From the sequence record NC_015933.1: DNA of 64,000 nt; one strand, 5' to 3'. Below, in pieces: positions 1 through 64,000 of the stretch. Numbering within the stretch: position 1 is the first letter of the stretch; the number at the start of each line of letters is the position of its first letter. The stretch is from Escherichia phage vB_EcoP_G7C. The notes beneath the pieces were generated by a model, which saw only the letters and a list, made by a program, of their open reading frames with translations, did not search any database and had not been told where the DNA came from. The position numbers and the translations under genes were made by a program.

Positions 1-88
1 TGACAGGGGCTACACCCTTACACGTTAACTACCCCCCCGGTATGTTGACTCATGGGTGTACTACCCTACCCCACCTTACACCTTACAC

Positions 89-101
89 GTTGCTCCGCAA
101 C
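89..101 (+). promoter_or_regulatory. Candidate virion-RNAP early promoter hairpin (gttGCTCCGCaac; 5-bp stem, 3-nt loop; template strand GCGGAGC)
   Basis: Perfect 5-bp inverted repeat around TCC loop; identical GCTCCGC core recurs at 503, 1228 and 5221, each upstream of an early + strand gene; downstream TTATGGA shared with the 1228 copy. Confidence 0.6.
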
Positions 102-144
102 TTATGGACATGTCGTCCTATCATCAACTATTGGAGCTATCATC

Positions 145-468
145 ATGACTACTACCGCTACTGTACGTATGACCGCAGGAACTCTGCTGGGTACTGTTAA
201 CTCTGCTGCTACTACTGTTGCAGATTCATTCGGTGCTGCTACTAAAGCAGTTGGTATGCTTAATTCTTACGTAGCTACTATGGCAAAGAAACAAGCCATT
301 CGTACTAAATTAGAAATGCATACTTTCGAAAACAAATTAGCTGAAGAAACAGCTATGAACGAGACTATGCGTAAGAAAAGTATCGAAGAATTCTGCAAAG
401 ACCCAGAAAACGCTCGTATCTACAACGCAGAATATTCAAGAATAATTGACATCCTGTCCCAGGACTAA
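145..468 (+). CDS. Hypothetical early protein (107 aa; track ORF 52..468 trimmed to the internal ATG downstream of the promoter hairpin)
   Basis: In-frame ATG at 145 preceded by GGAG with 8-nt spacer; the longer track ORF would begin upstream of the promoter hairpin. Confidence 0.5.
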   Translation: MTTTATVRMTAGTLLGTVNSAATTVADSFGAATKAVGMLNSYVATMAKKQAIRTKLEMHTFENKLAEETAMNETMRKKSIEEFCKDPENARIYNAEYSRIIDILSQD

Positions 469-472
469 CCAA

Positions 473-494
473 AAATCCCCAGAAATGGGGATTT
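473..494 (+). terminator. Strong hairpin (AAATCCCCA-GAAA-TGGGGATTT) just after the first early gene; possible terminator or RNA-processing site
   Basis: 9-bp perfect stem with GAAA loop, but no clean T-run follows. Confidence 0.3.
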
Positions 495-502
495 AAAACC
501 TA

Positions 503-515
503 AACGCTCCGCGTT
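503..515 (+). promoter_or_regulatory. Candidate virion-RNAP early promoter hairpin (aacGCTCCGCgtt)
   Basis: Same GCTCCGC core with compensatory flanking stem bases; 5-bp stem, 3-nt loop. Confidence 0.5.
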
Positions 516-641
516 GTTTCGAAGACAACTCCGGTGAACTACTGCAAGGCTAAACCCATAGGAGGCTCTTCGAGCCCCTTTTAAGGGCATTAGATAGATA
601 GATAGTCAGTTCTGTATAAAAAGATAAAAGAGATACCTACT

Positions 642-788
642 ATGAGCAAACTAAAAAACGCATTCATGCTGATTGTCAGTGTCCTTGCACTTGTTGCTAT
701 GGTTTCCGTATACATTGGAAAACCTCTGGTAAACACTGACTATGGTAATGGTCAGAAAGTAAAATCCATCCTGCTAATGGATAAGTAA
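642..788 (+). CDS. Small hydrophobic protein (48 aa, MSKLKNAFMLIVSVLALVAMVSVYIGK...), below ORF-track size cutoff
   Basis: ATG with AAGAG-like RBS upstream; single predicted transmembrane helix; same orientation as neighbours. Confidence 0.3.
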   Translation: MSKLKNAFMLIVSVLALVAMVSVYIGKPLVNTDYGNGQKVKSILLMDK

Positions 789-842
789 AAACTGGGCTGT
801 TCCACAGCTTACGGATACATTTCAACCAATTAGGAGACATCC

Positions 843-1058
843 ATGCACGCAGAAAATATCCGTATAATTGAGAATTGCTTCAGCGATAAACCAGTAGACC
901 TCAGCAATGCAAGAAGGTCTACAGATAAAGAATACAGAGAGTTTCTCTCCTTACTCGATGAATACCGTATGCAAGGGCATGTTGAGTTACATGCCTATCT
1001 GCATAACTCAGGCTACTTCATGGATAAACTGGAAGCTGAAACAGGCTGTCCATTCTAA
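843..1058 (+). CDS. Hypothetical early protein (71 aa)
   Basis: ORF with AGGAG RBS 7 nt upstream of ATG. Confidence 0.5.
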   Translation: MHAENIRIIENCFSDKPVDLSNARRSTDKEYREFLSLLDEYRMQGHVELHAYLHNSGYFMDKLEAETGCPF

Positions 1059-1227
1059 GTAAACCATTCCCTCTTAGGAGGGAATTAGCCATCTTTAGAT
1101 AGTTCAACTAGAAAGATAGCTATTCGCAGAAGATGCGAAGCAGCATCTACTTTAAGATAAGTAAAATGTCCCTGAATCTAAATCACCGTAAGAAACTCTG
1201 GATATCTTACATACCCTAAAAGACAAC

Positions 1228-1240
1228 GACGCTCCGCGTC
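1228..1240 (+). promoter_or_regulatory. Candidate virion-RNAP early promoter hairpin (gacGCTCCGCgtc)
   Basis: 5-bp stem, TCC loop, followed by TTATGGA as in the copy at 89. Confidence 0.6.
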
Positions 1241-1348
1241 TTATGGATGATGTAAATGCATCCACTAATCATTGAAATTTTATCCTTTTGTTTGGGTGTT
1301 CTCACCGACGAGTTCACCCGTAAATCACATAAATCTGGAGAGTACAAA

Positions 1349-1732
1349 ATGTCTATTCAAAAATTCACTTTCGGTCAATCTAACGCTGCTGCTACTTCTA
1401 CTGCTAAAGCGGATAAACCTAAAGCTCAGTTCTGGCTGAACATTGGTTATGTAGCTAATGAAGGTTCCGATGATGAGAAATTCATCTCGCTGCCTACTGG
1501 TATTCCACTGGATACTCAGGAACCGCTGCCTACTAACAGCAGCAATGCTGACTTCCGTGCTATGCGTTGTGCACAGAACGATTTGTTGGAACAGTTAATT
1601 GAATATGCTCAGAACCTGAAACCAGGTGAAGAAGGTATCATTAACCTGCAAGTTCAACTTCGTCGTGTGAAAGCAGAGGCTGCTGACATCCCAGCAGACG
1701 AGAATAAATATGCTCGTAAACTGACTTTCTAA
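1349..1732 (+). CDS. Hypothetical early protein (127 aa; track ORF 1256..1732 trimmed to RBS-supported ATG)
   Basis: GGAGAG RBS then ATG at 1349; upstream in-frame extension overlaps the promoter hairpin region. Confidence 0.5.
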
Positions 1733-1741
1733 TCAACAACT

Positions 1742-1770
1742 GGACTCCCTTCGGGGAGTCCTTTTATTTT
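1742..1770 (+). terminator. Intrinsic terminator (GGACTCCC-TTCG-GGGAGTCC + TTTTATTTT)
   Basis: GC-rich 8-bp stem, TTCG loop, T-run. Confidence 0.65.
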
Positions 1771-1835
1771 AACTATGCGATAAACTAAGTAGAGTGTAAT
1801 CCTACTTTTAGACGAAGAGAGACTAAGAGGTAAGT

Positions 1836-2330
1836 ATGAAGAAACCATATGGCTATTGGCAACAATCTGCTCACAATTTAGCCAAGATTCATGACCAATC
1901 TGATGCTCAGAGTAATGGGTACATATATGTAAAACATGATGGTAAAACCGTACTTTTACATGTGTGGATTTGGGAGCAAATCAACGGTGCTATACCGGAA
2001 GGGTATGAGATAGACCATGAAAATGGTATCCGTTGGGACTGTAGGTTAAGCAACCTACGATGCGTACCAAAGCTAATTAACCTAAGAAACTCAGCAAAAC
2101 AAGCTAACAATACATCTGGTACTACTGGTGTAAGTATCATTACAGATAGGGGCAGAGAATATTGGATTGCTACATGGAGTGAGCCAGTTACAGGCAAGAA
2201 GAGAATGAAGCGCTTCAGTGTACAGAAGAATGGCTATGATACTGCTAAGCAGCTAGCCATCAACTATCGTACAGAAGTTCTAAAAGATTTAATTAAAAAT
2301 CATGACTATACAGAACGTCACGGTATGTGA
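1836..2330 (+). CDS. HNH homing endonuclease with AP2-type DNA-binding domain (paralog 1 of 4)
   Basis: EIDHENGIRWDCRLSNLRCV HNH-like core; NTSGTTGVS...YWIATW AP2-like segment; close paralog of 33592..34089. Confidence 0.7.
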   Translation: MKKPYGYWQQSAHNLAKIHDQSDAQSNGYIYVKHDGKTVLLHVWIWEQINGAIPEGYEIDHENGIRWDCRLSNLRCVPKLINLRNSAKQANNTSGTTGVSIITDRGREYWIATWSEPVTGKKRMKRFSVQKNGYDTAKQLAINYRTEVLKDLIKNHDYTERHGM

Positions 2331-2407
2331 ATAGGGCTTTTCGACGAAGAGTCACTAAAACTTAAACGTAAACAGAAGCAGATAACTTAGAGTAAGGAGT
2401 AATCAAG

Positions 2408-2593
2408 ATGCGTGTACTATGTAACCGTTATAATCCAGCAAAGTTAATCGACTTTATGGAACCCATTGGTAGTCGTATGACTTATGCTGCTCGTTGGCAG
2501 GTATCCATAGCTGATAGTAGAGAACGTACTTATGACTACTTCTTTGTAGCTAAGCCTACTCGTAAACAAATCCGTAAACTTCACAAAGGATAA
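2408..2593 (+). CDS. Hypothetical protein (61 aa)
   Basis: ORF with GGAG RBS. Confidence 0.4.
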   Translation: MRVLCNRYNPAKLIDFMEPIGSRMTYAARWQVSIADSRERTYDYFFVAKPTRKQIRKLHKG

Positions 2594-2597
2594 TGCT

Positions 2598-2750
2598 ATG
2601 AAGCTACTGGCAGAGATTCTATGTATTTTATTAATGATACTGCTGGTAGCTGCATTTCCGTGGCTATTAGCCGTAGGTATAGTTATTGGTATGTTCCTAG
2701 CCAGAGCGAGTGATGCTCGTGGTAGGGATGAGCCAGGTGGAGATGTGTAA
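2598..2750 (+). CDS. Small membrane protein (50 aa, MKLLAEILCILLMILLVAAFPWLLAVGIVIGMF...), below track cutoff
   Basis: Hydrophobic ORF with AAGGA upstream. Confidence 0.3.
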   Translation: MKLLAEILCILLMILLVAAFPWLLAVGIVIGMFLARASDARGRDEPGGDV

Positions 2751-2782
2751 ACACTGCCGGAAGGGTATGTACGGAGGAACCA

Positions 2783-2956
2783 GTGATATTCACTAACATT
2801 GAAGATGCCATTGAAGAATGTATCTTCCGTAGATATCACACTGGAGTACAGAAACGACACTATGGTGTTGTGCAACTCAATGGCTATCAAATGGCTGTAA
2901 GAATTGTACGTAACAATAAACCTTTTAACTTTATGTGGAGTACTAAACATGCGTAA
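2783..2956 (+). CDS. Small hypothetical protein (57 aa, GTG start)
   Basis: GGAGG RBS 5 nt upstream of GTG; + strand like all neighbours. Confidence 0.3.
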   Translation: MIFTNIEDAIEECIFRRYHTGVQKRHYGVVQLNGYQMAVRIVRNNKPFNFMWSTKHA

Positions 2957-3077
2957 GTCATTAATCATGGGAACCAAAGCTGACGTACAGAAGATGAAAG
3001 AACGTCTGGCTGCTAAGAAACAGGCATCTGAACCAGTACGTAAGATTGTTACCTTCAATCATCCGTGCATCAAATAG
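2949..3077 (+). CDS. Small basic protein (42 aa, MRKSLIMGTKADVQKMKERLAAKK...)
   Basis: GGAG RBS; start overlaps the previous stop; followed by terminator. Confidence 0.3.
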   Translation: MRKSLIMGTKADVQKMKERLAAKKQASEPVRKIVTFNHPCIK

Positions 3078-3085
3078 TAAGGAGT

Positions 3086-3116
3086 CCTCCAATAGGAGGC
3101 TCCTATTTTTTATTTT
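3086..3116 (+). terminator. Intrinsic terminator (CCTCC-AATA-GGAGG + T-rich tract)
   Basis: Stem-loop followed by TATTTTTTATTTTT. Confidence 0.5.
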
Positions 3117-3154
3117 TGAATAGTTAGACATGTATTTAAATAGGAGAAAGAACC

Positions 3155-3463
3155 TTGAATGAAATAGTATGCATACTTCCACACTTAGCTAAAGTAGCTG
3201 ATAGGAATATACGGATACATTTACCCTTCCCATTAAGTAATCCATTTACTCGTAATGAAAGAACCACAGTAGAGGATATAGAGGTAGCTTATGAGGCTTA
3301 CCTTCGCAATCGTCTTATTAGTGGTGACAAATTAATTACAGCAGAGATGGAAAGGATTGCTGGTTTTGTCACAGATAGTACAAAGAAACCTGTTGGTTTA
3401 ATTGGTACTGAATCTGATGTTAACGTTATTCGTAAAATATTAATGGAGGCTCTAAGCCAATGA
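3155..3463 (+). CDS. Hypothetical protein (102 aa, TTG start per track)
   Basis: GGAG 8 nt upstream of TTG. Confidence 0.4.
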   Translation: MNEIVCILPHLAKVADRNIRIHLPFPLSNPFTRNERTTVEDIEVAYEAYLRNRLISGDKLITAEMERIAGFVTDSTKKPVGLIGTESDVNVIRKILMEALSQ

Positions 3464-3681
3464 TGTACATGAGCAATTATGGTATTTGCCCAGTCTGTAA
3501 GAAAGGACGTGGAGTTGCTAATCATAAGAAGTGTAGTCGTATATTGCAGAAACAACGGAACCAGGAAGAATGGTCTAAGGTGCTGGAAAATCAGCACAAA
3601 GAAGAGAATCAACAGATGGCTGTTAAGGCATCTACTCAACGTATTCGCCGTATTAACTATATACAAGGATACCAAAAGTGA
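3460..3681 (+). CDS. Hypothetical basic protein with CxxC motif (73 aa)
   Basis: ATGA start/stop overlap with upstream gene; CPVCKK motif. Confidence 0.45.
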   Translation: MMYMSNYGICPVCKKGRGVANHKKCSRILQKQRNQEEWSKVLENQHKEENQQMAVKASTQRIRRINYIQGYQK

Positions 3682-3935
3682 TTATTACATTCCCTGTAAC
3701 TAAATCATTTAACTATATGGGACAAACTATTGAAGTCCCATTATGGGTTAAATATGTAGCCTTATTACCTCGTCCTCAGAAGAGTAAGAATGCCTCACTA
3801 ATTGGATTTAGTAGAAAGCCTAAGCTAACTGAAAACTGTATTTGGAAGTCCAGCGGCAGACAAGAAGAAATTGGTTTTTGTGACTATGTACCTCAACCGA
3901 ATACAGTATATCTAACCCTGGAGAAAGTAGAGTGA
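3678..3935 (+). CDS. Hypothetical protein (85 aa)
   Basis: Start overlaps upstream stop in a tightly packed gene run. Confidence 0.4.
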   Translation: MIITFPVTKSFNYMGQTIEVPLWVKYVALLPRPQKSKNASLIGFSRKPKLTENCIWKSSGRQEEIGFCDYVPQPNTVYLTLEKVE

Positions 3936-4246
3936 ATAATATTGTAGTAGTACATGATAATACATTTACTGACGTCGATAAGATGATGCGTAATATTGAT
4001 TATGTATCTCAGACTAGTAAAGCATTTAATGAAAAGTTCATTATTTACTGTGAACCAGAATCACCGCTGGTTCCCGTATTAAAGGAAGCTGGTCTACCCT
4101 TCTCTACAGAGAACTTCCCAGAGGAACCAGAGTATATGATCACATTCATATATGACTTACACGATGGCTCTCCTGCTAGTGAACTGGCTATGAACCAGTG
4201 GAGTAGTAAACGTCCTGTATATGCTTTCCAGGTACTTAAACCATGA
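3932..4246 (+). CDS. Hypothetical protein (104 aa)
   Basis: Start overlaps upstream stop. Confidence 0.45.
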   Translation: MNNIVVVHDNTFTDVDKMMRNIDYVSQTSKAFNEKFIIYCEPESPLVPVLKEAGLPFSTENFPEEPEYMITFIYDLHDGSPASELAMNQWSSKRPVYAFQVLKP

Positions 4247-4485
4247 TCTATGAAGAATATTATGTATTCAAAAAAGGAAATGATTTTATAGCTATGCCCA
4301 ATGATTACATGGATTGGCATACAACTCCTGTATTAAAAGAAGCATTTTCCGTACCTAACCTGGAAGAGGTTAATAAAGTAATGAACGGAGTAATGCTAAC
4401 AAGAGGTATGGCTTACAAAATAGACGCATTAGAAGGAGCTTCTGTATGCAAAGTAACTACATCCATTGAGGTACTTAAACCATGA
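4243..4485 (+). CDS. Hypothetical protein (80 aa)
   Basis: Start overlaps upstream stop. Confidence 0.45.
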   Translation: MIYEEYYVFKKGNDFIAMPNDYMDWHTTPVLKEAFSVPNLEEVNKVMNGVMLTRGMAYKIDALEGASVCKVTTSIEVLKP

Positions 4486-4862
4486 AAGCTATCTCATTAG
4501 GTGATAACACCAATACTCTAATGGGTGAAACTGCTCGCTCAATTACTATTGTTAATAAACATCATGGTAAATCCGGTGAGTATATTGGGCGTGGCTCACC
4601 GTTAGGCAATCCATTCATCATTGGTAAACATGGAACCAGAGAGCAAGTAATTGCTAAGTATAGAGTCTGGCTGCAAGAACAGATTGATAAAGGTAATCCA
4701 GCTGTACTGGATGAACTCAATCGTCTTGGTAATAAAGCCATTGACGAGAAAGGGCTGGCCTTACAGTGCTTCTGCTATCCCAAACCATGTCATGGTGAGG
4801 TTATTAAAGAGAAGCTCGTTCGGGCTATGTATAACTATTTTGTAGAAAATCCAAAAGGGTAA
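4482..4862 (+). CDS. DUF4326-like protein (126 aa)
   Basis: GRGSPLGNPF...CFCYPKPCHGEV motifs resemble the DUF4326 family; not search-verified. Confidence 0.5.
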   Translation: MKAISLGDNTNTLMGETARSITIVNKHHGKSGEYIGRGSPLGNPFIIGKHGTREQVIAKYRVWLQEQIDKGNPAVLDELNRLGNKAIDEKGLALQCFCYPKPCHGEVIKEKLVRAMYNYFVENPKG

Positions 4863-4865
4863 CTA

Positions 4866-5216
4866 ATGAAAGAAATCTTAGTATTCACTACCAATGTACT
4901 TGGGCAGCATACCAATGCTGCTGCCAAGTTAGCTTATAAGAAGCACGGTGCACGTTGGGGTATGGCCTACGGTCATTATGGTAATAGCTTTGCCATTCCA
5001 GTAAGGGATGGCAATGGTAACCGAATTAAAGAGGGTGCTATCTATGGCTTCGTTGAAGGCTTTATTTCCTATGCATCTACTAATCCACAGTGGGATTTCA
5101 AAGTAATGGGAGATGACTTTCTGGACCCATACCTGTTCAATAATGTTACTGGCAATGTACTGTTACCAGAAGCATGGCGTAAATACTTAGGTGATGCTTA
5201 CAACTACTGGTCATAA
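4866..5216 (+). CDS. Hypothetical protein (116 aa)
   Basis: ORF in co-oriented early gene run. Confidence 0.45.
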   Translation: MKEILVFTTNVLGQHTNAAAKLAYKKHGARWGMAYGHYGNSFAIPVRDGNGNRIKEGAIYGFVEGFISYASTNPQWDFKVMGDDFLDPYLFNNVTGNVLLPEAWRKYLGDAYNYWS

Positions 5217-5220
5217 GAAG

Positions 5221-5233
5221 GGTGCTCCGCACC
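5221..5233 (+). promoter_or_regulatory. Candidate virion-RNAP promoter hairpin (ggtGCTCCGCacc) upstream of RNAP II genes
   Basis: Same GCTCCGC core, 5-bp stem, 3-nt loop, about 30 nt upstream of the RNAP II start. Confidence 0.55.
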
Positions 5234-5264
5234 TTGTGGTAATTAACTAATTGGAGAATATGCG

Positions 5265-6083
5265 ATGTACTCATCTATCGAACATCAGAAGCAACTCGAA
5301 GTACTATTCAATAAAAATCAGCTCCTGCCAAGGATGCGAAAAGAGTTCGAGGACTCCAAAGAAATTGACTTTAAGGCATTCGCTGCCTATTTGGAAATTG
5401 ATTATAAACTGCTCATTGATGCAATGGTGCAGATTGCCCTACATAAACGTGCTGACATCCAGACTATGATTGGCTCTCTCATGAGTCACTCAGATGATGC
5501 TCAGTACATCGCTGACTGTCTGTATAAGATGGCAGAGAATGACTGCTTCAACTATGACCCTACCATCGACAAGTTCGGTGTTATCTATGAGATTAGTGAA
5601 GATGTTCAGATGGAACTGGAAGCATTCCAGTATCCATTACCTATCGTAAGTGCTCCTAATCCTGTCAGAACTAACAGGGATACTGGTTACTACCAGACTA
5701 AGGGAAGCATTATCCTCAAGAAGAACCATCATGAGATGGATGTCTGCCTTGACCATATCAACCGTATGAACAATCAACGTCTCTGTATTAACTGGGATGT
5801 TGCTAACTATGTAAAAGACTCTCGTCCTAATATGGATAAACCCAAAGAGGGTGAAACCCGTCAGGACTATGAGAAACGTGTTAAAGCCTTTGAGAAGTAC
5901 AGTCGTACCGCTAAGGAAGTAATGGAGTTAGTGACTCAGGAAGGTAATAACTTCTCACTAGCGCATAAGTACGATAAGAGAGGGAGAACCTATGCCTGTG
6001 GATACCATATTAACTATGCTGGGACGTCCTACAACAAGGCAGTGGTTGAATTTGCAGACAAAGAACTAGTAAACGAGGATTAG
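5265..6083 (+). CDS. Phage RNA polymerase II, N-terminal (small) subunit of a split T7-like RNAP
   Basis: 272 aa ORF preceding the ORF that carries the T7-RNAP catalytic motifs; size and order match the two-subunit RNAP II of N4-type phages; GGAG 8 nt upstream. Confidence 0.6.
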   Translation: MYSSIEHQKQLEVLFNKNQLLPRMRKEFEDSKEIDFKAFAAYLEIDYKLLIDAMVQIALHKRADIQTMIGSLMSHSDDAQYIADCLYKMAENDCFNYDPTIDKFGVIYEISEDVQMELEAFQYPLPIVSAPNPVRTNRDTGYYQTKGSIILKKNHHEMDVCLDHINRMNNQRLCINWDVANYVKDSRPNMDKPKEGETRQDYEKRVKAFEKYSRTAKEVMELVTQEGNNFSLAHKYDKRGRTYACGYHINYAGTSYNKAVVEFADKELVNED

Positions 6084-6084
6084 T

Positions 6085-6666
6085 ATGAAGACATGTTCAG
6101 TATGTAAGAAGAACTTGCCTCTGGACATGTTCAATAAACAGTCCACAGGTAAGCAAGGTGTAAGGGCAGACTGTAAAGACTGCCTTAAACGATTTATCCG
6201 TTCAAAACACGGAGTCATTAATCAGATGTACTCCGGTTGTATCAGTAGAACTAAGAAGAAGGGGTTTACTCCTGTATCTTTCACAAAGGAGGAACTAGAG
6301 AAATGGGTGTATTCAAGTAAAGAATTTCACGAATTATATGATGAATGGGTATCGAAAGATTACCCAACTAACCTAAAGCCGAGCTTAGATCGGTTGGATG
6401 ATTATAAAGGTTATTCACTGGACAACATTCGTATTGTTACAGCGAATACCAACGTAAAAAGGTACTACTCTGATGCAATCAATGGTATCAACACCAAATC
6501 AGCTAAGCCTGTTGAGCAGTATTCACTAGATGGTAAATACATTAAGACGTTCCATTCACTTAGTGCTGCTGCACGAAGTGTTAAGGGTATACCCTCTAAT
6601 ATTAATCAAGTAATTAACGGTACATATGCGCAAGCATATGGCTATAAGTGGAAACTAGGAGCCTAA
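6085..6666 (+). CDS. Homing-endonuclease-like protein (N-terminal Cys-rich zinc-finger-like region, degenerate HNH-like core, C-terminal NUMOD-like DNA-binding motif)
   Basis: CSVCKK...CKDC; LDRLDDYKGYSLDNIRIV aligns with the DHxDxNxxNNxxSNLRxV core of the AP2-HNH paralogs but lacks the His; C-terminal GIPSNINQVINGTYAQAYGYKWK. Confidence 0.5.
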   Translation: MKTCSVCKKNLPLDMFNKQSTGKQGVRADCKDCLKRFIRSKHGVINQMYSGCISRTKKKGFTPVSFTKEELEKWVYSSKEFHELYDEWVSKDYPTNLKPSLDRLDDYKGYSLDNIRIVTANTNVKRYYSDAINGINTKSAKPVEQYSLDGKYIKTFHSLSAAARSVKGIPSNINQVINGTYAQAYGYKWKLGA

Positions 6667-6667
6667 G

Positions 6668-7885
6668 ATGCAGATTTTCACAGCTAAAGAATATTTAAAA
6701 ATTGATATTGCCAATTCTTACGGGCTGGATAAGAAGACATGGGATGAGCGTATTAGCTGGTTCGATGAGAATGAAGCTAACCTGCTTAATCTGGTAGATG
6801 AAGCTGAAGAATCCGCACTGTTCTATGCTGGCGTAAACGCATGGAAAGACATGAAAGCCGGTAAACCTATCGGTTATGCCGTAGCTCTGGATGCTACATC
6901 ATCTGGTTTGCAGTTACTGGCTTGCCTGACTGGTGACCGTTCTGCTGCTGAACTATGTAACGTAGTTAACTACATGGGTGAGAACGGTAAGCCATTACGT
7001 CGTGATGCTTATACAGTTATCTATCACAAGATGCTGGACATCCTTGGTGAATCATCCCGTATTAAACGTAGTGATACTAAGCAGGCAGTTATGACTGCGT
7101 TCTATGGTTCAGAAGCTAAGCCTAAAGAAGTATTCGGTGAAGGTATTCGTCTCAAGACTTTTGAGAATGTAATGGAAACAGTTGCTAGTGGACCTTGGGC
7201 ACTGAACAAGTTCTTACTGCAATGTGGTAACCCGGATGCTAACCGTTACGTATGGGTACTGCCTGACAACTTCCATGCTGTCATTAAGGTCATGGTTCCA
7301 GAAGTACAGACCGTTAACTTCTTAGGTAAGCCATTCGACATCACCCGTATGGTACAGGGTACTGAAGATAAGACTCGTATGCTCTCTGCTAACATCACTC
7401 ACTCTATTGATGGGATGGTGGTACGTGAAATGCTGCGTCGTTGTAACTTCAACATGAACCAGGTGAACTATGTTAAGTCCCTCTGTGAAGGAACCAGTGA
7501 GTATATGCTGGGTACTAGCGGGAACTACGACATGGTTAGTCAACTGTGGCATAACTATGAGAAATCAGGATTCCTGTCTACCCGTATCTTTGATTATCTG
7601 GATTCTGACTCAATTAAACTGGTTGATACAGATGTAATCATGGCTATGATTAATACTATGCCTAAGAAACCATTCCCTGTAATGACTGTACATGACTGCT
7701 TCCGTTGTCATCCTAACTACGGTAATGATCTGCGTCGTCAGTACAATCAGATTCTGTCTGACATTGCTAAGAGTGATCTACTGGGCTTCATCCTGTCTCA
7801 GGTACTGGGACAAGAGTTCTCTGCTGGTAAGCTGGATGACAGCCTCTGGCAGGACATCCTTGAAACAGACTATGCGTTAAGTTAA
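6668..7885 (+). CDS. Phage RNA polymerase II, catalytic (large) subunit, T7-like single-subunit RNAP palm/fingers
   Basis: ALDATSSGLQ (motif A), RSDTKQAVMTAFYGSEAKP (motif B), VHDCFRC (motif C) align with T7 RNAP DGSCSGIQ / RSVTKRSVMTLAYGSKEFG / HDSFGT. Confidence 0.8.
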   Translation: MQIFTAKEYLKIDIANSYGLDKKTWDERISWFDENEANLLNLVDEAEESALFYAGVNAWKDMKAGKPIGYAVALDATSSGLQLLACLTGDRSAAELCNVVNYMGENGKPLRRDAYTVIYHKMLDILGESSRIKRSDTKQAVMTAFYGSEAKPKEVFGEGIRLKTFENVMETVASGPWALNKFLLQCGNPDANRYVWVLPDNFHAVIKVMVPEVQTVNFLGKPFDITRMVQGTEDKTRMLSANITHSIDGMVVREMLRRCNFNMNQVNYVKSLCEGTSEYMLGTSGNYDMVSQLWHNYEKSGFLSTRIFDYLDSDSIKLVDTDVIMAMINTMPKKPFPVMTVHDCFRCHPNYGNDLRRQYNQILSDIAKSDLLGFILSQVLGQEFSAGKLDDSLWQDILETDYALS

Positions 7886-7892
7886 TAAACTG

Positions 7893-7927
7893 GCCTCATA
7901 CCTTCGGGTATGGGGCTTTTATTTTTT
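7893..7927 (+). terminator. Intrinsic terminator after RNAP II genes
   Basis: CCTCATACC-TTCG-GGTATGGGG stem-loop then TTTTATTTTTT. Confidence 0.65.
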
Positions 7928-7944
7928 GCTTGGAGGTAGTCAAC

Positions 7945-8127
7945 ATGACAGACATCTATGATGTTATTACTAAAACTGTACTGATAGTTTTATCTGCTAT
8001 TGTGGTATTCACTATAGCCAATGTTCATAAATCCAAGTTTTCCTATTGCTACTATGGAGCATACTCTGCCGGTTGTTTTGTATTAGCCGGTTGGATAGCT
8101 TACTGGATTTACCGCATCAACAACTAG
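7945..8127 (+). CDS. Small membrane protein (60 aa from RBS-supported ATG; track ORF 7930..8127)
   Basis: GGAGG 8 nt upstream of ATG; two hydrophobic segments. Confidence 0.45.
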   Translation: MTDIYDVITKTVLIVLSAIVVFTIANVHKSKFSYCYYGAYSAGCFVLAGWIAYWIYRINN

Positions 8128-8156
8128 CCACCCTCATGGGTGGCTTTCTTTTTTAT
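8127..8156 (+). terminator. Intrinsic terminator
   Basis: AGCCACCC-TCAT-GGGTGGCT then TTCTTTTTTAT. Confidence 0.6.
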
Positions 8157-8201
8157 CAGCCTTCATAATAATTAGGCATATTTACTCAAGAGGATACATG
8201 T

Positions 8202-9023
8202 ATGCCAACCTTAAAGATTGCGTTTAATAAAACAACCAACGTTGCTATCGTGCTTGATTCAGATGGTAGTGTTCCAGATGGTTTTGCGGAAGTAGGTACT
8301 TTTGTACATCCTGATGCCACTTACCCTGATAGCTTAGTTATCTATCACGGTGTACGTGACCTGTTGTATAAACGTTCTGCTGAAGACCCTGCTGAAGAAG
8401 GTTTCTGGCCTAACAGCATCGTGGATATGCAGTCGATCACTATTACCCCACAACTGACTATTGCTACCGAACTGCTTAATGAAGTCTCTGCCATCGAAGG
8501 TGAAGATATTAACTGGCATATTGATGTAGCAGGTGGTAAAGCACCTTTTACCTATAAGTGGCAATACAAAGCAGATACTGATGATGCAGTATTCACTGAT
8601 ATTGATTCTGATGACAACGAATCTGCTGCTACTGCAACATTGACCATTAGTGGTGTAACCGCTGCTTCTGCTGGTACTTATAAAGTGATTGTTACTGATG
8701 CTAATGGAACCACGGTGGAAGATACCTCACTGCTGACTGTAAGCTACCCCGAAGCAAGCTCACTGGTAGCTACCCCAGATTCACTGGAACTGTCTGTTGC
8801 TGACGATACTACTGATGGCAAGACTGTAACCATCACTGCTTTGCCTGTCGGAGCGTCTGTTGGTACTTTATCTATCAAGACTGCTCCGGATTCTGCCCGT
8901 GCTACAGCTACCATTTCTGGTAACGTACTAACAGTTAAACCAGTGGCAGAAGGTGAAGCTACTTCTGTAGTAGTTACCAACGGTACTGTCGATGTAACCA
9001 TCGCTATTACTGTTGCAGAGTAA
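8202..9023 (+). CDS. Ig-like (Big_2-type) domain protein
   Basis: Thr/Val/Ala-rich beta-strand repeats (TVTITALPVGASVGTLSIKTAP...VVVTNGTVDVTIAITV) typical of bacterial Ig-like domains. Confidence 0.5.
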   Translation: MPTLKIAFNKTTNVAIVLDSDGSVPDGFAEVGTFVHPDATYPDSLVIYHGVRDLLYKRSAEDPAEEGFWPNSIVDMQSITITPQLTIATELLNEVSAIEGEDINWHIDVAGGKAPFTYKWQYKADTDDAVFTDIDSDDNESAATATLTISGVTAASAGTYKVIVTDANGTTVEDTSLLTVSYPEASSLVATPDSLELSVADDTTDGKTVTITALPVGASVGTLSIKTAPDSARATATISGNVLTVKPVAEGEATSVVVTNGTVDVTIAITVAE

Positions 9024-9073
9024 GGGTATCCCTTATTTGGGGTTATAAACCCTGAAAGGAATCCCTCTAGTTT

Positions 9074-9103
9074 GACCTCCCTATTGAAGGGAGGTCTTTT
9101 TTT
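9074..9103 (+). terminator. Intrinsic terminator
   Basis: GACCTCCC-TATTGAA-GGGAGGTC then TTTTTTT. Confidence 0.65.
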
Positions 9104-9128
9104 GACTTAAACAAACCGGAGCCAGGAA

Positions 9129-9317
9129 ATGTATAAAGAGATTGCATTCTTCTCGTTCTTATTAGGAGGGTTAATTGGTGCAGGAATTGTAGCTATTTCT
9201 AATACCTACTTTGGTTCTACTCCAAATTCTGTAACACAAACCCTCAAGCATGAATGTGAATTGAATATCCCTCGTAACCAAAACTGTGTAATGCAGTTCG
9301 TACCGGAGAAGAAATGA
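9129..9317 (+). CDS. Small membrane protein (62 aa)
   Basis: Hydrophobic N-terminal helix; co-oriented. Confidence 0.4.
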   Translation: MYKEIAFFSFLLGGLIGAGIVAISNTYFGSTPNSVTQTLKHECELNIPRNQNCVMQFVPEKK

Positions 9318-9499
9318 AACTAACCCAGTCCCAAGCAATTTTCCTTCGCATGGTTCAAGGTGGTTCTGCCACCAGCAACCGTAATAACAAAACCGCACAG
9401 TCTCTTAAGAAGCTGGGCTTAGTACAGTTCAATGCTGGTCTTGGGTGGTCATTAACCCCTACCGGTGTACTTCAACTCAACGAATTAAAAGGTAACTAA
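9314..9499 (+). CDS. Hypothetical protein (61 aa)
   Basis: Start overlaps upstream stop. Confidence 0.4.
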   Translation: MKLTQSQAIFLRMVQGGSATSNRNNKTAQSLKKLGLVQFNAGLGWSLTPTGVLQLNELKGN

Positions 9500-9826
9500 A
9501 TGAAAACTTTAATTGCTGTTGTTCTAGTAGCTCTATCAGTTCTGTCATTCGGTGCTCAAGCATCTAGTCGTGCAACCTTGTTGGAATCTGCTGCTGATTA
9601 CAAAGCTAATAATGCAAACTTTGTGAATCAAGGTTACTTCATGGGCATGGTTACTATGGGTGTGGAAGCAGGAAAGAATTGTGTACCTGACGGTATAAAA
9701 TTAGGGCACATTTTTGACAGAGTGGCATCTATTATTCTGTATGACCGAAAGGTTAATGCAGTAAAAGTACCATCAGACATGGTTCTGTTAGCGATTAATA
9801 CAGCCTATCCCTGCGTTAAATCTTAA
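9500..9826 (+). CDS. Secreted/periplasmic two-cysteine protein (108 aa)
   Basis: Signal peptide MKTLIAVVLVALSVLSFGAQAS; two Cys in the mature part. Confidence 0.5.
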   Translation: MKTLIAVVLVALSVLSFGAQASSRATLLESAADYKANNANFVNQGYFMGMVTMGVEAGKNCVPDGIKLGHIFDRVASIILYDRKVNAVKVPSDMVLLAINTAYPCVKS

Positions 9827-9860
9827 TTAGTAATTCCATTAACTTTAGGAGAGTAAGTAA

Positions 9861-10913
9861 ATGGCGAGCATTGACTCCTTGACTGTATGTAATACACGCC
9901 AAGCCCGTAACTTTATTATCCGTGCCTTGCAAGCAGGTAACGTACCGTTCCTGACTTCATCACCAGGTATGGGTAAGTCTGCAATTATTCGTTCTATTGC
10001 AGAAGAATTTGGTATGAAGCTGATTGACCATCGTCTGTCTACTTCTGCCCCGGAAGACTTATCTGGTCTACCATTCCGTAATGGTGACCGTGCAGAGTTT
10101 ATTCCATTTGCTGACTTATTCCCTATCGAGGGTGACAAAGTACCGGATGGTTATAATGGCTGGCTCCTGTTCCTTGATGAGTTCAACTCAGCTAAGAAAG
10201 AAGTAGTGGCTGCTGCATACAAACTAATTCTCGACCGCATGACCGGACAGAAAAAACTTCACCCTAATGTGATGATTATCTGTGCCGGTAACAAAGCTAC
10301 TGACCGAGCCATAGTTAACCCACTGGGTACTGCAATGCAGTCTCGTGTTGTCCACTTCGAAATGGAACTCGACTTCGACATCTTTGTTGAAGACGTAATG
10401 ATTCCACAAGAATGGGATGAGCGTCTGGTTGCATTCTTACATGCTAACCCTGGTTATCTGCATGACTTCGACCCCGCACATAAGAATAAAACATTCTGTT
10501 GCCCACGTACCTGGGACTTTGTTAACAAAGACCTCAAGAACCGACCAGAAGGTGCTTTGCCTGATGAAGATTCTATCTACTATGCAGGCCACGTTACTGC
10601 TGGTAAAGCTACAGAGTTTGTTCAGTTCACTCAGGTATACAATCGTATGATTACGATTGAGAAGGTAGTAAAAGACCCGTTAGGCTGTGCACTACCGGAA
10701 GATAATAACCTGTGTTGGGCTACTGTTAACCATCTGGCTAACAAAACTACTGAAGATAACTTCGCTGATGTTCTTCAGTACATTGAACGCTTTAAAACGT
10801 TCACCCATAAGATTCTGTACTTCCGTACAGTAGGAAAAGCATTACCAGAAATTCAGGCTACCCCTGAATGGCGTAAGGCTGCTGCCAATATCTCTCGTTA
10901 CATTCACGGATAA
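9861..10913 (+). CDS. AAA+ ATPase, MoxR-like
   Basis: Walker A SPGMGKSA; Walker B LLFLDEFN; followed (after an HNH gene) by a VWA-type partner. Confidence 0.7.
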   Translation: MASIDSLTVCNTRQARNFIIRALQAGNVPFLTSSPGMGKSAIIRSIAEEFGMKLIDHRLSTSAPEDLSGLPFRNGDRAEFIPFADLFPIEGDKVPDGYNGWLLFLDEFNSAKKEVVAAAYKLILDRMTGQKKLHPNVMIICAGNKATDRAIVNPLGTAMQSRVVHFEMELDFDIFVEDVMIPQEWDERLVAFLHANPGYLHDFDPAHKNKTFCCPRTWDFVNKDLKNRPEGALPDEDSIYYAGHVTAGKATEFVQFTQVYNRMITIEKVVKDPLGCALPEDNNLCWATVNHLANKTTEDNFADVLQYIERFKTFTHKILYFRTVGKALPEIQATPEWRKAAANISRYIHG

Positions 10914-10916
10914 ACT

Positions 10917-11393
10917 ATGAACTGGCATGAACTATTTGTTTATAGCAATGGTTCCCTTTACTGGAAAGTAAGTAGGGGCTGCGTAAAAGCAGGTGCCATT
11001 GCTGGTTGTTTGGATAACAGCGGGTATTTGCGTGTTAAATGTAATAGAAAAAATCATTTAGTTCACCGCATAATTTATGAAATGGAAATTGGTCCAATTC
11101 CTGATGGTATGCAGGTAGACCATATTGACCACAATAGGCTAAATAATTACCCAAGTAATTTCCGTTTAGTAACAAACATGGTTAATAGTAAAAACCAAAC
11201 CATGAGAGTAACAAATACATCAGGTGTGACAGGAGTATACTGGCACACTCGGGATAAAATTTGGACTGCCCATATAAATGACAATGGTAAACAAATTTAC
11301 TTAGGAAAATTTAACAGTAAACAAGAAGCCATTTCAGCCAGAAAGGAAGCAGAAAAATTATTGGGCTACCATATAAATCATGGGGAACCCTAA
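10917..11393 (+). CDS. HNH homing endonuclease with AP2 domain (paralog 2)
   Basis: VDHIDHNRLNNYPSNFRLV HNH core; NTSGVTGVYW...WTAHI AP2-like. Confidence 0.7.
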   Translation: MNWHELFVYSNGSLYWKVSRGCVKAGAIAGCLDNSGYLRVKCNRKNHLVHRIIYEMEIGPIPDGMQVDHIDHNRLNNYPSNFRLVTNMVNSKNQTMRVTNTSGVTGVYWHTRDKIWTAHINDNGKQIYLGKFNSKQEAISARKEAEKLLGYHINHGEP

Positions 11394-12568
11394 TGAATAG
11401 TATACCTACGCATACTCTCACTGATGAACGGTTAATGAGGGAGTACGATAGAATACAAGCGCAGGCATTTCTCGGACGTAGTGCAGCGTTTTTTGGTTCA
11501 TTGCTGTGTAGTCTTAAGTTCTCATGGAAACGTGAGGGCTGTCCCACTGCATGTACCGACGGGATAGAACTCCATTTCAACCCAGACTTCTTTATCTGGA
11601 TGTGTCCTGATGCAAGGGAAACAGTGCTAATGCACGAACTTTGGCATGTGGCATATCTGCATGGAATCCGTTGTGGAAGCCGTGATCCAGAAGTCTGGAA
11701 CCAGGCATGTGACCACTTCATTAACCTTCAGTTAGAGGAAGATGGTTACAAGTTCACTGGTATCGACAAAGGCATTTGCAAAGACCCTCAATATAAAGGA
11801 TGGGTCGAAGAAGACATCTACGATGACCTGATGAAGAACCCTCAGAAAAGGCAGAAGCCGTCGGGGGGAGCTGGAGCAGGTCTTGCTGGCGACATGAAAG
11901 CTCCCTCTTCGGGGCAGTCCCAGGGTGCTGTTGTCAACAACGTAGTACGTGCAATACAAAGCCAGAAGATGGCTGGTGGAACGATGCCCGGTAAAGGTGC
12001 TGGTCGTATGGAAGAGGTTATTACCCAATTCCTTAAACCAGTGGTTCCGTGGCAGGAAGTCCTGATGAACTTCTTTACCGACATTGATGATACGCATTAT
12101 ACGTGGGCCAGACCCAACCGTCGTTTCACTGACGTCTATCTACCTTCTCTGGAAGATGATGAAGGACGTTTACGACACTTAGCCTATTTTGAGGATGTAT
12201 CCGGTTCTATTAGTAGTGCTGACTCTCTGCGTTTTAACTCAGAGGTTGCCTACGTTAAGAGCCAGTTCAATCCTAAGAAGATGACCCTAATTACCTTCGA
12301 CGATATTATCCAAGAAGAAATAGACATCACTGAAGAAGATACTTTTGAAGAGATTAAGATTACTGGACGAGGGGGTACAAACCTTGAACCAGTGCGTGAA
12401 TGGATTATTAAGAATAAGCCAACCGCTGCAATCATATTCTCTGATATGTATGTTCGCCCTATGGAAGATTTACCATTTGATATTCCTATCATCTGGTGTG
12501 TTCTGAATAATCCTAATGCTACCGTACCTTTTGGGGAGGTAGTTCATATCCCTAAAGGAATGAAATAA
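11393..12568 (+). CDS. VWA-domain / putative metallopeptidase-domain protein, partner of the MoxR-like ATPase
   Basis: HELWHVAYLH (HExxH) in N-terminal part; size and position match VWA partners of MoxR ATPases. Confidence 0.55.
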   Translation: MNSIPTHTLTDERLMREYDRIQAQAFLGRSAAFFGSLLCSLKFSWKREGCPTACTDGIELHFNPDFFIWMCPDARETVLMHELWHVAYLHGIRCGSRDPEVWNQACDHFINLQLEEDGYKFTGIDKGICKDPQYKGWVEEDIYDDLMKNPQKRQKPSGGAGAGLAGDMKAPSSGQSQGAVVNNVVRAIQSQKMAGGTMPGKGAGRMEEVITQFLKPVVPWQEVLMNFFTDIDDTHYTWARPNRRFTDVYLPSLEDDEGRLRHLAYFEDVSGSISSADSLRFNSEVAYVKSQFNPKKMTLITFDDIIQEEIDITEEDTFEEIKITGRGGTNLEPVREWIIKNKPTAAIIFSDMYVRPMEDLPFDIPIIWCVLNNPNATVPFGEVVHIPKGMK

Positions 12569-13074
12569 TGATTGTTAATGGTAATTCTCTATACCGTTCA
12601 TCTCAATTGCTGGATGTCCCAGACCGTAAGGTATCCGAGCATGGTGTAAGCTATGGATTAGGTGAAGCTGGTTATGATATTCGTATCAAACAAGACATTA
12701 CCTTCTATCGCTTATTTGGGTTAATTCCAATGGTGAAAATCGTCGATGGAAAACAAGTATCACGCCATCTCGGTAAATTCGCATTAGCTTCAGCAATTGA
12801 GAAGTTCAACATGTCACCCTCGTGTGTAGCTATCGTTCACGATAAGTCCACATGGGCAAGACGTGCATTATCTGTGTTCAATACCGTAATAGAACCAGGA
12901 TGGAAAGGGTATCTTACCCTTGAACTGGTCTATCACGGTCGTAAGAAACTGCATATCCCGGCTGGTGCTGGGATAGCTCAAGTATTATTTCATCTGGTTC
13001 AAGAGCCTGCTAATTACAACGGCAAGTATCAGAATCAGGAGGACAAACCAGTAGCTGCAAGAAGCAGTAAATAA
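12568..13074 (+). CDS. dcd: dCTP deaminase (dUTPase fold)
   Basis: IEPGWKGYLTLEL and YNGKYQNQ align with E. coli Dcd IDPGWSGCIVLEF and YRNQQG. Confidence 0.7.
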   Translation: MIVNGNSLYRSSQLLDVPDRKVSEHGVSYGLGEAGYDIRIKQDITFYRLFGLIPMVKIVDGKQVSRHLGKFALASAIEKFNMSPSCVAIVHDKSTWARRALSVFNTVIEPGWKGYLTLELVYHGRKKLHIPAGAGIAQVLFHLVQEPANYNGKYQNQEDKPVAARSSK

Positions 13075-13083
13075 GGAAACAAC

Positions 13084-13284
13084 ATGTCTGTATTTCAAGT
13101 AACTCCTGTTGATAGTACCCAACGTAAAACTATTGTTGCAACTAATGTAGTAGATGTAGATGAAACCCCAGCTGGTGCTGTAATCCATCTGATTGATGGG
13201 CGAACTGTAACTGTAAAAGAAAGCTATCGTTCAGTACGTGGTTACGTCCGTAAAGCTTTAGCTGCTGTCTCTGATGCAGAGTAA
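13084..13284 (+). CDS. Hypothetical protein (66 aa)
   Basis: ORF with GGAAAC-type RBS. Confidence 0.45.
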   Translation: MSVFQVTPVDSTQRKTIVATNVVDVDETPAGAVIHLIDGRTVTVKESYRSVRGYVRKALAAVSDAE

Positions 13285-13357
13285 GTAGCTGCCTAAATAG
13301 CCCAACTATGCTGGGCTATTTGTGAAGAAACTAACTCAACCTCACATAGGAACCATC

Positions 13358-13618
13358 ATGGAATCTTTAGCAGCAATCCTCGTTCTGTTATTTGCACTTG
13401 CTATATACCTTATCCCTACTATTATTGCTTTTGCACGAGGCCATGCCTCTAAGTGGGGCATTGGTATACTCAATATCGTATTAGGCTGGTCTTTAGTCTT
13501 CTGGGTAGTAGCACTGATTTGGTCACTGTCTAACAAAGGGCAGTCTCAGACTACAATCGTTAACGTTGGCAGTGGTAACCAGTACAACGTGTCTCAAACG
13601 AGCCAGTCTGATAAGTAA
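13358..13618 (+). CDS. Superinfection-immunity-like small membrane protein (86 aa from internal ATG; track 13322..13618)
   Basis: Two TM helices with GWSLVFWVVALIWSL resembling the Imm_superinfect motif; AGGAA RBS before ATG 13358. Confidence 0.45.
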   Translation: MESLAAILVLLFALAIYLIPTIIAFARGHASKWGIGILNIVLGWSLVFWVVALIWSLSNKGQSQTTIVNVGSGNQYNVSQTSQSDK

Positions 13619-13692
13619 CTAACCTAAGCATCATTGTATAGTGGTGCTTGTGGAAGTTGCTTCCAGCTCATTACTTATCCATCTCCTAATCC

Positions 13693-13721
13693 AAGCCCAC
13701 CTAACCCGTGGGCTTTTTTTA
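13693..13721 (+). terminator. Intrinsic terminator
   Basis: AGCCCAC-loop-GTGGGCT then TTTTTTT. Confidence 0.6.
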
Positions 13722-13741
13722 ATTATAGGTAGTAAATACTA

Positions 13742-14185
13742 ATGCGTATCCCATTCCTAAGAAAAAGGGAACGGAATCCTGTTCTTTATAATAAAGGCAT
13801 AGAGGATGAGTATGAACTCAACCGTAAGGCCCGTTCCTACGCAGCAAAATTATTCATGGGGACTAGCAACCCTAATAGATTACTGGACTTTGTTTTCGAA
13901 CAAGTCTTTATCATATACAGCTTAGCTATGTCTGCTGGTTCACAAGAAGTAAGTGATAAGGCAAGATATGCTCTCTGTATGCTCCGGAAAGAGTATGAAG
14001 CCCTCCTGTATGAAGACTTGTACTCCTTTAAGAAAGAAACCGCTGTAGCGTGTTCTGTGGCTCTTACTGAAGGTATAGCAGTATTACAAGAACTACCTCG
14101 TAGTGAGTTTAAGCTGGTATATGCCCAGGCCAGGAGAATTACAGAAAACCGAAGTGGTATTACCAACTATCTAAGGTCATTCTAA
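13742..14185 (+). CDS. Hypothetical protein (147 aa)
   Basis: ORF co-oriented, immediately upstream of thyX. Confidence 0.45.
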   Translation: MRIPFLRKRERNPVLYNKGIEDEYELNRKARSYAAKLFMGTSNPNRLLDFVFEQVFIIYSLAMSAGSQEVSDKARYALCMLRKEYEALLYEDLYSFKKETAVACSVALTEGIAVLQELPRSEFKLVYAQARRITENRSGITNYLRSF

Positions 14186-15129
14186 TGATTAAGGCAACTG
14201 TCATTGCAGATTCCGTTCATCATGTAACGGGTACTCGTATTACTACCTTTGAATTGGTTTATCCTCGATTCATTCACAGTGAGTTTATGACCCACCGTGT
14301 ATTCAACCGAAATGCTTCAAGTAGTCGTGCTATCCCTACTTCTAAGTTCATAGAACAGGTTCGTAATGAACCAGTGATGCCAAGTCACTGGGGCAAGAAC
14401 CAGAAAGGTATGCAGGCATTTGAAGAATTGTCTGAAGACCAACGTAGTGATGCAACCTTTATCTGGGAACAGGCTGCATCCAGTGCTGCTACCTATGCAG
14501 AAATGCTTCGTCGTGGACAAGTACATAAGCAGATTGTTAACCGTATTCTGGAACCATTTACGCATATCCGTGTAGTGGTAACTTCAACTAGCTGGGCTAA
14601 TTTCTATGGCTTACGTGACCATGAAGATGCTCAACCAGAGATTCGTGAACTGGCTCAAGCAATGCGTAAGGCTCATAATGAAAGTGTTCCATCTAAGCTG
14701 TCCCAAGGTGTGTGGCATCTGCCTTATATTCGCAAGATTGATTGTATTAACGCTTACGATCATTGCAAACATCAACGAGTTACTTGTGATAAACCAAGTG
14801 ATGAAGAAGTTTTAGGCTTACTGCTTAAAGTCTCTGCTGCTCGCTGTGCACGTGCCTCCTATAACAACTTTGAAGGCAAGCCATCTACTATTAGTGATGA
14901 CCTTGCCCTCTTTGCTAAGTTGGTAGAGAAACAACCAATTCATGCGTCACCTACTGAGCATCAAGCTACCCCGATGGACTTCAGTACCAAGTTTGTTAAC
15001 AACCAGAACCCATTAACCTGGGAACAAGGTGTTACCTCTATGGACCGTGAAGGTAAGCTGTACTCAGGCAACTTACTGGATTTCATCCAATTCCGTAAAC
15101 TAATACCCGGAGAAACAATTACAGAATGA
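14185..15129 (+). CDS. thyX: Flavin-dependent thymidylate synthase ThyX
   Basis: ThyX signature RHRx7-8S present as THRVFNRNASSSRAIP. Confidence 0.85.
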   Translation: MIKATVIADSVHHVTGTRITTFELVYPRFIHSEFMTHRVFNRNASSSRAIPTSKFIEQVRNEPVMPSHWGKNQKGMQAFEELSEDQRSDATFIWEQAASSAATYAEMLRRGQVHKQIVNRILEPFTHIRVVVTSTSWANFYGLRDHEDAQPEIRELAQAMRKAHNESVPSKLSQGVWHLPYIRKIDCINAYDHCKHQRVTCDKPSDEEVLGLLLKVSAARCARASYNNFEGKPSTISDDLALFAKLVEKQPIHASPTEHQATPMDFSTKFVNNQNPLTWEQGVTSMDREGKLYSGNLLDFIQFRKLIPGETITE

Positions 15130-15362
15130 AACGTTTAGCTATCCAAGCTCTATTTATAAGTATCATCCTGGTTCTGGAATTTGTATTTGCACTACATGGT
15201 GCACAGAGCCTGGAAGAGATGTTCTTCGTAGTAGCCCGTTTCTCTGCGTGTGTTCTTGGCTTGTGGTGTGTGTATTACTATGCACGAGATTACGCAGCCA
15301 TTAAGGAACATGATGATGCTAAGGAACGTCTACGACAATTCGTAGAAGAGAATCGTAAGTAA
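15126..15362 (+). CDS. Small membrane protein (78 aa)
   Basis: Two hydrophobic helices; start overlaps thyX stop. Confidence 0.45.
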   Translation: MKRLAIQALFISIILVLEFVFALHGAQSLEEMFFVVARFSACVLGLWCVYYYARDYAAIKEHDDAKERLRQFVEENRK

Positions 15363-15367
15363 ACCTA

Positions 15368-15394
15368 AGACCTCCTCCGGGAGGTCTTTTTTTG
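15368..15394 (+). terminator. Intrinsic terminator
   Basis: GACCTCC-TCCG-GGAGGTC then TTTTTTT; same stem as terminator at 9074. Confidence 0.65.
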
Positions 15395-15421
15395 GTTTCA
15401 ATTACTGTCCCAGGAGGACTT

Positions 15422-15646
15422 ATGGCAAGTTGGTACGCAACTATGTTGGAGAAAGATTCCAATGGACTATGCAGGGAATCCGTCGGTAGTTTTAAAAACA
15501 TCTGTATAGATGGGCGTTTATGCATGATTAACGCAATAGATATTGCAGAAGAAACCCTGTCTAAAGAGTCAGGTTATGCAGGGTTTAAGCTGGAAAAACT
15601 TAATAGAGCCTGGGATTACAGAAATCCTTTTATTTATAAAAATTAA
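15422..15646 (+). CDS. Hypothetical protein (74 aa from RBS-supported ATG; track 15392..15646)
   Basis: AGGAGG RBS before ATG 15422. Confidence 0.4.
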   Translation: MASWYATMLEKDSNGLCRESVGSFKNICIDGRLCMINAIDIAEETLSKESGYAGFKLEKLNRAWDYRNPFIYKN

Positions 15647-15655
15647 GGAAACAGT

Positions 15656-15868
15656 ATGCCTGCTAAATACCGTATCAAAGACACTCCACTAATGTGTGAG
15701 GGTGAGAAGGGTGACATTGTATATGCCTGTATACAGGATGATTTCAATGCTGCTCTGATGTTAACCCAAATGACAAATACACTGCATGTATCAGTAACAC
15801 TGGACCCTACCGGGGACTATCCATGCTTCCCTATCCCTGCTCATAACCTGGAGCAAATCCGTGATTAA
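15656..15868 (+). CDS. Hypothetical protein (70 aa)
   Basis: AAGGAAAC RBS. Confidence 0.45.
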   Translation: MPAKYRIKDTPLMCEGEKGDIVYACIQDDFNAALMLTQMTNTLHVSVTLDPTGDYPCFPIPAHNLEQIRD

Positions 15869-16175
15869 TCCTGAAGTTATTCATAGTAAAACTGGTAAGG
15901 CTGTACCACTTAGTGATATTGCAGTTACTGGTGATATTGCTGCTTGCCCAGCTAATATCGCCTCCCTATGTATGTGCATTGCTGCACTAGCAGAAGAACG
16001 TAAATTATGGCTGGAACCAAGCAAAGAAATGGTACTGGCTGGCATGTCTGAACTGAATGCACTTCTGAAAGAAATGTATGACGAGGATGGACAATTAGTT
16101 GAGCCAACTGATGATCAGATTTCGGATGCTGTAGTATTCGTCCTTCAAGCAATGGCAGGTAAACGCAATGATTGA
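15861..16175 (+). CDS. Hypothetical protein (104 aa)
   Basis: Start overlaps upstream stop. Confidence 0.45.
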   Translation: MINPEVIHSKTGKAVPLSDIAVTGDIAACPANIASLCMCIAALAEERKLWLEPSKEMVLAGMSELNALLKEMYDEDGQLVEPTDDQISDAVVFVLQAMAGKRND

Positions 16176-16308
16176 AGTATTCATCTATTTCATGGCTCTA
16201 CCCTACATACTTAATGAGTTATTGGGTACATACGGTACAGCCGTAGGCATTTCTGTAGTTGTATTCAGTCTTTTCCTATAAGCAACATTTAAACTGGAGA
16301 GTAAATAA

Positions 16309-18873
16309 ATGTTAGTCGCAGATACCAATCAATCAGCCACTTCAGCGACACTGGGTGGCAAAGAAGCAATCGCTTTTGCCATCTCAGATGACCCGGCATT
16401 CTTTCATGTATTAAGTACCTCCTTGTATAACAACCCTACTCTGGCAGTAGTCCGTGAGACTATCTGTAACAGTTGGGATGCTCATATTGAAGCAGGTAAG
16501 ACTGATACTCCTATCCGTATTACTATTGATACAGACAATTTTATTACCTTCCGTGACTTCGGTAATGGGATACCAGATGAACTCATTGGTTCCATTTATG
16601 GTGTCTACGGTGCATCTACCAAGAAGTCCAACAGTAGTGTTACTGGTGGCTTTGGTTTGGGATGTAAATCCCCATTCGCTTATACAGATAGCTTCCAGGT
16701 TACTTCATGGAACCAGGGAAAGATGTCAGTATATAACGTAGCTAAGGCTGCGATTGAGAATGATGGTAAACCGGGTATTGTTCCTATTGTTACTGGTATT
16801 CCTACTGAGGAATCTGGTCTGGAAGTTAAATTCCAGCTAGGTAAACATGATGTGAATACCTTTGTACATTACATCACGTCAATTGTATTTAACGGTGAGA
16901 TTAAGGCTGAGCTTAGTATTCCCAAACTTGTTCGTGAAGAAACAGGTAATAGTATTCAGCAGGGTAACTATACTCTACTGAATACGCTAGGTATGTCATT
17001 TGAACCAGGTTCATATGATATGTCTGATAAATGGTATCAAGGCTATATGGGTAACAGCACCATCTTTGTTCGCTACGGTAACGTAATGTACCCAATAGTA
17101 TCTAGCCCGGCTAGTGAAGAGGCTGTAGGTCTTATTCTCAACTTCATGAATATCATTGGAGCTGATAATTTAGTAGTTCAGGCTGCACCAGATACCTTAG
17201 CTATTGCCCCTAGTCGTGAAACGCTGTCTAACCAGAAGTTAACCGACGATGGTATTACTGCTCTATGCGTAGATTTAGTAGACCGTATGGAGAAAGAGAT
17301 TAAGGCTAAGATTCCTGAAGCTATTAAGCAGGTTGAAGAATATGCCTCCCAATCTTCTACTCGTGACTGGGAATATCCTGCTTTCTTAAGTGCTGTTACA
17401 GACAGAACTGTTCAACGCTATATGTCCTCTAGTTTGTGGGCTAAGCAGCGTAAACATCATGTTAAGCACTGGCGTAATCTATCCAATAAGGCATTACTAG
17501 CTCGCCCTGAATATGCAGGGCTTAAAAAACTGTATAGTAAGGCTATGCGTGCTCTTAAGTGTACGCGTGAAGATAAAACATACTATCAATTCCAGGATTT
17601 AGTATATCGGCATCTGCACTTACCTCAGCTTGCTGCTTTAAAAGCTACAGGTATTAAGTGGTCTGGTTACATAATGAACCAGGGTAGCAGTGTTGGCCTG
17701 GTAACAGGTAAACTTACTGACTACTTTAAGATGGGCTATAACAGCCATTTGGGTATCGGTATATTCACTACCAAGAACGTTGTAGTTACAAGACGTTTAT
17801 CTGACTGTGCAGACTCTTTTTCATACTTCCCTGATTACACCCAAGGTGATCTGAAGCGTACAGCTTTTGTTCACGTCGTTGGTCCTAAGAAAGGAGAAGC
17901 AGAAAAAGCTGTAGCTAAGTTCTCTGCTATGGGTTATCGGGTAATTGACCTTACTCAATACAATGAGTGGGACAAGCCAACTAACTTCCGCAGGGAACAG
18001 GCTAAGATAGCTGCTGAGAAGCGTGCTAAGACAATAGCTGCCAATAAAACCAAAGCAGGGGGTAAAACTAATGCACTGGTTTCATTGAATGCAGTACTTG
18101 GTACTACCCCTGTACGAGATAAAAGCGGTGATTTGGTATCTAAACCATACATTGACAAGGATTTTGCTGACCCAAGATTCCATGAGGAACCTAGATTCGT
18201 TGAGGTGGATCTGCCTAAGTACTACGTACCAGCCAGTCAGGTTGTTTCTGGTAGACCAGCAACTGCCAAGATTGGAACCATGTGGAAATGGTATGAATTA
18301 TCCGATGAGATGAAAGCAGAAACTGTTGTCTGTCGTAATCAAATCGAAGTTAACAAAGCCAAACGTCGTGGTGCTATTCACATTGACGATATTCGTCTTA
18401 ATGAATTGATGTCTGTTATTACCAGCAAGGGATTCAAGAAGTACGCCACTGAACAACGTAACGGTGTTCTTGAGTATCTTGATTTAAATGACAAAGAATA
18501 CTGTGAAATCCTCGACATTCTTGGACTAACATTCAAACCATTACAGAGTCTGGTTCTTAAACCAGAGTACGAATGGGCATGTGACTTCCTAAGAAATCAT
18601 TCAAGTAACAAAGATAAACTGGTTGAGATGGGCCTCATTAAGTCAGTAGATGACTTGGAACCATATGTAAGGATGGTTAATCCTCGTATGCATAAGTATT
18701 TCAAAGTACTTAACGAGTACAAAGGGTTATTTAGATATAGCTGGAATGATAATGACATCCTGCAAAGCCTGGATTTGAGTAGATTAATCAAACATCTCAA
18801 GAAAAATCCAGAGGATATTCCTGGGTTTAAGCCCCTCTACCGTAATCGTTTAAATAAACTGAAAGGTAAATAA
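16309..18873 (+). CDS. rIIA: rIIA-like protein with N-terminal GHKL-type ATPase fold
   Basis: N-terminal ETICNSWDAH...FRDFGNGIPDE resembles HATPase_c N and G1 boxes as in rIIA; size 854 aa; followed by rIIB-sized ORF. Confidence 0.7.
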   Translation: MLVADTNQSATSATLGGKEAIAFAISDDPAFFHVLSTSLYNNPTLAVVRETICNSWDAHIEAGKTDTPIRITIDTDNFITFRDFGNGIPDELIGSIYGVYGASTKKSNSSVTGGFGLGCKSPFAYTDSFQVTSWNQGKMSVYNVAKAAIENDGKPGIVPIVTGIPTEESGLEVKFQLGKHDVNTFVHYITSIVFNGEIKAELSIPKLVREETGNSIQQGNYTLLNTLGMSFEPGSYDMSDKWYQGYMGNSTIFVRYGNVMYPIVSSPASEEAVGLILNFMNIIGADNLVVQAAPDTLAIAPSRETLSNQKLTDDGITALCVDLVDRMEKEIKAKIPEAIKQVEEYASQSSTRDWEYPAFLSAVTDRTVQRYMSSSLWAKQRKHHVKHWRNLSNKALLARPEYAGLKKLYSKAMRALKCTREDKTYYQFQDLVYRHLHLPQLAALKATGIKWSGYIMNQGSSVGLVTGKLTDYFKMGYNSHLGIGIFTTKNVVVTRRLSDCADSFSYFPDYTQGDLKRTAFVHVVGPKKGEAEKAVAKFSAMGYRVIDLTQYNEWDKPTNFRREQAKIAAEKRAKTIAANKTKAGGKTNALVSLNAVLGTTPVRDKSGDLVSKPYIDKDFADPRFHEEPRFVEVDLPKYYVPASQVVSGRPATAKIGTMWKWYELSDEMKAETVVCRNQIEVNKAKRRGAIHIDDIRLNELMSVITSKGFKKYATEQRNGVLEYLDLNDKEYCEILDILGLTFKPLQSLVLKPEYEWACDFLRNHSSNKDKLVEMGLIKSVDDLEPYVRMVNPRMHKYFKVLNEYKGLFRYSWNDNDILQSLDLSRLIKHLKKNPEDIPGFKPLYRNRLNKLKGK

Positions 18874-18877
18874 TCTG

Positions 18878-20923
18878 ATGAAAATCGAATTGATTTCTAT
18901 CATCGCACTGGCAGTTGACAGTCGAAACCTCACACTGTGGAAGCCAGATGGCTCCACGGTTGTATATCCTCAGAGCGACCCACGGGTTGCTCGTATTGTA
19001 TCTGAAGCACAGACCAAAGGTCTTGGTACTACCCAGGACCAAATAGAAGTAAACATTGCACCAGAAGTAGAGCTACGTACTGAATATCTGGAAGCAGAGA
19101 AGAACACCAACGGATTCGTTCGCTTCTTTAAGGTAGCTAAAGCTAAACTCAAAGAGTTCTTCGAAGATGGTACAGGTGTTTCACCAGCCCGTACCGTTTC
19201 AGATATTAAGCTGGGTAATCCTACTAAGACGCTGGTATCTAAAGCTATGGATACCTTCCTGGCTGTTCAGGCTAATGAACCGGAGGTAACAGTAGCAGAT
19301 GGTTACTACGACAAACGTGACAATCTGATGTGGGTTACTGGCTGGGATAAAGACCATAACCATCTTGCACTGGTTCGTTTTATTAACGACGTACTTTGTT
19401 GGAGTCATAAACATACTGATCTTACTCTTAGACAAGAATGGCCTATTGCAATTCGTGCAGTATCTGACGATGAAATGGGGGAGTTTGCTAAACAAGCTCA
19501 GAACATCAAAGGTGTACACGTTGTATTTACCAATCGTGGGGAAACACCACTGCCTTACGTGGAAGTAGCTAAAACTACGAACCAGGATAAGCTGGCTGCT
19601 GCTTCTGAGAAACTGGCTGCATTGGGTGCTATCAGCACCGATGATGCTAACTTCCACACTGATGTGAAGGAAGATGAAGTGGTTGTTGCTGTTACCAACA
19701 ATGGGGTTATCCCTGGGGTTGAGAACCTGCAACGTCACCTGCGTCAATCTGCCAAACTGAAAGACTACAAGGGCTTTACTAAGTTCCTTGAGCGTCTGGC
19801 TCCGGTTATTAAAGACCGCCTGCACTCAGTGGAAGACCTGATGAAGTTCATGGAAACTGCTGAACTGCCTATCGCTGATGATGGCTCTATCCTGTTTCTG
19901 AAACGCCTTGAGTTCAGAGGTGAAGAAAATGGTAAACGTGTATTCGTTGACTGTCACTCGGGTAACATCCGTCAGTGGGTAGGCTGTAAAGTACAGGTAC
20001 GGGAAGACCTGGTAGACCCTGACCGTCGTCAGGACTGCTCTAATGGTCTGCACGTAGCATCCATGAGTTACATTCGTACCTTCGGTGGTAACGTAACTAT
20101 CCTTGGTAAAGTAGCACCAGAAGATGTATTTGCTGTTCCTGAGTACAACACTAATAAGATGCGTGTAGCTGCGTATCACATTATTGCTGAACTACCGGAA
20201 GAGGAACGTTGCAACGTTAACAATGGCATTTATCTGTCTAAAACAGAAGTGGGTAAGAAACTGCTTAATGATGCCATCGTTGGGAACCATAGTTCACCTA
20301 CCACACTCGTTATGGTTGGTGGGCATCATGGCACTAACCTCAAATACACCAATCTCTCGTCTGGTTCTGTAGAACAGTTCCGTACAGTTGCTAATAAAGA
20401 GGCACTGAATATGGAAGAGTCACTGAATGAAGCTGTAGCTGCTGAACCAGTGAAGGCTACTGACCTTAAACCTATTGTTAATAAGGCTCCTACCGTGAAA
20501 GAACAAATCCAGGAACTGATTAAAGAGTTCCTTAACGCAACTACTCCGGAAGATAAATTAGCTGCTGCTGATTTGCTTGTGGAAATGCGAGGTAAGGCTC
20601 GTAAGCCATGGGCTGCTTTAGGTGTTGGTTCCGATGTGGTATCTAAGATTGCTGATGTGCGTAGTACTCGCATTCCTGCACCGAAAGCTGTACCAGTGAA
20701 GCAAGCTAAGGTTCATCGCTCGGCTACTGCTACTAAGGTAGCACCGTCTGGTAAACACGCTGATAACCTGCGTAGCATCCTGAACGATACGTCCTACTCT
20801 GACTATCAGAAAGGTCATGCTCTACAAGACTATAAGCGTCATGCCAAGAAGTCATTCACTGCAATGGGTCTGACTGAAGAAGAAGCTAAGTTGGCTACCA
20901 AGCTGGCCAAGGCCGTTAAGTAA
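18878..20923 (+). CDS. rIIB: rIIB-like protein (assignment by position after rIIA)
   Basis: Large ORF directly downstream of rIIA-like gene, as in N4-type phages; no motif-level support. Confidence 0.45.
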   Translation: MKIELISIIALAVDSRNLTLWKPDGSTVVYPQSDPRVARIVSEAQTKGLGTTQDQIEVNIAPEVELRTEYLEAEKNTNGFVRFFKVAKAKLKEFFEDGTGVSPARTVSDIKLGNPTKTLVSKAMDTFLAVQANEPEVTVADGYYDKRDNLMWVTGWDKDHNHLALVRFINDVLCWSHKHTDLTLRQEWPIAIRAVSDDEMGEFAKQAQNIKGVHVVFTNRGETPLPYVEVAKTTNQDKLAAASEKLAALGAISTDDANFHTDVKEDEVVVAVTNNGVIPGVENLQRHLRQSAKLKDYKGFTKFLERLAPVIKDRLHSVEDLMKFMETAELPIADDGSILFLKRLEFRGEENGKRVFVDCHSGNIRQWVGCKVQVREDLVDPDRRQDCSNGLHVASMSYIRTFGGNVTILGKVAPEDVFAVPEYNTNKMRVAAYHIIAELPEEERCNVNNGIYLSKTEVGKKLLNDAIVGNHSSPTTLVMVGGHHGTNLKYTNLSSGSVEQFRTVANKEALNMEESLNEAVAAEPVKATDLKPIVNKAPTVKEQIQELIKEFLNATTPEDKLAAADLLVEMRGKARKPWAALGVGSDVVSKIADVRSTRIPAPKAVPVKQAKVHRSATATKVAPSGKHADNLRSILNDTSYSDYQKGHALQDYKRHAKKSFTAMGLTEEEAKLATKLAKAVK

Positions 20924-20985
20924 TAGCCTGTTCAAATGCCCTCACTTATAATAAAGTGAGGGTAAATTTGAAGAGGAAGTGTACT

Positions 20986-21381
20986 ATGAGTTCTGTATAC
21001 AGAGTTAATCGCAAAGCAACTGATGAAGACATCATTCGTATGAATGCTGTTGGTCTATCCCTCGCAACTATCGCTAAGACGTTGGGGGTTCACCCCACTA
21101 CGGTTACTCTGCGATTGCGTTCTTTAAACATTGAACCAGCCGACACACGTCGGACGTTCATGGAGAATGTACTCCGTCCATTACCAACCCATGTGGTAGA
21201 TTGGCTATCAGAGCAAGTTGGTCCTGCTTATGAGATTCGTTCATATGTAAGGGACTTGATTCTGGAGGCATATAATAATCGCCACCTTAACCAAGAGAGT
21301 GAGCATGACAAGTTCATCCGTTTGTACGCTGGAAAACACACGGCAATGGTTTCTAAAAGCCGTACCAAATCCGACGAGTAA
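20986..21381 (+). CDS. Putative HTH DNA-binding protein (131 aa from ATG; track 20956..21381)
   Basis: NAVGLSLATIAKTLGVHPTTVTLRLRSL helix-turn-helix-like segment; GAGGA RBS. Confidence 0.45.
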   Translation: MSSVYRVNRKATDEDIIRMNAVGLSLATIAKTLGVHPTTVTLRLRSLNIEPADTRRTFMENVLRPLPTHVVDWLSEQVGPAYEIRSYVRDLILEAYNNRHLNQESEHDKFIRLYAGKHTAMVSKSRTKSDE

Positions 21382-21760
21382 GAACATTAGTACCCAGATT
21401 GGTTGTCATCTGGAAGAAGTAGAAGAAATGCTTCAGACCATTTATCCAAATGGTAGCTACGATGCAGAACTACTACAACGTGCACAGGATGCCATTACAA
21501 ATCTGGCAAACCATATGAAGCGTAATGACGATGCCTACCGTATTGATGGTAGTACCAACTTGCTGGATGCACTAGCAGACCAGATTGTTACAGCAACTGG
21601 CGTCGGTACTTTCCTTGGGATGAATGTCCCTGGAGCATTGGCTGAAGTCAATCGCTCAAACTATTCCAAGTTCGAAGATGGAGAACCTATCTTCAACGAG
21701 AACAAGAAAGTCATGAAGGGGAAAGATTACACTCCCCCTGATTTAAAACCTTACATCTAA
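21305..21760 (+). CDS. MazG-like nucleoside triphosphate pyrophosphohydrolase; 5-prime end overlaps upstream ORF by about 77 nt
   Basis: HLEEVEEM (EExxE metal-binding motif) and downstream ALADQIVTATGV...EVNRSNYSKF typical of MazG/HisE-like NTP-PPases; start codon uncertain. Confidence 0.5.
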   Translation: MTSSSVCTLENTRQWFLKAVPNPTSKNISTQIGCHLEEVEEMLQTIYPNGSYDAELLQRAQDAITNLANHMKRNDDAYRIDGSTNLLDALADQIVTATGVGTFLGMNVPGALAEVNRSNYSKFEDGEPIFNENKKVMKGKDYTPPDLKPYI

Positions 21761-21782
21761 CCCTCTACGGAGGGTTTTTTAC
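21759..21782 (+). terminator. Intrinsic terminator
   Basis: AACCCTC-TACG-GAGGGTT then TTTTT. Confidence 0.65.
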
Positions 21783-21793
21783 TGGAGATTTAA

Positions 21794-23104
21794 ATGTTTT
21801 CCAAACCTACCAAAGCCCCATTGAACCAGGGGCAAGAAGCGGTTGCGAAGGAGTTCTTCGACTTCCTGCTCGACCCTAATGCCACAGAGTTCGGAATAAG
21901 TGGACCTGGAGGAACTGGTAAGACATTCCTGATGTCGCACCTCATTGATGACACTATGCCTGCATATATGGAAACCTGTTCTCTAATGGGAACCAAGCCT
22001 CTGTATAACGAAGTTGTCATGACTGCGACCACGAACAAAGCTGCTGAAGTTCTGGCTCAAGCTACTGGACGTCCAACGTCTACCTATCATTCCTTCCAGG
22101 GACTGATTGTTAAGAATGACTTTAAAACCGGTGAGGCTAATGTCGTACCGTCTAAGTCATTCAATATTAAGAAGAACAAGATTATCTTCGTAGATGAAGC
22201 ATCCATGATTGACCGTCAGTTACTTAAGTATGCACGTGAAGGTACTCACCAGTGCAAACTGGTATTCGTAGGTGATGCTTCTCAGCTTCTGCCTGTTAAA
22301 GAGAGTAAGTCTCCAGTGTATGCTGGCAATATCCCAACACACTATCTGACTGAACAGATGCGTACCGATACACCGGAACTCAAAGCATTGCACCAGCAAT
22401 TGCGTGATACGGTGGAAGGTAAGACAGGCTTCCTGCCTATTAAATGTATTCCAGGCATTATTGACTGGGTACAAGGGGAAGAGATGGAGAAACTGGTTCT
22501 CAGTCACTTCACCCAACCCACCAATAGCCGTATTGTTGCTTACACCAATGACCAGGTTATTAATTACAATAACTACATTCGTGAAGCTAATGGCTACGTA
22601 GGTGAATACTCCATTGGTGAACAACTAGTTTCTAACTCAGCTGTTCGCTTGGGCGGGGAAGACCGTCTGTCTATCGAGCAGGACGTAAAACTCATTGACC
22701 AAGATAGCAGTACTCGCATGATTAAGGTTACAGGCGACCTGGAACTGGAAGTCCGTGATAGTACTCTAGACCTTGGTTATGGTGGTATTGTTAGTGAAGT
22801 ACCAGTTCCTACCGACCCAGACTACTTCAACCGTTTGGTTAAGTGGTTAGGTAAAGAGAAGAACTGGGAACCTTACTTCCGCCTTAAAGAAACCATTCCA
22901 GACCTGCGTGCTACTCATGCATGTACTGTTCATAAATCACAAGGCTCTACTTACGACACAATCTTCATTGATGCAAATGACCTCTCAAGCTGTCGCCAAC
23001 CTGATATGGTTGCCCGTCTGCTTTACGTCGCTGTGTCTCGTGCCCGTAAGCGAGTAGTGTTCTATGGCAATCTTGCCAGTAAGTATGGTGGTCTAACTTT
23101 CTAA
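21794..23104 (+). CDS. Dda/RecD-like superfamily 1 DNA helicase
   Basis: Walker A GPGGTGKT; C-terminal TVHKSQGSTYDTIFI motif typical of RecD/Dda helicases. Confidence 0.75.
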   Translation: MFSKPTKAPLNQGQEAVAKEFFDFLLDPNATEFGISGPGGTGKTFLMSHLIDDTMPAYMETCSLMGTKPLYNEVVMTATTNKAAEVLAQATGRPTSTYHSFQGLIVKNDFKTGEANVVPSKSFNIKKNKIIFVDEASMIDRQLLKYAREGTHQCKLVFVGDASQLLPVKESKSPVYAGNIPTHYLTEQMRTDTPELKALHQQLRDTVEGKTGFLPIKCIPGIIDWVQGEEMEKLVLSHFTQPTNSRIVAYTNDQVINYNNYIREANGYVGEYSIGEQLVSNSAVRLGGEDRLSIEQDVKLIDQDSSTRMIKVTGDLELEVRDSTLDLGYGGIVSEVPVPTDPDYFNRLVKWLGKEKNWEPYFRLKETIPDLRATHACTVHKSQGSTYDTIFIDANDLSSCRQPDMVARLLYVAVSRARKRVVFYGNLASKYGGLTF

Positions 23105-23114
23105 GGGAGGGTAT

Positions 23115-23645
23115 ATGCCTCAGATTGGTTCAGCGACTATTGGTCAGGTTGCCAATAGTAGTGAGATAGTCAAACACCTGTTCTTAGCAGAACTGGTTCG
23201 TCTTGATGGTGTGTTAAACGGCATTATTGATAAGAATGATCGTATCAATGGCGTAGACGTATCGGCTGGATTTCTTCATCAAGGGGAGTTCTATCAGCGT
23301 TCTAACGCTACCAGACCTCCAACCTACGGTGAGCGATTAACACTTAATCCAGAACTTTGGCCTGCAATGGACAAGTATCTGAAAGCCTCCAGTCGTCTGA
23401 TTATGGAAGTACACCTTGTGAACCAGACTGTATATCGTCTGGTTCGTGGTTGTATGTCCTATCAGGATGTACGTGATGCTTTACCTGAATGTCTGGTAGC
23501 ACAAGACCAGACTGGTCAGTACAAAGGACTACCACGTACTCGTGAAGCTGCTTGGACTCTTGCTGGTGATGCTATGGCAATCAAACAGTATGAGAAGATT
23601 CTTCCCTCTATCGAGTACTATGCAGCTTCACATCTGATTTTCTAA
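23115..23645 (+). CDS. Hypothetical protein (176 aa)
   Basis: GGAGGG RBS. Confidence 0.45.
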   Translation: MPQIGSATIGQVANSSEIVKHLFLAELVRLDGVLNGIIDKNDRINGVDVSAGFLHQGEFYQRSNATRPPTYGERLTLNPELWPAMDKYLKASSRLIMEVHLVNQTVYRLVRGCMSYQDVRDALPECLVAQDQTGQYKGLPRTREAAWTLAGDAMAIKQYEKILPSIEYYAASHLIF

Positions 23646-23654
23646 GGTAAAGCT

Positions 23655-26234
23655 ATGCGTTACATCACCTCTCAGGATACTGGCAAGTATCCTATTGCTA
23701 TCCTCGGTCATCAAATCCGAAGGGAGGAGATGATTAAAACCTACCTGCTGCCTTATGACCTAAGCATGGAAGATTTCATCTTCCTTGAACTTCATTCTGC
23801 CCCTGGCAAGAAGAAGACCCCTGCAAGGGAGATTAAGGAGTTCATACAGCAGGAACTACAGCAAGTACTGGATGATGCAGAGACTCAATACATTATCTGT
23901 ACCGATTCTGACTACTTCAAAATACTGACTAAAGAAGCTAAAGCAGAGGCTAACCTCGGCTATGTTTGTGATTCAGTATGGGGTAAGCAGAAGGTTATCT
24001 ATACACCTAGCTACAGACAGGTCTTTTATGACCCACCTGTAGTGAAAGCCAAGATTGCTCAGGGAATGGATGCATTACTTAACCACATTCGCGGACAGTA
24101 TGCTGAACCAGGGCAGGGAATCATTGAGTTTGAAGCCTACCCAGATACACCCGAAAAGATTAAAGCCTGGTTGGACCAGTTGCTTGAGATGAATAAGCCT
24201 CTGGCTATAGACATCGAATCATTCGGTTTAAAGCACTATAACGCAGGCATAGGAACGATTACGTTCTGTTGGAGTAAGACACAAGGCATAGCCTTTAATG
24301 TGGACTACGAGCCAATTAAGGGAGCTACTGAAGCACCTTATGGGCGTATAAACAGGAATGATGTTGTTCGTAACCTGTTACGCGAGTTCTTCATTAAGTA
24401 CACCCAACGGCAGATGTATCACAACATTAGCTATGACGTGTACATACTTATCTATCAGTTATTCATGGATAACCTGATTGATACGGAAGGCTTACTACAT
24501 GGCATGGAAATCATGCTACGTAACTGGGACTGTACTAAGTTAATCACCTACCTGGCTACTAACAGTTGTGCCGGTAATCACCTTAGTCTGAAAGACCAGG
24601 CTCAGGAGTATGCTGGTAACTATGCTCAGGATGATATTAAAGACATACGTCTTATTCCTAATGAGCAACTGTTACGCTACAACCTCATTGATGGTTTGTG
24701 TACGTGGTACACCTACGAGAAGCACTGGGATACTCTCATTGCTGATGACCAACTAGATGTTTACAACAACATCTTTAAACCAGCCTGTGAAGACATTATT
24801 CAGATGCAGTTAACCGGTATGCCCATGAATATGGAAACCGTTAACCAAGTGGCTGAAGAGATGGAAACTGACAGGAACCAGGCTTTGAAAACTATTCGTG
24901 AGTCTAAGCTCATGAAGAATTTCACCCTGATGCTTCGTCAGGAATGGGTAGACGATAAGAATGCTAAGCTTAAGAAGAAGCAAGTAACATTGGCTGATTG
25001 TGACATTGAGTTTAATCCTAACTCCGGTCCTCAATTACAGAAACTGTTATTTGATTATATTGGCTTACCGGTTCTTGGTCTTACTAAGAGCAAGCAACCT
25101 GCTACTGACGGTGACACTATTAAAGCACTGCGTACACATACGCAGAGTGAAGATGTTAAGGAACTGCTCAATGCACTTATCGACTATAAACTCGTGGATA
25201 AGATTATCACTAGTTTTATACCAGCTTTCAGGAATGCCCAACCGGGGCCGGATGGCTGGCACTATCTGTTCGGAAACCTCAATCTGGGAGGCACAGTCTC
25301 CGGTAGGCTATCGGCTTCAGAGCCAAATCTACAAACAATTCCATCCGGTTCTAAATATGCCAAGAAGATTAAGAAATGCTTCGAAGCCCCTCCTGGCTGG
25401 ATATTTTGCGGTTTGGACTTCGCCTCGCTGGAAGACAGAATATCTGCATTGACTACCAAAGACCCCCAGAAGCTGAAGGTGTATACCGATGGCTATGATG
25501 GTCATAGTCTTCGTGCGTATGCTTACTTTGGTGAGCAGATGCCAGACATAGTAGACACAGTTGAGTCAATCAATTCTATTCAGACGAAGTACAAGCACTT
25601 GCGTAGTGATTCTAAAGCCCCAACTTTCTTGCTTACCTATGGTGGCACGTACATGGGCTTGATGAAAAACTGTGGCTTCTCAGAAGAGAAAGCTAAGACA
25701 ACAGAGAAACGTTATCACGACCTCTATGTAGTTAGTGATGCGTGGGTTCAGGCTAAGCTAGATGAAGCTGCCAAAACTGGTTATGTTACTGCTGCATTTG
25801 GTTTGAGAGTGCGTACTCCTTTACTGGCTCAGGTATTACGTGGGACATGTAAGACTCCATATGAAGCAGAAGCTGAAGGTAGGACTGCTGGTAATGCCTT
25901 GGGGCAAAGCTGGTGTCTACTGAATAACCGTGCTGGTTCAGAATTTATGCGTAAAGTCAGAGCCAGTGAGTTCAGATTAGATATACGCCCTAGTATTCAC
26001 ATTCATGATGCTCAGTACTTCATGATTCGTGACAATATGGATACCTTGCAGTACACGAACAAGCACTTGGTGGAAGCCGTTAACTGGCAAGACCATCCTG
26101 ATATTGCTCATCCAGAAGTTGGTTTGGGTGGGGAACTATCCTTGTTTTACCCAACGTGGGCTAACGAGATTGAGATTCCAAATCACGCTACCCCAGAAGA
26201 AGTTCATCAAATAATTCAAAAGGCATTCGCATGA
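23655..26234 (+). CDS. Family A DNA polymerase (Pol I-like)
   Basis: GLDFASLEDRISA (motif A-like), KAPTFLLTYGG (motif B-like), HIHDAQYF (motif C-like); 859 aa. Confidence 0.85.
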   Translation: MRYITSQDTGKYPIAILGHQIRREEMIKTYLLPYDLSMEDFIFLELHSAPGKKKTPAREIKEFIQQELQQVLDDAETQYIICTDSDYFKILTKEAKAEANLGYVCDSVWGKQKVIYTPSYRQVFYDPPVVKAKIAQGMDALLNHIRGQYAEPGQGIIEFEAYPDTPEKIKAWLDQLLEMNKPLAIDIESFGLKHYNAGIGTITFCWSKTQGIAFNVDYEPIKGATEAPYGRINRNDVVRNLLREFFIKYTQRQMYHNISYDVYILIYQLFMDNLIDTEGLLHGMEIMLRNWDCTKLITYLATNSCAGNHLSLKDQAQEYAGNYAQDDIKDIRLIPNEQLLRYNLIDGLCTWYTYEKHWDTLIADDQLDVYNNIFKPACEDIIQMQLTGMPMNMETVNQVAEEMETDRNQALKTIRESKLMKNFTLMLRQEWVDDKNAKLKKKQVTLADCDIEFNPNSGPQLQKLLFDYIGLPVLGLTKSKQPATDGDTIKALRTHTQSEDVKELLNALIDYKLVDKIITSFIPAFRNAQPGPDGWHYLFGNLNLGGTVSGRLSASEPNLQTIPSGSKYAKKIKKCFEAPPGWIFCGLDFASLEDRISALTTKDPQKLKVYTDGYDGHSLRAYAYFGEQMPDIVDTVESINSIQTKYKHLRSDSKAPTFLLTYGGTYMGLMKNCGFSEEKAKTTEKRYHDLYVVSDAWVQAKLDEAAKTGYVTAAFGLRVRTPLLAQVLRGTCKTPYEAEAEGRTAGNALGQSWCLLNNRAGSEFMRKVRASEFRLDIRPSIHIHDAQYFMIRDNMDTLQYTNKHLVEAVNWQDHPDIAHPEVGLGGELSLFYPTWANEIEIPNHATPEEVHQIIQKAFA

Positions 26235-26536
26235 CTAAAAGTACTAAAGAAACCATCGTCAAAAAATATCATTGGATGGTGGCAGCACAGGTAATCTTCC
26301 AGCTCCCTAAAGCTGATGATGGTTCTCTGCTTACCATGAACACAATGCTGCTCACTACCGAACCTCATGTGACCTATAAAGATTTGGCTCGTGCCAATCA
26401 TTCCCTGAAAATTAGTCTGGACCAGCGTTTCGACACCTCAGTTGACCTGAAAGACATTGTTTATCTGTCTCTTAGCAACCTGGGTCTGATGTCTGAACCA
26501 GAGTTCCAGGCAAACATGATTCCCAAGGGGGAATAA
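26231..26536 (+). CDS. Hypothetical protein (101 aa)
   Basis: Start overlaps polymerase stop. Confidence 0.45.
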   Translation: MTKSTKETIVKKYHWMVAAQVIFQLPKADDGSLLTMNTMLLTTEPHVTYKDLARANHSLKISLDQRFDTSVDLKDIVYLSLSNLGLMSEPEFQANMIPKGE

Positions 26537-27006
26537 TGACTAAGCTCTCCGGTGGCCTTAATAACTACTATGTAGTTTCAATTAAGAATCCCCAACGGAA
26601 AGAGCAAGAGCCATATCAAGCAGAGTGTGAGGATATTATCCAAGCACTGGGCATGACCTTCGATGAAGGTTGTGCCTTTAAAGCTCTATGGCGAAATGCT
26701 GCTGCCCGTATGGGTAATGGTAAACCAGGTAATAAAGCCCTGTATGACTGTGAGAAGCTAGTTCATTACGCTAATCGTATTCTCGCTAAAGAAAGGTTAG
26801 CGGAGGAACCAGCAGTCAAAGATGTCCTTAACTCTGTGTGTAATAATTGGATTTACTCTAACGAGAAACCTCTGCTCACTAAACCATTTACGTTTATTGA
26901 GGTTATCTTCAAAGACCAGACTATCCCTATTCCAAGCACTTACCTTGCGAATAACATTGGAGCAATTCCTTGGGATAATGTACAGAAATACAGGATTACT
27001 TACTGA
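26536..27006 (+). CDS. Hypothetical protein (156 aa)
   Basis: ATGA overlap with upstream gene. Confidence 0.45.
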   Translation: MTKLSGGLNNYYVVSIKNPQRKEQEPYQAECEDIIQALGMTFDEGCAFKALWRNAAARMGNGKPGNKALYDCEKLVHYANRILAKERLAEEPAVKDVLNSVCNNWIYSNEKPLLTKPFTFIEVIFKDQTIPIPSTYLANNIGAIPWDNVQKYRITY

Positions 27007-27077
27007 TGAAGATAACCAACAACCATGATGTCTCACTAGCTCTGGCTGTATGGCTATTGCATGATGAGTAACTAATT

Positions 27078-27575
27078 ATGAAACAGAGGATTGCCCATGA
27101 CAGGCTTTTACAGCTTGTTAGTTATGACCCTATTTCCGGAATTTTTACTCGTAGGAATACCGGAAAGGTATCCGGTTACCTAATGAAGAGTGGTTACGTT
27201 CAACTCCGTGTGGATAGTGTGTTGTACTATGGGCATATCCTTGCATGGTTCTATGTGCATGGCGTATGGCCTACGGATAGGATTGACCATAAGGACAATA
27301 TACGCCATCACAACTGGATAGATAACCTCAGAGAAGCGACCCACAAGCAGAATAACCAGAGTGCTGTTTTATCTAAAACAAACACATCTGGGTTTAAGGG
27401 TGTCTCCTTTTCAAAGAATATGGGTAAGTACAGAGCAACTATTTGGGTTAATAGCAAACCAATTACATTAGGTTACACAGATAACCCAATAGAGGCTGCT
27501 GTTCTCTACGATGAAGCTGCTGTAACTCATTATGGTGAGTTTGCCAAAACCAACAAACAATTAGGACTGTTATGA
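27078..27575 (+). CDS. HNH homing endonuclease with AP2 domain (paralog 3)
   Basis: RIDHKDNIRHHNWIDNLREATHKQN HNH core; NTSGFKGVSF...YRATIW AP2-like. Confidence 0.7.
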   Translation: MKQRIAHDRLLQLVSYDPISGIFTRRNTGKVSGYLMKSGYVQLRVDSVLYYGHILAWFYVHGVWPTDRIDHKDNIRHHNWIDNLREATHKQNNQSAVLSKTNTSGFKGVSFSKNMGKYRATIWVNSKPITLGYTDNPIEAAVLYDEAAVTHYGEFAKTNKQLGLL

Positions 27576-28552
27576 AACTTACTAACAATCATGATGTTAG
27601 TCTTGCACTAGCTGTTTGGCTTGTTACAGATGATTATGATTACGTAGACAATCCTAAGTACCTGTCTGCTACCACATTGCTTAAGCCCATTAAGCAAATC
27701 GTCATGAAGCATCGTGTAGATTTTAGTGACCAGTCAATTGATGTTATGGATTTCGTATCCACATCAATGGGTACTGGCTTACATGATTCTATCGAGAAAG
27801 CCTGGAAGCTAGGCCATAAGACTGCATTGAAGAAGCTGGGTTATCCTCAGCGAGTAATTGATGCAGTAGTCATTAACCCAACCAAAGAAGACTTTGCTGC
27901 TAACCCTGACCTTATCCCAATCTACATTGAACAACGTGGAACCAAGCAGGTTAAGGGATGGACTATTGGTGGTAAATTCGACATCGTAACGGAAGGTCTG
28001 TTGCAAGACTTCAAGTCTACCTCAACCTATTCCTGGGTTGCTGGTTCCCGTGATGATGAACACAAGATGCAAGGCAGCTTGTACCGTTGGATTCACAACG
28101 ACATCATTACTGAGGATGTAATTCGTATTAACTACATCTTCACCGACTTCATGAAACACATGGCTAACAGCAATCCGAACTATCCTGCTAATCGTATTAT
28201 GCATAAGGATATTCCGTTACTGTCTGTCGAGAAGACTGAACGTTGGGTGGAAGAGAAGATTCACTTAATCGAAAAGTACTGGGATGCACCTGAAGAGGAA
28301 ATCCCCGAATGTACTGACGAGGAGTTGTGGCGAACAGAGCCACAGTTCAAATACTTCTCTGATGCTTCTAAGGTAGATGTACCTGGAGCCAGAAGTACCA
28401 AAAACTTTGGCGATATGGCATCTGCCCGTATCTTCATGGCTGAAAAAGGTGGCAAGGGTGCTATCAAGGTTGTGGAGGGGCAGGTTAAACGCTGTTTATA
28501 TTGCCCTGTCGCATCCATTTGCAAACAAAGAGAGAGATATTTTCCATCATGA
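27572..28552 (+). CDS. Putative PD-(D/E)XK-family exonuclease with C-terminal Cys cluster
   Basis: GGKFDIV...LQDFK resembles the D...(D/E)xK core; C-terminal CLYCPVASIC; position matches the 5-prime-3-prime exonuclease slot of N4-type replication modules. Confidence 0.45.
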   Translation: MKLTNNHDVSLALAVWLVTDDYDYVDNPKYLSATTLLKPIKQIVMKHRVDFSDQSIDVMDFVSTSMGTGLHDSIEKAWKLGHKTALKKLGYPQRVIDAVVINPTKEDFAANPDLIPIYIEQRGTKQVKGWTIGGKFDIVTEGLLQDFKSTSTYSWVAGSRDDEHKMQGSLYRWIHNDIITEDVIRINYIFTDFMKHMANSNPNYPANRIMHKDIPLLSVEKTERWVEEKIHLIEKYWDAPEEEIPECTDEELWRTEPQFKYFSDASKVDVPGARSTKNFGDMASARIFMAEKGGKGAIKVVEGQVKRCLYCPVASICKQRERYFPS

Positions 28553-30702
28553 GCATTGACCTTACCGGAGTAGTGCATCATCCAGCGATTGAAGAAATCG
28601 TAGATGTGCTCTGCAATAAAACCCAGAATAACGACCGGGGATTCTTCCGTGTCGAAGTAGCCTACTTCTTGGCTAAAATGGCATCCTGCATGGGTGCAAC
28701 CATCGTAACTAAAGACCGTGGTGACCTGCCGGTAAACATCTACGCTATGGCGTTGGCTACATCTGGTTTCGGTAAAGGTCACTCGGTAAATATCATTGAA
28801 GACGGGTTCATGACTGGCTTCCGTAAACGTTTTATGGAAGACACCATGCCCGTCATTGCAAATGACCGTTTATGGAAGATTGCTAACGAACGTGCTGCTC
28901 GTCAGGGTACAGACCAGAATGATGAGTTCGATAAAGTTGAAGCAGAGTATAAGCGTGCTGGGGCATTCCCATTCACATTCGACTCTGGTACAGCACCTGC
29001 TGTAAAACAGCTTCGTCACAAGCTGCTTATGGCTGGTTGTGGTGCTATTAACTTACAGATTGATGAGATTGGTTCCAACCTCATTGCCAACGTTGAAGTT
29101 CTTAACCTGTTCCTTGAGTTGTATGACCAGGGGAAAGTAAAACAGAAGTTAACCAAGAACACTGCTGAAAGTATTCGTGGTGAAGAACTGGATGGTAAAA
29201 CTCCTGCTAACCTGCTGCTGTTCGGTACTCCGAGTAAGTTGCTGGATGGTGGGCAGACTGAAGACCAGTTCTATGACTTCCTCGATACAGGATATGCACG
29301 TCGTTGTCTGTTTGCCATTGGGCACTTAGACAAGCGAGCGCATGCAACGATGACTCCGGAAGAAATCTACCATAACCTGATTAAGCAGGATAACGTTCAG
29401 TCTCTTGGTAAGTGGGCTAACCACTTCCATAGTCTGGCTGACCCAAACCTGTTTGGCTTTAAGATGATTGTGGAAGATGCAGTGGGTATTGCTCTGATTG
29501 CTTACAAAATTGATTGTGAGAAACAAGCAGAAGCTATGGCTGACCACGAAGAAATTCGTAAGGCTGAAATCTCCCACCGTTACTTCAAGGCTCTTAAGCT
29601 GGCAGGTGCACTGGCGTTTGTTGACCAGAGTTCATTCATTGAGATGTCTCACCTTAAACAAGCAATCCTGCTCGTAGAAGAATCCGGAGCAGCATTCCAG
29701 GGTATTCTCAATCGTGAGAAAGCCTATGTGAAGCTGGCTAAGTACATTGCCTCTGTGGGCAAAGAGGTTACTCATGCTGACTTGCTGGAGTCATTACCAT
29801 TCTATAAGAGTGGTAATGCAGCTCGTAATGAGATGATGACTCTTGCTACAGCATGGGGTTACAAACAGCACATCATTATTAAGAAGACCTTCAATGAAGG
29901 CATTGAGTTCTTCCGTGGAGAGACTCTGAAAGAGACTGACACCAATGAGATGATAGTGGCATATAGTGATAGCTTTGCTTATGACTATGTTGGTGAACGT
30001 GTACCGTTTGACCAGCTACATGTATTAACCCAAGCTCCCGGTATGCACTGGGTAAACCATCACATGAAGAATGGGCATCGTTCTGAAGAGAACGTTATTC
30101 CAGGATTTAACATGATTGTTATTGACTGTGATGGTGGAGTACCTCTGCATACGTGCCATGAACTGATGAAGGAATATAAGTTCATGACCTATACCACTAA
30201 GCGTCATACCGATGAAGAGAACCGCTTCCGTCTGATTATTCCAATGAACTATGAGTTACACCTTGATACTGAGGAATACAAAGAGTTCATGAATAACGTT
30301 ATGGCTTGGCTACCATTCGAAACGGATGAGTCTGCTAACCAACGAGCCAAGAAGTGGATGTCCTGTGAGACTGGTTCCTATCATTACAACCTTGATGCGA
30401 ATCTGTTGGATGTACGTGACTTTATTCCTCGTACCAGTAAGAACGAGCAGTTCCAGAACCAGATGAAGGAAGTACAGTCGTTGGATAATCTGGAGCGTTG
30501 GTTCGCTGGTCGTATTGCCTCCGGTAATCGTAATAATCAAATGATTAAGTACGCACTGGCATTAGTAGACAGTGGTTGGGACTTTGCTCAAGTACAGCAA
30601 GCCGTCTACTCATTCAATAAGAAACTGGCTAATCCATTACCAGATGATGAATTGAATTCAACCGTAATGGTCACCGTGGCTAAACGCTTCGCTGGCAAGT
30701 AA
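28549..30702 (+). CDS. Primase-like replication protein (733 aa; ATG 28549 overlaps upstream stop; track lists TTG 28501)
   Basis: Large ORF between nuclease and ATPase/SSB genes; acidic MIVIDCDGG motif; assignment mainly by synteny. Confidence 0.45.
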   Translation: MSIDLTGVVHHPAIEEIVDVLCNKTQNNDRGFFRVEVAYFLAKMASCMGATIVTKDRGDLPVNIYAMALATSGFGKGHSVNIIEDGFMTGFRKRFMEDTMPVIANDRLWKIANERAARQGTDQNDEFDKVEAEYKRAGAFPFTFDSGTAPAVKQLRHKLLMAGCGAINLQIDEIGSNLIANVEVLNLFLELYDQGKVKQKLTKNTAESIRGEELDGKTPANLLLFGTPSKLLDGGQTEDQFYDFLDTGYARRCLFAIGHLDKRAHATMTPEEIYHNLIKQDNVQSLGKWANHFHSLADPNLFGFKMIVEDAVGIALIAYKIDCEKQAEAMADHEEIRKAEISHRYFKALKLAGALAFVDQSSFIEMSHLKQAILLVEESGAAFQGILNREKAYVKLAKYIASVGKEVTHADLLESLPFYKSGNAARNEMMTLATAWGYKQHIIIKKTFNEGIEFFRGETLKETDTNEMIVAYSDSFAYDYVGERVPFDQLHVLTQAPGMHWVNHHMKNGHRSEENVIPGFNMIVIDCDGGVPLHTCHELMKEYKFMTYTTKRHTDEENRFRLIIPMNYELHLDTEEYKEFMNNVMAWLPFETDESANQRAKKWMSCETGSYHYNLDANLLDVRDFIPRTSKNEQFQNQMKEVQSLDNLERWFAGRIASGNRNNQMIKYALALVDSGWDFAQVQQAVYSFNKKLANPLPDDELNSTVMVTVAKRFAGK

Positions 30703-30758
30703 GCAAACAGGAGTCTTTCTTTGGTTTGAAGGACTCCTAAACTAAACGAGGAAAAATA

Positions 30759-31511
30759 ATGTCCGAAGAAATCTCCAATGATATGAACACTCAGCTAATC
30801 CTGATTGCAGGATTCTCAGCGAGTGGTAAATCAGCATCACTGCGTAATATCCGGAACCAGGAACGCTGGCTGTATTTGAATACAGAAGCGGGTAAGCGTC
30901 TGCCTTTCCGTAATAAGTTCAACACCTATAACATCGAAGACCCATATCAGATTTGGGAAGCATTTGATGTTGCATCTCCGGGTGGTGAAATGGCAGACGA
31001 TGTTGATGGTATCATTATCGACTCTGCTACCTTCATGATGGACATGTTGGAATCTCAGTATGTATTGCCATCTGCTAATACCCAGAAAGCCTGGGGAGAC
31101 TTTGCACAGTTCTTTAAAATACTGCTGCAACAGAAAGTCGTTAAGTTTGGTAAGCCAGTAATCATTACTGCTCATGCCAAAGATGAACTTGACGAAGCTG
31201 CTGGTGTGATGAAAACATTCATCCCGGTTAAGGGTTCACTGAAGAACAATGGCCTTGAGGCTTACTTCTCTACAGTGGTTTATGCAGAACGTGTAGACAT
31301 TAAAGAGCTGGAGAAGTATGGCAACAAGATGCTTGATATTACGGAAGAAGAACGTGACTTAGGCTATAAGCACGTATTCCAGACTCGTCCAACCAAGAAG
31401 TCTGTTGGTAAACGACTTCGCTCACCAATGGGTATGTTTGATAAGTCGCAGACTTATATTGATAATGATGCCCAAAAACTCTTAGACCATCTGGCTGAAT
31501 ACTACGCTTAA
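30759..31511 (+). CDS. P-loop NTPase (RecA-like / AAA_24-type)
   Basis: Walker A GFSASGKS near N-terminus; about 250 aa. Confidence 0.55.
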   Translation: MSEEISNDMNTQLILIAGFSASGKSASLRNIRNQERWLYLNTEAGKRLPFRNKFNTYNIEDPYQIWEAFDVASPGGEMADDVDGIIIDSATFMMDMLESQYVLPSANTQKAWGDFAQFFKILLQQKVVKFGKPVIITAHAKDELDEAAGVMKTFIPVKGSLKNNGLEAYFSTVVYAERVDIKELEKYGNKMLDITEEERDLGYKHVFQTRPTKKSVGKRLRSPMGMFDKSQTYIDNDAQKLLDHLAEYYA

Positions 31512-31551
31512 GCGTTTGCCTGGTTGTTAATCACTTATTAGGAAAAATATT

Positions 31552-32355
31552 ATGTCACTGTTCAGTAACTTGAAAGAAAAGACCAAAAACGTTGAAGCTG
31601 TAAAAGACTCCCTTGGTGGTGGTGGCTTCGGTGCAAAAGAATCCGATATCTACACCGGTACTGTAAAAGTAGCTTATGTAGGTAAAGCTGACTCTGGTGC
31701 AGACTGGATGCAGTTAATCATTGAAAACCTGAAAGGTTCTGACGGCAATGATGCTGGTGAGTTCCGTGCTCAGGTGTACTTTACTTCTGGTAATGCTAAA
31801 GGCAATAAGCCAACTTACGAGAAGAATGGTAAAGAGTACTTCCTGCCTGGTTACACTGTCATTAATGACATGATGCTGATGGCTACTGGTTGTGAACTGC
31901 CAGATGCAGACTTCGAAGAGAAGATTGTTAAAGTCTATGACTTCGATCTGAAAGCTGAAACCAATAAATCTGTCATGGTTCCAGTTGACCTGGTTGGTCA
32001 GACTGTTACCTTCGCTCTGGAAAAGGTTCTGGAAGCTAAGCAGGTTAAAGGTGACAACGGTTACGTTGACTCCGGTGAAACCCGTGAAGTAAACGAGATT
32101 CAGAAAGTGTTTCACCCGGAACTGCTGGTCACAGTCGTCGAGGCTCAGGAAGCAGAGAAGGCTGAGAAAGAACTGACCCCAGAACTGGCTGTATTCTACG
32201 GAGCATGGCTGGAAAAGAACAAAGGTAAAACCCGTGATAAGACCAAGGGTTCTGCTGGTGGTAATGGTAAAGGTGGCTTGCCTCCTAAACCAGGTGCAGG
32301 TGCTGGCACGGGTACTACTCCAGCTGGTGGTAAATCTCTGTTCGGTAAGCGTTAA
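31552..32355 (+). CDS. Single-stranded DNA-binding protein-like (Gly-rich C-terminal tail)
   Basis: Size and position as in N4-type SSB; C-terminal GSAGGNGKGGLPPKPGAGAGTGTTPAGG tail. Confidence 0.5.
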   Translation: MSLFSNLKEKTKNVEAVKDSLGGGGFGAKESDIYTGTVKVAYVGKADSGADWMQLIIENLKGSDGNDAGEFRAQVYFTSGNAKGNKPTYEKNGKEYFLPGYTVINDMMLMATGCELPDADFEEKIVKVYDFDLKAETNKSVMVPVDLVGQTVTFALEKVLEAKQVKGDNGYVDSGETREVNEIQKVFHPELLVTVVEAQEAEKAEKELTPELAVFYGAWLEKNKGKTRDKTKGSAGGNGKGGLPPKPGAGAGTGTTPAGGKSLFGKR

Positions 32356-32909
32356 TGAAAATCCCAATTGTCGGTGCAGACATTAGCCTCCGCAATTGGG
32401 GATTAGCTCGTGGGATGCTGGACATTGAGTCCGGCGTCTTCGAGCAGGTCGAACTTAAACTGGTTCAAACTGAAGTTGACCACAACAAACAAGTTCGAAC
32501 CAACTCCAAAGATATACAAGCTGCCCATGATTTGTTTCTTGGTTGTGAGGAATGGTTACGGTCTGCTAAAGCAGTATTCGTAGAAGTACCAGTAGGCTCT
32601 CAGTCTGCTAATGGAATGAAGTCCTATGGTGTATGCGTAGGATTAATTGGTGCATTCCGTGCATTGGGTTGTCCAATCTTTGAAGTATCCCCAATTGAAA
32701 ACAAACTTGCACTGGTCGGCGATAAAACTGCATCAAAAGACACGATGATTCGTGCTGCTCATGCCATCTATCCTGAAGCCAACTGGCTCACGGATAGTAA
32801 AGGTAAACTTCTGAATAAGAATGAGCACTTAGCTGATGCAATCGGTGCAATCCACGCTGGTGTAAATCTCCCAGCTTTCCAGAATCTCATTAAATTAATA
32901 AAGGCATAA
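32355..32909 (+). CDS. RuvC-like Holliday junction resolvase
   Basis: N-terminal KIPIVGADISLRNWG (RNase H-like first strand with catalytic Asp) and C-terminal HLADAIGAIHAG. Confidence 0.5.
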   Translation: MKIPIVGADISLRNWGLARGMLDIESGVFEQVELKLVQTEVDHNKQVRTNSKDIQAAHDLFLGCEEWLRSAKAVFVEVPVGSQSANGMKSYGVCVGLIGAFRALGCPIFEVSPIENKLALVGDKTASKDTMIRAAHAIYPEANWLTDSKGKLLNKNEHLADAIGAIHAGVNLPAFQNLIKLIKA

Positions 32910-32910
32910 T

Positions 32911-33360
32911 ATGCAAATCGTTCTGAACCAGTCTGAAGTAGAAGCTGCTATTGAAGCTTATGTAAATGAACAGGTTAATCTTGCCGGGGACATTAATATC
33001 CTGGTGAATGCAGATGGTACTGCCACCATTGGCATCAATGAAGAGGCCGGTCATAGTGATGACACTCCCCCCGTGGTAGAGAAGAGGACTCGTCGTTCTC
33101 GTAAGAATCCACAAGAAGCCAAACACCGTCCGGTAGAACCAGAACCAGTTGTTGGGGATGAAACTGAAGAAGAGGTAAAGGAAGAAGAAACCCAGACCTC
33201 TACTGGTGGTGTGAACGAGAGTTCTACGCCGGAACCTGAAGAAGCAGTAGCTGAACCAGAAGCACAAGAAGAAGTTGTGCAGGAGGAAGTTAAGGCAGAA
33301 GAACCAGCAGAGAAACCTGCTGCGAAGCCTTCACTGTTCGCTGGCCTAAAACGTAGTTAA
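32911..33360 (+). CDS. Highly acidic Glu/Pro-rich protein (149 aa)
   Basis: C-terminal two-thirds dominated by E, P, T, A; probably disordered. Confidence 0.5.
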   Translation: MQIVLNQSEVEAAIEAYVNEQVNLAGDINILVNADGTATIGINEEAGHSDDTPPVVEKRTRRSRKNPQEAKHRPVEPEPVVGDETEEEVKEEETQTSTGGVNESSTPEPEEAVAEPEAQEEVVQEEVKAEEPAEKPAAKPSLFAGLKRS

Positions 33361-33591
33361 TCTGGTAGGTGGCTCAGAAGCTGCTGCTAGGTGTGGTAGT
33401 GTTTATAGTACTGATGCTACTACTGGTCAGGATTATAGACGTGTCGGCTCCATACATAGCTTTTATCATCACTGTCATTATCCTGTGGAAATGCAGTGGT
33501 AAACACGGTGGTGACAAGCCGCCAGAATAACAACAACCGAGCCAGAGAGTTTTAATACTCTCCGAAGCTCTCTGGTTCATCTGAGGTATTT

Positions 33592-34089
33592 ATGAGCAAG
33601 CCATTAGGATACTGGAATAAACCTGCCCATGAACTCGCTGTAGTACATTCTCCCGATGATGCCAATGCAAAGGATGGATACATCAGTATTAAACGTCATG
33701 GGGTGAGGGTATTTCTGCACAACTGGATTTGGGAATACTATAATGGACCAATCCCGGATGGGTATGAAGTTGACCACATCAATGGAATCCCAACTGATTG
33801 TCGACTTATTAATATGAGACTGGTGTCCCATATGATTAACTGTCGCAATCGTCGCAAAAGAATTGACAATACATCCGGCGCTACCGGTGTGTATAGACAA
33901 TGGAAGAAGACTAATGAATATTGGACTGCTGCTTGGAATGACCCGCATACAGGTAAGCTACGAACTAAAAGCTTCAACATTGGTGTTCTTGGGGATAGCG
34001 AAGCCAAAGATGCTGCTATAGCATACCGGGCTACTATAGAAGCAGACCTGGTAAAGAATCACAACTACACCTTACGCCATGGAAGATAA
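33592..34089 (+). CDS. HNH homing endonuclease with AP2 domain (paralog 4)
   Basis: Collinear with 1836..2330 over full length (GYEVDHINGIPTDCRLINMRLV; NTSGATGVY...YWTAAW). Confidence 0.7.
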   Translation: MSKPLGYWNKPAHELAVVHSPDDANAKDGYISIKRHGVRVFLHNWIWEYYNGPIPDGYEVDHINGIPTDCRLINMRLVSHMINCRNRRKRIDNTSGATGVYRQWKKTNEYWTAAWNDPHTGKLRTKSFNIGVLGDSEAKDAAIAYRATIEADLVKNHNYTLRHGR

Positions 34090-34123
34090 ACTCTCCCCAG
34101 TCCATTGGTTCAACCGAGGCTGA

Positions 34124-34294
34124 TATGAACAAATTTACTATTCACTGGCTCAATGGAAAGGTTAGTTCTTTCATGGGTGGAGAACCTGCTGAAGGAAACA
34201 AAGCATTCCACATTGATTCAGAAGGCTGCAAAATCTTAATACCTTATGCTTGGTATAAAGGTGGTGAAGTTGAAGCATTGAAAAAGAGTAGTTA
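34124..34294 (+). CDS. Small hypothetical protein (56 aa), below track cutoff
   Basis: GAGG RBS 6 nt upstream of ATG. Confidence 0.3.
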
Positions 34295-34299
34295 ATATC

Positions 34300-35480
34300 G
34301 TGAAGGGTTCTGTTAGAATCCTTTGAGATAGGAACTCCTATCATAACCTTTCTTAACTTAATCTTTGCCGTATGGCACTGACGCTAGGGGTGGCCCCCCA
34401 TCCGTCAGACAGACTATTTTAAGAACCGGTTATCTCAGAAAATGTAAAGCAACATTCGGGTTAATCAATGGCCTCTCCTATAGGGGCCATTTCTGAATCT
34501 TAGGCTATATCCCAAAGGTTAGTATCTTTGGGATAAGGCTTCAGATCCCTTATCAAACTAACGCTCATGTTGAGCACAACATTAACCAATAATGTCGGAT
34601 AGTTCGTTACGCTATTCATCCAGCATCGAGTTGTTAGGTCTTACATGCAACATAGGGTAATGGGAGGATTCGTCCCCTCCCTCCTATTATGAACCAATTC
34701 GTGAGAACTCTTATCTTGGCTACCGGGAAAGGAGTGAAAAATGTTCGTAAACTACTCCCCAATTAGGTTCAACTCCTAAGCCAGGGTAAGTGTTCTCACT
34801 AATTGGAAAAATTAAGACGGGTCTGGTGAAGTAGATGGGGTTCGATTCCCTCCGGTGGAGTAATCCACTAGCGTGCTTGGTGCACGAATAAGACTTAATA
34901 CTGGTGGTTCGATTCCATCCCCCGTTACCCGAAGTCGCCAGGTACTTATGGCAAACGGGTAGTAACGAACTAGTCATTCGTCAAACGCCCACCCAATTAT
35001 GAGTCAGCAAGAACGCCTTCACTTAAACTTAAACAAAAAAGCTTAACGCAATAATTATGTAGGGGTATGTAAGGATTGCGAAGAAGGAGCCAGTTAGAGC
35101 CTGGCATGGCTCACCTATTGCATTACCAAGCCACTAGGCAAGTACTGTTAAGCAGTATACACGTTATGAGCCTCCTGGGGGCTAGTGGAAGTTGCCAACA
35201 TCAACGAGATGTCCTGTGTTGTCTCTGAGGCTGCTTGGTAGTGCATTCTAATCAGCAGTAACATAGTCCTGATTGCATAGCACTCTAAAGACAACACTGG
35301 TAAGACAGTCCAGTGGCTGCTAATGTATTGTTATTCCCCTCGACGGGAATTTCGCTAGTGAAGGTAACACTTAAAAATCCAAACCCACGTCTTACTACTA
35401 TCGGGCTATCAACCCACGGTCGCTTAACCCTGTAGTGATAGTAGTTTGACGGCCTGCCTCGTTGACTGCGTTAAAGTCAC
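34300..35480 (+). ncRNA. Candidate structured non-coding RNA region (ORF-free, hairpin-dense, two tRNA T-arm-like motifs); exact product and boundaries unknown
   Basis: No credible ORF in about 1.2 kb; GGTTCGATTCC at about 34839 and 34906; multiple perfect 6-10 bp hairpins; bounded by terminator at 35482. Confidence 0.35.
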
Positions 35481-35481
35481 T

Positions 35482-35519
35482 AAGTCCCTCGGAGCCGTCA
35501 CTCTGGGGGACTTTTTTAT
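35482..35519 (+). terminator. Intrinsic terminator closing the ORF-free region
   Basis: AAGTCCC...GGGACTT stem followed by TTTTTTATT. Confidence 0.55.
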
Positions 35520-35546
35520 TTGAGAACTACTTATTGGACGATTCAT

Positions 35547-35699
35547 ATGATTGACCTAATCTTAACCCCGTATGCCTATGAGGTAACGGATAACCGTGGA
35601 CGTAAGTCTTTGGTATTTGCAGGTAGCGTAGCCTATAACAACGCAGTCATGTTTAAATACAAACTTAAACCACTCTATGAGGCTAATAATGGAATTTGA
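35547..35699 (+). CDS. Small hypothetical protein (50 aa), below track cutoff
   Basis: ORF on + strand; weak RBS. Confidence 0.25.
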   Translation: MIDLILTPYAYEVTDNRGRKSLVFAGSVAYNNAVMFKYKLKPLYEANNGI

Positions 35700-35826
35700 T
35701 GATTTAGATTTTGAAGCTATCGAAAGGGCGAACCAGGAGAAACTGGAACAGGCTAATCGTGAAGCTGAAGAGTTAGAAAACGCTAAAGGCAACAACGATT
35801 GCACGAGTGGTGGTTGCACCATTTAG
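35689..35826 (+). CDS. Small acidic protein (45 aa, MEFDDLDFEAIERANQEKLEQANREAEELENAK...)
   Basis: GAGG RBS; overlaps previous stop; terminator downstream. Confidence 0.3.
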   Translation: MEFDDLDFEAIERANQEKLEQANREAEELENAKGNNDCTSGGCTI

Positions 35827-35905
35827 CAAACAGGTATATGGTAGTTTTTACCGAAAGGTACTGAACTACCCGACATGTGGTAAGGCTCGAGAAGCCAAAA
35901 CAAAA

Positions 35906-35931
35906 TAAGCCCTCCTAGTGAGGGCTTTTCC
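35906..35931 (+). terminator. Intrinsic terminator
   Basis: AAGCCCTC-CTAGTG-AGGGCTT then TTTCC. Confidence 0.5.
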
Positions 35932-35950
35932 ATATCTGTAGGAAACTATT

Positions 35951-36181
35951 ATGACGCAAGTATCTATTACCTCTGTTGTTCGTGAAGCCATTCTCAACAA
36001 TACTGTTCGTACATATTCGTTCGATGAAATCGCAGAGAAGCTAGGAGTAACCCGTTACGTGGCTAAGAAACTCTACTTCACTTTCCTGTGGTTCCCTACG
36101 GAAGAAACATTACGGAAGATTAAAGAAACTGGTAAATTTCCAAGTGAAGGACGCAAGCCTAAAATGTGGAAAACACCCTAG
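35951..36181 (+). CDS. Small putative HTH protein (76 aa)
   Basis: SFDEIAEKLGVTRYVAKKL helix-turn-helix-like; last + strand gene before the convergent junction. Confidence 0.45.
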   Translation: MTQVSITSVVREAILNNTVRTYSFDEIAEKLGVTRYVAKKLYFTFLWFPTEETLRKIKETGKFPSEGRKPKMWKTP

Positions 36182-36189
36182 CTTCTAAA

Positions 36190-36220
36190 AGCAAAGCCCC
36201 TCTTTTGAGGGGCTTTCTCA
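36190..36220. terminator. Bidirectional intrinsic terminator at the convergent junction of + and - transcription units
   Basis: AAAGCCCCTC-TTTTG-AGGGGCTTT flanked by A-run upstream and T-run downstream. Confidence 0.65.
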
Positions 36221-36222
36221 TT

Positions 36223-39200
36223 TTAGTTTACTAAGTTCATCCAAGGGTTTAGGTTGTGAGCACGAAGCCCCTGACCAAAGCCCCATGAGTAATCCAGACT
36301 ACCCTTAGCAGCAATACTAAAGATGTTGTCCTGAATAGGTAAGCCAACGTTACCAAACATGGTAGGAGTTGGAGCCAGCATCGCCATTGCTGCATGTACT
36401 GGGTTATTGCGAATCATGGACACTGCAACCTTAGCTGAACGAATCTTAAAGTTGTAGAACCACATTAAACCAACGCTTTCCATATACCCACGGAAACGGC
36501 CCGGCAGACGGTCATAGTTAATGAACTCTTCGGTTACACGTCCCAGTGCTTCTTCACGAGTCTTACCTTTACGCTGGGTCAATTCATCATAGATGATTGC
36601 TTTAGCGATAAAGTCAGAGTACTCAACCGTCTTCTGGATACCCTGGAACAGAGCAGTATCCTTAGTGATAAGTGCATAACGACCAGCAGCACGTACAGAC
36701 TTAGGTAACTTATCCGCCAGCTTTTCCATGTATTCGTGAAGTTTACCTTCAGTAATCAGGATGTCATCACGACCAATACCAGCATCTGCAATTGAAGAGA
36801 ACTCACCAGCTTCTATCAGAGGCCAGATACTCATACGCTTATGGCTATCAGTAATGGACTGAATCTCAGCCTTAAGTTTACGAATCTGGTTCGGGTTAGT
36901 AGCTGCACGTAATTCTGCTTCTGCATCTACCTGACGTAAACGAGATTTAAGGTATTGGTTAATCTCAGCAGTCTTCCGTGGAATGCTCTTAGCAATGTTC
37001 TTAACCGGTACACCACGAGCAACCATCTGGTAAAGGTTAGCCAAAAAGTTAACAACAGGTACGACTACTGACTTAACTACAATCAGAGTCTTAGCATCTT
37101 TAACTAAATTTTGAACCAGGTTCTCACCACCCATTAAGTACTTATAGGCACGGTTACCGGCTAAACCCAGAATAGCTTTTTTAAAAGTATTAAGCGTTTC
37201 CGGGGACCAACGAGAATTACCAGACCAAGCATCACCAATCGAAGCTGCACGATAGCCAAGTGCATCATTCAGCATGTCACGACGTACCCACAGTTCACCC
37301 TCACCAAACAGTTTTTCTGCTTTCCGTCGAGTTTCACTGTTCATCAGCTTAAGAGCATCAGCAGTTACTGGGTCCAGTTTAGAACCAAAAAGGTTCACGT
37401 ACTGGGACTTATTAGCAGCAGACATCTTAATGTCTTCCTTGTACATGCTATACAGGTTCTCAATCAGCATATCATTGAAACGCTGAGCCTTAGCTTCTTC
37501 CACCTGACGTCCACGCCATACACCAATTGCACGGGCAAGATGATTTTCACCTTCAATATGCTTCAGCATATTAGGGTTAATTGATTGCTCATAAGCAACC
37601 ACATCACCTTTAGCATTATATACAGGCAGCAGTGGTTCATTACCACGTTCACCACGAGCTAGTGCTTTAGCGATACGGTCTACAGAAGGCTTGTCAGTAA
37701 TACGACCAGCTACCATGGAACCCATAGTAAAGCCTGTACCGAGGTCTACACCACCAGCAGTATTACGAACGTTCTGTAGAATACCTTGTGAGAACGGAGC
37801 CTGTGCCTGTACTGGGGCAAAGTAGTAGCTACGTGCCAGACCTCGGTTAGCAGAGCTACCTTGATAAGTACCCAGACGAACATAGGACTTCTCTATCAAA
37901 TCACCAAACTCGCTATCTTCAGCAACAACCAGACTAACACCCTGTTTAGTCTCACTAGGGATATACCCTTTGTACTGGTTCAGGGTTGCACGCATATCAG
38001 ACTTGGCTTTAGCCATTTCATCTTTACGCTGCCCAACCAGGTAAGAAGTAGCAAAGTCCATTCCCTCAACTTCTGTCTGAGCCAGTGAAGATAACATCTC
38101 ACGGTCGGACTTGTTCATTGCTTCCAGTGCATACAGGGTAATAAGTTTATCCAGTTGAGCTACATCTACAATAGAACGAGTAGTCTTACGTTCACCCAGC
38201 ATACGAGAGATTGCAGTAGCATTACGCAGCAAGTTTTTACCGACTGTGCCATTAATCATGTACTGAGCCAGTTGCTTAGATTTACGGTTAATCAGAGGCC
38301 AGTTACGACCAGCTTGTTTCTGCAAATCTGCTTCCAGCTTATTCACTTCACGGTCAACAATCTTCTGGTCTGAAAGCAGGTCACGAATTTCAGCCAGAGA
38401 CATGGTGTCACGCAGGACAGCTAAGTCAGTTTTACCCATACCAGTGTACATTGCTTTCCACTCATCCTTAGTCAGCTTACGGCTGAACTTAGATGCGATA
38501 GTGGTAGGCAGGTGTTCACGGAACTGCTGACGGTCAGCCTGCACCTGTGCACGGACTGCTTTAATCAAATCGTATACAGAAGCATTGCTCTTAGTACGAC
38601 CGGTTAAATCATTAACCAGGTCATGGAAAGGTTGCCATACTTTACCCTGGTTCATTGCAACCATAACGCCTTCAGCTACGTTTGCACCATTCTTCTCTGT
38701 AGCAATAGCAGCCATTAGTTGTGCAGCATGAGCAGCACCTTTGACCAATGGGTTCTTGGTATTAGCTGCAACTTCACGAGCACTTTCTAAAACACGAGTA
38801 GACAGTACATCAATAGAGTCCACCAAATACTGGTTAGCACGGTCAATAGCATTACCACTAGGAGTAGCAACGGAATCATAGAATGACTGTGCATTTAGGC
38901 TAGTCTGCATGATTGTTTGAGCCAGTGCATCCATACCTTCCTGTACGTTGGTAGCTTTGGTATCACCTGCTACACGAGCATTCAGACTAGCCATTGCAGC
39001 AGTACCAATGTTAGTCAGCATTGCATCAACGGTATTCCCAGATTTCTTATCTGCTTTCATAACAGGAATGTTAGCCAGTACGTTACGTACCTCTTCACTT
39101 ACCATTGCCAGACCAACAAAGGTAGGCAGTATTGAAGAACGACCCTGTGCATCAAACTCAATATTGTTAGCACCCATGATGGTATCGAACTTCTGCTGTG

Positions 39201-42200
39201 CATAGTAACGGTCAGCAGGGTTAGTACTATCTGGGTCAGTCATGAATGATTCAACAGTCAGGTTCTTAGTAACGTGTGCATAGTATTCCTGTGCACGAGA
39301 AAGAGCAGCCGGACTAATAGCAGCTTCAGTAGCGAGTGCAGCAACAATGTTAGTAAAGAGACGCTGCTCCTGCATATTCATAGTGAAGCCATGAGCCTGA
39401 ACATCACGGGTTACTTTAGTTGCGTGCTTTTTCGCATCAGAGAACTTACCTTCACGGATTACTTGCTGTACTGGTTCTGAACCAATGTAGTTAGTAATCA
39501 GCTTATCAAATGTCTGTCCTAACTCTTCCAGACGGGTATTGTCACCATATGCTTTGTTATGGAACAAAGTAGTATCTTTGGCTACAGCAGCAGTAGGAGC
39601 CTGCCCACGCATAACAACTGAAGAGTTAAACAGTAAGCCAGAGAACATATCATCAGCATTAGCAGGTGCTTCTTCACGACCAAATACCAGTCGCTTGATT
39701 GCTTCATATACAGACTGAATCATAACTTTCAGTGCTGTGGTCTTCTTCTGCTTACTAATTAGCTCCTGGTTAGTTAAACCCCATGCCATGTACTCATTTA
39801 ATGCAGCAGCTTTAGCTATTGCTGGTTCAATATAGCCATTAGACAAGTAGCCGTTAATGGTATAGAGGGCATCGGCATATGCTTCACGTACTTCCGGAGA
39901 TTCATCCTTAACATCCAGAGCAAGGAACTGGTTCATCAGGTCTTCGATATTCTGGACTGCTTCGTTAGGAGTACCCTCATAGTGAGCCAGTACAGATTCA
40001 AAAGTAGAAGCATGTACCAATTCATGAACCAGAGTCTCTAAGGAAGGGGTGACTAAGTAGATGGTCTTATCATCAAAGTTAGTCCAGCCGTATGTATTAC
40101 CTGCTTCGGCAGCTTCAATATCTTCTGGTGCTGGACGGGTAATGTTCTTCTCAATAGCGTAAGCATCCAATTGAGCAGGAGTACCGTAAACAACCTTGTA
40201 GTCTTTAGCAGCAAGGGATTTCTGTACTTCTTTCAATACTGCTTGCTGTTCAGGAGACATTTCTTTAGCCAGCTTAGTGATAGCAGTATTAGACAACAGA
40301 CGTACACCAGACTTAAGTACACGACCAACTTGTTCCATTGCTGGCACTTCTTTAACAGGTGCTTCTTTCACTGGTTCTGCTTTAGCAGCACGTACTGCAT
40401 CACGACGCTTGTTTAATTCAGCATCGAACAGTTCGTTCAGCTTAGCTACTTGCTGGTCTACAGTCAGACCTTCCAGAGAAATTTTACCGTTGTTCACATA
40501 TGGAGCACCTACAGCAGCCATCTGGTCAACAGTAGTCTGTACTTGGTTCATTACTTTGTGGCGAATATCTACACCCAGAGCAATGTTTCGCAAGTTACGC
40601 TCAATGAGGTTAACACCGGAATTCTTAATCATATCAATCTTATACTGCCTGTCCCCTTCAACACGACTGATATGAGAAAGCTGTTCAAAATCTAAAGCGG
40701 AACGGGCAATGTCATCAATTGTCTTATCCGACAACTTATCAAAGTCTACGTTCTTCATGAACTTAGAGAAGGAGTCATACACGTTCTTAATAGGGTTGCC
40801 CTGCCAAGAAGTATATACAGCCTCGTTAGCTTTACGACTTGCATCAGTGATGTCACTGATACCAATGTTCATACCATCAAAGATTTTCAGGGTATTCTTA
40901 GGAGCACCTTTCATAGTAGAAAGGGTCTGCATCATCATGCCATCACCAGTACCAATGGTCATAAACGGAATACCTGCAACACCTGCTTGTGAAGGAGCAT
41001 AGATGCTCATTGGCACACGCATACGGTCATCTAAGTTGGTAGCCAGTACTTGGTTAGCAACGTCAGTACTCTCACTGCCAGCAAGGTAGAAAGTCTGTGA
41101 GCCAGTCTCAATCATTGGGGCCAGTGGAGATAATGATTCCTGGATTTCATTCAGTTCTTTCTGTGTTAAGAAATCACCCTTCTTCCAGGTTGGGTCTTTT
41201 TCTTTTTCTGCTAGCTTAGTCTGTACTGCTTGTTGGAACATATCCTGCAATACCAGAGACTGAATCTGAGTAGCCTTCTGCAAGTTCTCAGTAGAGTACA
41301 TCAGACCTTCACCAACAGTATTACGGATACCGGTACGCATTGGTTCAACGAACAAATGGAGCATGTTCTCTTGTAAGTTCTTCAGAGCATTACCGGATAC
41401 GGTAAATTTCTGAGGGTTTAACTTACCAGTCAGAGCACCATCTACTTCCTTAATAAATAACTTACCTTTGCGCTTAGCTGGAATTTTACCAGTCAGTGCT
41501 TCCATAGAAGTAAGGAAAGTATCCAGCATAGCCTGAGCATCAGCCTCAGACGCAGCCTCCTTACCAAACATTGCCATAGCCGGGGAAATGCTAGGGTCAG
41601 CAGCACGTGCTTGCAGAACGTCGCTGAAGCGTTCGTAGATGGTGTCAGTAATTGCACCGACTATATTACCAGCAATACCACGTGCACCAGCACCATAGAT
41701 GGTAATGGTAAGCGGGTTTTTAGCGATACCACGTTTCAGGTCCAGAGTACCATCTTCATTCAGGTTAAAGTCTTTAATGAACAGGTCCATTAACTTCTGG
41801 AGATGATTTATCTGGTTTATAACTGGAACGTTGTTACGGTAAGTAGTACGTAACGCATTCAGTGCTTGTTGCAGACCATTGGTAGATGCTTCATACAAGT
41901 CAACATTATCGTCGATAGAACAATGTTCGTTCATCGTTTTACCAGCACGACCGAAGAACAAACCACCTTTGGCAGTATTCTTAATCCAGTCTGGGGTGAA
42001 CTTACCACCAGTCATTAATACCATTGCGTTGATTGGGCCGTTGGTTACACCATCAGCTTCAACGTACAGAGGGGTAGTAAAATTAGCACGGTCATCACTG
42101 TTCAGGTAACGGGCATATTCCATCAGGGCCATGAGAGCTACGAAGGATTTGTTATCACCCAGAGAGGTTTTCAGAATATCTACTGCATCAGTAGGTAAAT

Positions 42201-45200
42201 AACCAGACTTATCAAACTCAACCATCATATCAACAGCAGGTTTCAAATTACCTTCCAGAGCTTTGGTCAGATTTTCAGACATAGCTTCACGGGACATTTT
42301 ATGTACCTTGATGCCCAATGCCTGAGCCAGACCTAACTGGAAGTCAGAGAATGCTTGGCTGTTTTCATTACTCAAGTCGATAGTGGAGAAGGTTGGCAGA
42401 ATTGCTTCACGAACCAGTTTACTGGATTGTGGGTTATTCTTACCAAGCATCTGCATACGACCTACACGGGTCATGTTGTAACCGTAGTGAATGGGGGTAT
42501 CCAAACCATTCTCTTGTTCTTTTAGCTGATTAATTAAACCGAACAAAGAATCATATGCCATAGATACCGATAAGTTCTTACCTTCCAGAGATTTGGCAGT
42601 GTTTTCATTCAGCAAATCAGGATTAAGAGAACCAGCACCCATCAGTTCCAGAATGCCGTCTCGGCCTAATGCTTCATAGAAGTTAACCATCGGCATGTGT
42701 ACACGGAACTCCGTAGCCTGTTCAGCTTTCAAAGCAGCTTTCTGTTCCGGGGTATTCCTAACAGCAGGGTTACGTAACTGAGTTTGAGCCACGGAAGGAA
42801 TGTCATCACCGAAGTACGTTTTCTCTTCCGGATTTACCAGCACAGCTTCCTCAATTGCTGTAGGGAAATTATTAATAGGGTCTTTATCTGCCAACTTATT
42901 AATAGTGTACAGACCAATAGTCTTATTAGAGTCCGGGTCAATCTCAGACACATCCAGCATAGTCTCAGTAACTGCACCCATCTCGATGAGGGAAGACAGA
43001 ATCTCTGTAGCCATTGCCGCTGGAATACCCTTGGTATAACCCAGTGGTGCATTAGGGTTACGGTTTAAACCCCAGTAGGATTCAATCTTTTGAGCCAGTG
43101 AGTTAGTAGCCTCAACCAGAGTCTGGGCATTCTCAAACTCAGTCAGAATACTTTCTGGTAACAGAGATGCATCTACACCAGTAATAGCAGCCACGTCTTT
43201 CATGTCTTTAATGGCAGCATTCTGTGTAGCAGTCAGTCGCCATTGCAGACCGGCAAGTACAGCAGTCTCTAACAACTGATCATTGAACTTAAAGGTATCT
43301 CCATCTTTCTCTACGATGTTAAGTAACTTACCACTTACCCAACGGTTAGCTTCAGTACCTTCTGCAAAACGTTTACCAACGTTCTTATTAGCAAGGAACT
43401 TAGCCAGTCGTTTAGACAGAGTAGCCTTCAGAGTTTCCCCAAAGTCCATCAAGTCTTGATAGCGTTCTAACACATCACCTGCGAGAACGTTATTTTCTTT
43501 TTGAGTGAATGCTTCAAAGCGAGCAGCAGAAGACAGTGCTTTCTTGATATCAGCCAAAGGAGATTCAGAACCAATGGTACGGGACTTAGGTTCTTCCGGT
43601 AGGGTAAATGCCTTCAGGAACTGGTTCGGTGTCTTCTCATTGTTATAGACAGGGAACACTGCTTCCATTCCAGAAAGAGGTTTGCCACCCACTGTATAGT
43701 CTGCTTTCAGCTGAGCCAGTGATACCTCATCTTCCTCCACGTTGTTAGTGTTAAGACCAGAGGTATCTACACCAACCAGAATATGTGCATTATTGGCTTC
43801 AACGAAAGATTGAACAGTATTGAATTGTTCAGCAGTCAGTTTCTGATCATCGAACAGCTGTAAGGACACAAACGGTTGTTCGCTGCCTTTATAGAACATA
43901 GAGCGAATAGCACCTGTATCCAGAGACATATCACGATAACCATCATGACCAAATACATCGGACAGGCTGATATGGTCGCCATTAGAGCCAACCACAGTAC
44001 CATCAGCAAACAGCCATGGACTCTCTCTACGATCACCATACTTATTAAGAGTTTCCTGTGAAATAGTATTTTCTTTCACATAAGCATCTCTTTCAGATTC
44101 GGTAGGTTGCTCGATGGTATCCTCATTAGTAAGGGTAGCATCATCTACAACCGGGCTAGCCTTTTCAGACTTAGGTACTTTCTCTTCCTGTACAGGTGTA
44201 ACTTCTGGCTGGGAGAATGTATTACGTACATAGTTCATAAAATCATTACGTGCTTGGGAAGGGGAAGACCATACTTCCCGTGTGCTACGTAAACTAAAGA
44301 TTCGACCTTCAGGAGTCATTACGTAAGGTACATTTGTTTTACCGTACTTAAATGAAGTGAGTACATCTGACTTACCAGTAACAGTGCTTTCCCCTGGAAT
44401 GACAATAGTCTTACCACCAGTAGAAGGAACAGCACGAACACCCTCAATATCCTTACCAAGAGAAATATACTCTTTACCGTTGTAATCAAAGTACTGACCT
44501 ATCTGCATATAGGTAGCTTGTTGCTTACCAGTAAACTCAGCAGTTTTCATCTCCGGGCCGTTAGGTACAGACGTACTTTCAGACTTAGGCTTAGATACTT
44601 TCTCTGGTTCTGACTTAGACTCTACAGTGTTAGGGGCAGTCTCTTTTGCTTCGACTGGTGCAGTTTTTGACTGTACAGTAATGGCTGGTTCCTGTGTTTT
44701 TACAGGTGTTTCATCAACCTGATTCACTGGTTCATTAGTCTGTTGGGACTGAGTGGCATTAAGACCACCTTGACGGAACTCTTTAACTACCTGGGCAGCT
44801 GGCTTGTTCAGACGTGAATCCAACGAGGTAACTTTCACATGAGAAACATTAAGCTCCGGGTAAGCCGTAGCAAGTGCATTAGCAATATCAGCTACGGTTT
44901 TGGCCTCCAGTGCTACTTGCTGGGCAAACTTAACAGACTTGGTATCATAAGGATTAACACCGAGGCCAGTACGACTACGTACCCATTCACGGGTAGGCGT
45001 GAGAGCCTGATAATGAACAGACTTATTCTTATCCGCATTCCCCGAAATCAGATGCTCATTCAACGCTCCGACCTTATTCTGCATGTGCTGGGCGAACTTC
45101 ATAAAATCGCTCAGATAAGCGGAAGCCAAATCGAAGTTACCAGAGTTATACGCAGAACGAATGCGTTTCGCATGTTGCAACGCAGAGTACTGTCCTTCAT

Positions 45201-47487
45201 TAGAACGAGACTCGTCGGTTTTAATCTGTTTACTAACAATGTCTTGAGGACGTAAGCCCAGTTCTTCTGCTTTAGCATCATACTCACGTGCACCCTGTAA
45301 CAGAGCAGCAGCTGATTGCAGGGCAGCACGTTGACGATTATTCAGTGTAATCTTACCTTCACTTGCGTGCTTCAGAACCATGTTCACTGAATCTGCATCC
45401 AGTACTTCTGGAGACACATCAGCAGCCATAGCAATGTTGTTTGCTTGGGCTTGATTAGCTTCTTCAGTAGCTTTCAGTTTACCTGCTTCAGCTTGTTCCT
45501 GAATCATGGAATGGATGGCACGGAATGCACGAAGTACTTTAGGGGTATTCTGTATGTTAGCCATCAGGCCGGAGAACTGGTCTACGATTGCAGCAGCAGG
45601 AGAACCTTGTTCCAGATTAGCCAGAGCACCTGGGTCACGGTTAATGAAGCTATCCATAGACATGATGTTGTCATACATCTGGATTGCAGCTTCCATTTGA
45701 ACGTCAGGGTCTTCAGCAGTATTAACCAAGTCAGCCATCTTCTGAATAGCTTCCACACGGTTAGTGGAACCAGAAACAGCTTCACGGATTACTGGGTTGG
45801 CTTGTTCCAATTCTACTGGGTCAAACTTCATTGCCTGAGTCAAGTCAGCAGCATACTGGGTAGCAGCAGCTTTCTCTTCTGGAGTGATATCCATTGCATC
45901 TACTGCTTCCTGTACGGTTGCCTGTGCTTGTTCTGCCTGAGCAACAGCTTCCTGTGCAGCAGCATTAACCGTAGCATCGGCTACAGGGGATGCTTGTTCA
46001 TTACGCTTAGCAACTTCTTCCCCACGTTGAACCAGGATGTTAGTAAGAGGAGATGCAGCTTTTGCTAATGTTTTACCAACCAGAGAAGCACCAGCCAGAG
46101 TGGTACGAAGAGCAGGTCCAGCAGCAGCACCGGCAGCTTTAACAGTTGCACCAGGAGCCTGAGCAACACCAGCACTACCGAAGCCATAGAGTGCACCAAG
46201 ACCCGCTTGCTCACCGACACCTTTGAGGGTATCTCGGGATGCATCAACATTTTCCTTGATTGCACGGTTCTGTGCGAACTGACCAAAGCCTGATTGAGTA
46301 CCCTCTTCAAAAGTCTGAGCACCAAGGTTAGTAAGAGCTGCCCCAGCAGAACCAACCCTCATGGGGTTAAGTTCAAACTTAGATACTAACGGACCCATAG
46401 CAGCAGCAACTGGGGCAGTTAAGGCAGCAGCAATGATACCCGTTTCAGATGCAGTCTGACGACGTGCTTCATCAGGAGATAAACCATCAGCAATATGTTG
46501 TTGGTAAACAGGAGACTTACTTGCCAGTTCTGGATGGGACATCTTCATGATTTCAGAAGCAGTCTGTTGGTATGCACCCCCGGCTTCCATGCCACCGATT
46601 GCAATAGCAGGTGCAGCAACACGACCAGTAGACAATGCAACCTGTGCAGGACGTGAACCCAACCCAGCAGCTAAGGTAATACCCTTAACAGCTTTATCAC
46701 CACCTACCATTACTTTACCGAGTGCAGATACACCACGAATAAGTGGACCACCAGTAAAGAGGGAACCGACACCCTCACTCAGTCCATCTGAGGCAGCCAT
46801 ACCATTATCAAGTGTGTTAGCAACAGAGTCGAAAGCATCACGACCAATACGAGACAGGGAGGCAACCAAATCACTCTCCCCGTTTTTGATGTCCTGTTCA
46901 TAGAGTTTCTGGTTCTTTTGAGCAGAAATCTGGTTCTGATTCTGAACAACTTTACGGGTAGCATTCAGTGCATCAGACTGTAGATTGTGTACGCCTTCAT
47001 TCAGCCAATCCATCCCGGAAGCAATGGTTGCCCCGGCATTATCATTGACCAGACCTGCGCCAAGAGCAGCAATGCCCCCAAGGGTATTAGCAACACCAAG
47101 ACCAACACCAGAAAGAGTATCGCCAAATGCTTCTGCGTTAGTACGCTGTTTAGATAAGTCCTGACGTACAGCATCCGCAGCATTAGCTCGGCTATTAAGA
47201 ATCTGTAAACCTTGCTCATTACCGTACTTATTAATGATTTCTAATGGGGAGGCTTGAGTGAAGTCTGCCTGAAGTGAACCTGGTTCGAATGCACCGATTC
47301 CAAGATTACCTACTCGTCCAGTCTGGAGAGTGTAAGCATTCTCTGGGGTTAATTGGAAAGGGCTTTGCCCTTGTGCAGCTTGCTTCTGAGAGGTTGCAGT
47401 AGAGACATCGACTTGCTTAGCATTAGTGATGCTGTCTGCGAAACCTGCCAGACGGTCAAATGTTGACATAGCATGTTTCCTGTTCAA
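36223..47487 (-). CDS. Virion-encapsidated giant RNA polymerase (vRNAP), N4 gp50-like
   Basis: Single 3754-aa ORF, the size class unique to N4-type vRNAP; located at the distal end of the minus-strand structural cluster; matching promoter hairpins in the early region. Confidence 0.85.
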   Translation of the reverse strand: MNRKHAMSTFDRLAGFADSITNAKQVDVSTATSQKQAAQGQSPFQLTPENAYTLQTGRVGNLGIGAFEPGSLQADFTQASPLEIINKYGNEQGLQILNSRANAADAVRQDLSKQRTNAEAFGDTLSGVGLGVANTLGGIAALGAGLVNDNAGATIASGMDWLNEGVHNLQSDALNATRKVVQNQNQISAQKNQKLYEQDIKNGESDLVASLSRIGRDAFDSVANTLDNGMAASDGLSEGVGSLFTGGPLIRGVSALGKVMVGGDKAVKGITLAAGLGSRPAQVALSTGRVAAPAIAIGGMEAGGAYQQTASEIMKMSHPELASKSPVYQQHIADGLSPDEARRQTASETGIIAAALTAPVAAAMGPLVSKFELNPMRVGSAGAALTNLGAQTFEEGTQSGFGQFAQNRAIKENVDASRDTLKGVGEQAGLGALYGFGSAGVAQAPGATVKAAGAAAGPALRTTLAGASLVGKTLAKAASPLTNILVQRGEEVAKRNEQASPVADATVNAAAQEAVAQAEQAQATVQEAVDAMDITPEEKAAATQYAADLTQAMKFDPVELEQANPVIREAVSGSTNRVEAIQKMADLVNTAEDPDVQMEAAIQMYDNIMSMDSFINRDPGALANLEQGSPAAAIVDQFSGLMANIQNTPKVLRAFRAIHSMIQEQAEAGKLKATEEANQAQANNIAMAADVSPEVLDADSVNMVLKHASEGKITLNNRQRAALQSAAALLQGAREYDAKAEELGLRPQDIVSKQIKTDESRSNEGQYSALQHAKRIRSAYNSGNFDLASAYLSDFMKFAQHMQNKVGALNEHLISGNADKNKSVHYQALTPTREWVRSRTGLGVNPYDTKSVKFAQQVALEAKTVADIANALATAYPELNVSHVKVTSLDSRLNKPAAQVVKEFRQGGLNATQSQQTNEPVNQVDETPVKTQEPAITVQSKTAPVEAKETAPNTVESKSEPEKVSKPKSESTSVPNGPEMKTAEFTGKQQATYMQIGQYFDYNGKEYISLGKDIEGVRAVPSTGGKTIVIPGESTVTGKSDVLTSFKYGKTNVPYVMTPEGRIFSLRSTREVWSSPSQARNDFMNYVRNTFSQPEVTPVQEEKVPKSEKASPVVDDATLTNEDTIEQPTESERDAYVKENTISQETLNKYGDRRESPWLFADGTVVGSNGDHISLSDVFGHDGYRDMSLDTGAIRSMFYKGSEQPFVSLQLFDDQKLTAEQFNTVQSFVEANNAHILVGVDTSGLNTNNVEEDEVSLAQLKADYTVGGKPLSGMEAVFPVYNNEKTPNQFLKAFTLPEEPKSRTIGSESPLADIKKALSSAARFEAFTQKENNVLAGDVLERYQDLMDFGETLKATLSKRLAKFLANKNVGKRFAEGTEANRWVSGKLLNIVEKDGDTFKFNDQLLETAVLAGLQWRLTATQNAAIKDMKDVAAITGVDASLLPESILTEFENAQTLVEATNSLAQKIESYWGLNRNPNAPLGYTKGIPAAMATEILSSLIEMGAVTETMLDVSEIDPDSNKTIGLYTINKLADKDPINNFPTAIEEAVLVNPEEKTYFGDDIPSVAQTQLRNPAVRNTPEQKAALKAEQATEFRVHMPMVNFYEALGRDGILELMGAGSLNPDLLNENTAKSLEGKNLSVSMAYDSLFGLINQLKEQENGLDTPIHYGYNMTRVGRMQMLGKNNPQSSKLVREAILPTFSTIDLSNENSQAFSDFQLGLAQALGIKVHKMSREAMSENLTKALEGNLKPAVDMMVEFDKSGYLPTDAVDILKTSLGDNKSFVALMALMEYARYLNSDDRANFTTPLYVEADGVTNGPINAMVLMTGGKFTPDWIKNTAKGGLFFGRAGKTMNEHCSIDDNVDLYEASTNGLQQALNALRTTYRNNVPVINQINHLQKLMDLFIKDFNLNEDGTLDLKRGIAKNPLTITIYGAGARGIAGNIVGAITDTIYERFSDVLQARAADPSISPAMAMFGKEAASEADAQAMLDTFLTSMEALTGKIPAKRKGKLFIKEVDGALTGKLNPQKFTVSGNALKNLQENMLHLFVEPMRTGIRNTVGEGLMYSTENLQKATQIQSLVLQDMFQQAVQTKLAEKEKDPTWKKGDFLTQKELNEIQESLSPLAPMIETGSQTFYLAGSESTDVANQVLATNLDDRMRVPMSIYAPSQAGVAGIPFMTIGTGDGMMMQTLSTMKGAPKNTLKIFDGMNIGISDITDASRKANEAVYTSWQGNPIKNVYDSFSKFMKNVDFDKLSDKTIDDIARSALDFEQLSHISRVEGDRQYKIDMIKNSGVNLIERNLRNIALGVDIRHKVMNQVQTTVDQMAAVGAPYVNNGKISLEGLTVDQQVAKLNELFDAELNKRRDAVRAAKAEPVKEAPVKEVPAMEQVGRVLKSGVRLLSNTAITKLAKEMSPEQQAVLKEVQKSLAAKDYKVVYGTPAQLDAYAIEKNITRPAPEDIEAAEAGNTYGWTNFDDKTIYLVTPSLETLVHELVHASTFESVLAHYEGTPNEAVQNIEDLMNQFLALDVKDESPEVREAYADALYTINGYLSNGYIEPAIAKAAALNEYMAWGLTNQELISKQKKTTALKVMIQSVYEAIKRLVFGREEAPANADDMFSGLLFNSSVVMRGQAPTAAVAKDTTLFHNKAYGDNTRLEELGQTFDKLITNYIGSEPVQQVIREGKFSDAKKHATKVTRDVQAHGFTMNMQEQRLFTNIVAALATEAAISPAALSRAQEYYAHVTKNLTVESFMTDPDSTNPADRYYAQQKFDTIMGANNIEFDAQGRSSILPTFVGLAMVSEEVRNVLANIPVMKADKKSGNTVDAMLTNIGTAAMASLNARVAGDTKATNVQEGMDALAQTIMQTSLNAQSFYDSVATPSGNAIDRANQYLVDSIDVLSTRVLESAREVAANTKNPLVKGAAHAAQLMAAIATEKNGANVAEGVMVAMNQGKVWQPFHDLVNDLTGRTKSNASVYDLIKAVRAQVQADRQQFREHLPTTIASKFSRKLTKDEWKAMYTGMGKTDLAVLRDTMSLAEIRDLLSDQKIVDREVNKLEADLQKQAGRNWPLINRKSKQLAQYMINGTVGKNLLRNATAISRMLGERKTTRSIVDVAQLDKLITLYALEAMNKSDREMLSSLAQTEVEGMDFATSYLVGQRKDEMAKAKSDMRATLNQYKGYIPSETKQGVSLVVAEDSEFGDLIEKSYVRLGTYQGSSANRGLARSYYFAPVQAQAPFSQGILQNVRNTAGGVDLGTGFTMGSMVAGRITDKPSVDRIAKALARGERGNEPLLPVYNAKGDVVAYEQSINPNMLKHIEGENHLARAIGVWRGRQVEEAKAQRFNDMLIENLYSMYKEDIKMSAANKSQYVNLFGSKLDPVTADALKLMNSETRRKAEKLFGEGELWVRRDMLNDALGYRAASIGDAWSGNSRWSPETLNTFKKAILGLAGNRAYKYLMGGENLVQNLVKDAKTLIVVKSVVVPVVNFLANLYQMVARGVPVKNIAKSIPRKTAEINQYLKSRLRQVDAEAELRAATNPNQIRKLKAEIQSITDSHKRMSIWPLIEAGEFSSIADAGIGRDDILITEGKLHEYMEKLADKLPKSVRAAGRYALITKDTALFQGIQKTVEYSDFIAKAIIYDELTQRKGKTREEALGRVTEEFINYDRLPGRFRGYMESVGLMWFYNFKIRSAKVAVSMIRNNPVHAAMAMLAPTPTMFGNVGLPIQDNIFSIAAKGSLDYSWGFGQGLRAHNLNPWMNLVN

Positions 47488-47563
47488 ACTTATATCGTAT
47501 ATAGGTAACTTACTCTACAGTAAGCCAGTTAAAGAAAAAAGCCCCGTAGGGCTTTTATTAGTA

Positions 47564-49528
47564 TTACCGATTTTGTCTGGGTTGCATATACTCAGGCAGT
47601 CCTTGTGCCTGACGTAAGTACCGTGCAGCACGTTCTTCATCTTCCTTGGCTCGTGCCCTGTCCACACTAGCCTGTGACCGAAAACCTCTTGGAGCCAGGT
47701 TAGCTGGGTCAGCCTGTACTTGTGCCTGTGCAGCTTGGAGCATTGCAGCAGCTTTAGTAACAGCCTCCTGTCGTGCAGGTAACAGTGCAGTAAGACCAGT
47801 TTGCCCGGTGTTAATCTTATTCTGGGTATTTGCCAGTGCAGCTACAGCAGCATCATACGCAGTCTGTGCTGCCTGAATATTCTGCATAGCTTGAGCACGA
47901 CCTAGGTTACGAACACTACCTTCCAGTGGTTCTCCACGTTTCACACCCTCAATTAACTGTTCTACCTGACGGTCATTAAGACGCATACCATTACCGGCTT
48001 CATTGGTAATGAATGGGTTAACTGCATCAATAGCACGGCTAATATAACCTTCCGGTACACCGGTCTGTGCACGTTGCATAACAGCAGCAGCCATAGCAGG
48101 TGACATATTCCCACGTTGGGAAATATCGTTCAGTCGGTTCAGTACCCAGTTACGGTCAGCACCTTTAAAATCACCTTCCAACAGACGGTTAGCAATCTCA
48201 CCTACTGGGGTATTATCAGTGACAGTACCGAGGAAGTCTGTGTTAAGACTACCGGTGTTATCCTGCATGGAACGTGTACCAATCATACCCTGAGCCAGAG
48301 TAGATACTGCCTGATTACCTTGATTATTCTGAACCATAGCTAGTGGGTCAGCCCCTACTTCAGCTTGGGCAATAACAGGTTTAATCTCTTCCCATGTCAT
48401 ATCCTTATAAGCACCTGGGGTAGAGTTAGGCAGAGCAGCCCAAGTATCTTTAAGGTTACCGTTCTTACGAGCCTCGAAGATAGCCTTACCAATCTTATCC
48501 TGGTTCTCAGGAGAAAGGGGCTGGCTTTGCCAATCTGAACCAAGAACTTTAGGAGCGAAGTCTTTCAGGGTAGCTTGGTTAATCTGGAATGCTCCAACAG
48601 GTGAAGCACCCTGATTCGACTTCATACCATCCTGGTGTTTAATTACATCACCAATACTCATTTGAGTAATAGGAGTAGATGTACCAGCAAACTGGTAGGT
48701 AACATCGTAAGGGGAACCCTGACGTGTACCAGCAGTACCCGGAGCAGACGTAGCACCAACATTGTTACCGTAAACACCCGGGTATGCTCGTGCAAGCATT
48801 TCCTGCAAACGTGCCTGGGCAACCGGAGACAGGTTCTTACTATATGCTTCTGCCAATAGACGGGCATCATTAGGGTTCTCAGCACCACGGGTAATCTGTG
48901 ACATTACACCCATAGCTGCCTGACTATCGGCATCATTACGCTGAGCAACACCTAAATCAAAACGGTTCTGTGCCTGATTAATAGCCTGACCACTTTGGCC
49001 TTGAAGACGGCTCAGCATGTCCAATTGCTGGTCAGCAGGGAGTGCAGACAATGCATCACGGGTCTGACTTAATGCAGCATTAATACGGTTCTGGTCACCT
49101 GACTGGTATGCCTCAGACAGTAAACGGATAGCAGGGGAAGCATTATCTAATGCAGTGTTAGTATCCTGTAAACGACCAAAGCGATACGCATTGTAGTCAT
49201 TGGTTCCCTGCTGACCTTGTTGAGTCAACAGTGTACCTGCTCTCTCATCCAGGTTTTGAAGGGTACGCTGGTTTATCAATGAACGGTCAACCCCCTGAAA
49301 TAATGCACCAGATGCCAAAGCATTACGGTACTCAGTAGGGTCTTGGTACTGCATAGCATTCATCATGACGGCATTGCCAGCCTCCTGCTTGGCAGCGTTC
49401 TGGAAATTACCCAGTGCATCACTTAAGCCGGAGGTGGCGTTACCAATCATGCTGCCAAATGTGCGAATGCTGTCACCAACTCCAGAAAAGTTAGGTGCAT
49501 CAACATTACGCCATGTAATTTGAGCCAT
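47564..49528 (-). CDS. Virion structural / ejection protein (N4 gp51-position)
   Basis: 654-aa ORF adjacent to vRNAP; Gln/Ala-rich repeats; assignment by synteny. Confidence 0.5.
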   Translation of the reverse strand: MAQITWRNVDAPNFSGVGDSIRTFGSMIGNATSGLSDALGNFQNAAKQEAGNAVMMNAMQYQDPTEYRNALASGALFQGVDRSLINQRTLQNLDERAGTLLTQQGQQGTNDYNAYRFGRLQDTNTALDNASPAIRLLSEAYQSGDQNRINAALSQTRDALSALPADQQLDMLSRLQGQSGQAINQAQNRFDLGVAQRNDADSQAAMGVMSQITRGAENPNDARLLAEAYSKNLSPVAQARLQEMLARAYPGVYGNNVGATSAPGTAGTRQGSPYDVTYQFAGTSTPITQMSIGDVIKHQDGMKSNQGASPVGAFQINQATLKDFAPKVLGSDWQSQPLSPENQDKIGKAIFEARKNGNLKDTWAALPNSTPGAYKDMTWEEIKPVIAQAEVGADPLAMVQNNQGNQAVSTLAQGMIGTRSMQDNTGSLNTDFLGTVTDNTPVGEIANRLLEGDFKGADRNWVLNRLNDISQRGNMSPAMAAAVMQRAQTGVPEGYISRAIDAVNPFITNEAGNGMRLNDRQVEQLIEGVKRGEPLEGSVRNLGRAQAMQNIQAAQTAYDAAVAALANTQNKINTGQTGLTALLPARQEAVTKAAAMLQAAQAQVQADPANLAPRGFRSQASVDRARAKEDEERAARYLRQAQGLPEYMQPRQNR

Positions 49529-49540
49529 GATGGTTTCCTA

Positions 49541-50023
49541 TTAACGAGTAAGTTTATTAGCTGCAATGTAAGCATCAGCTGAAGACTGGTCACGGTTCTC
49601 TGCTGTAGCACGGCTACGAGCACGGTCTTCCAGTGCAGTGTTATAAGACTTAATCTGATTATTCAGGTTAGTGTTAGTAACGCTCTTAGCAAAGTTCAAC
49701 TGGTTTTTGGCTAACTTGTTAGCCTGGAAACCACCATAGATATTGGCTAAGGAACCAAGTGCATCAAGTCCTAGTTGGAAGGTAGGAATATTCATGCCTA
49801 ATTGGTCAGTCAAGCCTGAATCATTACCTGAGCCAAACAAAGAACTATCCAAACTACCATTTAAAAAATCCATGCCAACTGTTTGTCCGGGCCGATAATT
49901 CATTGCCGGAGTACTAAAGTTTTGCTTCTGGTTGTTACCAGATAACCAGGACAAAGCCCCTGGCTGAAGGGTTTGGTTGCCTGTAAAGAATGACAAATCC
50001 ATGGGGATTCTCCTGTTAAACAA
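49541..50023 (-). CDS. Virion structural protein (N4 gp52-position)
   Basis: 160-aa ORF; synteny. Confidence 0.5.
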   Translation of the reverse strand: MFNRRIPMDLSFFTGNQTLQPGALSWLSGNNQKQNFSTPAMNYRPGQTVGMDFLNGSLDSSLFGSGNDSGLTDQLGMNIPTFQLGLDALGSLANIYGGFQANKLAKNQLNFAKSVTNTNLNNQIKSYNTALEDRARSRATAENRDQSSADAYIAANKLTR

Positions 50024-52667
50024 GGTCAGTATTAAGAGTCATATCAGAGTAGCTGCCAATCATGTTTAAGGACATGTCAGCTATATCCGAACCAGTCATA
50101 AGAGTACGTGAGAGGAAAGAATCCAACGACTCCAATGACACAAATTGCATAGGGTCAATTACACCCTGCCCAGCAGTACCAAACATTTCTTCATACTGCT
50201 TATTGATTGCCATCATATCAGTATTGTACTGCTGCATTACATTCTCTGCTTTCTGAATAGTAGCAGCCGTAGATGCATTAATATACTGGCTAATACCATT
50301 ACCTACTGAACTGGTAAGCTGCATAATGTTCTGAGCATTCATCATTTCACCGGCTAAGGTAGATAAGGATGTACCAGTAGACATAGCAGTACCAACGTTC
50401 ATAGCCACCATTGAAGCAATAGCAGCAATGATAAAACCTAGCTTATCACCAAACAGAGAAGTGGATACTTTAGTGACAATAGATATCATAATCATTGCAG
50501 CAATGGCGTTTGCTACAGCACCTACTATTACAGCAGCTAATCCAACAAAACCTAGCGATGCACCAACTGCACCATAAGCCCCAAGAATACCTGCACCACC
50601 AGCACTACCAGCACCCATAGTAAATACGGATATAACGACAGCAACTACAACAACCACAATCTTAAAGGCAGAGGACTGATACCACTTTTTCTTAACCTTT
50701 TTATATGAGTTCATTACTAAGTAAGAGCAGGCAGTAGATAACTGAGTGCTACGAACTAGTGACATTGAACGATAGATGTTGGTGTGCAGGGGAATAATGA
50801 ATCCACTCTCTTCTGCATCACCCATTGCTTCAGCAACATCAATATTTACTGACTTATTTTTATATACCTTGTTGCTATGATGAAGGCCCAATACCCTAAG
50901 TTTACGGTAGGTATTATTACCATCCTGCCAAAGCAACTCATATTCTTGCATAGTATAAAACGTAGGGGTAACTTCCAGCTTTTTGCTAGCACCAGCACGC
51001 ATGTTCTTACGGGTAAGGGTTATATCCCCTGCATATCTGGCTCGAAGTTGTCCTTGTTTAGCACCAGCCCATGCTTCACCGGAATGGGTAGTTTCAAATA
51101 CGTAGTTCCAACTAATAGTCATATCATACTTATAATGCTTACTACTATGCACCCTAAACTCCCGCTTAGGTATAACAGGGTATTCTGGCAGCGGTGGAGG
51201 TGTTCCAACAATTTGGCCTTCATGCCTGTCCCACCATTCCTCATATGCATCTACTGCATCGTTTGCTGCCTGATAACCTGCAATCACTGCTTCCAGTGTA
51301 GGGTAGGTTGGATCAGGTGGAAATGCTTCAGTAGCCATCTGAAAGAAACGGTAGATGTATTCCTTAGCAGTATCTTCTGGAGTATTAAGAGATACACCGA
51401 ATGTGCCATAGATGTATTGAATATCGCCTATGTCATCATTCTTCTTAAGCTCAGTCACTACTTTATCTAGCTTACCACCAGTAGCTTTATAGAGTGCCTT
51501 CTTACAGTGGGGGTAGATTGTGTCATTCTCTACCCATTGCTTATCATTCCTGATTGGAATAAATGGATAGAATCGGTTATCAGTAGCCTCAGTTTCAAAC
51601 AGTGAATCGAGTGTAGCGTTACCTGAGTTCTTCTTATAGATAAGCATCTTAGGTGTACCAACAGCAGTCATCTCAGTGTCAGTACGAGTAGTCTGGGATG
51701 AGTACTTACGAACCAGTGTCTCTGTGGTCGTGGTGATTGTATCGGTGCGAGTAACACCACCACCTAAATTAACTACATTAGTGGTTACAGTAGTACTGGA
51801 TTGAACCTCACCAAACTTTCTATGAGTCATTACCCTGTCAGATACAACTACAGTTACATCATCAGGTTTCTCAGTGAACCCTCTACGGTAAACCTTAACG
51901 TAAGAGTTCCAGTTATCCACACTTGGTACAGTAACAGTACTGTCTTCATATGGTCTACCATCAGAGTAAACAGAATGAGTCTGTATAGTCTTAGTAAGAT
52001 TGGTTGTGTTAGCCGTCGTATTACTTGAGATGGTAGTCCATAACAGAGTAGACGGTAAGTCATTTTCGCTGTTATAGACAGTAGTCGGACCTACTACCGG
52101 TGGATTGGTAGCCGGGGACTTATAGAACGTGTAATCAGCATAGAGATACAAAGCACCTGGTTCAAAGTTAGTAGGTGTGAATGTAATGGGGGAACCTCCA
52201 TCTAAGGAGGTCATAGTGATTACATTAGTATCTTCATCAATGTCTATGTCGAATCGTTCCATGATTCGACTTGGGGCATTCTCATAAAGATACTGATCAC
52301 ACCATTGCTCAAAGTCAGCAAAGCCAATCTCTGCTGCCTGAACATAGACAGATTCTCCAGCAGGTGGAGTAATTTGACCCTCTATAACAGTAGGGTCAAT
52401 CTTAGCCAGTACACCTAATGAAGCCCCTGCCATACCAACTTCTGAATCATAGTGGTTCTTGCTCCAGCTAGAGAACAGTCGCATACGTATACCAGGCCCC
52501 TTCAGATAACTATCAGAGATAGTGTCTGCCATAGTGAATCCTGTATCAGCAACAATCTTACCGATGACTACAGTCTTCATATAGTTTGGACGTTTGTGTA
52601 TATCCCCTGCCATGTTATAGACAGAGGATGCTACGTATACTTTGGTCTTACTACTGAATAAGCCCAT
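50016..52667 (-). CDS. Large virion protein with long Gly/Ala-rich hydrophobic segment (N4 gp53-position; candidate ejection/channel protein)
   Basis: 883 aa; roughly 90-residue hydrophobic stretch (VVVVAVVISVFTMGAGSAGGAGILGAYGAVGASLGFVGLAAVIVGAVANAIAAMIMISIV...). Confidence 0.55.
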   Translation of the reverse strand: MGLFSSKTKVYVASSVYNMAGDIHKRPNYMKTVVIGKIVADTGFTMADTISDSYLKGPGIRMRLFSSWSKNHYDSEVGMAGASLGVLAKIDPTVIEGQITPPAGESVYVQAAEIGFADFEQWCDQYLYENAPSRIMERFDIDIDEDTNVITMTSLDGGSPITFTPTNFEPGALYLYADYTFYKSPATNPPVVGPTTVYNSENDLPSTLLWTTISSNTTANTTNLTKTIQTHSVYSDGRPYEDSTVTVPSVDNWNSYVKVYRRGFTEKPDDVTVVVSDRVMTHRKFGEVQSSTTVTTNVVNLGGGVTRTDTITTTTETLVRKYSSQTTRTDTEMTAVGTPKMLIYKKNSGNATLDSLFETEATDNRFYPFIPIRNDKQWVENDTIYPHCKKALYKATGGKLDKVVTELKKNDDIGDIQYIYGTFGVSLNTPEDTAKEYIYRFFQMATEAFPPDPTYPTLEAVIAGYQAANDAVDAYEEWWDRHEGQIVGTPPPLPEYPVIPKREFRVHSSKHYKYDMTISWNYVFETTHSGEAWAGAKQGQLRARYAGDITLTRKNMRAGASKKLEVTPTFYTMQEYELLWQDGNNTYRKLRVLGLHHSNKVYKNKSVNIDVAEAMGDAEESGFIIPLHTNIYRSMSLVRSTQLSTACSYLVMNSYKKVKKKWYQSSAFKIVVVVVAVVISVFTMGAGSAGGAGILGAYGAVGASLGFVGLAAVIVGAVANAIAAMIMISIVTKVSTSLFGDKLGFIIAAIASMVAMNVGTAMSTGTSLSTLAGEMMNAQNIMQLTSSVGNGISQYINASTAATIQKAENVMQQYNTDMMAINKQYEEMFGTAGQGVIDPMQFVSLESLDSFLSRTLMTGSDIADMSLNMIGSYSDMTLNTDLV

Positions 52668-52668
52668 A

Positions 52669-53511
52669 TTAATTCAGCCCGTTGTTAATCTTCAGCTTGG
52701 ACAAAATGGTATCAAGACTTGCGTTAGTGAAACCATTAGGCGGGTTCAAGCCTTCATCAATAGTCTTCTGTGTAATCCATGCATCAGTAAACAACTTAGA
52801 TGCTTTAACTTCTGCATCACGTTGGTAAGAAGTAATCTGTTGAGAGTACAACTCTTTCTGCTTACCTACGGAACCCCTAACTGCTGCACCGTCTGTACGA
52901 GTATCCAACGTCTGTGCACGTTGTGCCTCAGTCTGCTCAGTAATCAGTTTAAGCTGTTGAGGTAACATCTGGTTAGCATTAAACAATGCAGCACAGTATG
53001 TTTCAGACTCAGTAGCAATCTTCATCTTAGTGAGGGCATATTCACTCTTAGCAGACAGTGCCTGAATCTTAGCCAGCACATACTGAGCTTTAGAAGTAGC
53101 CAATGTAACACGAGCAGTGACTGCCTGAATCTGTGCCATAGCAGCAGCCCAGTATGCTTGGTCACGACCAAGTAAGAACTGAACAGCATTACTCATGCAC
53201 GATTCCATCATGGCAATATAGGCTTTGGTGTATTCACCACCTGTAATACGGTTAGCTTTAAACTCAGCTTTAAGGTGATTGTGAGCAGATTCCATTAATG
53301 CATCAAACGTACCACTGCCCCCCACTTCACGGGTAGTAAGTGATTCATTTGTTACTTTGCTAATAGCATCAAAGATTGGAGAACTATCCCCACCAGGGAT
53401 ATCCCATTCGGGACCAGACATATCAATATCAGGGAGGGTAAAGTCATCACCCTTAGTTAACTCTTCAAGGAGTCGGTTAGCTTCTACCTCAGCAGAACAA
53501 GACATAATCAT
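52669..53511 (-). CDS. Virion structural protein (N4 gp54-position)
   Basis: 280-aa ORF; synteny. Confidence 0.5.
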
Positions 53512-53581
53512 TCCTCTTGGTTCAAAAAGAAACGGCCCACGGAGTTACCCCAGTGAGCCGTGTTGAACTGTAGCTTATACG

Positions 53582-54223
53582 TTAATCGTTCAGGCTACCA
53601 GCAGCAATCTGTGCTTGAGCCAGTTGAGCCAATTCTGCTTCAGTCAGCGGAGGCAATACTTCAATGGAGAACTCACGTGCTTCTGTTGCACGGATATCCG
53701 GTAAGCCATTCTTACCTTTACGAGTCGTAATGTTGATGAACTTACGCTCTTTAAGGAACTCGTAGATACAGTACGGAATATGATAACCATTATCGGTCAC
53801 TTCACCGAATGGAACAAACTTACGTACAGTACCCATATATTCGTTAGCTACGGTGATAATCTCACCCGGCAGGTCTTTCTTCTTAGGGTCAAGGTTCTGG
53901 ATACGTACACGAATCAGTCGAGTCTGTTCTGCACGAATCTTCTGACCCAGGGTCATCTTCTTAACACCAGCTTCCTGTTTTTCACCCAAAGGATTAACAG
54001 CAGCTTCTTTTACTTCTGGTTCATCTTTTGCTTGTGCAGCTTCAATCTTCTCACGGAGTTTCTCAACGGAGATGTTGTTAGAGAACTTAATATTCATCAA
54101 CGTTGCACGTTGCTTAAGAACTTCAAGTTCGCTAGGCATTGCAATATCGTTAACGGTATCTTCGTTGCCCTGTACGTCCAGTTCTACGCCAGTGGTCGGT
54201 TTATCGTTAATGCTCATGTTCAT
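53582..54223 (-). CDS. Virion structural protein (N4 gp55-position)
   Basis: 213-aa ORF; synteny. Confidence 0.5.
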   Translation of the reverse strand: MNMSINDKPTTGVELDVQGNEDTVNDIAMPSELEVLKQRATLMNIKFSNNISVEKLREKIEAAQAKDEPEVKEAAVNPLGEKQEAGVKKMTLGQKIRAEQTRLIRVRIQNLDPKKKDLPGEIITVANEYMGTVRKFVPFGEVTDNGYHIPYCIYEFLKERKFINITTRKGKNGLPDIRATEAREFSIEVLPPLTEAELAQLAQAQIAAGSLND

Positions 54224-54290
54224 ATTTCCTGTGGTTCAACTAGTTTTATTAAGAGGGGGACACTAGTCCCCCTTATTTTATTTAGGACTA

Positions 54291-55493
54291 TTACAGAGGA
54301 GCAACAGTCTTAATCAGAGCCAGACGTTCTGGACGTTTAACCAGAATACCGTAGTACCACTTGATGGAACTGAAACCAGTCTCGCCATACGGGTCATTAC
54401 GGTCAGCAGTTTCTCGACCAGGCATCTTAGTCATGATGGAGAACTTAACAGACTTACCATCAGTCTGGAAACCAATGGTAGAGAAGGAGTCATCACCAAC
54501 TACCAGCATCGGGAACACGTCATAGTGTTCTTCGCCACTAACCATAGAAGAACGGTAACCTGGGTTAGTAGAGACTTGTGCACCAGCACCTGCCCAATGC
54601 AGCATCTCAGGAACCTGGATAATACGGAACTTGTCGATACAACCAATTTCACCATTCATCAGAGTACCAGCGTCAGCATAGTGCTGAACCTCAATGAATG
54701 CTTTGTTACCGAACAGGTCTTTCATCGCTTTCAGTTCTGGAACTAGTTCAGAACCAACGTACATTACACGAGTACCGCCAAGTACTTTGGTATCGGTAAG
54801 TTTAGAACCAGTGATGATAGTAGTCTGAGTCGGAGTACGGTTCTCAGTAAGAATCTGGTCAAGACGCATCAGGTTCTTATAAGAAACTACAGACGGGGTA
54901 GCACCTTCACCCGTGATGGTAGCATCGGAAGTAGCAGCACCTGCATACAGTACAGTACCAGCAGCAGCCAACAGGTCTTTCTGGAGAACAGCTTCAGTCA
55001 GCTGTACAGCACCGTTCATCAGTTCACGAGACAGGTGTTCTTTCAGTTGGTCATCAGAATCAAAGTCCAGGGACTCTTGAGTAAATTCGTAGAAGAAACC
55101 GAACTTATGAATGGAACCTTCACGAGACAGACGGGTAAAGCCTACACGGTTAACACGACCACCGTTCTCTGTCAGCAGAGGCAGTTTAGAAGTGATGTTA
55201 CCAACGTCTCGGGAAGAACCATACAGGTTACCATTAACGATGGTAGCACCATTAGCATCAATACCCTGGTCGTTGATGTTCTTATCGTCAAGCAGTGGAA
55301 CGTACTCATACACCTTAACAGTCTTACCGTAGTTCTTCGGCATGTTAATAGTGTTAGCCAGTGGCATGAAGTACTGGTCTTTACGGGACTGAATAATAGC
55401 TTTCTTCAGCCAGTAATAGGTATTCATCTGGTCGGAACCAGCACCATCAATGCTAGATTTCTGGCCGTCAATTGGGGCGTTATAGTTTAACAT
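54291..55493 (-). CDS. Major capsid protein (N4 gp56-like)
   Basis: 400-aa ORF at the expected position relative to the portal; strong GGGGGAC-containing RBS; assignment by size and synteny. Confidence 0.6.
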
Positions 55494-55509
55494 ATCATCT
55501 TATTCCTGT

Positions 55510-56730
55510 TTAAAGACTACCCGGTACTGGGAGTTTAGCGAAATCTTCATCACTCATTGCGAGTGGGTTTACAATAGGTGTTGCTTTACGTGTAGCAGCC
55601 CGATTAAGGGAAGCTGCTTTAGCTTGCTCACTGTTAGCCAGAGTCTGCTTAGGTTGTGCTACACGCACTACCGGCTGAACCACTGGCTTAACTGCTTGTA
55701 CCGGTTCTGGCTTAGCCGCTCGGTTAAATGCCCCTTGCTGTGTAAGGAGGTTACCGACGTGGTTATAAGCCTGAATGAACGGAGTACCTACCGGAATCTG
55801 GCCTAACATTTGAAGACGGTTCACTTCGTTTGCAATGGTGTCATAAATACCATTCTCACGTTGTTCGTGAATAGTCTGAAGTAGGCCACGATTCTGGTAA
55901 AGAGCTTCTTTACTGGCAGCATCCCATGTCGAGCCGATAACACCTAATGTAGCTTGTCCTTCTTGAGTAGACTTTAAGTCGTCAATTTCGGTTGCAAAAT
56001 CTGCTTCGGTGTCGGTAACACGGTGATTGCCACCCTGGTAGTTAATTTCTTCATCTGGGTTAAAGTCCAGAGGATCTGTACCAGAGTCTTTGAGCAACTT
56101 CTTAATGGCTTCAGGATTCTTTTTATCCAGGTCAATAAGGAAAGAAAGTTTATCCTCATCCATTAAACCGTTGTTCTGTAACATCAGCATTACCTTACGG
56201 TAAGGCTTTAGTTCTTGCATCTTGCGAGTATAGTTAGCACCCATCTGCATCAGGCTAATGGCCTCCTCCGGTGAACGGGGAGTAATCACTTTGCCGTTAG
56301 CTTTAAAAGGAGCCATCAACTTCTCGTAACCTTCTTTATAGTTGAAGTCAGCAGGCAGACCTTCAGACTGTTTGCCTTCTTCTTTCTGTTCCTGGCCTGG
56401 TTCAGTAGTAGAAGGTTCAGCTTTAGTAATCGGCTCGCCGTTACTATCAACTTCTGTGTCAACAACTTTATCATCAACTTTATCAGAAGTTAAAGAATTT
56501 GCTGAATCTTCTTCATCTGGTTCGGCTTCAGGGGAGGTTTCTTCGGTTGGTAGGTCTTCAACAGCAGGGGTGTCAACTTCTTCTTCAGGAGTCTGTACGC
56601 CGTTGGTTTCTGGGTTGTTCTGAGTGGAAGTATCTTCCTCAGCGATAATTGCTGGGGCTTCCATATTCAGAATCTCATCATCCGACATTGCGAGAATGTC
56701 GGAAGCTGTGGTTGCAGCTTCCGTAGTCAT
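55510..56730 (-). CDS. Capsid-assembly/scaffold-like protein with acidic Pro/Glu-rich N-terminal region (N4 gp57-position)
   Basis: 406 aa; N-terminal third is low-complexity acidic (EEDTSTQNNPETNGVQTPEEEVDTPAVEDLPTEE...). Confidence 0.5.
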   Translation of the reverse strand: MTTEAATTASDILAMSDDEILNMEAPAIIAEEDTSTQNNPETNGVQTPEEEVDTPAVEDLPTEETSPEAEPDEEDSANSLTSDKVDDKVVDTEVDSNGEPITKAEPSTTEPGQEQKEEGKQSEGLPADFNYKEGYEKLMAPFKANGKVITPRSPEEAISLMQMGANYTRKMQELKPYRKVMLMLQNNGLMDEDKLSFLIDLDKKNPEAIKKLLKDSGTDPLDFNPDEEINYQGGNHRVTDTEADFATEIDDLKSTQEGQATLGVIGSTWDAASKEALYQNRGLLQTIHEQRENGIYDTIANEVNRLQMLGQIPVGTPFIQAYNHVGNLLTQQGAFNRAAKPEPVQAVKPVVQPVVRVAQPKQTLANSEQAKAASLNRAATRKATPIVNPLAMSDEDFAKLPVPGSL

Positions 56731-56749
56731 AGGAAATATCTCCGGTTAA

Positions 56750-57094
56750 TTATTCGTCTTCAGGTTCAGCACGAACTGCGTCGAGTTCTTCTTCTACCTG
56801 TAGAATAACGTCAGCTTCGTTTTCGCCCATACGAATGGCAAGATCAAGCCAACGACGTAAGTGACCAGCAGCTTGAGCCATGTTCAATGCATCTGCACGG
56901 TTATTGGGTTCAAGCAGTGGGTCACCAGACTCTTGCACGTAACGTGCACAATCTTCCGTACAGAACTGGCGAAGAATTACTTTACGGAACAGTGGATTCT
57001 CCAGAAGTTTACGTACATCTTCTGCATGTGCAACTGCACCTTTAGCAGCTTCCAGTCGATGTTCCAGTCCAGCGATTGTTGATTCTTTACTCAT
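56750..57094 (-). CDS. Hypothetical structural-module protein (114 aa)
   Basis: ORF between portal and scaffold-like gene. Confidence 0.45.
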   Translation of the reverse strand: MSKESTIAGLEHRLEAAKGAVAHAEDVRKLLENPLFRKVILRQFCTEDCARYVQESGDPLLEPNNRADALNMAQAAGHLRRWLDLAIRMGENEADVILQVEEELDAVRAEPEDE

Positions 57095-57107
57095 GTGAAG
57101 GTCTGCC

Positions 57108-59393
57108 TTACAGGTTCATGCCAAGAGCCGATGCTGGGTCTTGGCTAGGGTCATAGTATTGGGAACTAAGTGAATAAGCTGGGTTTTGTTGAGCAGCTAA
57201 ATCACGTTCTGGTATAGAGATCCCATCAGTCAAAGTATTATATCCAACAGCTGCAGATATGTTGGGGGTAGTTTCCCCTTCTTTAATAGGTGTTGTCAAT
57301 GCCTTAGTTATCTGAAGGTTCTGGTTTCCTTGGGATTGTGCTTTTTGTTTTTCCATATCACGAGCATGTTTAGTACCAGATTCCTGTTCCAGATAATCCA
57401 GGTCTTTAAGGTCACCACTAGAAGCAGCCTCTTTAGCTTTAGCCATATTGAGTGCAATCTTGCTTTGTAACTCTTCATTCTCAAGCTGTGCTTTCTGAAT
57501 TGCCAACTGCTTAAGCTGTTCTTCCATAGGGTCTGGCTGTGGTTGCCAGGTACGTAACTCATGAGCCAGGTCAGGCATACGTTTAAGTTCTGCAATCTTA
57601 GCTACGAGAGATAACGTAATAGTTTGGTCAACCGTATTACCCAATGTTTGAACCATGAAGCTCAGGTCTTGAGATTTCTGGTCTTGAGATTTCTGGTTAT
57701 CAATTTCAGCAGTATTAATATCAACCTCAATGTCGAAATTACCTTTAAGGTCTTCACGGTTAATCTCTACATACTGCTCGTTAGTAATACGTACTACTTC
57801 TTTCTCAGATAAAAACACAGCATTCATTGCACAAATCTTAGTACCAATGTCTGCCATACCCTTAGCTAATCGACGAAGGATTGCCATCTCACGTTTGGAT
57901 GCTGCATCAAGTGCACCACGAATACCGGCAGCCACTTCTCCGTAAGCTGAACCAGTTACACCACCGGAGAATGCTTTAACACCAGTTAGTGATTCAGCTT
58001 CCTGGTTTTGCATCTGGGTCATTATTATTGCCGACTGAGGTAACTCAGGGAACTTATGCTCCATAATGGCCTGACTAGGGTTACCCTGCATTGGGTTATA
58101 TTCATAGTCTTGTCCATCGTCATATCGACGACGGTTCAGTGTATCCAGCATTCCTTTAGGGTAACCACGTTGTCCATTTGCACTTCGACCTAACAGGTCA
58201 ATCATCCCTCGCATAGTTGCACCAAGAATTGCTTGGTTATCCCCCAACAGTTCAGCATCAGCTTCGCCAAAGAGTTCACGTTTACGTGGCATATAAGGAA
58301 CAACTACTAAAGGTAATTTACCGTCAGGGAATGGGTTCCTCTCCATGCGAATAAGGGTAGAACCAATCCAGGTAGCAACAATAGGTTCCAGAGAACCATC
58401 ATCATTAATGTCGTAAAATCCCCAGTACTCATAAGCAACAACCTTCTTACGAAGTGCATCCTTAAACTGGAAGTCACTAGGAGTTTTACTTTCATGGTCT
58501 GGGTCAGTCATAGGACTGGAACTTTCCCAGTCAATCTTATCTAAATTGTGATAACGGTCCTTATTCTTCATGAGGTCTGCTTTGCATGTCTCAAAAGAGA
58601 TAACTGCATACAGAGCCTTATCCAAATCACCATTACAGCTTGGGTCGATAACTACGTTATTAGGGTTAAGCATTTCAACAGTAGGTCTGTTAACCAGTGC
58701 CTTCTCTACTTCTACTTCAGTAACTCCTGTCTGGATTGCATAGGTAGCTTCTCCAGTTTCATTGAAGTAGTTAACAGCTTCTTTAATATCTTCCGGCATT
58801 GTTTCATCATACTCACGAGAATTCTCTGCCTGAAGCTGTAAAGCCTGTTGGAGAACATCTGCCTGTTCCTGGTTCTCAATTGGATACAACTGGAAGACTG
58901 GTGTTTCTGTTTTAATCTTAACAGTCTTACGTTCCCAACCAATACGAGCAATACCAGTACCGTCATCTACAACACTGTGTACGTAATCATCTACTAATTT
59001 CACTTTATTAAGCTGGGTACGAAATTGGTAGTTAAGAACTAATTCATTCTGACGTGCAGCTAATTCATCTTCAAAAGTAACCGGAGTTACTTTAAAGAGT
59101 TTATTAGACGAGAGGAACGGTTCAGATAATGGAGCATATCGCCACTCTGCCTGACGGCGAACCAGTCTGGGTTGGACTTGAGATCGGCCTTTAACCTTTG
59201 GGGGTTTAGCCTTACCTTTGACTTCCATCAGGTCATTCCACTCACGTATCTGAGCCATAATCGCATCGTGAGCAGGTTTAGCCGATTCCAAATCACCCTT
59301 CAGTAATTGGATACTTGGTTCCTTCTTCCAGTCCGTTAACTTCTCTGATTGAGCCGGGTCTGGTAAAGGCTTAAAAGTGTCTTGGTGTTCCAT
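57108..59393 (-). CDS. Portal protein (N4 gp59-like)
   Basis: 761-aa ORF upstream of capsid genes; size and order match N4-type portal. Confidence 0.6.
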
Positions 59394-59401
59394 AGTTAAT
59401 C

Positions 59402-59923
59402 CTATTCAAAAAGTTTACGGTCAGCCTGAATTTGTTTACCCAACTCAATTAGTTGGTTGTCACGGAGTCTAACAGTTGCCCGGAGTTCTTCAACCAAACG
59501 TCTGCCTTCTTCAAGACTGTTGTCGAGTCTGGCTGCATGGCTTGCAAGACTTCTGCACTCAAGGGTTCCGGCTTCGGCTTGACGTTTATATACCGATGCT
59601 CGTCTTTCAGACTGTTGCATCCGGCTGTCGTAATCACTACTAACGCGAGCAAGCTCGCTTGCGTAATTACTCTCAGCCGTCTGCAACCGGGAAGTGAGTA
59701 ACCCGACTTCATAACTATGGTTTCTTTGGAGAGCATTGTATTTGTCCTGTAGTTCTTGCGTTGCCTTCTGATCTTCAACCTTTTGGGCATCCCACTTCTT
59801 TTGAACAGTAGACTGTCCATTGGAATTACCCCAAAAGTAAATGGTGGCCCCGAGGACCACCACCAGAAGATAAGGCCAACCTTTAGAGATTAGCATCTTC
59901 ATTACATGCCTCCAGTGGTACAT
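59402..59923 (-). CDS. Rz-like i-spanin (N-terminal TM helix, periplasmic coiled coil); true start may be an internal Met near 59896-59902
   Basis: [24 protein letters not shown] transmembrane segment followed by Gln/Ala/Arg-rich coiled-coil; contains an out-of-frame lipoprotein ORF. Confidence 0.55.
59449..59712 (-). CDS. Rz1-like o-spanin embedded in Rz in an alternative frame (lipoprotein)
   Basis: Within track ORF 59449..59820: signal peptide [22 protein letters not shown] with lipobox-like TAGC, Pro-rich mature part ([12 protein letters not shown]...). Confidence 0.45.
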   Translation of the reverse strand: MKSGYSLPGCRRLRVITQASLLALVVITTAGCNSLKDEHRYINVKPKPEPLSAEVLQAMQPDSTTVLKKADVWLKNSGQLLDSVTTN

Positions 59924-60518
59924 TACCGATTCGGTTAGCTACCCAACCATACGTAAAGTCTGGCATGTTCAATGAGGTGTAGTGGTTCAATTGTTTAGCA
60001 TCAAGCAACTTAATCATTACCTGACATGCTGCAACTTTGCCTCGTTTTTTCTGCAATGCTTTATATGCATTAACAGTACCTGCACCGACTTTACCATCAA
60101 CTTGTACTTTAGGGTAGTCTTTGCCATTACGGGACATTTCATTAAGAGATTGCTGCAACCACTTAGCTGGTCTGGTTACACCGGTATTAACACCAGCATC
60201 AACCAGTTTGTATGTTACAGCAGGAGATATATCAGCGAAGGCTACGAAGTTAGGTTTAATAACGTAGTCATCAATGTATATCTCAGCAGCCATCTCTTTC
60301 GATAAACCTTTCATGGAACCATCCCAACCATACTCAGTAGCCAGAACTTCTTGGTGAGACTTAGCTACTGAATGGGTAATACCATGATTAGTTTCCCCAC
60401 CTGGGTCACGAGGATTGTTTACGTACCCTCCTTCCATATAGAACACTGCCCCCAGAATAGCAGCGATAACTCCTCCCACTGCACCCCCTTTTGCAGCAAG
60501 TTTCTGTTTAGCTTTCAT
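59883..60518 (-). CDS. Endolysin: GH108-family N-acetylmuramidase with N-terminal SAR (signal-anchor-release) segment and C-terminal peptidoglycan-binding region
   Basis: MEGGYVNNPRDPGGETNHGIT matches the GH108 EGGYVNDPxDxGGxTxxGIT signature; N-terminal Gly/Ala-rich weakly hydrophobic GGAVGGVIAAILGAVF. Confidence 0.7.
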   Translation of the reverse strand: MKAKQKLAAKGGAVGGVIAAILGAVFYMEGGYVNNPRDPGGETNHGITHSVAKSHQEVLATEYGWDGSMKGLSKEMAAEIYIDDYVIKPNFVAFADISPAVTYKLVDAGVNTGVTRPAKWLQQSLNEMSRNGKDYPKVQVDGKVGAGTVNAYKALQKKRGKVAACQVMIKLLDAKQLNHYTSLNMPDFTYGWVANRIGNVPLEACNEDANL

Positions 60519-60768
60519 GAGAATCTTCCTTTGGATGGAATCGTATTAGTCTGCCCACAATATTTAAAGCAAACAGTGCGATTGTAATACTGGAACCATG
60601 TGGAATATCTTCAAGGATGTGACGTGGTAGTCCTGTTAGCATTGGTTGGATAATATCTACTGTAGAAAACAGAATTAATCCAAATGCACTAATCTGAACA
60701 GATGCCCACTTCCAGGACTTCTTCCAGTTAGGAACTAGCCCTATTTTTCTTTTTAGCTTGTGAACCAT
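60508..60768 (-). CDS. Putative holin/pinholin (two TM segments; 86 aa from internal Met; track ORF 60508..60834)
   Basis: ISAFGLILFSTVDII and ITIALFALNIVGRL hydrophobic helices; GGGAG RBS before the internal ATG; immediately upstream of the SAR endolysin. Confidence 0.45.
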   Translation of the reverse strand: MVHKLKRKIGLVPNWKKSWKWASVQISAFGLILFSTVDIIQPMLTGLPRHILEDIPHGSSITIALFALNIVGRLIRFHPKEDSHES

Positions 60769-61085
60769 GCGAATATCTCCCGTCTTGCAGCAGCCAATAC
60801 ACCAATAATTGCACCTGCCCCAGCCCACACCCACTTACCAAAAATTCCAGCACCTGCAACCTTATGTTTAATGGTGATGAACTCTTCGATGGTAGGTTCA
60901 GACTTAGTGATGCTCTCCTCTACCCGTCTAAGTCGGGTACTAAGATCACCCATAGACTCGCTTAGCTTTTTAATAGACTCTTCCATTTTCTCCCTATCCC
61001 TCGATTCACGAGTTTGGTTTTCGAAAATGTTTCTCAGTCTCTCTTCAAGTCTGGCTAGAGTTACGTTATCTGGTTCATTTCCCAT
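60753..61085 (-). CDS. Membrane protein with coiled-coil N-terminus and C-terminal TM helix (candidate holin/antiholin or lysis regulator)
   Basis: C-terminal GAGIFGKWVWAGAGAIIGVLAAA hydrophobic segment; first gene of the lysis cluster. Confidence 0.4.
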   Translation of the reverse strand: MGNEPDNVTLARLEERLRNIFENQTRESRDREKMEESIKKLSESMGDLSTRLRRVEESITKSEPTIEEFITIKHKVAGAGIFGKWVWAGAGAIIGVLAAARREIFAWFTS

Positions 61086-61152
61086 AGGGATTTTCTCAGG
61101 TTAGTTAAGTCGTAATTGACTGAAACAGTCTACATAAAGGTTTGATTGGGGT

Positions 61153-61182
61153 ACAACAAAAAAGCCCCTCCCTCATGGGCTT
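61153..61182 (-). terminator. Intrinsic terminator (minus strand) downstream of tailspike gene
   Basis: On minus strand AAGCCC-ATGAGGGAG-GGGCTT followed by TTTTTGTTGT. Confidence 0.5.
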
Positions 61183-61205
61183 CGAAGATTAAATACTTTT
61201 TCTGA

Positions 61206-61233
61206 TGATAAAAATAACCCCGCCGAAGCGGGG
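61206..61233 (-). terminator. Intrinsic terminator (minus strand): CCCCGC-TTCG-GCGGGG hairpin + T-run
   Basis: On minus strand GC-rich 6-bp stem with TTCG tetraloop followed by TTATTTTTAT; identical hairpin at 63844. Confidence 0.6.
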
Positions 61234-61261
61234 CATAATTTTAGTTAACTGCTATGCCAGA

Positions 61262-63817
61262 TTAGCCCACATTACCAATAGTCATGCTGTACTCAAGAGT
61301 AAATAACTGACTAGAAGCAGACGGGTTATATAATCCTACATAACCAGAGGTAGCTACAGTAGTAGAGAATGCAGACGTAGTTGCCGTGCCATCATCTGAC
61401 TCTACAGTAAAGGTATGAGCACCAGTAGAGGAGGAAGTATATTCCCATACTTTAAAGCCTTTATCTTCACGAGTAGTATCACCAAATACTACCCAGTCAG
61501 TTGGGTTAGCATTGTTGAACGTACCGATGCACATATTACCTGCAGCATTCACACCGACTAACACACCAACATTAGTAAGTGGGTTATAGTTAAGTGCAAT
61601 ATAGGTGTTTTTCTTAAGACCTCTCGGTACAGCCAGATAACCTACAGATGCACCATTATAAAGGTGAGAGTCTGCGGTTTTACTGAACTGAGTACCAGAC
61701 AAAACTTCACCAAATACACCATAGTCATTGGCGTTAGACTGCTTCATTACTGGAGCAGGACGGGTCATGTTAGGTTCTTTGCTAAGACGAACCATCGGCA
61801 GCTTAACCCCATCCGTTTTGTAAGAACCAAACTTCAGCATAGGGAAGTAAGCATCAGTAGGACTACCATCAATGATATAACGGATAAAGTTCAAACCTTT
61901 ACGTAATCGCCCCATATAGGTAGTAAGGGTTTTGCCACCCCCAAAGTAACTCATGGCAGTCTTGCCATTAAGCACGGTGCGGTAGGCATTAATTTGAGTA
62001 TTACGTTCTTGGTATTCACCGGACTCAAACAATGCTTTGCCCACAGGAGACTCAACACGGATGTTGTGGGATTGCCCAACAACGGCAGCATTAGTCCATG
62101 GTTCTAGAAGGGATACAGTCATACCTTCTTCTTCACACCATACCATTGTGGTCATGGTTACATTTTCATTAGTTACACACTTAGACAGAAAACGGAATAC
62201 GTTCAGAGCAGGAGCACCAGATACAGGTACATACTGTGGTGCATAGTGAGTACCGGAAGGATACCCTACACAATCCCAATAGTTTTCTACAGCAGCCTGA
62301 GTGAGCATATCCCCCGGTCTAACACGACGACAGTACTTATTACCAAGGGTCTGCATATACATCGCATTACCCATAGCCATTTGTCCAAGTTCTTGTGGGT
62401 GAGTAGTATCCCAGGTTCCATCCTTCTTAACATAGTAGTAGTACCCAGTTTGCTCATTGCGGCTACTTGCACTAGTCAGATTTGGTCCCAAGTTAAAATA
62501 CTCAACACCTAGTTTATCTGCCATGTACTTCTTAGTACTAAGCTCAAATGCCATACGTACTGAGTCATTATCGTTGACTGTTACAATACCAACGGCACAA
62601 CCGTAGCCCCATGCTTTACGAACAAACTTGTCAATCTGGTCACGGTAGGTAGCGATACTAGCACTACTGTCATTCCAACCCATTGCAAGGATACATACAC
62701 GAGGAGCTTCTGCACCATAGCGTGTGTTACCGAAGAACCCACGGTCGAAGTTACGATAACCCCAACCGTCGGATAACTTCTTACCAGATACGGAACAGTT
62801 AGCTGATTGGTAAATAGTTTCACCACTACGACGAGACTGTGTGAGCAACAAGCCATTCATCCAGTGTTCAGTCCATGAGTGGGAACCCCCAGATAAAGAA
62901 TGATTGTATGTACTTGGGGCATCTAAGTCACCATCTGAGTTAGTTGGCGGAGAACTCCAATCCTGTTTACCCCATGCACCATCAGTAATGGAATCGCCAA
63001 TGATACCGATACGACAAAATGTCTGGTCACGGAATGCACAGTATATTTCGTCATTAACGGTTTTATTGTTACCATTCATTGAAGCAGCAATGTCAAACGT
63101 ATGGTCCTTTGCATACCACTGGTTTTTAACAATAAGTTTGCCTTCCCCAACAAACTTACGGACATCATCATCGGGTAGTAAGTTACAACGAATGGTAACA
63201 CCATTAGGGATAAAGATTTTACCGGGGAAAGCATAAGCAGCTGCACGGTTATCCGTAGTAGTATTAACAACAATACCAGGAACATCATATACGGAAGTAG
63301 AACCAACAGGAGGAATTAGACCATTGTTTAATTCTTGTCGTATTAATTCATCATTAGCAATAACCCATGCAGTGGGAGAAATACCACCTGCACTAACCGG
63401 GGTAGAGTTAAGTGGTACGCTCTTGGGTAACCCACCAGCCCAGCGATACTGCGTGCCATTATGAGTAAGCAATTCATTCTTGGTCTGTATAACTGAGCCA
63501 GAAGTAAACGTATCCGGTAAAGTTACATATTCTTTGCGAGTAACAGCTAATGCACCTAAGTCCACGCTACCAGCAGAGTGAACTAATACACCAGCAGGAC
63601 TAAGGCTTATAGCAGTAACACCTGAACCAATGTTAGCAGGTAAGGAATAAGCACGCTGTGTCCCTTTGTCGTAGATGACTTTGTAACCACTTAGTACAGC
63701 ACCCACTGAGAAGTAAACAACCTCAGATTGTTTAACCCCAAAGTGACGTGCTATTGCTTGTTTATTGGTTAGGATTCCTGTTGAACCCTTACCGCCTTGT
63801 GAGAACATTTCGTTCAT
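61262..63817 (-). CDS. Tailspike protein with SGNH/GDSL-type esterase domain (candidate O-antigen deacetylase receptor-binding protein)
   Basis: GDSITDG (SGNH block I) and AMGWNDSS (block III GxND); 851 aa; architecture as described for esterase tailspikes of G7C-type N4-like coliphages. Confidence 0.65.
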   Translation of the reverse strand: MNEMFSQGGKGSTGILTNKQAIARHFGVKQSEVVYFSVGAVLSGYKVIYDKGTQRAYSLPANIGSGVTAISLSPAGVLVHSAGSVDLGALAVTRKEYVTLPDTFTSGSVIQTKNELLTHNGTQYRWAGGLPKSVPLNSTPVSAGGISPTAWVIANDELIRQELNNGLIPPVGSTSVYDVPGIVVNTTTDNRAAAYAFPGKIFIPNGVTIRCNLLPDDDVRKFVGEGKLIVKNQWYAKDHTFDIAASMNGNNKTVNDEIYCAFRDQTFCRIGIIGDSITDGAWGKQDWSSPPTNSDGDLDAPSTYNHSLSGGSHSWTEHWMNGLLLTQSRRSGETIYQSANCSVSGKKLSDGWGYRNFDRGFFGNTRYGAEAPRVCILAMGWNDSSASIATYRDQIDKFVRKAWGYGCAVGIVTVNDNDSVRMAFELSTKKYMADKLGVEYFNLGPNLTSASSRNEQTGYYYYVKKDGTWDTTHPQELGQMAMGNAMYMQTLGNKYCRRVRPGDMLTQAAVENYWDCVGYPSGTHYAPQYVPVSGAPALNVFRFLSKCVTNENVTMTTMVWCEEEGMTVSLLEPWTNAAVVGQSHNIRVESPVGKALFESGEYQERNTQINAYRTVLNGKTAMSYFGGGKTLTTYMGRLRKGLNFIRYIIDGSPTDAYFPMLKFGSYKTDGVKLPMVRLSKEPNMTRPAPVMKQSNANDYGVFGEVLSGTQFSKTADSHLYNGASVGYLAVPRGLKKNTYIALNYNPLTNVGVLVGVNAAGNMCIGTFNNANPTDWVVFGDTTREDKGFKVWEYTSSSTGAHTFTVESDDGTATTSAFSTTVATSGYVGLYNPSASSQLFTLEYSMTIGNVG

Positions 63818-63827
63818 ATAAACCTCT

Positions 63828-63860
63828 TTGTTTTTCTAAGAAACCCCGCCGAAGCGGGGG
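63828..63860 (-). terminator. Intrinsic terminator (minus strand), same CCCCGC-TTCG-GCGGGG hairpin as at 61217
   Basis: Identical 16-nt hairpin; on minus strand followed by TTTCTTAG; downstream of the partial gene at window end. Confidence 0.55.
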
Positions 63861-63864
63861 TATT

Positions 63865-64000
63865 CTACCTGATAATGAACTTACCGAGGCTCATATCATT
63901 TATCAGAGTTGCAACTATGTTTGCCAGTTGGGTGGTTGTTAACGTGTTCACATCACCACCACGCAACTGTCCGGCGTTTGTGAATGGGAACTGCTGAGGC
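63865..64000 (-). CDS. C-terminal fragment of a minus-strand gene continuing beyond the window (probably tail fibre/adaptor)
   Basis: Minus-strand frame open from window end to TAG at about 63865 (…LANIVATLINDMSLGKFIIR*); followed by terminator. Confidence 0.35.
   Translation of the reverse strand, partial: PQQFPFTNAGQLRGGDVNTLTTTQLANIVATLINDMSLGKFIIR

Follow-up and report, generated by a model that had tools for sequence, protein, structure and literature searches.

Putative N4-type hairpin promoters for the virion RNA polymerase in the early region of a Gamaleyavirus genome

The hairpin promoters P1, P2 and P3 of phage N4 reportedly go back to work by Haynes and Rothman-Denes in 1985, followed by Glucksmann in 1992, Dai in 1998, Davydova in 2007 and Gleghorn in 2008, and the d(GCGNAGC) mini-hairpin DNA is said to stem from Hirao and co-workers. 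The determinants for the N4 virion RNA polymerase (vRNAP) are a GC-rich heptamer centred at -11 and inverted repeats from -17 to -5, which form a stem of 5-7 bp and a 3-nt loop. The enzyme recognises -11A/G, -10G, -8G and +1C, and the template loop 5'-G(-10) R(-11) A(-12)-3', with a central purine, is required (PMC4496689). The mini-vRNAP binds GGA-loop promoters with a KD of about 2 nM (PMC13037366). In the Klebsiella phage KP8, four putative early promoters, P1 to P4, with the core GCTCCGC have been published (PMC6950046; GenBank MG922974, regulatory features); thus, the core treated here is already known. In the Pseudomonas phage LUZ7, mapping of transcription starts confirmed the hairpin promoters and put the start at a G; the early promoters number more than three, two of them in tandem (PMC3715699, PMC9163698, PMC6027278).

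GCTCCGC hairpins of the early region

The DNA analysed here, called the window, covers 64 kb from the left end of a Gamaleyavirus genome; the phage is G7C/N4-like and belongs to the Schitoviridae. When both strands were scanned, exactly four copies of GCTCCGC were found, all on the + strand and each in a perfect hairpin with a 5-bp stem and a 3-nt loop: 89-101 (GTTGCTCCGCAAC), 503-515 (AACGCTCCGCGTT), 1228-1240 (GACGCTCCGCGTC) and 5221-5233 (GGTGCTCCGCACC). The original prediction had given these coordinates and sequences exactly, and its description of an identical 7-nt core within outer pairs that differ yet stay complementary was confirmed. The bare count of GCTCCGC is unremarkable (four observed vs 2.81 expected in the window); the unusual feature is that all four sites have three perfectly complementary flanking pairs. 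Since dinucleotide shuffles gave 0.05 GCTCCGC hairpins with paired flanks per window, the Poisson probability of four or more is about 2e-7. Among the 108 perfect hairpins of the window with a 5-bp stem and a 3-nt loop, any 7-nt core other than GCTCCGC is common to two at most. All four sites are intergenic (outside the assigned coding sequences) and lie inside the first 5.3 kb, the first 8% of the window. The whole-window scan proposed with the prediction located the motif at these sites and at none in the coding regions or on the opposite strand, where permitting one core mismatch revealed no credible extra copy either. The template strand at the four sites has the core GCGGAGC with a GGA loop and folds as a 5-bp/3-nt hairpin in single-stranded DNA folding. 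The nearest-neighbour DNA energies are -3.7 to -4.7 kcal/mol (z from -1.8 to -2.7), from an energy model that misses the stability of the mini-hairpin. Positions 1-9000 contain fewer sigma-70-like sites than expected (8 vs 24.6).

The comparative set consisted of the window and 14 related loci (233,030 bases), in which GCTCCGC was counted without selecting on pairing. All 52 occurrences have three out of three complementary flanks, and 51 of them are on the + strand. In the 41 distinct instances, pairing at the outer three stem positions is 100%; 3, 4 and 3 pair types occur there, with 43 double-sided changes, and the observed covariation score was reached by none of 500 shuffles. The two core G:C pairs are invariant in all 41; their invariance and that of the loop G and A are explained by the core being a GCGNAGC mini-hairpin. 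To judge from these sequences, the outer stem is selected for structure only and the mini-hairpin core is fixed, as is cleanly documented by the 52/52 pairing and the covariation. Mutagenesis of N4 gave the same rule. The claim that there is selection on structure as well as on the loop sequence is supported. Repeats of this kind, palindrome-like and upstream of genes, might also be double-stranded operators of a dimeric DNA-binding protein. This is very improbable, because the outer arms vary freely yet stay complementary, which fits intrastrand pairing and not a half-site sequence, and because the GCTCCGC core is non-palindromic and strand-specific.

Counterparts of the N4 promoters and polymerase

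Sites 89, 1228 and 5221 match the mapped N4 early promoters P1 (GTTGCTTCGCAAC), P2 (GAAGCTCCGCTTC) and P3 (GCTGCTCCGCAGC), which lie at equivalent genome positions. The correspondence extends over position, core and downstream flank (common flanks cttatggacatgt, ttatggatgatgtaaatgcatcc and ttgtggtaatta), and the N4 vRNAP architecture claimed in the prediction, a template GCGGAGC with a GGA loop, is present. The three sites have -11G, -10G, -8G and a template C at +1. By the same sequence test, GG stands at the +1 position, 11 nt from the loop centre, at the predicted starts G106, G1245 and G5238. GG at +1/+2 was found in 40 of the 41 distinct instances, site 503 being the sole exception. These three sites are putative early promoters with every feature listed in the N4 review.

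The P1 counterpart at 89-101 (+ strand; template GTTGC-GGA-GCAAC, predicted +1 at G106) is separated by 44 nt from the downstream gp1 homologue (145-468) and by about 90 bp from the left end of the genome. In relatives, this position falls within the terminal repeat; that of Mimir124 spans 1-403 and includes its P1. The P2 counterpart at 1228-1240 (+ strand, predicted +1 at G1245) precedes the gp2 homologue (1256-1732), which belongs to phrog_4099, the family of the N4 gp2-like protein, and whose ATG is 11 nt past the predicted +1, as it is in N4. The P3 counterpart at 5221-5233 (+ strand, predicted +1 at G5238) is followed by the genes for the small (5265-6083) and large (6668-7885) subunits of RNAP II and by a terminator (7892-7917). 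For many distant relatives, the hairpin core (window 5223-5224) is the exact point at which similarity sets in. The claim that each copy sits just upstream of an early gene or of the RNAP II operon holds for these three sites but fails for site 503, where a terminator-like hairpin intervenes before the ORF at 642.

As predicted, the window holds a giant virion RNA polymerase ORF together with its putative cis elements. The ORF lies on the - strand at 36223-47487, with the ATG at 47469 as the likely start (translation MSTFDRLAGF). The central domain of the protein shows homology to N4 mini-vRNAP, with E=0 against the mini-vRNAP structures. The N4 promoter-contact residues are kept: K114, R119, W129, K268, K849, K850, D901 and R904 are conserved, while K267 of N4 is N in the window protein.

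A role in RNA or as intrinsic terminators, either on the - strand or as + strand read-through processing signals, must be weighed against a promoter role, since in a consensus scan the sites 503, 796, 1228 and 5221 resembled terminators when read on the - strand. Such a role hardly seems credible. The early region has no convincing - strand genes to terminate, and the stems have only 5 bp with 3-nt loops vs 8-11 bp in genuine terminator-like hairpins nearby. Moreover, it would not explain why the asymmetric core is invariant, why GG stands at a fixed 11 nt past the loop centre, or why the sites are identical to N4 promoters that have been mapped. The hairpins are very probably single-stranded-DNA promoters of the N4 type for the virion-encapsidated RNA polymerase of the phage, their promoter activity being deduced from homology.

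If the N4 mechanism applies, the left end of the genome would be injected and the DNA then supercoiled by host gyrase, after which the inverted repeats would extrude. The core of the template (-) strand would form a very stable GCGGAGC mini-hairpin with two G:C pairs, a sheared G:A and an exposed central G, while the hairpin of the complementary strand would be melted by the host SSB. The injected vRNAP may then bind the template hairpin, with W129 stacking on -11G, K114 and R119 contacting -10G and -11G, and D901 and R904 contacting -9C/-10G and -8G. Initiation, which at promoters of the N4 type is rifampicin-resistant, would occur on the template C, 11 nt downstream of the loop centre, so that the early RNAs are predicted to begin with GG at 106, 1245 and 5238. 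The resulting transcripts would give gp1, the gp2 cofactor and the two-subunit RNAP II for the middle programme.

Site 503 and the variant hairpin at 796

Site 503 has a perfect recognition core, but position 520, its canonical +1, is a non-template C, i.e. a template G; its non-template +1/+2 are CG, with the G of +2 at position 521. The site has a terminator-like hairpin on either side, at 476-497 and at about 561-578; the latter, with a U-run, follows after about 40 nt, ahead of the next ORF (642). It is carried by a segment unique to this phage (456-555 on the + strand, about 85-100 bp), together with an extra terminator-like hairpin of the kind that phage Jgk1 has after gp1. Because the segment starts with this Jgk1-type hairpin, two terminator-like hairpins stand in tandem. 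The segment is absent from F22, pSb-1, PhAPEC7 and N4. Among 50,697 phage records, it matched only the terminator hairpin of the Jgk1 type (32 nt, E=6e-3), apart from a chance-level match of 19 nt. Site 503 itself is without a counterpart in all the relatives and collections searched; neither IMG/VR nor the JGI metagenomes gave an exact match to 22-24 nt of its hairpin and downstream flank. The hairpin with its upstream context is 20/22 identical to its closest relatives, KP8 P2 and Kpn16-P2 (ttaaaaccaaGACGCTCCGCGTC). The outermost pair is changed from G:C to A:T on both arms relative to these, which argues that the stem was maintained. Most likely, site 503 arrived by recombination from the 'aaaaccaaGACGCTCCGCGTC' promoter family, which precedes accessory genes in relatives.

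Site 503, whose activity is uncertain, may be a weak additional promoter or just a remnant. There is almost an even chance that it is a non-functional or near-silent remnant, brought in by the recombination that made 456-555 and giving little early transcription. The tandem hairpins resemble a mosaic junction, and the site lacks counterparts in the relatives and collections searched. It has CG in place of the usual GG, when N4 vRNAP specifically recognises a template +1C, and a terminator-like hairpin with its U-run follows before any ORF. The perfect hairpin with its double-sided change speaks against a silent remnant, as do the G at 521, which is a possible start, and the number of promoters in this group of phages (3 to 5 per genome), in which extra copies are common.

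Besides the four GCTCCGC sites, two further perfect hairpins with a TCC loop lie on the + strand of the early region, at 452-464 and 796-808. The hairpin list of the original prediction was correct for its four sites but incomplete, as it left out the second of these, a conserved variant. This GGA-loop hairpin (796-808, GCTGTTCCACAGC, then ttacGG) is intergenic and upstream of the ORF 843-1058. It has the template -11G, -10G, -8G and +1C, and its sequence is identical in F22, pSb-1 and Moo19 (genera Gamaleyavirus and Moovirus). Its loop-closing pair is A:T, not G:C (T:A on the template), so it does not form the GCGNAGC mini-hairpin. A G:C loop-closing pair (-9C:-13G) is thought necessary for extrusion. 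The hairpin at 796 is a candidate weak or variant promoter. Both 503 and 796 deviate from the N4 rules. It is conceivable, though unlikely, that site 503 gives a phage-specific early RNA of about 60 nt or serves as a polymerase decoy or pause site, or that 796 represents a second, weaker class of vRNAP promoter. In that case, 503 or 796 could reveal something new on vRNAP specificity or early regulation.

Comparison with known systems

The hairpins are a known kind of element, correctly recognised in the original prediction, with one atypical extra copy (503). The gain is mainly one of annotation: the early transcription units of this Gamaleyavirus are fixed, with predicted starts at 106, 1245 and 5238. 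None of the Gamaleyavirus GenBank records examined annotates hairpin promoters, so the promoter annotation could be transferred to them.

The template core GCGGAGC is a member of the d(GCGNAGC) mini-hairpin DNA (PMC13037366), a motif defined by structure and not by function; in the variant at 796, GTGGAAC, the inner, loop-closing G:C pair is missing. The Pseudomonas phages LUZ7 and LIT1 and the Pectobacterium CB1-like phages share a stem of at least 4 bp, a 3-nt loop and the location in the early region (PMC3715699, PMC9163698, PMC6027278). However, they have another core sequence, and LUZ7 starts 13-14 nt from the hairpin centre, in contrast to 11 nt in N4 and, by prediction, in the window. 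KP8, from another genus (Kaypoctavirus), also has four copies with an identical core, variable complementary arms and NNNN-GG downstream, and likewise an extra promoter between gp1 and gp2. That promoter precedes an accessory ORF by about 20 nt and has GG at +1/+2, whereas site 503 has neither.

Compared with N4, the fourth copy of the window (503) has no counterpart and a non-canonical +1. The loop of N4 P1 is GAA (GCTTCGC), in contrast to GGA in the P1 of the window, and N4 P2 and P3 can be extended to 7-bp stems, whereas their counterparts in the window fold as 5 bp. K267, which helps to melt the base of the 7-bp stems in N4, is the residue that is N in the vRNAP of the window. The outer stem sequences differ between the two phages, always with matching changes on both arms. 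The heptamer GCTCCGC is identical to that of N4 P2 and P3, and both phages have the 5-bp stem and the 3-nt loop with template GGA; at 89, 1228 and 5221, the predicted start on GG also has the N4 spacing from the hairpin. In both genomes, one hairpin stands at the left end ahead of gp1, a second ahead of gp2 and a third ahead of the small-subunit gene of RNAP II, with homologous downstream flanks, and the polymerase of the window keeps the contact residues.

Four hairpins in the early region

The four 13-nt hairpins with a GCTCCGC core, predicted from the sequence as promoters of the virion RNA polymerase (vRNAP), were all confirmed at sites 89, 503, 1228 and 5221. The GCTCCGC heptamer occurs exactly four times in the 64 kb when both strands are counted, and all four copies lie on the + strand. 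The bare count (4 versus 2.81 expected) is by itself without significance. Three complementary flanking pairs are present at all four copies, while hairpins with such flanks occur 0.05 times per window in shuffled sequences (P(>=4) ~2e-7). What carries the signal is the pairing of the flanks together with strand and location. The window has 108 perfect hairpins with a 5-bp stem and a 3-nt loop, among which any other 7-nt core is found at most twice. A scan of the whole window with one core mismatch allowed gave no credible further copy; the motif is thus not equally frequent within coding sequence or on the opposite strand, and the promoter reading survives.

A megablast search with the first 6 kb of the window matched 83 phage records (identity 87-94%, with patchy coverage), all of them N4-like phages of Escherichia, Shigella or Klebsiella, with Gamaleyavirus (Schitoviridae, Enquatrovirinae) predominating. 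Since the PhAPEC7 match begins at base 1 of the PhAPEC7 record, the window starts at the conventional left genome end. The gene order is that of N4: a gp1 homologue (145-468), a gp2 homologue (1256-1732), the small (5265-6083) and large (6668-7885) subunits of the phage polymerase RNAP II, and the giant vRNAP ORF (36223-47487, - strand). The early region also contains two HNH / endonuclease VII-type ORFs (1836-2330 and 6085-6666), which are likely to be homing endonucleases. The latter separates the genes for the RNAP II subunits, which nearly adjoin in N4, and Bas96 and Mimir124 have an ORF of this type at the same place.

The N4 genome has GTTGCTTCGCAAC at 90, GAAGCTCCGCTTC at 559 and GCTGCTCCGCAGC at 4548, preceding gp1, gp2 and gp15, respectively. 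Comparison with these mapped N4 early promoters, P1 to P3, placed sites 89, 1228 and 5221 at the same three positions with downstream flanks in common (window cttatggacatgtcgtcc and N4 cttatggacatgttgtcc for P1; ttatggatgatgtaaatgcatcc and ttttggatgaagtaatgcatcc for P2; ttgtggtaatta and ttttggtaatta for P3). The defining features of N4 promoters were taken from a review (PMC4496689). A GC-rich heptamer centred at -11 is flanked by inverted repeats, in which the conserved bases are needed and the non-conserved ones are free if paired; extrusion needs a G:C loop-closing pair together with the 5' G and the 3' A of the loop, and -11A/G, -10G, -8G and +1C on the template strand are specifically recognised (PMC4496689). 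With the hairpin start set at -17, sites 89, 1228 and 5221 have all of these features in their sequence, and a GG stands at the predicted +1/+2 (from positions 106, 1245 and 5238). The template-strand core is GCGGAGC, a GCGNAGC "mini-hairpin", and the N4 central domain (mini-vRNAP) binds GGA-loop promoters with a KD of ~2 nM (PMC13037366). There is no support for the alternative reading of the elements as - strand terminators or as hairpins acting in RNA, as the early region has no convincing - strand genes needing termination, the stems are just 5 bp and the fixed spacing to the GG would be left unexplained.

By analogy with N4, from which the mechanism is taken (sequence, structure, covariation and polymerase residues being what was observed here), gyrase would drive hairpin extrusion, SSB would melt the non-template hairpin, and vRNAP would bind the template-strand hairpin and initiate 11 nt downstream of the loop centre. 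P1 (site 89) lies ~90 bp from the left end and falls within the terminal repeat of relatives. In the N4 model, approximately the first 500 bp enter the cell and transcription by vRNAP then pulls in more DNA (PMC4496689); the location of P1 fits such an entry. Sigma-70-type promoter-like sites are depleted in window 1-9000 (8 versus 24.6 ± 5.0 expected from shuffles), which fits an early region unread by the host polymerase. Terminator-like hairpins are enriched in the same interval (22 versus 5.1 in shuffles). An Rfam search of window 1-9000 at a permissive threshold gave chance-level matches only, and no tRNAs were found. The 15-nt motif TAGATAGTTCAACTA, 3' of the early terminator-like hairpin 1066-1085, showed no enrichment in the window and was dropped.

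Covariation and mosaicism among relatives

Are the outer stem pairs maintained in related phages? I compared the early regions of 14 relatives (N4, PhAPEC7, pSb-1, F22, Bas96, Mimir124, SP5M, Moo19, KP8, Kpn16-P2, Jgk1 and three IMG/VR contigs), and one more distant Erwinia phage locus was additionally fetched. A gp1 protein-anchored search of IMG/VR yielded only three loci, and GenBank phage records were used for relatives. The Enquatrovirinae genomes fetched in full have three to five hairpin copies each. Without any selection on pairing, every one of the 52 GCTCCGC occurrences in 233 kb has all three complementary flanking pairs, and 51 of them are on the + strand. The remaining copy belongs to the F22 record, where it sits at the left end within an inverted duplication that contains Ns. 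Neither of the core pairs varies across the 41 distinct instances; the outer three positions show 3, 4 and 3 kinds of pair, and 43 changes affect both sides. All cells (100%) are paired, and the pairing collapses when the partner column is slid. For example, the P1 arms are GTT/AAC in the window, N4, F22 and KP8, and CAT/ATG in most Gamaleyaviruses. The GG at +1/+2 is present in 40 of the 41. Duplex operators, another conceivable role for such inverted repeats, do not fit this pattern, since the arms vary freely while staying complementary and the core is asymmetric and strictly strand-specific. With N4-type positions, flanks and required bases at sites 89, 1228 and 5221 and a cognate polymerase (see below), the original interpretation of the hairpins as vRNAP promoters is very probably correct.

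In many relatives, including N4, Klebsiella phages, Moo19 and Jgk1, blastn similarity to the RNAP II region starts exactly at the P3 core (window 5223-5224), and the upstream sequences are unrelated. This onset indicates that the promoter moves together with its gene and that it forms a mosaic boundary. The public F22 record has an inverted copy of the P1 region containing Ns at its left end (within 1-330), and the public Jgk1 record has a 500-bp tandem copy of the P1 region (88 and 588). These left-end duplications look artefactual, and probably result from mis-assembly of the P1-containing terminal repeat.

Site 503 and other hairpins

Site 503 is the sole instance without the GG. Alignment with F22, pSb-1, PhAPEC7 and N4 revealed that ~85 bp of the spacer between gp1 and the next gene is found only in the window; the unique segment is ~100 bp (roughly 456-555) once the diverged gp1 end is included. 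At its start lies a strong terminator-like hairpin, AAAUCCCCAgaaaUGGGGAUUU (476-497; -13.4 kcal/mol, z-score -4.1), which is also present in Jgk1 immediately after gp1. It is followed by the 503 hairpin and, after ~40 nt without a match, by the terminator-like hairpin that the relatives also have (~561-578), so that the segment leaves two terminator-like hairpins in tandem. The segment looks like a mosaic recombination junction. As to its source, a distant-mode blastn search of 50,697 phage records (E up to 10) recovered nothing beyond the Jgk1-type terminator hairpin, scans of IMG/VR and JGI metagenomes for exact occurrences of two 22-24-mers taken from the 503 hairpin and its flank gave no match, and a blast with short words, run on the window and on all loci, recovered the promoter core and upstream context only.

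In KP8 and Kpn16-P2, the promoters of accessory genes agree with the 503 hairpin and its upstream context at 20 of 22 positions (ttaaaacctaAACGCTCCGCGT in the window versus ttaaaaccaaGACGCTCCGCGT in KP8/Kpn16-P2). The outermost pair differs on both sides, G:C to A:T. The canonical +1 of site 503 is a non-template C (gtttCG), and the +1C determinant is therefore missing. From these sequence comparisons I conclude that site 503 probably derives from a real promoter that was imported by recombination. Its present activity is uncertain, and a weak promoter and a remnant are about equally plausible. A candidate antiterminator pairing of the 5' end of a 503-initiated RNA with the downstream terminator-like hairpin is present in the minimum-free-energy fold; it was rejected, with a z-score of only -1.56.

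A TCC loop is present in six of the 108 perfect hairpins, each of them on the + strand and none beyond the first 5.3 kb. The original prediction missed one of them, GCTGTTCCACAGC followed by ttacGG (796-808, + strand), which is intergenic, lies upstream of the ORF 843-1058 and has GGA as its template-strand loop. The hairpin is identical in F22, pSb-1 and Moo19, while the bases just upstream differ. It has -11G, -10G, -8G and +1C. Its loop-closing pair is A:T, and it thus lacks the mini-hairpin that extrusion requires in N4. Judging from these bases, it may be a weak variant vRNAP promoter. Another perfect TCC-loop hairpin, TCCTGTCCCAGGA (452-464, + strand), lies at the 3' end of gp1 and arises from window-specific substitutions (TCCTGACTAAAGA in relatives); lacking -8G, -9C and +1C, it is probably due to chance. 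A - strand near-hairpin with a GCTTCGC core (1132-1144) has two of the three outer pairs and no GG downstream, and is unlikely to be a promoter. In the long spacer that precedes P2, it overlaps an inverted repeat of the + strand, TTCGCAgaagaTGCGAA.

The cognate polymerase and known N4-like systems

Over its central 1096 residues, the giant ORF aligns with the crystal structures of N4 mini-vRNAP (E=0), and promoter-contacting residues were taken from this alignment read against the PDB numbering. K114, R119 and W129, which form the -11 recognition element, are conserved in the window vRNAP, as are D901 and R904 of the specificity loop (contacting -9C/-10G and -8G) and K849 and K850. K267, a residue of the beta-intercalating hairpin, is replaced by N, and K268 is retained. 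The polymerase and its cis elements thus reside in the same window, as had been proposed. Counted from a TTG, the vRNAP ORF has up to 3754 codons; the start is likely to be the ATG at 47469 (MSTFDRLAGF). The window vRNAP is longer than that of N4 (3500 residues).

The hairpin promoters are without annotation in the Gamaleyavirus GenBank records compared here. Elements of this type are textbook material for N4, and work on N4-like phages routinely describes analogous hairpins. Four early promoters with the identical core have been published for Klebsiella phage KP8 (PMC6950046) and are annotated in its GenBank record (MG922974), and the analogous hairpins of LUZ7 have been confirmed through transcription-start mapping.

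Follow-up and report, generated by a model that had tools for sequence, protein, structure and literature searches.

Four HNH-AP2 genes of Escherichia phage vB_EcoP_G7C as probable homing endonuclease genes

Genes and conserved domains

The window analysed here is a 64,000-nt stretch of DNA from Escherichia phage vB_EcoP_G7C (NC_015933.1), a Gamaleyavirus (G7C/N4-like coliphage). It contains four genes (H1 to H4, at sites 1 to 4; Table 1) for proteins with an N-terminal HNH core and a C-terminal AP2 segment, at exactly the coordinates and with the architecture given by a first-pass annotation made from the sequence. All four proteins have the conserved domain HNH_3 (PF13392; E-values: 6e-19 to 3e-9), with scores of 67.8, 64.1, 36.9 and 62.2 bits (gathering cut-off: 24.8). 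A C-terminal match to AP2 (PF00847; E-values: 6e-9 to 5e-4) is likewise found in all four. H1 exceeds the AP2 cut-off of 33.3 bits (36.6 bits), while H2 (30.0), H4 (28.7) and H3 (20.8) fall below the gathering score with E-values of 6.5e-7 to 4.8e-4. The Pfam scan of the four proteins detected no domains beyond these two, and phrog_99 (HNH endonuclease) includes all four.

Table 1. Positions of the HNH-AP2 genes and associated features in the window
Feature	Position	Strand	Basis or remark
Upstream copy of 22-nt motif (CTTTTAGACGAAGAGAGACTAA) flanking H1	1805..1826	+	Resembles the copy before the NAN33P5 ortholog
H1, HNH_3 + AP2 endonuclease gene, 164 aa	1836..2330	+	ORF list, Pfam, phrog
Downstream copy of 22-nt motif (CTTTTCGACGAAGAGTCACTAA) flanking H1	2337..2358	+	Resembles the single copy in H1-less genomes, e.g. 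Bas96
Fifth nuclease gene, other family (Cys-rich N-terminus, EndoVII/HNH-like core, NUMOD1)	6085..6666	+	
H2, HNH_3 + AP2 endonuclease gene, 158 aa	10917..11393	+	ORF list, Pfam, phrog
Recoded 5' end of gp25 homolog, linked to H2 presence	11393..11500	+	
Exonuclease stub: first 65 nt, then new TAA stop (MKITNNHDVSLALAVWLLHDE*), 21 codons	27006..27071	+	Identical to the empty SP5M allele
H3, HNH_3 + AP2 endonuclease gene, 165 aa	27078..27575	+	ORF list, Pfam, phrog
Exonuclease codons 1-22 in recoded form, part of the H3 cassette	27572..27636	+	
Complete 15-bp hairpin, conserved, invariant loop AAUACUCUCC	33539..33578	+	Directly upstream of H4
H4, HNH_3 + AP2 endonuclease gene, 165 aa	33592..34089	+	ORF list, Pfam, phrog
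Partial insertion-site duplicate: loop remnant, right hairpin arm (resident type), ribosome-binding site and ATG (34125) of downstream small ORF	34090..34132	+	

Pairwise alignment confirms that the proteins are homologous, as every BLASTP pair is significant. H1 and H4 are collinear over their full length, as had been claimed (52% identity, E-value: 1e-58), and the remaining pairs share 30-37% identity (E-values: 1e-20 to 2e-5). Invariant positions (H1 numbering) are D60, H61, N73, R75, N82 and N92-T-S-G95..G98-V99. The motifs first proposed hold in part: DHxDxNxxNNxxSNLRxV fits H2 literally but not H1, H3 or H4, and YWxAxW fits H1 and H4 but not H2 or H3. All 29 family members collected from Gamaleyavirus have the catalytic H, N and N; the Asp preceding the His is kept in 25 of them and is N in three and E in one.

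For the nuclease half, the best match of solved structure is I-HmuI (PDB 1U3E), an intron-encoded HNH homing endonuclease of Bacillus phage SPO1, although identity is just about 15-25%. A profile built from all four proteins aligns with I-HmuI at an E-value of 2e-8 (VDHkdg..nlR.vt..iN). The N-terminal region and HNH_3 core both align, and D60, H61, N73 and N82 correspond to VDH..NLR..IN. The I-HmuI residues at these positions (D74/H75, N87 and N96) are the Asp-His pair, the structural Asn and the metal Asn. I-HmuI nicks one strand and binds DNA through a helical C-terminal part (helix-turn-helix), not through AP2; the G7C genes, in contrast to this intron-encoded enzyme, are free-standing and have an AP2 C-terminal half. 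Among AP2 proteins, the same profile matches AP2IX-6 (E-value: 5e-4) and WRI1 (E-value: 0.02).

An AlphaFold model (pLDDT 78.5) has two domains with a disordered linker between them. In the nuclease half, where a beta-beta-alpha-metal fold would be expected, the DH pair ends a strand (58-61) that is followed by a strand (74-77) and a helix (88-91). The C-terminal half consists of strands 98-104, 107-115 and 122-128 and helix 134-155, a three-stranded sheet on a helix. Foldseek ranks I-HmuI and apicomplexan AP2 domains highest for the model, and every match is weak (E-values of 6e-3 or higher, none at E<=1e-3): 1U3E has an E-value of 1.3e-2 with probability 0.85, and PfSIP2 AP2 domains have probabilities of 0.99-1.0 though E-values of about 2e-2.

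Distribution among related phages

Each of the four genes occupies one exact site, at which close relatives with 88-96% identical flanks either carry or lack it; mapping the insertions against collinear genomes gives, at every site, the fixed-site polymorphism expected of homing genes. The G7C genes share their sites with orthologs of 97-99% (H3), 98% (H4) and 94% (H2) identity; for H1 the figure is only 69% (NAN33P5). In a neighbour-joining tree of 29 proteins from 13 genomes, the genes of sites 1, 2, 3 and 4 group by site and not by genome. Because of this clustering, the four genes look like independently acquired site-specific lineages and not in-genome duplicates; their earlier description as paralogous is right for a single homologous family, not for duplication within the genome.

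At least 14 insertion sites for such genes exist in the genus. In a previous description of G7C-like phages, many indel loci have a connection to homing endonucleases (bioRxiv 10.1101/542787). No fifth copy of the family was found by tblastn across the window. A nuclease gene of another type, which the first reading missed, lies between two phage RNA polymerase subunit genes (Table 1); its ortholog in Bas96 is 93% identical (aa), and Mimir124 and UE-M6 have HNH-AP2 genes in the same gap. Compared stretches of about 36 kb carry 0-5 nuclease genes, and the five of the window are the joint highest with U1G. The load is thus high, as had been proposed, but not out of line for the genus. Orthologs at matching sites (Mimir124 XLZ23687.1 and XLZ23664.1, ECBP1_0048, ZQ2 gp46 and UE-M6_058) are already labelled HNH homing endonuclease; the literature searched yielded no experimental characterisation of them.

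Instead of belonging to selfish mobile elements, the four might be domesticated, sequence-specific DNA-binding or nuclease proteins that serve the phage, by exclusion of competitors, attack on host DNA or AP2-based control of transcription or anti-defence (cf. the CasPR anti-CRISPR repressors). Phage CasPR AP2 domains are transcriptional silencers (bioRxiv 10.64898/2026.02.23.707548), the G7C genes form tightly coupled parts of early and replication operons, and cutting a rival's essential gene would also favour the carrier. Such a role is nevertheless unlikely: patchy presence (0-5 per genome stretch, at differing sites) in phages of about 90% identity speaks against a function that the phage needs, the catalytic residues of the HNH core are intact, Pfam gives HNH_3 and AP2 and nothing else, and site-specific lineages with target-adjacent recoding (described below) are hallmarks of homing.

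Insertion sites

H1 is the first gene past the gp2 terminator (stem 1742-1761). Its sole ortholog at site 1 is in the unannotated genome of NAN33P5 (68.7% aa identity), and no record in a megablast search of the phage collection carries H1. The gene is flanked by two copies of a 22-nt motif (Table 1), and the sequence GACGAAGRG occurs exactly twice in the window. Target-adjacent changes linked to H1 are weak. Because there is a single distant ortholog, the evidence of mobility for H1 is the thinnest of the four. Site 1 lies in a mosaic early region.

H2 is inserted between an ATPase gene (N4 gp24 homolog, stop at 10913) and a DUF2201/VWA gene (N4 gp25 homolog), the start of which (11393) overlaps the end of H2 as TAATG. 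About 10 of 57 records have the site filled, among them UE-M6/M3/S5a/S5b (94% aa identity to UE-M6), Mimir124 (77%) and Bp4 (56%), and empty in about 40; the span measures 2005 nt when empty and 2477 nt when filled, a difference of 472 nt. The 5' end of the gp25 homolog (11393..11500) is 62-72% identical to empty alleles vs 82-90% to filled alleles, with up to 90% identity to the empty alleles of Bas96 and U1G in the bin 11450-11499. Past 11500, identity returns to about 90-96%, and the upstream flank has no H2-linked divergence. Fixed endonuclease-linked substitutions fall in nt 1-55 of the gene and are mostly synonymous or conservative (23-37 nt vs 4-7 aa differences in 36 codons). The recoded tract is confined to H2-carrying genomes and probably represents the target region with immunity changes. 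Here and at the other sites, ordinary mosaic recombination could also produce presence/absence and recoded flanks.

At site 3, filled in 11 of 77 records, a 566-bp cassette (27071..27636) with H3 at its core interrupts an exonuclease ORF (N4 gp42 homolog) after nt 65. The genes had been described as free-standing between functional genes; all are free-standing, but this cassette lies inside a coding sequence. H3 orthologs in Mimir124, Bp4 and ECBP1 are 97-99% identical (aa). The exonuclease stub ends 6 nt before H3, and a recoded 5' end, overlapping the H3 stop as ATGA, restores a full-length exonuclease ORF (27572..28552) and joins the resident sequence at TGATTACGTAGAC. The recoded end is about 72% identical (nt) to the stub over the aligned repeat, and 17 of the 21 stub amino acids are conserved. 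It also occurs without H3 in NAN33P5, where it is the sole exonuclease start, and in K57alpha1.2; this H3-less recoded allele is presumably resistant. The 3' half of gp41, which adjoins site 3, is hypervariable.

The arrangement at site 3 also resembles a self-splicing intron encoding H3, with the 65-nt stub as exon 1 and exon 2 starting at 27637, so that splicing would recreate an ordinary exonuclease ORF. Joining 27006..27070 to 27637 onward does give an in-frame exonuclease identical to empty alleles, and interrupted Sak4, ATPase and polymerase genes exist in related phages. An intron is nevertheless highly improbable. The H3 ORF leaves a ribozyme just 7 nt on its upstream side and about 61 nt on its downstream side, and no Rfam family, group I and II introns included, matches (none in the window at gathering score; none in 26800-27900 at E<=1). 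In the downstream 65 nt, 17 of 21 stub amino acids are retained despite about 28% nucleotide change, and the ATG there overlaps the H3 stop; this tract is therefore under selection as a coding 5' end, from which alone NAN33P5 starts its exonuclease. The ORFs flanking the endonuclease genes are complete, and together with the lack of Rfam matches this places the genes outside the intron-encoded class.

H4 is inserted in the loop of a hairpin that precedes a small ORF, and ZQ2 is the sole other filled genome (98% aa identity). The hairpin is split and 42 nt are duplicated: a complete copy lies upstream of H4, with a stem variant found only in the H4 carriers (the window and ZQ2), and the half hairpin downstream no longer folds (z-score -0.8).

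Some or all copies might be decaying relics, once mobile but no longer cutting and kept by hitch-hiking. The homing cycle predicts degeneration after fixation, and the wide divergence of site-2 genes between phages (94%, 77% and 56% aa identity), the shortening of the Bp4 site-2 ORF to 110 aa and the lack of a close relative of H1 are compatible with decay. It is quite unlikely for the G7C genes, however, as all four ORFs are full length with complete catalytic and AP2 signature residues, and phages isolated elsewhere carry 97-99% identical copies of H3 and H4, suggestive of recent spread.

The junctions at sites 2-4 fit homing: linked changes next to the target are clear at sites 2 and 3, and site 4 combines duplication with disruption. 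The first-pass annotation had also expected recombination hotspots, which are borne out locally by the recoded gp25 5' end (site 2), the hypervariable gp41 3' half (site 3) and the mosaic early region (site 1).

Proposed model for homing

The four genes are most likely free-standing HNH-AP2 homing endonuclease genes (probability about 0.8). The I-HmuI-like HNH module probably nicks or cuts DNA, and the AP2 domain would give site recognition. In a mixed infection, the enzyme would cut the empty allele of a relative beside its own insertion point, and recombinational repair off the carrier genome would copy the gene with nearby flank. Carriers would be immune, since the insertion splits their target and/or the target sequence is recoded. 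Each cassette appears to be spliced into a translationally coupled gene chain, where the downstream gene would have its initiation region taken over and replaced by one from the cassette. From junction positions and linked substitutions alone, the likely targets are the motif past the gp2 terminator (H1), the first ~50 nt of the gp25 homolog (H2), the region around nt 65 of the exonuclease gene (H3) and the loop of the conserved hairpin (H4).

There is about an even chance that H3 belongs to a self-contained cassette for gene-end replacement. In this reading, the endonuclease gene would travel with the recoded first 22 codons of an essential exonuclease; insertion would disrupt the resident gene at nt 65, and the cut-resistant 5' end of the cassette would make the exonuclease functional again. 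The 21-codon stub may then act as a translational launch pad for H3. Three coexisting allelic states (susceptible empty; filled with stub; and the empty but recoded chimera of NAN33P5, with K57alpha1.2 also recoded without H3) would document invasion, immunity and loss. The left H3 junction would be the ancestral break and would therefore predict, to a precision of a few bases, where the enzyme cuts. By the same logic, H2 and H4 would each capture the next gene's initiation region and provide a new one.

Parallels to parts of this model are known. HNH-AP2 proteins are an established homing endonuclease family (Magnani 2004, as cited in PMC10448857), and genes of this type occupy exchange boundaries in phages (PMC10448857). 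The IPA-HNH genes of Vibrio phage ICP1 likewise encode an N-terminal HNH and a C-terminal AP2 domain and are free-standing beside essential genes; their domains are too divergent for Pfam HNH_3, whereas the G7C genes are canonical HNH_3 (Barth et al. 2023, PMC10448857).

The seg and mob genes of T4 (e.g. SegF) are free-standing between or in essential genes and spread by intronless homing, cutting the allele that lacks the gene, with co-conversion of flanks and marker exclusion near the site. Seg proteins are GIY-YIG enzymes; Mob proteins combine HNH with zinc-finger-type DNA binding, in place of which the G7C proteins have AP2. A mobile element in Allomyces mitochondrial atp6, reportedly described by Paquin et al. 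in 1994, is said to consist of an endonuclease ORF and a foreign copy of the gene end. Like the H3 cassette, this element is reported to bring a replacement terminal segment and leave the resident one as a stub, but it replaces the 3' end of a mitochondrial gene and H3 the 5' end of a phage exonuclease gene.

Implications

HNH-AP2 genes are an ordinary, already annotated feature of this phage group and a known kind of gene, and those of G7C leave the current understanding of homing endonucleases unchanged. Their insertion scars in G7C, on the other hand, are unusually easy to read. The relevance is mainly to annotation and to reading the mosaic structure of the group: together with the fifth nuclease, the four genes account for several insertions and stretches of local divergence at which collinearity with sister phages is lost. 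The junctions predict targets (the first ~50 nt of the gp25 homolog, nt ~65 of the exonuclease gene and the hairpin loop AAUACUCUCC), and the enzymes could become sequence-specific nickases. In coliphages of BASEL-type collections they could also offer a tractable natural system for homing, immunity alleles and loss. If the cassette model of H3 is true, a single phage genus would show, through three allelic states, the full cycle of invasion, immunity and loss.

Genomic context

Gamaleyavirus (Schitoviridae; N4/G7C-like phages with genomes of 68-76 kb) includes Escherichia and Shigella phages with 88-96% identity to the window over long stretches. As judged through the annotation of Bp4 and Mimir124, the window has the gene order of phage N4 (table). 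On the template strand, a GGA loop closed by a 5-bp stem occurs three times (503..515, AACGC-GGA-GCGTT; 1228..1240, GACGC-GGA-GCGTC; 5221..5233, GGTGC-GGA-GCACC); these hairpins appear to resemble the hairpin promoters of the N4 virion RNA polymerase. No tRNA genes were found in the whole window using ARAGORN and Rfam; relatives carry one to three (Ile, Cys, Thr, Val) after the replication genes, in the region equivalent to window 34100..36200.

The 391-aa gp25 homolog is labelled an HNH endonuclease in several database records (in Mimir124 via phrog_1314). This label is refuted by its identity as a DUF2201 metallopeptidase/VWA-like protein (E-values: 1e-54 and 3e-34), and it is probably an annotation error that swells the endonuclease counts of the genus.

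Features of the window and of related genomes (positions in the window unless a genome is named)
Feature	Position	Strand	Remarks
Early genes	first in gene order
H1	1836..2330	+	HNH_3 and AP2; at site 1
RNA polymerase subunit genes (two)	5265..6083 and 6668..7885
Fifth nuclease gene	6085..6666	+	Cys-rich N-terminus, EndoVII/HNH-like core, NUMOD1; protein in phrog_1035 (EndoVII/HNH-like)
ATPase	9861..10913		N4 gp24 homolog
H2	10917..11393	+	HNH_3 and AP2; at site 2
DUF2201/VWA protein	11393..12568	+	gp25 homolog
rIIA/B, helicase, DNA polymerase	23655..26234 (DNA polymerase)
Exonuclease stub	27006..27070		first 65 nt, identical to empty SP5M allele; new TAA gives 21-codon stub
H3 cassette	27071..27636		566 bp, within exonuclease ORF
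H3	27078..27575	+	HNH_3 and AP2; at site 3
Exonuclease	27572..28552		gp42 homolog; followed by primase, Sak4, SSB, RuvC
Conserved hairpin	33539..33578	+	equivalents in relatives' stretches L013-L024
H4	33592..34089	+	HNH_3 and AP2; at site 4
Giant virion RNA polymerase		opposite
Recoded exonuclease end without H3	NAN33P5 (L017, window-oriented) 32926..32990; OY979416.1 65065..65213

The HNH-AP2 proteins

The four ORFs that the first-pass annotation had listed as HNH-AP2 endonuclease genes (H1-H4) are all present exactly where it placed them, and the common architecture is borne out. Pfam HNH_3 scores above threshold in all four, and AP2 is matched in all four, exceeding the Pfam threshold in H1 only and falling below it in H2-H4. 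All are assigned to phrog_99. H1 and H4, said to be collinear, align end to end with 52% identity. A tblastn search detected no fifth copy of the family in the window, and Pfam scans of the small late-region ORFs found no nuclease.

The HNH catalytic residues (Asp-His, Asn and Asn) are invariant in the four proteins, as is the start of the AP2 domain (NTSG..GV). A profile of H1-H4 matches the solved I-HmuI structure 1U3E (E-value: 2e-8) with these Asp-His/Asn/Asn residues aligned, and also matches apicomplexan and plant AP2 proteins. An AlphaFold model (pLDDT 78.5) has two domains with a disordered linker between them; its only structural neighbours of relevance are I-HmuI and AP2 domains, both weak matches. 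In a wider set of 29 proteins, the His and both Asn residues are kept in 29/29 and the Asp in 25/29. It is quite unlikely that some or all of the copies are inactive relics, H1 being the likeliest to be one.

Homing endonucleases with an HNH-AP2 architecture are an established group (Magnani 2004, as cited in PMC10448857), and the H2, H3 and H4 orthologs already carry the GenBank label HNH homing endonuclease; H1-H4 are therefore of a known kind. Barth et al. 2023 (PMC10448857) showed HNH-AP2 genes to lie at exchange boundaries beside essential phage genes, and a preprint on G7C-like phages reports 22 indel loci, many of them homing-endonuclease-related (10.1101/542787). Novelty is confined to the H1 allele and to the detailed anatomy of the junctions.

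Distribution and mobility

H1-H4, each extended by 1 kb of flanking sequence, served as queries against 50,697 phage records. Filled alleles (with the endonuclease gene) and empty alleles (without it) were taken from the annotated phage collection; IMG/VR gave only 10 loci. At site 2, five records have the same gene, five more have a gene of equal length that has diverged, and about 40 are empty (span of 2005 nt empty versus 2477 nt filled). Site 3 is filled in 11 of 77 records, and ZQ2 is the only record filled at site 4. No record among the 50,697 is filled at site 1 at the megablast level; an H1 ortholog (69% amino acid identity) lies at site 1 of the unannotated NAN33P5 genome. Mapping against related genomes, a check proposed earlier, thus found presence or absence at a fixed position for all four sites.

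Twelve relatives were also compared over a homologous stretch of about 36 kb by tblastn with H1-H4 and the protein encoded at 6085..6666. Including the window, nuclease relatives occur at at least 14 distinct positions. Zero to five positions are occupied per genome stretch. The window, with five nuclease genes in all, is joint top with U1G; the load earlier called high lies within the range of the genus.

In a tree of the 29 proteins, grouping follows the insertion site and not the genome. Because of this grouping, H1-H4 look like independently held, site-specific lineages. Of the four, only H1 and H4 fall together in a deeper clade, which also includes a UE-M6 gene located in the RNA polymerase gap. 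The first-pass description of the genes as paralogs holds with respect to homology (pairs other than H1/H4 have 30-37% identity with significant E-values) but not with respect to duplication within the genome, which is rejected as each copy groups with same-site genes of other phages.

A domesticated role for H1-H4, as a regulator or in anti-defence or exclusion, is unlikely, since the genes are patchily distributed and their active site is intact. A CasPR-type repressor, considered for the AP2 domain, was rejected as the main reading: the proteins keep an intact catalytic HNH core, and a CapR-type domain is not reported.

Insertion sites

H1 comes after the strong terminator that lies behind the gp2 homolog (stem 1742-1761). 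A 22-nt motif with GACGAAGAG, single in relatives, flanks H1 on both sides, and these two copies are the only matches to GACGAAGAG in the window. A target sequence common to the H1 and H4 sites was considered; only a loose G(A/G)AGAGT likeness was seen by eye and it is not relied on.

H2, which starts 3 nt past the ATPase stop, ends in a stop codon that overlaps the start of gp25 (TAATG). Apart from the shared ATGAA(C/T) start, no flanking repeats were found at site 2. All relatives match the upstream flank at 92-100% identity. Over the first ~100 nt of gp25, identity is 62-72% to most empty alleles and 82-90% to filled ones; the empty Bas96 and U1G regain 88-90% by 11450, and identity is back to 90-96% past 11500. 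Fixed differences in gp25 nt 1-55 separate four filled from nine empty genomes and are mostly synonymous or conservative (e.g. one Arg codon, CGT/CGC to AGG). This pattern is as expected if the H2 enzyme recognises the gp25 5' end and carriers are recoded there.

The claim that all of the genes lie between functional genes fails for H3, the cassette of which lies inside the exonuclease ORF. H3 starts 6 nt downstream of the stub's TAA stop, and a second copy of exonuclease codons 1-22 overlaps the H3 stop (ATGA). Where the two repeats align, this copy has ~72% DNA identity to the stub; it retains 17/21 residues and meets the resident exonuclease sequence exactly at nt 66. The cassette therefore brings along a recoded 5' end of the gene that it interrupts. 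The cassettes of Mimir124, Bp4 and ECBP1 are built in the same way. A self-splicing intron containing H3 is very improbable: there is no space for a ribozyme, no Rfam match was found, and the downstream exonuclease copy is selected as coding sequence. Group I and II introns elsewhere in the window were likewise rejected, with no Rfam match.

The recoded end occurs without H3 in NAN33P5 and the K57alpha1.2 record (96% identity). The NAN33P5 allele is a chimera (nt 1-11 stub-like, nt 12-65 recoded-like), which fits either an ancestral resistant allele or a past recombination between the two repeats that removed H3. In OY979416.1, the annotation is mismatched to these genes (e.g. "portal protein" over the exonuclease) and the feature table seems shifted.

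The 3' half (26800..27000) of the gp41 homolog (ORF 26536..27006) is hypervariable or deleted among relatives, with 0-64% identity or deletion in 11 of 12; SP5M alone matches. This segment ends exactly where the exonuclease stub begins, beside H3. The variation extends even to filled relatives, so this is a real exchange boundary, in keeping with the recombination hotspots proposed earlier.

Empty genomes at site 4 have a hairpin with a 15-bp stem and an invariant 10-nt loop, AAUACUCUCC; behind it come a ribosome-binding site and the start codon (ATG) of a small ORF that begins MNKFTIHWLNGK. Covariation in the stem is strong: compensatory changes occur in 7/15 stem pairs, with 100% of cells paired (six distinct alleles); no shuffled or slid control comes near these values, and the folding z is about -3.8. 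Since its G-U pairs form on the + strand only, the hairpin is suggested to be an RNA element. Directly upstream of H4, the window and ZQ2 have a complete hairpin whose stem variant is private to them, and H4 itself starts with the initiation region of the small ORF (ATGAGC versus ATGAAC). Downstream of the H4 stop, the hairpin is reduced to its right half, of the resident type, and then comes the small ORF's own start. Site 4 thus has a 42-nt partial duplication, with H4 inserted in the hairpin loop.

Other nuclease genes and interrupted genes

The first-pass inventory of four family members is correct, but it overlooked a nuclease gene of a different family, located in the gap that separates the RNA polymerase subunit genes. 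This gene also occurs in Bas96 (93% amino acid identity). In this gap, Mimir124 and UE-M6 have HNH-AP2 genes, and ECBP1 and SP5M have only a 162-nt ORF; different endonuclease families therefore alternate at one site.

Bas96 (L020, 5381..6929) and SP5M (L023, 31018..32566) each have an interrupted gene for the Sak4-like annealing protein; the Bas96 annotation gives it as a joined CDS in which a "restriction endonuclease" is embedded. The window gene (30759..31511) is intact; the position equivalent to the interruption is ~31090. Interruptions of ATPase, DNA polymerase and RNA polymerase genes also occur in U1G, NAN33P5, pSb-1, SP5M and ZQ2.

Proposed model

Classic intronless homing is the best-supported reading for H1-H4 (probability of about 0.8), and the model drawn from these sequence comparisons is as follows. 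In a mixed infection, the HNH-AP2 enzyme would cut or nick the empty allele beside its insertion point. Repair from the carrier genome would copy the endonuclease gene and adjoining flank, and carriers would be protected because their site is split and/or recoded. All of the cassettes appear to keep the translational coupling of the downstream gene. At sites 3 and 4 the duplications are one-sided, which suggests that each cassette may first have arrived through homologous exchange on one side and, on the other, illegitimate joining at the break. If this arrival model holds, the odd junction would mark the position of cleavage.

Follow-up and report, generated by a model that had tools for sequence, protein, structure and literature searches.

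A probable free-standing homing endonuclease gene with a PacI-type core between the two RNA polymerase II subunit genes of a G7C-like phage

In the window, by which is meant the whole 64,000-nt stretch of DNA analysed, the two subunit genes of an N4-type RNA polymerase II (RNAP II) are separated by a 193-aa ORF at 6085-6666. This ORF is probably (at a probability of roughly 0.7) an intact homing endonuclease gene of the free-standing kind, which occupies the spacer between the subunit genes of an essential middle-gene RNA polymerase, and it is predicted to support cleavage and to be mobile. Its product would combine a Cys4 zinc ribbon, a PacI-type ββα-metal nuclease core, and a NUMOD1 module resembling the ones found in I-HmuI and I-TevI. 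The source phage is a G7C-like Gamaleyavirus of the Schitoviridae. All coordinate ranges given below lie on the plus strand.

Three ORFs are found exactly at 5265-6083, 6085-6666, and 6668-7885. The first of them (272 aa) is the RNAP II small subunit gene, a homolog of N4 gp15 (RNAP1); it matches phrog_2166 ('N4-like RNA polymerase') at 1.2e-115 in the PHROG search, and its residues 3-269 align with N4 RNAP1 (PDB 6DT7_A) at E = 1e-116. The third (405 aa) is the large subunit gene, a homolog of N4 gp16 (RNAP2), with matches to phrog_2051 (8e-178) and PF00940 (4e-15) and an end-to-end alignment (aa 1-405) with N4 RNAP2 (PDB 6DT7_B, E = 5e-194). By reading of the sequence, motif A of the large subunit is at D75 (ALDATSSG), motif B at K138...Y146-G147 (TKQAVMTAFYGS), and motif C at H342-D343 (VHDCF). 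On the phrog_414 profile, positions 227-425 are covered by the small subunit and positions 428-595 by the large one, collinear with the single-subunit RNAPs, and T7-like RNAPs span the inter-subunit junction as single-piece alignments. With the concatenated query, about 390 records reach a coverage of 80% or more. The full-length matches to gp15 and gp16 (6DT7 chains A and B, and the PHROGs) bear out the split, heterodimeric N4-type RNAP II proposed in a preliminary description of this DNA, and motifs A, B, and C are, as claimed there, all read in the 405-aa ORF.

The small subunit gene ends with TAG at 6083, followed by a single base (T6084) and by the ATG of the endonuclease ORF at 6085. This ORF ends with TAA at 6666, and again a single base (G6667) precedes the ATG of the large subunit gene at 6668. 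The spacers, which had been put at 1-2 nt, are indeed tiny, with 1 nt on each side. A Shine-Dalgarno-like GAGGA at 6075-6079, a candidate ribosome-binding site (RBS) for the endonuclease ORF, sits in the final codons of the small subunit gene (GAG GAT), 5 nt upstream of the ATG at 6085. The corresponding codons are GAG GAT in the window-type carriers and in UE-M6, GAG GAC in HK2, and GAA GAC, GAT GAT, or GAT GAG in endonuclease-free genomes. Likewise, a Shine-Dalgarno-like AGGAG at 6657-6661, the putative RBS of the large subunit gene, sits in the final codons of the endonuclease ORF, 6 nt upstream of the ATG at 6668, and takes the place of the native spacer that is kept upstream of the large subunit gene in phi G17, PhAPEC7, HK2, and UE-M6.

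The end of the three-gene unit is marked by an intrinsic-terminator-like hairpin and T-run at 7892-7917 (an 11-bp stem with six GC pairs, then TTTATTTTTT), and a terminator is annotated at the equivalent place in the PhAPEC7 record. Between the three genes, neither a suitably oriented promoter-like site nor a terminator-like site as strong as that at 7892-7917 is found. It is proposed that the endonuclease gene is co-transcribed with both polymerase subunit genes and translated from the RBS embedded in the 3' end of the small subunit gene. The endonuclease ORF would itself provide the RBS of the large subunit gene, so that polymerase expression would be preserved. The GC content of the insert is 38.7%, vs 42-43.5% in the flanks. 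Weak stems of 5-6 bp, without a clean T-run, occur at 5564 and 6260.

The arrangement had been described as intronless, and this is upheld by the separate ORF and by the Rfam search, which gives no intron in the window and did detect the Moonfish intron. An intron-borne insert was ruled out by the absence of an Rfam match in the window together with the start and stop of the insert's own. A group I intron is present at motif C in a relative.

The N-terminal part of the insert protein (6085-6186) is assigned to a Cys4 zinc ribbon (C4/C7/C30/C33) from its conserved Cys residues and from alignment with residues 1-44 of PacI and with the zinc ribbon of Hpy99I. These Cys residues are kept in 124-125 of the 125 family representatives, a diverse set at 50% identity or less. 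The ββα-metal core (aa 97-132; 6373-6480) is placed by an AlphaFold2 model, by alignment to PacI and I-HmuI, and by conservation. In the model (pLDDT 93.7), a ββα element lies over the motif, two strands (residues 99-103 and 115-119) being followed by a helix (120-132), as in the ββα-metal fold. The C-terminal part (aa 141-191; 6505-6657) is a NUMOD1-type DNA-binding module, with a Pfam match to NUMOD1 (PF07453) at aa 141-171 (E = 6e-8; 33.1 bits vs a gathering cut-off of 22.8).

In the family-profile search, I-HmuI is matched at 8e-4 and PacI, marginally, at E = 0.007-0.016, with the residues D-R...Y...N aligned. The core aligns to 'VDRSDSFEGYS...N' of PacI and to 'VDHKDGN...N' of I-HmuI (the PacI residue numbers are deduced from the profile-alignment coordinates). 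The single insert sequence gives only chance matches against PDB sequences, and the family profile is needed to reach PacI and I-HmuI. The Pfam HNH models (PF01844, PF13392, and others) do not match the insert at E≤1, and hhalign of the family against four canonical HNH_3/AP2 endonucleases is not significant (probability 0.3%), 'N-[IL]-R-x-V-T...N' being the one stretch aligned. The profile and fold matches to PacI and I-HmuI and the NUMOD1 score support the earlier view of the middle ORF as endonuclease-like with a NUMOD-like C-terminus. The family sharing the zinc ribbon, PacI-type core, and NUMOD1 comprises 2,262 clusters at E≤1e-30 and appears to behave like phage homing endonucleases. No second copy of the PacI-like gene is found in the 64,000-nt window; the search gives only four genes, of the HNH_3 type.

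Residues 101-118 of the insert protein read LDRLDDYKGYSLDNIRIV, with Arg at the first-His position of the HNH enzymes. The canonical catalytic His at the end of β1 is absent, its place being taken by Arg103, which, like D102 and Y110, is kept in 125 of the 125 representatives; N123 is kept in 124. In PacI, a His-Me finger variant, an omega-loop Tyr stands in for the His (PMC5714182, PMC4081073; the mechanism is also covered in PMC3384342). By analogy, D102 and N123 are putative metal ligands that would hold the metal ion, R103 stands at the canonical His site, and the omega-loop Y110 would replace the His functionally, as a putative nucleophile or general base. The conserved His-less motif is, to judge from this conservation and from the alignment with PacI, a PacI-type variant of the His-Me finger. 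The preliminary description was therefore correct in seeing an HNH-like core without its first His, Arg103 being found there, but not in calling it degenerate, because the variant is conserved in 124-125 of the 125 representatives.

The distribution of the insert was examined at the gp15/gp16 junction, a comparison across N4-like relatives that had been proposed as a check. The window-type insert is present in 5 of 58 related phage records. The junction of phi G17 is an empty 55-bp spacer; those of PhAPEC7, PBM-2, E20, and IME11 hold small unrelated ORFs (four cassette states of 207-467 bp); and those of HK2, UE-M6, and Mimir124 hold other endonuclease genes, of three other lineages. Such sporadic presence of the insert is what a mobile homing endonuclease gene had been predicted to show. 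The small junction ORFs of PhAPEC7, PBM-2, E20, and IME11 show no similarity to the endonuclease genes by tblastn, and the idea that they are endonuclease remnants was therefore dropped. Farther afield, the Vibrio phage pVco-5 carries a homolog of 39% identity at this very place between the subunit genes, and in N4-like phages of Acinetobacter and Erwinia further homologs adjoin RNAP II genes.

The insert is bordered by divergent tracts on both sides. The left tract (5960-6083), at the 3' end of the small subunit gene, is a candidate co-conversion or target-immunity tract. In the base-level map its differences are mostly synonymous and mosaic among the carriers. Against a background of about 1-5 mismatches per 60 nt, it has 17-24 per 60 nt vs PhAPEC7, phi G17, PBM-2, UE-M6, and IME11, all without the window-type insert; E20, also without it, shows just 8 and 11, and Bas96, with the same insert, 9 and 3. 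The right tract (6668-6730), at the 5' end of the large subunit gene, is delimited by mismatch counts and the base-level map; its first 60 nt have 17-25 mismatches vs genomes without the insert and 4 vs Bas96. Its haplotype is common to five of five carriers and is found in none of the six non-carriers compared. Away from the junction, the endonuclease-free PhAPEC7 (about 30 and 80 mismatches) and the carrier Bas96 (29 and 89) are about equally distant, whereas over three 60-nt bins at the junction they have 60 and 16 mismatches, respectively. The presence of the insert is uncoupled from backbone relatedness. The diverged carrier haplotype hugging the insert is consistent with a co-conversion or immunity tract, which is not the same as proof of endonuclease-driven conversion. 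The flank divergence could instead represent ordinary mosaic recombination at a hotspot.

Other identities for the insert protein may be weighed against these data. According to PHROG and GenBank labels, it would be an enzyme of the T4 endonuclease VII type (F-CphI-like, or a Holliday-junction resolvase): phrog_1035 carries the label 'endonuclease VII', as do several GenBank records, and the CxxC...CxxC arrangement at the N-terminus looks like the zinc site of Endo VII. The Endo VII/F-CphI family, however, is defined by CX2-4C...DHDH...R...CX2C-N (PMC6083498). The label fails because the DHDH motif is absent between the Cys pairs; moreover, no Asn follows the second CxxC, PF02945 is unmatched at E≤1, and 70 residues separate the zinc ribbon from the conserved core downstream, which leaves this identity with hardly any probability. 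It is also very improbable that the nuclease centre is degenerate through loss of the first His and that the gene is a decaying remnant or encodes a catalytically dead DNA-binding protein. The canonical His position does read LDR, the Pfam HNH families are unmatched, and catalysis-free His-Me fingers exist, such as the SMAD MH1 domain (PMC5714182). However, the nearly invariant D/R/Y/N is the exact residue set of an active enzyme, PacI (PMC5714182, PMC4081073), and the groups judged inactive in PMC5714182 lack both His and Tyr, whereas the Tyr is retained here. Furthermore, the dN/dS of the insert is 0.05-0.13, at dS up to 1.0, with 0.03-0.09 in the flanking polymerase genes. The 193-aa ORF is full-length in all five carriers, among which no frameshift or truncation of the gene is found, and 17 of 18 metagenome clusters near-identical to the insert are full-length (193 aa) as well. 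With purifying selection as strong as on its essential neighbours and with D102/R103/Y110/N123 conserved, the 'decaying or repurposed' gene of the preliminary description finds no support.

It is less improbable, though still unlikely, that the gene is domesticated rather than currently mobile, and codes for an active nuclease kept mainly for the benefit of the phage, e.g., by excluding the markers of related competitors, or for a DNA-binding factor with the RNAP II locus as its site of action. The low dN/dS and the ORF intact in every carrier would suit such a role, the translation signals of the gene are packed closely against both polymerase genes, which hinders clean loss, and marker exclusion is established for the T-even free-standing endonucleases (PMC2988022). 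On the other hand, most close relatives thrive without the gene, homologs are found at other positions in other phages, and the insert-linked flank haplotype points to horizontal movement. Domestication and homing overlap, since one and the same cleavage can result in exclusion or in homing. Strong purifying selection over a dS of about 1 fits a phage-useful protein as well as a purely selfish element.

A homing endonuclease gene therefore remains the preferred reading, and the 'classic intronless homing arrangement' claimed earlier is retained as regards the layout, the NUMOD1, the sporadic presence, and the flank haplotypes, but not as regards a degenerate active site. In a mixed infection with a gene-free relative, the endonuclease would nick or cut the free allele near the gp15/gp16 junction, and recombinational repair off the carrier genome would copy the gene and, by co-conversion, some 120 nt of the flank upstream and 60 nt of that downstream. 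The carrier would be immune by virtue of its own diverged flanks. We infer the nuclease activity, the target site, the nick or double-strand cut, and the actual mobility.

The origin and advantage of the heterodimeric RNAP II are called unclear in a review (PMC4496689). The two-subunit N4-type enzyme may conceivably be the scar of an ancient endonuclease insertion, a case of 'genes-in-pieces' like mobE in the nrdA of Aeh1, with the junction then serving as a repeated landing pad. What is observed is the recurrent occupancy of the junction, by at least four endonuclease lineages in Gamaleyavirus and by a homolog in pVco-5, an observation neutral as to the order of events, and the idea is regarded as quite doubtful. 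The junction locus may lend itself to the question whether the two-subunit polymerase arose through such insertions and, with at least nine states, offers a clean natural system for studying competition among endonuclease lineages. Two mislabels, the database name 'endonuclease VII' and the reading as a degenerate HNH, are corrected. The His-free, Tyr-using PacI-type centre, known from one restriction enzyme, appears to define a large family. If the protein is active, it would represent a new catalytic flavour of homing endonuclease, from which compact nickases or cutters with sequence specificity could be drawn.

Among known systems, R.PacI (PDB 3LDY/3M7K; His-Me finger 'group 20') shares with the insert protein an N-terminal Cys4 zinc ribbon ahead of a ββα-metal core, and the motif V-D-R-x-D-x(3)-G-Y-S...N, with Asp and Asn ligands, Arg at the His site, and an omega-loop Tyr (PMC5714182, PMC4081073). 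In contrast to the insert, PacI is a restriction enzyme, a homodimer of 142-aa subunits that has two zinc sites and targets an 8-bp palindrome. The insert protein has just the N-terminal Cys4, without the second Cys pair of PacI in the core helix (IVTANTN vs ACFICN), and adds a helical linker and the C-terminal NUMOD1; it is the product of a mobile-looking phage gene, and its sequence similarity to PacI is only marginally significant. I-HmuI (PDB 1U3E), one of the related NUMOD phage HNH endonucleases, is an intron-encoded nickase with a canonical D74-H75, whereas the insert has Arg for His, a zinc ribbon ahead of the core, and a free-standing gene.

The PacI-like HNH genes of lactococcal Skunavirus (PMC12724721) are likewise phage-borne, free-standing, variably present, and PacI-like by profile comparison, a likeness to the insert drawn from their description. 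They differ in host, in their locus in the morphogenesis module, and in being rare (2/268), and the one PacI-like enzyme tested in Skunavirus does not figure among the enzymes for which reduced plaquing is reported (PMC12724721). The T-even Seg/Mob free-standing endonucleases, and mobE splitting the nrdA of Aeh1, share with the insert the siting beside essential genes and the presence/absence polymorphism, as well as flank co-conversion, for which the insert is a candidate, and the mutual replacement of endonuclease genes at one site (PMC2988022). Their chemistry, however, is GIY-YIG or canonical HNH, whereas that of the insert would be of the PacI type, at the RNAP II locus of Schitoviridae, with activity and mobility predicted. 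Finally, both flanking genes are clear orthologs of the subunits of the N4 RNAP II (gp15 and gp16; 6DT7), and here as in N4 it is the large subunit that carries motifs A, B, and C (PMC4496689). N4 has no homing endonuclease genes (PMC3670811), whereas in this Gamaleyavirus the inter-subunit spacer is occupied.

All three plus-strand ORFs lie at the coordinates that the preliminary description had given. The stop codon of the small-subunit ORF (gp15; 5265-6083, 272 aa) is a TAG at 6081-6083 and that of the insert (6085-6666, 193 aa) a TAA at 6664-6666; the large-subunit ORF (gp16; 6668-7885, 405 aa) starts at 6668, and a single base separates the insert from either neighbour. The proposed N4-type heterodimeric RNA polymerase II (RNAP II) is borne out for both outer ORFs. 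The small subunit matches phrog_2166 'N4-like RNA polymerase' (1.2e-115) and the large subunit matches phrog_2051 (8e-178) and PF00940 (4e-15), and the two match chains A (1e-116) and B (5e-194) of the N4 RNAPII heterodimer structure 6DT7 from end to end. The 405-aa ORF contains each of motifs A (D75), B (K138, Y146) and C (H342-D343), as had been claimed, and N4 gp16 likewise bears them (PMC4496689). On phrog_414, a single-subunit polymerase profile, the small subunit stops at position 425 and the large subunit starts at 428, and T7-like polymerases in the alignment span this junction in one piece. The position of the insert therefore coincides exactly with the point at which the enzyme is split.

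In Pfam, the insert matches NUMOD1 above threshold (aa 141-171, E = 6e-8), in agreement with the NUMOD-like C-terminus described earlier, and matches no HNH or Endonuclease_7 model. Its endonuclease likeness is upheld by the family profile, which has two matches among solved structures: I-HmuI (8e-4), across the core and the NUMOD region, and PacI (7e-3), across the zinc ribbon and VDRSDSFEGYS...N. D102-R103 of the insert fall on the D-H of I-HmuI and N123 on its metal-binding Asn, and the PacI motif agrees residue for residue with VDRxDDYxGYS...N of the insert family. Across 24 aligned homologs, the most distant at 31% identity, P99, S100, R103, D106, Y110 and N123 are invariant, and C4, C7, C30, C33 and D102 nearly so. 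PacI is a documented His-Me finger nuclease without the catalytic His, the role of which is taken by an omega-loop Tyr (PMC5714182, PMC4081073, PMC3384342). Therefore, the HNH-like core does lack its first His (R103 stands there), as was noted, but it appears to be a PacI-type variant and not 'degenerate'. The insert also matches phrog_1035, labelled 'endonuclease VII' (1.6e-30). The defining motif of the Endo VII/F-CphI family is CX2-4C...DHDH...R...CX2C-N (PMC6083498), of which the insert has just the Cys scaffold, so this label is unsupported.

At a cut-off of E ≤ 1e-30, an exhaustive profile search with the insert family gave 2,262 representative clusters. Among 125 full-length representatives, D102, R103 and Y110 are present in all, N123 in 124, and the four zinc Cys in 124-125. 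In the five carrier phages (those with a window-type insert), the dN/dS of the insert is 0.05-0.13 (dS up to 1.0), compared with 0.03-0.07 for gp15 and 0.04-0.09 for gp16; no truncated or frameshifted copy occurs among them, and near-identical metagenome clusters are full-length in 17 of 18. His-Me groups judged inactive lack both His and Tyr (PMC5714182), whereas the insert family retains the Tyr. The conserved tetrad, the low dN/dS and the intact carrier copies speak against the suggestion that the insert is decaying or repurposed. The top-scoring profile matches (P0053-P0059 and similar) are proteins of great length, up to 1,791 aa, and of unusual architecture, with 9-14 tandem NUMOD-like repeats, the best stretch being without a full nuclease match.

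The RNAP II region is 90-94% identical to those of Gamaleyavirus phages (G7C-like, Schitoviridae; E. coli/Shigella hosts), with RudolfBernhard_Bas96 (Bas96) the top full-length match (92.4%). Comparison of the gp15/gp16 junction across relatives, as proposed at the outset, found it polymorphic, the insert being present in just 5 of 58 related records (Bas96, ST4, PGN829.1 twice, and Moonfish). The spacer is empty in phi G17 (55 bp), holds small ORFs in PhAPEC7 (207 bp), PBM-2 (289 bp), E20 (438 bp) and IME11 (467 bp), an HNH_3-type endonuclease in Mimir124 (524 bp) and UE-M6 (552 bp), the window-type PacI-like endonuclease in the window and Bas96 (584 bp), and a second PacI-like lineage, 33% identical, in HK2 and pSb-1 (671 bp). 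The distant Vibrio phage pVco-5 has a 39%-identical homolog at the same inter-subunit position, and in Acinetobacter phage XC38 and Erwinia phage MIF8 homologs follow shortly after the RNAP II genes. The small ORFs of the 'empty' junctions (38-80 aa; records L002, 2309-2470; L009, 1112-1351; L007, 1112-1503; L008, 1109-1529) are modular and recombine as cassettes; in IME11, the ORFs of PhAPEC7 and PBM-2 occur together. No similarity of the small ORFs to the junction endonucleases was detected, and they were rejected as remnants of any of these.

Mismatches between the window and each relative were counted in 60-nt bins. Against the endonuclease-free PhAPEC7 and phi G17, there are 17-23 mismatches in each of three junction bins (two at the end of the small-subunit gene, one at the start of the large-subunit gene) and usually about 1-5 elsewhere; for Bas96, with its window-type insert, the counts in the three bins are 9, 3 and 4. 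Off the junction, PhAPEC7 and Bas96 are equally near the window (about 30 versus 29 mismatches in gp15, 80 versus 89 in gp16), and therefore presence of the insert is uncoupled from backbone relatedness. Single-base comparison shows a haplotype at 6668-~6730 common to all five carriers and differing from every compared genome without the insert at about 20 positions, mostly synonymous; beyond ~6735 the sequences converge. Mosaicism is more pronounced in the left tract (~5960-6083) than in the right. This pattern is consistent with the trace expected of homing-endonuclease co-conversion and target-site immunity, and ordinary recombination at a hotspot could also give rise to the flank divergence. 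E20 (L007, 301-1119; junction 1120-1557), which has no junction endonuclease, has a carrier-like small-subunit 3' end (8 and 11 mismatches versus about 20 in other non-carriers) and a large-subunit 5' end of non-carrier type, which suggests either that an endonuclease was once lost here or that recombination broke within the junction.

A sequence scan found no strong terminator-like and no suitably oriented promoter-like site between the three genes; a strong terminator-like site follows them (7892-7917, plus strand). In carriers, the last small-subunit codons, GAG GAT TAG, place GAGGA 5 nt before the insert ATG, and in place of GAG GAT the endonuclease-free genomes read GAA GAC or similar. 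Within its last codons, the insert has AGGAG at a distance of 6 nt from the large-subunit ATG, instead of the native spacer, which HK2- and UE-M6-type inserts keep intact. We infer roles in expression for both motifs and the terminator-like site.

Related elements occur elsewhere. Free-standing HNH_3/AP2-type endonuclease-like genes lie on the plus strand at ~1839-2324, 10917-11393 (PF13392 at 9e-18 plus AP2), 27105-27563 and 33601-34086; with the insert, the genome therefore has at least five homing-endonuclease-like genes. Relatives of these four include the junction endonucleases of UE-M6 and Mimir124 and the intron endonuclease of Moonfish (L006). The large-subunit gene of Moonfish is interrupted by a genuine group I intron (3924-4167; Rfam RF00028, 91 bits), which an HNH_3-type endonuclease ORF (4228-4872) follows; the intron lies at codon ~341, directly ahead of the His-Asp of motif C. 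At the equivalent position (~7688), the window is intron-free. Just upstream, a second divergence hotspot (7448-7688; large-subunit nt ~780-1020) has 18-19 mismatches within a single 60-nt bin against Bas96, PhAPEC7, phi G17 and E20, and 14-35 across four bins against UE-M6, IME11 and PBM-2, and may have been left behind by co-conversion with an intron or endonuclease at motif C. In pVco-5 (L011; 3132-3581 / 3723-4271 / 4440-5228) and XC38 (L012; 350-781 / 911-1438 / 1708-2424), the annotation divides the large-subunit gene into two pieces around another ORF. No Rfam intron reached threshold in these regions. Introns that have diverged, or real splitting of the gene, could account for the pieces, which are probably the explanation for the exceptions with 'gp16 split into two genes' mentioned in PMC4496689.

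It seems improbable that an ancient endonuclease insertion itself created the two-subunit polymerase, the origin of which is stated as unclear (PMC4496689); what the data show is that the junction is recurrently occupied. As predicted from sequence, the arrangement is that of a textbook free-standing homing endonuclease gene beside essential genes, for which both such adjacency and alternative endonucleases at one site are on record (PMC2988022; PMC10448857). Homing endonuclease genes are absent from N4 itself (PMC3670811), close relatives' annotation of the insert is already '(putative) HNH homing endonuclease', and rare PacI-like HNH genes, their activity not demonstrated, have been noted in Skunavirus phages (PMC12724721). 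To these the present analysis adds the strong purifying selection on the insert and the insert-linked flank haplotypes, together with the assignment of the putative active site to the PacI type, the near-absolute conservation of this predicted site in a large uncharacterised family, and a picture of the RNAP II junction as a multi-lineage hotspot.

Follow-up and report, generated by a model that had tools for sequence, protein, structure and literature searches.

A VWA partner is the hallmark of the helix-2-insert clade of AAA+ ATPases, which is defined to include MoxR, dynein/midasin and the chelatases (Kaur et al. 2020). The partners in the NorQ/NorD and CbbQ/CbbO systems have a client-binding N-terminal domain, while Rea1/midasin is one giant polypeptide that carries six AAA modules and its own MIDAS, is without a peptidase and serves ribosome biogenesis. 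An experimentally studied viral MoxR-VWA pair, from Acidianus two-tailed virus, is cited by both Kaur et al. 2020 and Iyer et al. 2021 (PMC7824862); it is without a peptidase domain (PMC7824862) and belongs to an archaeal virus with extracellular tail development. Group 2.2 jumbo phages encode a MoxR AAA+ protein together with a vWA co-chaperone that has an N-terminal metallopeptidase (Iyer et al. 2021, PMC7824862). In N4-like phages, gp24 and gp25 belong to the set of 14 core genes, are middle-expressed and have no assigned function. A search of the available literature for functional work on N4 gp24/gp25, on DUF2201 or on the Schitoviridae MoxR/VWA pair returned genome descriptions alone, and the CRISPRi-ART phage fitness paper held no N4-related match.

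The locus described here lies in a 64,000-nucleotide stretch of DNA from Escherichia phage vB_EcoP_G7C (NC_015933.1), referred to below as the window. It is the N4 gp24/gp25-type pair of an N4-like (Gamaleyavirus) coliphage, split by a mobile homing-endonuclease gene, and the arrangement has already been catalogued. Order and position are those of N4, where RNAP II is followed by the AAA ATPase (gp24), the vWFA protein (gp25) and dCTP deaminase; similarity to gp24 and gp25 was taken from RefSeq notes on Bp4 and PhAPEC7, two 92-93%-identical phages. The difference from N4 is the HNH-AP2 gene, an insertion that this phage shares with a minority of Gamaleyaviruses. The jumbo-phage pair has the same architecture, and tblastn with the VWA protein matched the jumbo phages fEgEco12, UB and XbC2 at only 24-26% identity, but the context there is one of structural genes and the assembly role is a proposal made for those phages. 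As compared to NorQ and CbbQ, the phage ATPase has some 90 additional residues at its C-terminus and falls below Pfam thresholds, its partner has a peptidase domain where NorD and CbbO have their client-binding domain, and no metalloenzyme client is known for the phage pair.

Gene order and context of the split pair

Three open reading frames occupy the plus strand at 9861..10913 (350 aa), 10917..11393 (158 aa) and 11393..12568 (391 aa), just as an earlier note on this DNA had placed them. The note had also described 3-nt and 0-nt spacers; the 3-nt spacer between the ATPase and HNH genes stands, but the second junction is a one-base overlap (TAATG) between the TAA stop codon of the HNH gene and the ATG of the VWA gene. 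The stop codon of the VWA gene overlaps, at 12568, the start of a dCTP deaminase gene (12568..13074, plus strand; Pfam DCD, 3.3e-16), a conserved 3' neighbor that is found in the same order in two distant N4-like loci (L007 and L008). Across N4-like genomes the pair belongs to the block of middle genes, with RNAP II on one side and the nucleotide-metabolism and replication genes on the other, and lies outside the late structural module. A consensus scan placed terminator-like hairpins on the plus strand 5' (9074..9096) and 3' (13693..13715) of the gene block, and phage SP5M has an annotated terminator at the place equivalent to the 5' hairpin. A scan for sigma-70 promoters gave 9 as compared to 10.3 expected from shuffled sequences, showing no enrichment; the scan is uninformative because N4 middle genes are transcribed by the phage RNAP II. 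Genes directly beside the pair include host-interaction genes, which encode a Tai4/Rap1a-like protein and Imm. NCBIfam gave zero matches for all three proteins.

The ATPase and its VWA partner

The first gene (9861..10913, plus strand) encodes an AAA+ ATPase homologous to N4 gp24 (phrog_1297, 4.5e-134), all of whose motifs lie on the plus strand. In 36 relatives, G38, K39 and S40 of Walker A (SSPGMGKS, 9957..9980) and D106 and E107 of Walker B (WLLFLDEF, 10161..10184) are invariant. Invariant residues also include A142, G143 and N144 of the Sensor 1 motif AGN and S161 and R162 of an arginine-finger-like QSR motif (together 10281..10349), as well as R216 and T217 of an FCCPRTWD motif (10494..10517), where R216 may act as the sensor-2 arginine. 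The earlier note had called this protein MoxR-like on account of Walker A and B, and the motifs hold, but the threshold for the MoxR family is not reached: generic AAA (28.4 bits) was the sole Pfam family over threshold, AAA_5 (17.8 bits) fell short of its cut-off of 22 and AAA_3 was undetected. The basis for the label "MoxR-type" is therefore structural and contextual. Among the 36 relatives, at E<=0.01, AAA_5 was detected in 23, bpMoxR in three and AAA_3 in two, and a profile of the family aligned with 99.8% probability to an AAA_5-positive ATPase on an unrelated contig, where that ATPase adjoins a DUF2201 protein.

Comparisons with solved structures point to the same clade. A phmmer search of PDB sequences returned midasin as the best match (3.4e-5), and the top Foldseek matches to the AF2 model (pLDDT 86.7) were dynein, NorQ (TM 0.62), CbbQ and Rea1; generic AAA+ proteins such as clamp loaders (e.g., RFC/gamma-complex), Lon and RuvB were also matched. 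Two beta elements are seen in the model, one that falls between strands 2 and 3 (residues 72-79) and one that precedes strand 4 (residues 127-133), as would be expected for the helix-2 and pre-sensor-1 inserts of the clade, with the helix-2 region modeled at low confidence (pLDDT only about 51-54). There was a weak match to the "clamp loader" family phrog_168 (4.2e-6), the only PADLOC match to the ATPase, DolB, was sub-threshold, and a low-threshold Pfam scan of the C-terminal half found no domain. The protein is thus predicted to be a divergent member of the MoxR/dynein/midasin clade, of hexameric type, with an additional C-terminal helical region.

The 391-aa protein (11393..12568, plus strand) is a homologue of N4 gp25 in which a zinc-metallopeptidase-like domain (about residues 1-150) is joined through a helical linker to a minimal VWA domain (263-386). 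Its proposed identity as a VWA-type partner with an HELWH motif was borne out by Pfam, which returned DUF2201_N (1.3e-54, 186.1 bits, cut-off 23.2) and then DUF2201 "VWA-like" (2.9e-34, 118.3 bits, cut-off 26.4). This domain pair is that of the COG3864-type "predicted metal-dependent peptidase", and its profile matches 22,146 50%-identity clusters at E<=1e-3. The HExxH motif (LMHELWHVA, 11627..11653, plus strand) lies on a helix in the model (residues 72-87), and all of 37 relatives retain H81, E82 and H85. In the WNQACDH motif that follows (11696..11716, plus strand), A105 and D107 are invariant and C106 is kept in at least 90% of the 37 relatives; D107, on the helix after the HExxH helix, is a candidate third zinc ligand. 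Searches of PDB sequences with the single protein and with a 37-sequence profile gave marginal matches to integrin VWA domains and no peptidase, neither sequence nor fold searches recovered a solved peptidase for the N-terminal domain, and a low-threshold Pfam scan of that domain in isolation returned DUF2201_N alone. Because no solved peptidase was matched, the case for peptidase activity comes from the invariant HExxH and the description of the Pfam family, and the domain is best termed a putative HExxH zinc peptidase. PADLOC has no family matching this protein. Many RefSeq homologues of gp25 are mislabeled "HNH endonuclease", an annotation in need of correction.

The C-terminal domain has a Rossmann-like VWA fold, and its MIDAS (12188..12448, plus strand) is complete: D268, S270 and S272 (D-x-S-G-S, 12188..12211), T329 (G-G-T, 12365..12382) and D351 (12431..12448) are all invariant in the 37 relatives. 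The best Foldseek match was CLCA1, a self-cleaving protein in which an HExxH protease likewise occurs together with a VWA domain that bears a MIDAS, but CLCA1 is eukaryotic and extracellular and lacks an AAA+ partner, and the analogy is one of architecture alone. Just 5' of the VWA domain lies the segment YTWARPNRR...YLPS (12098..12151, plus strand), in which W238, R243, R244, Y249 and P251 are invariant even though residues 232-256 are predicted to be disordered (pLDDT <50). More speculatively, this segment could be an element for ATPase engagement or autoregulation.

The HNH-AP2 gene and its recoded flank

The middle gene (10917..11393, plus strand) is a freestanding HNH-AP2 homing endonuclease gene as judged from Pfam, phrog_99 and the PADLOC "HEase" model, in line with the HNH-AP2 gene that the earlier note had seen between the pair. 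HNH_3 was matched at 9.2e-18 (64.1 bits, profile positions 2-45 of 46) with the nuclease motif intact, and AP2 at 6.5e-7 (30 bits), slightly under its cut-off of 33.3. This combination of domains is common in phages, the family being found in 3643 phage records, and three further HNH paralogues lie elsewhere within the 64-kb window. The seg and mob genes of T4 are comparable freestanding homing endonucleases. A comparison of related phages, which had been proposed as a check, showed the insert to be polymorphic: the HNH gene occupies the gp24/gp25 junction in 10 of the 40 close relatives listed, and the remaining listed ones have an empty junction, with a 7-nt spacer, between intact ATPase and VWA genes. 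Where present, the gene occurs as three diverged alleles; in the deposited Bp4 sequence it is truncated or frameshifted. The HNH-AP2 product is a predicted homing endonuclease that stands outside the ATPase-VWA machine, and its gene was inserted exactly at the intergenic junction with the packing kept tight.

The insertion is accompanied by a change in the gene downstream. The VWA gene begins with a 66-nt tract (11393..11458, plus strand) that is recoded in every endonuclease-bearing genome. Divergence between endonuclease-bearing and endonuclease-free genomes is 32.7% in this tract and 9-14% over the remainder of the gene, whereas in the tract endonuclease-free genomes differ from one another by 1.8%; 13 tract differences are fixed between the two classes. 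Between the window and SP5M, 22 of 66 tract positions differ versus 59 of 1110 in the VWA gene outside the tract (p = 1.7e-12), and the changed codons comprise 11 synonymous and four nonsynonymous changes. The same combination is a known feature of freestanding phage homing endonucleases: the gene is intergenic and polymorphic for presence and absence, and the conserved gene beside it carries, in endonuclease-bearing genomes, clustered changes that are mostly synonymous. The tract is probably a recognition site or a co-conversion tract. The endonuclease would probably recognize about the first 66 nt of an endonuclease-free VWA gene and presumably cleave there, and endonuclease-bearing genomes would be protected by the mostly synonymous recoding; the tract could, however, be a co-conversion scar and not the recognition site. 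Naturally occurring endonuclease-bearing and endonuclease-free Gamaleyaviruses are ready material for a homing experiment.

Other elements have entered the pair in relatives. The ATPase genes of U1G and NAN33P5 carry an insert between L105 and D106 of Walker B (point 10175|10176), and NAN33P5 carries a second one at FCCPRTWD, where exon 2 ends in ...CCPR and exon 3 starts with TWDF; both are group-I-intron-like. Inteins in the P0244 and P0248 homologues of the VWA protein sit exactly at NxA|CD. Because three kinds of selfish element have colonized the pair or its homologues, the catalytic motifs are taken to be strongly conserved and probably essential.

Possible roles of the pair

The first interpretation of the locus, an ATPase-VWA pair interrupted by an HNH-AP2 gene, is supported, and the two proteins quite probably form a two-component machine of ATPase and peptidase-VWA protein into which an unrelated homing endonuclease gene has been inserted. 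If this machine works in the manner of NorQ/NorD, Rea1 and their relatives, the MIDAS of the VWA domain would capture an acidic or unstructured peptide of the target and dock on the ATPase ring, ATP hydrolysis would remodel partner and target, and the fused peptidase would then cleave the target or the partner itself. The pair travels together well beyond N4-like phages, recurring in jumbo, PA5oct-like and rV5-like phages (736 phage records), among them the jumbo phages fEgEco12, where the ATPase gene is directly upstream, and MIJ3. Of IMG/VR loci with the VWA gene, 69 of 80 have a same-strand upstream ATPase, and nearly all exceptions are truncated contigs. The two genes are often non-adjacent in relatives, and because the gaps reach 4.4 kb, tight co-translation is not required. 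No conserved third gene emerged from 80 viral loci, whether sought between the two genes or alongside them; there were only lineage-specific ORF families of unassigned function, the largest of which occurs at 15 of 80 loci and has no PHROG match.

These observations bear on two readings in which the machine would be composed differently. It is very improbable that the ATPase and VWA proteins are functionally unrelated neighbors, the ATPase being clamp-loader-like or another replication AAA+ protein. The weak phrog_168 match, the RFC/gamma-complex hits in Foldseek and the frequent separation of the genes fit that idea, but the best sequence and structure matches are midasin, dynein, NorQ and CbbQ, and a same-strand upstream ATPase is near-universal with the VWA gene, including in unrelated phage families and on a non-N4 contig (L012). 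A clamp-loader-like ATPase was rejected on account of these best matches and of synteny. The chance that the HNH-AP2 protein is a domesticated third component of the system and not selfish appears slighter again, even though its gene is packed between the other two by a 3-nt spacer and a 1-nt overlap and an HNH gene lies between the ATPase and VWA genes of the unrelated jumbo phage MIJ3 as well. About three quarters of the listed close relatives do without it while retaining both partners, its alleles are diverged and one copy is damaged as deposited, its paralogues are scattered in the genome and the recoded flank is typical of homing. A functional subunit was rejected on account of the presence/absence polymorphism.

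If the pair is a two-component machine, what it acts upon may be sought in the virion, in replication or in the host. A role in virion assembly, through chaperoning and proteolytic processing of structural or capsid-internal proteins, is possible but held only tentatively. The Acidianus two-tailed virus system, whose ATPase and VWA protein are p618 and p892, is reported to be needed in tail development (Scheele et al. 2011). It is also cited among viral MoxR-vWA cases that have been studied (Kaur et al. 2020), and assembly was proposed for the identical jumbo-phage architecture (Iyer et al. 2021, PMC7824862). Structural genes flank the pair in fEgEco12, and roseophage RPP1 has a second structural module close to its gp24/gp25 homologues, but the N4-like pair sits in the middle block, outside the late structural module, and the virion proteins of RPP1/RLP1 determined by mass spectrometry (Table 4) exclude the gp24/gp25 homologues. 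Rather unlikely is a role in replication or nucleotide metabolism, where the machine would mature or activate a nearby enzyme complex and the peptidase would remove a pro-peptide or inhibitor (cf. NorQD, CbbQO, CoxDE and chelatases). MoxR-VWA systems usually mature metalloenzymes, the order ATPase, VWA, dCTP deaminase, thymidylate synthase is kept from coliphages to alphaproteobacterial N4-like elements, and thymidylate synthase is also near the pair in fEgEco12. However, synteny inside a collinear phage family is weak evidence, such neighbors are missing in rV5-like phages and MIJ3, and neither dCTP deaminase nor ThyX has a counterpart among the known clients of MoxR. More doubtful still is host takeover or counter-defense, in which a host protein (an immune sensor or a housekeeping factor) would be captured and degraded or inactivated. 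Expression ahead of the late genes and the adjoining Tai4/Rap1a-like and Imm genes agree with this, as does the wide occurrence of MoxR-vWA cores with effector peptidases in prokaryotic conflict systems (Kaur et al. 2020), whereas PADLOC defense models gave no significant match, the DolB hit to the ATPase being sub-threshold, and strict core-gene conservation across very different hosts better suits a phage-internal client.

A sharper version of the two-component machine can be put forward as a conjecture with the odds well against it: gp24/gp25 would be a dedicated two-component AAA+ protease indispensable to all N4-like phages, the MIDAS selecting one client, the ring unfolding or extracting it and the peptidase cutting it, with the WARPNRR...YLPS segment threading the ATPase pore. 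G7C-type phages are tractable for point mutants in the ATPase, MIDAS and peptidase. The pair is among the very few genes common to every N4-like phage. If the dedicated-protease conjecture is true, the client would be a key switch of infection: it could, for example, be a protein of replication, of transcription or of the capsid interior that is processed, the giant virion RNA polymerase being one candidate, or else a host factor that is destroyed.

The ATPase and VWA-peptidase gene pair

Three ORFs lie in the same direction and at exactly the positions proposed in the earlier note: an ATPase (9861..10913, 350 aa), an HNH-AP2 protein (10917..11393, 158 aa) and a VWA-peptidase (11393..12568, 391 aa). 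The 3-nt spacer claimed between the first two is present, but the claimed 0-nt spacer is in fact a 1-base overlap of the HNH-AP2 stop and VWA-peptidase start codons (TAATG). A dCTP deaminase gene begins at 12568, its start overlapping the VWA-peptidase stop. Terminator-like hairpins (9074..9096 and 13693..13715) flank this block of ~9.1-13.7 kb, and the gene region is 92-95% identical in DNA to genomes of Gamaleyavirus, the G7C-type N4-like coliphages of the Schitoviridae. Host-interaction genes are found within the same block. Just 5' of the ATPase gene, ORF 9500..9826 has a signal-peptide-like N-terminus and is labelled Tai4 or Rap1a (type VI amidase immunity-like) in relatives, and downstream 13322..13618 encodes an Imm-type superinfection-immunity membrane protein.

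The ATPase yielded only a generic AAA match in Pfam (28.4 bits), with AAA_5 scoring 17.8, below the cut-off, and its PHROGs family is phrog_1297, "ATPase". Across an alignment of 36 relatives with identities down to 51%, Walker A (GMGKS), Walker B (LLFLDE), sensor 1 (AGN), an Arg-finger-like QSR and a CPRTW motif are all invariant. Pfam matches among these relatives (E<=0.01) were to AAA_5 (23), bpMoxR (3) and AAA_3 (2). The top PDB sequence match was an AAA module of midasin/Rea1 (E = 3.4e-5), and the solved structures closest to the AlphaFold model (pLDDT 86.7) were dynein AAA modules, NorQ (TM 0.62, normalised to NorQ), CbbQ and Rea1. The model places beta elements at the expected helix-2 and pre-sensor-1 insert positions, the first of these regions at low confidence, and the C-terminus carries ~90 additional helical residues. 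The family profile also aligned, with 99.8% probability, to an AAA_5-positive ATPase whose gene, on an unrelated archaeal-MAG contig, directly precedes that of a DUF2201 protein. We conclude that the protein belongs, as a divergent member, to the MoxR/dynein/midasin clade of Kaur et al. 2020; the Walker motifs and MoxR-like affinity proposed earlier stand, but it is not a canonical MoxR.

The 391-aa partner, previously proposed to be a VWA-type protein with an HExxH motif, matched a metallopeptidase and a VWA-like family rather than an unrelated one: DUF2201_N ("putative metallopeptidase domain", 1.3e-54) and DUF2201 ("VWA-like domain", 2.9e-34). Among 37 relatives (47-84% identity), the HExxH residues (H81-E82-x-x-H85), D107 within an NxACD motif and a complete MIDAS set (D268-x-S270-G-S272, T329 and D351) are invariant. 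In the structural model (pLDDT 79), a small beta-sheet is followed by the HExxH helix and then by a helix bearing NxACD, an arrangement suggesting that the N-terminal domain may be a minimal zincin; sequence, profile and fold searches matched it to no solved peptidase. Just N-terminal of the VWA domain, a W-A-R-P-N-R-R...Y-L-P-S segment is invariant in the same 37 relatives and predicted to be disordered. By analogy with the NorD finger, which enters the NorQ pore, we speculate that the segment could be a candidate ATPase-engaging element. The family profile matches 22,146 50%-identity clusters in public data, and the protein is found in 736 phage records, including the jumbo phages fEgEco12, UB and XbC2, the PA5oct-like MIJ3 and rV5-like phages.

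The PHROG 1314 label "HNH endonuclease" has been copied onto many homologues of the phage N4 counterpart, gp25 (e.g., SP5M gp29 and St11Ph5 gp32). The protein described here has the two DUF2201 domains and no HNH domain; the label is an annotation error, probably originating from neighbouring homing endonucleases. The DUF2201 protein of MIJ3 is similarly mislabelled "DNA repair ATPase".

To survey linkage, 80 loci from IMG/VR that encode a VWA-protein relative were compared. The ATPase gene lies 5' on the same strand in 69, and nearly all of the 11 exceptions are contigs truncated upstream. The distance separating the pair varies, from <=100 nt in 27 loci through 101-400 nt in another 9 and 401-1300 nt in 24 to >1300 nt in the last 9; gene order is therefore conserved but adjacency is not. 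ORFs within the gaps are lineage-specific and unannotated. The ATPase gene adjoins its partner in fEgEco12 and is close by in MIJ3 and DrSchubert. Two very large bacterial contigs carry N4-like blocks that could be integrated elements or assembly chimeras: a 297-kb Roseococcus MAG contig (RNAP II subunits, ATPase, VWA-peptidase and dCTP deaminase) and the 727-kb contig2 of Mesorhizobium yinganensis CN2-181 (434974-448110; ATPase, VWA-peptidase, dCTP deaminase and thymidylate synthase). Because of frameshifts, the Bp4 and U1G records show the ATPase gene, the VWA gene or both in two pieces; the frameshifts may reflect either sequencing error or genuine decay.

Probable homing elements in the module

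Pfam matches to HNH_3 (64 bits) and AP2 (30 bits, slightly below the 33.3 cut-off) support the view that an HNH-AP2 gene separates the pair. The family occurs in 3643 phage records, and three HNH(-AP2)-type paralogues in the window (1836..2330, 27078..27575 and 33592..34089) are 30-37% identical to this protein, so the genome has at least four homing-endonuclease-like genes. A presence/absence comparison, as proposed in the earlier note, showed the insert to be polymorphic: 10 of the 40 close relatives listed carry an HNH gene at the junction and the other 30 do not. Three alleles were distinguished, namely that of the window, UE-M6, UE-M3, UE-S5a and UE-S5b (mutually 92% identical), that of Mimir124 (74%) and that of Bp4, PD38 and Uz-1 (about 65%), to which Moonfish was assigned by annotation and a shared 5' end rather than by a DNA match. 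The deposited Bp4 copy is truncated or frameshifted. At five endonuclease-free junctions (SP5M, U1G, NAN33P5, PhAPEC7 and St11Ph5), the ATPase stop is followed by 7 nt (TCACAAC) and then the VWA start.

The window and SP5M do not differ over the final 60 nt of the ATPase gene, whereas their identity is only 67% over the initial 60 nt of the VWA gene. When five endonuclease-bearing and five endonuclease-free genomes were compared over nt 1-66 of the VWA gene, divergence between classes was 32.7%, with 13 fixed differences, as against 1.8% within the endonuclease-free and 13.3% within the endonuclease-bearing class. In later segments of the gene, the same ten genomes showed no such class structure and 9-14% divergence. 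Between the window and SP5M, 22 of 66 nt differ in the tract and 59 of 1110 in the remainder (binomial p = 1.7e-12), and the changed tract codons comprise 11 synonymous and 4 non-synonymous changes. Judged from sequence, a freestanding homing endonuclease would be expected to leave such a footprint; its putative recognition site or co-conversion tract would lie in the 5' end of the VWA gene, where carrier genomes are predicted to be immune. On this reading the endonuclease is an unremarkable homing element, albeit a well-documented one.

Other selfish elements occupy the module in relatives. The U1G ATPase gene is split between codons 105 and 106, inside Walker B (LLFL/DEF; window 10175/10176), by an insert of 882 bp (1277..2158 of locus L003) that contains an HNH ORF. 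NAN33P5 has the same insert (1077..1958 of locus L005) and a second HNH-bearing one (2293..3152) at the invariant CPR/TW, equivalent to about 10508/10509. The Rfam group I intron model scored 23.7 bits in U1G (E 0.006) and 35.6 bits in NAN33P5 (E = 1.8e-6), both below the gathering score of 50. Two VWA-protein homologues, P0244 (519 aa) and P0248 (701 aa), contain different inteins with Hint/Intein_splicing domains, both exactly at NxA/CD (about 11707/11708 in the window), so that residue +1 is the conserved Cys. Different inteins at one identical site point to a functionally critical NxACD motif. As selfish elements persist in strongly conserved, critical sequence, the importance of Walker B, CPRTW and NxACD is indirectly supported. 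In the Pseudomonas jumbo phage MIJ3, a larger, unrelated HNH homing endonuclease (3464..4960 of locus L019) lies between the AAA ATPase and DUF2201 genes, directly 5' of the latter; the same position has thus been occupied convergently.

Mechanism, candidate roles and precedent

The domain identities, the conserved residues and the linkage of the two genes are observed here; beyond them, the best-supported mechanism has three steps, with complex formation, remodelling and proteolysis patterned on NorQD and the general MoxR-vWA model (Kaur et al. 2020). The ATPase would form a ring; the VWA-MIDAS protein would dock on it and capture a client peptide; and ATP hydrolysis would remodel the complex, and the fused HExxH domain would cut the client or partner. 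The pair may serve virion assembly and processing, as proposed for its jumbo-phage equivalent, or may mature a replication or nucleotide-metabolism component, a role with which gene synteny is consistent. Host takeover or counter-defence is a further candidate.

The RefSeq entries of 92-93%-identical phages carry notes that identify the pair with N4 gp24 and gp25. Chan et al. 2014 placed N4 genes 24 ("unknown") and 25 ("vWFA domain") in the 14-gene core of N4-like phages, as middle transcripts; the literature searched yielded no experimental work on either product. In group 2.2 jumbo phages, Iyer et al. 2021 (PMC7824862) described a MoxR AAA+ ATPase together with a co-chaperone whose vWA part is "fused to a N-terminal metallopeptidase domain", and proposed virion assembly with peptidolytic processing. 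In phage 0305phi8-36, a MoxR/vWA region could be deleted, with a growth defect. The earlier observation is thus confirmed and its interpretation supported; that reading is correct but, given the N4 records and the published jumbo-phage architecture, not new, the system being already known in kind. The remaining interest is modest and lies in the target of this core phage machine.
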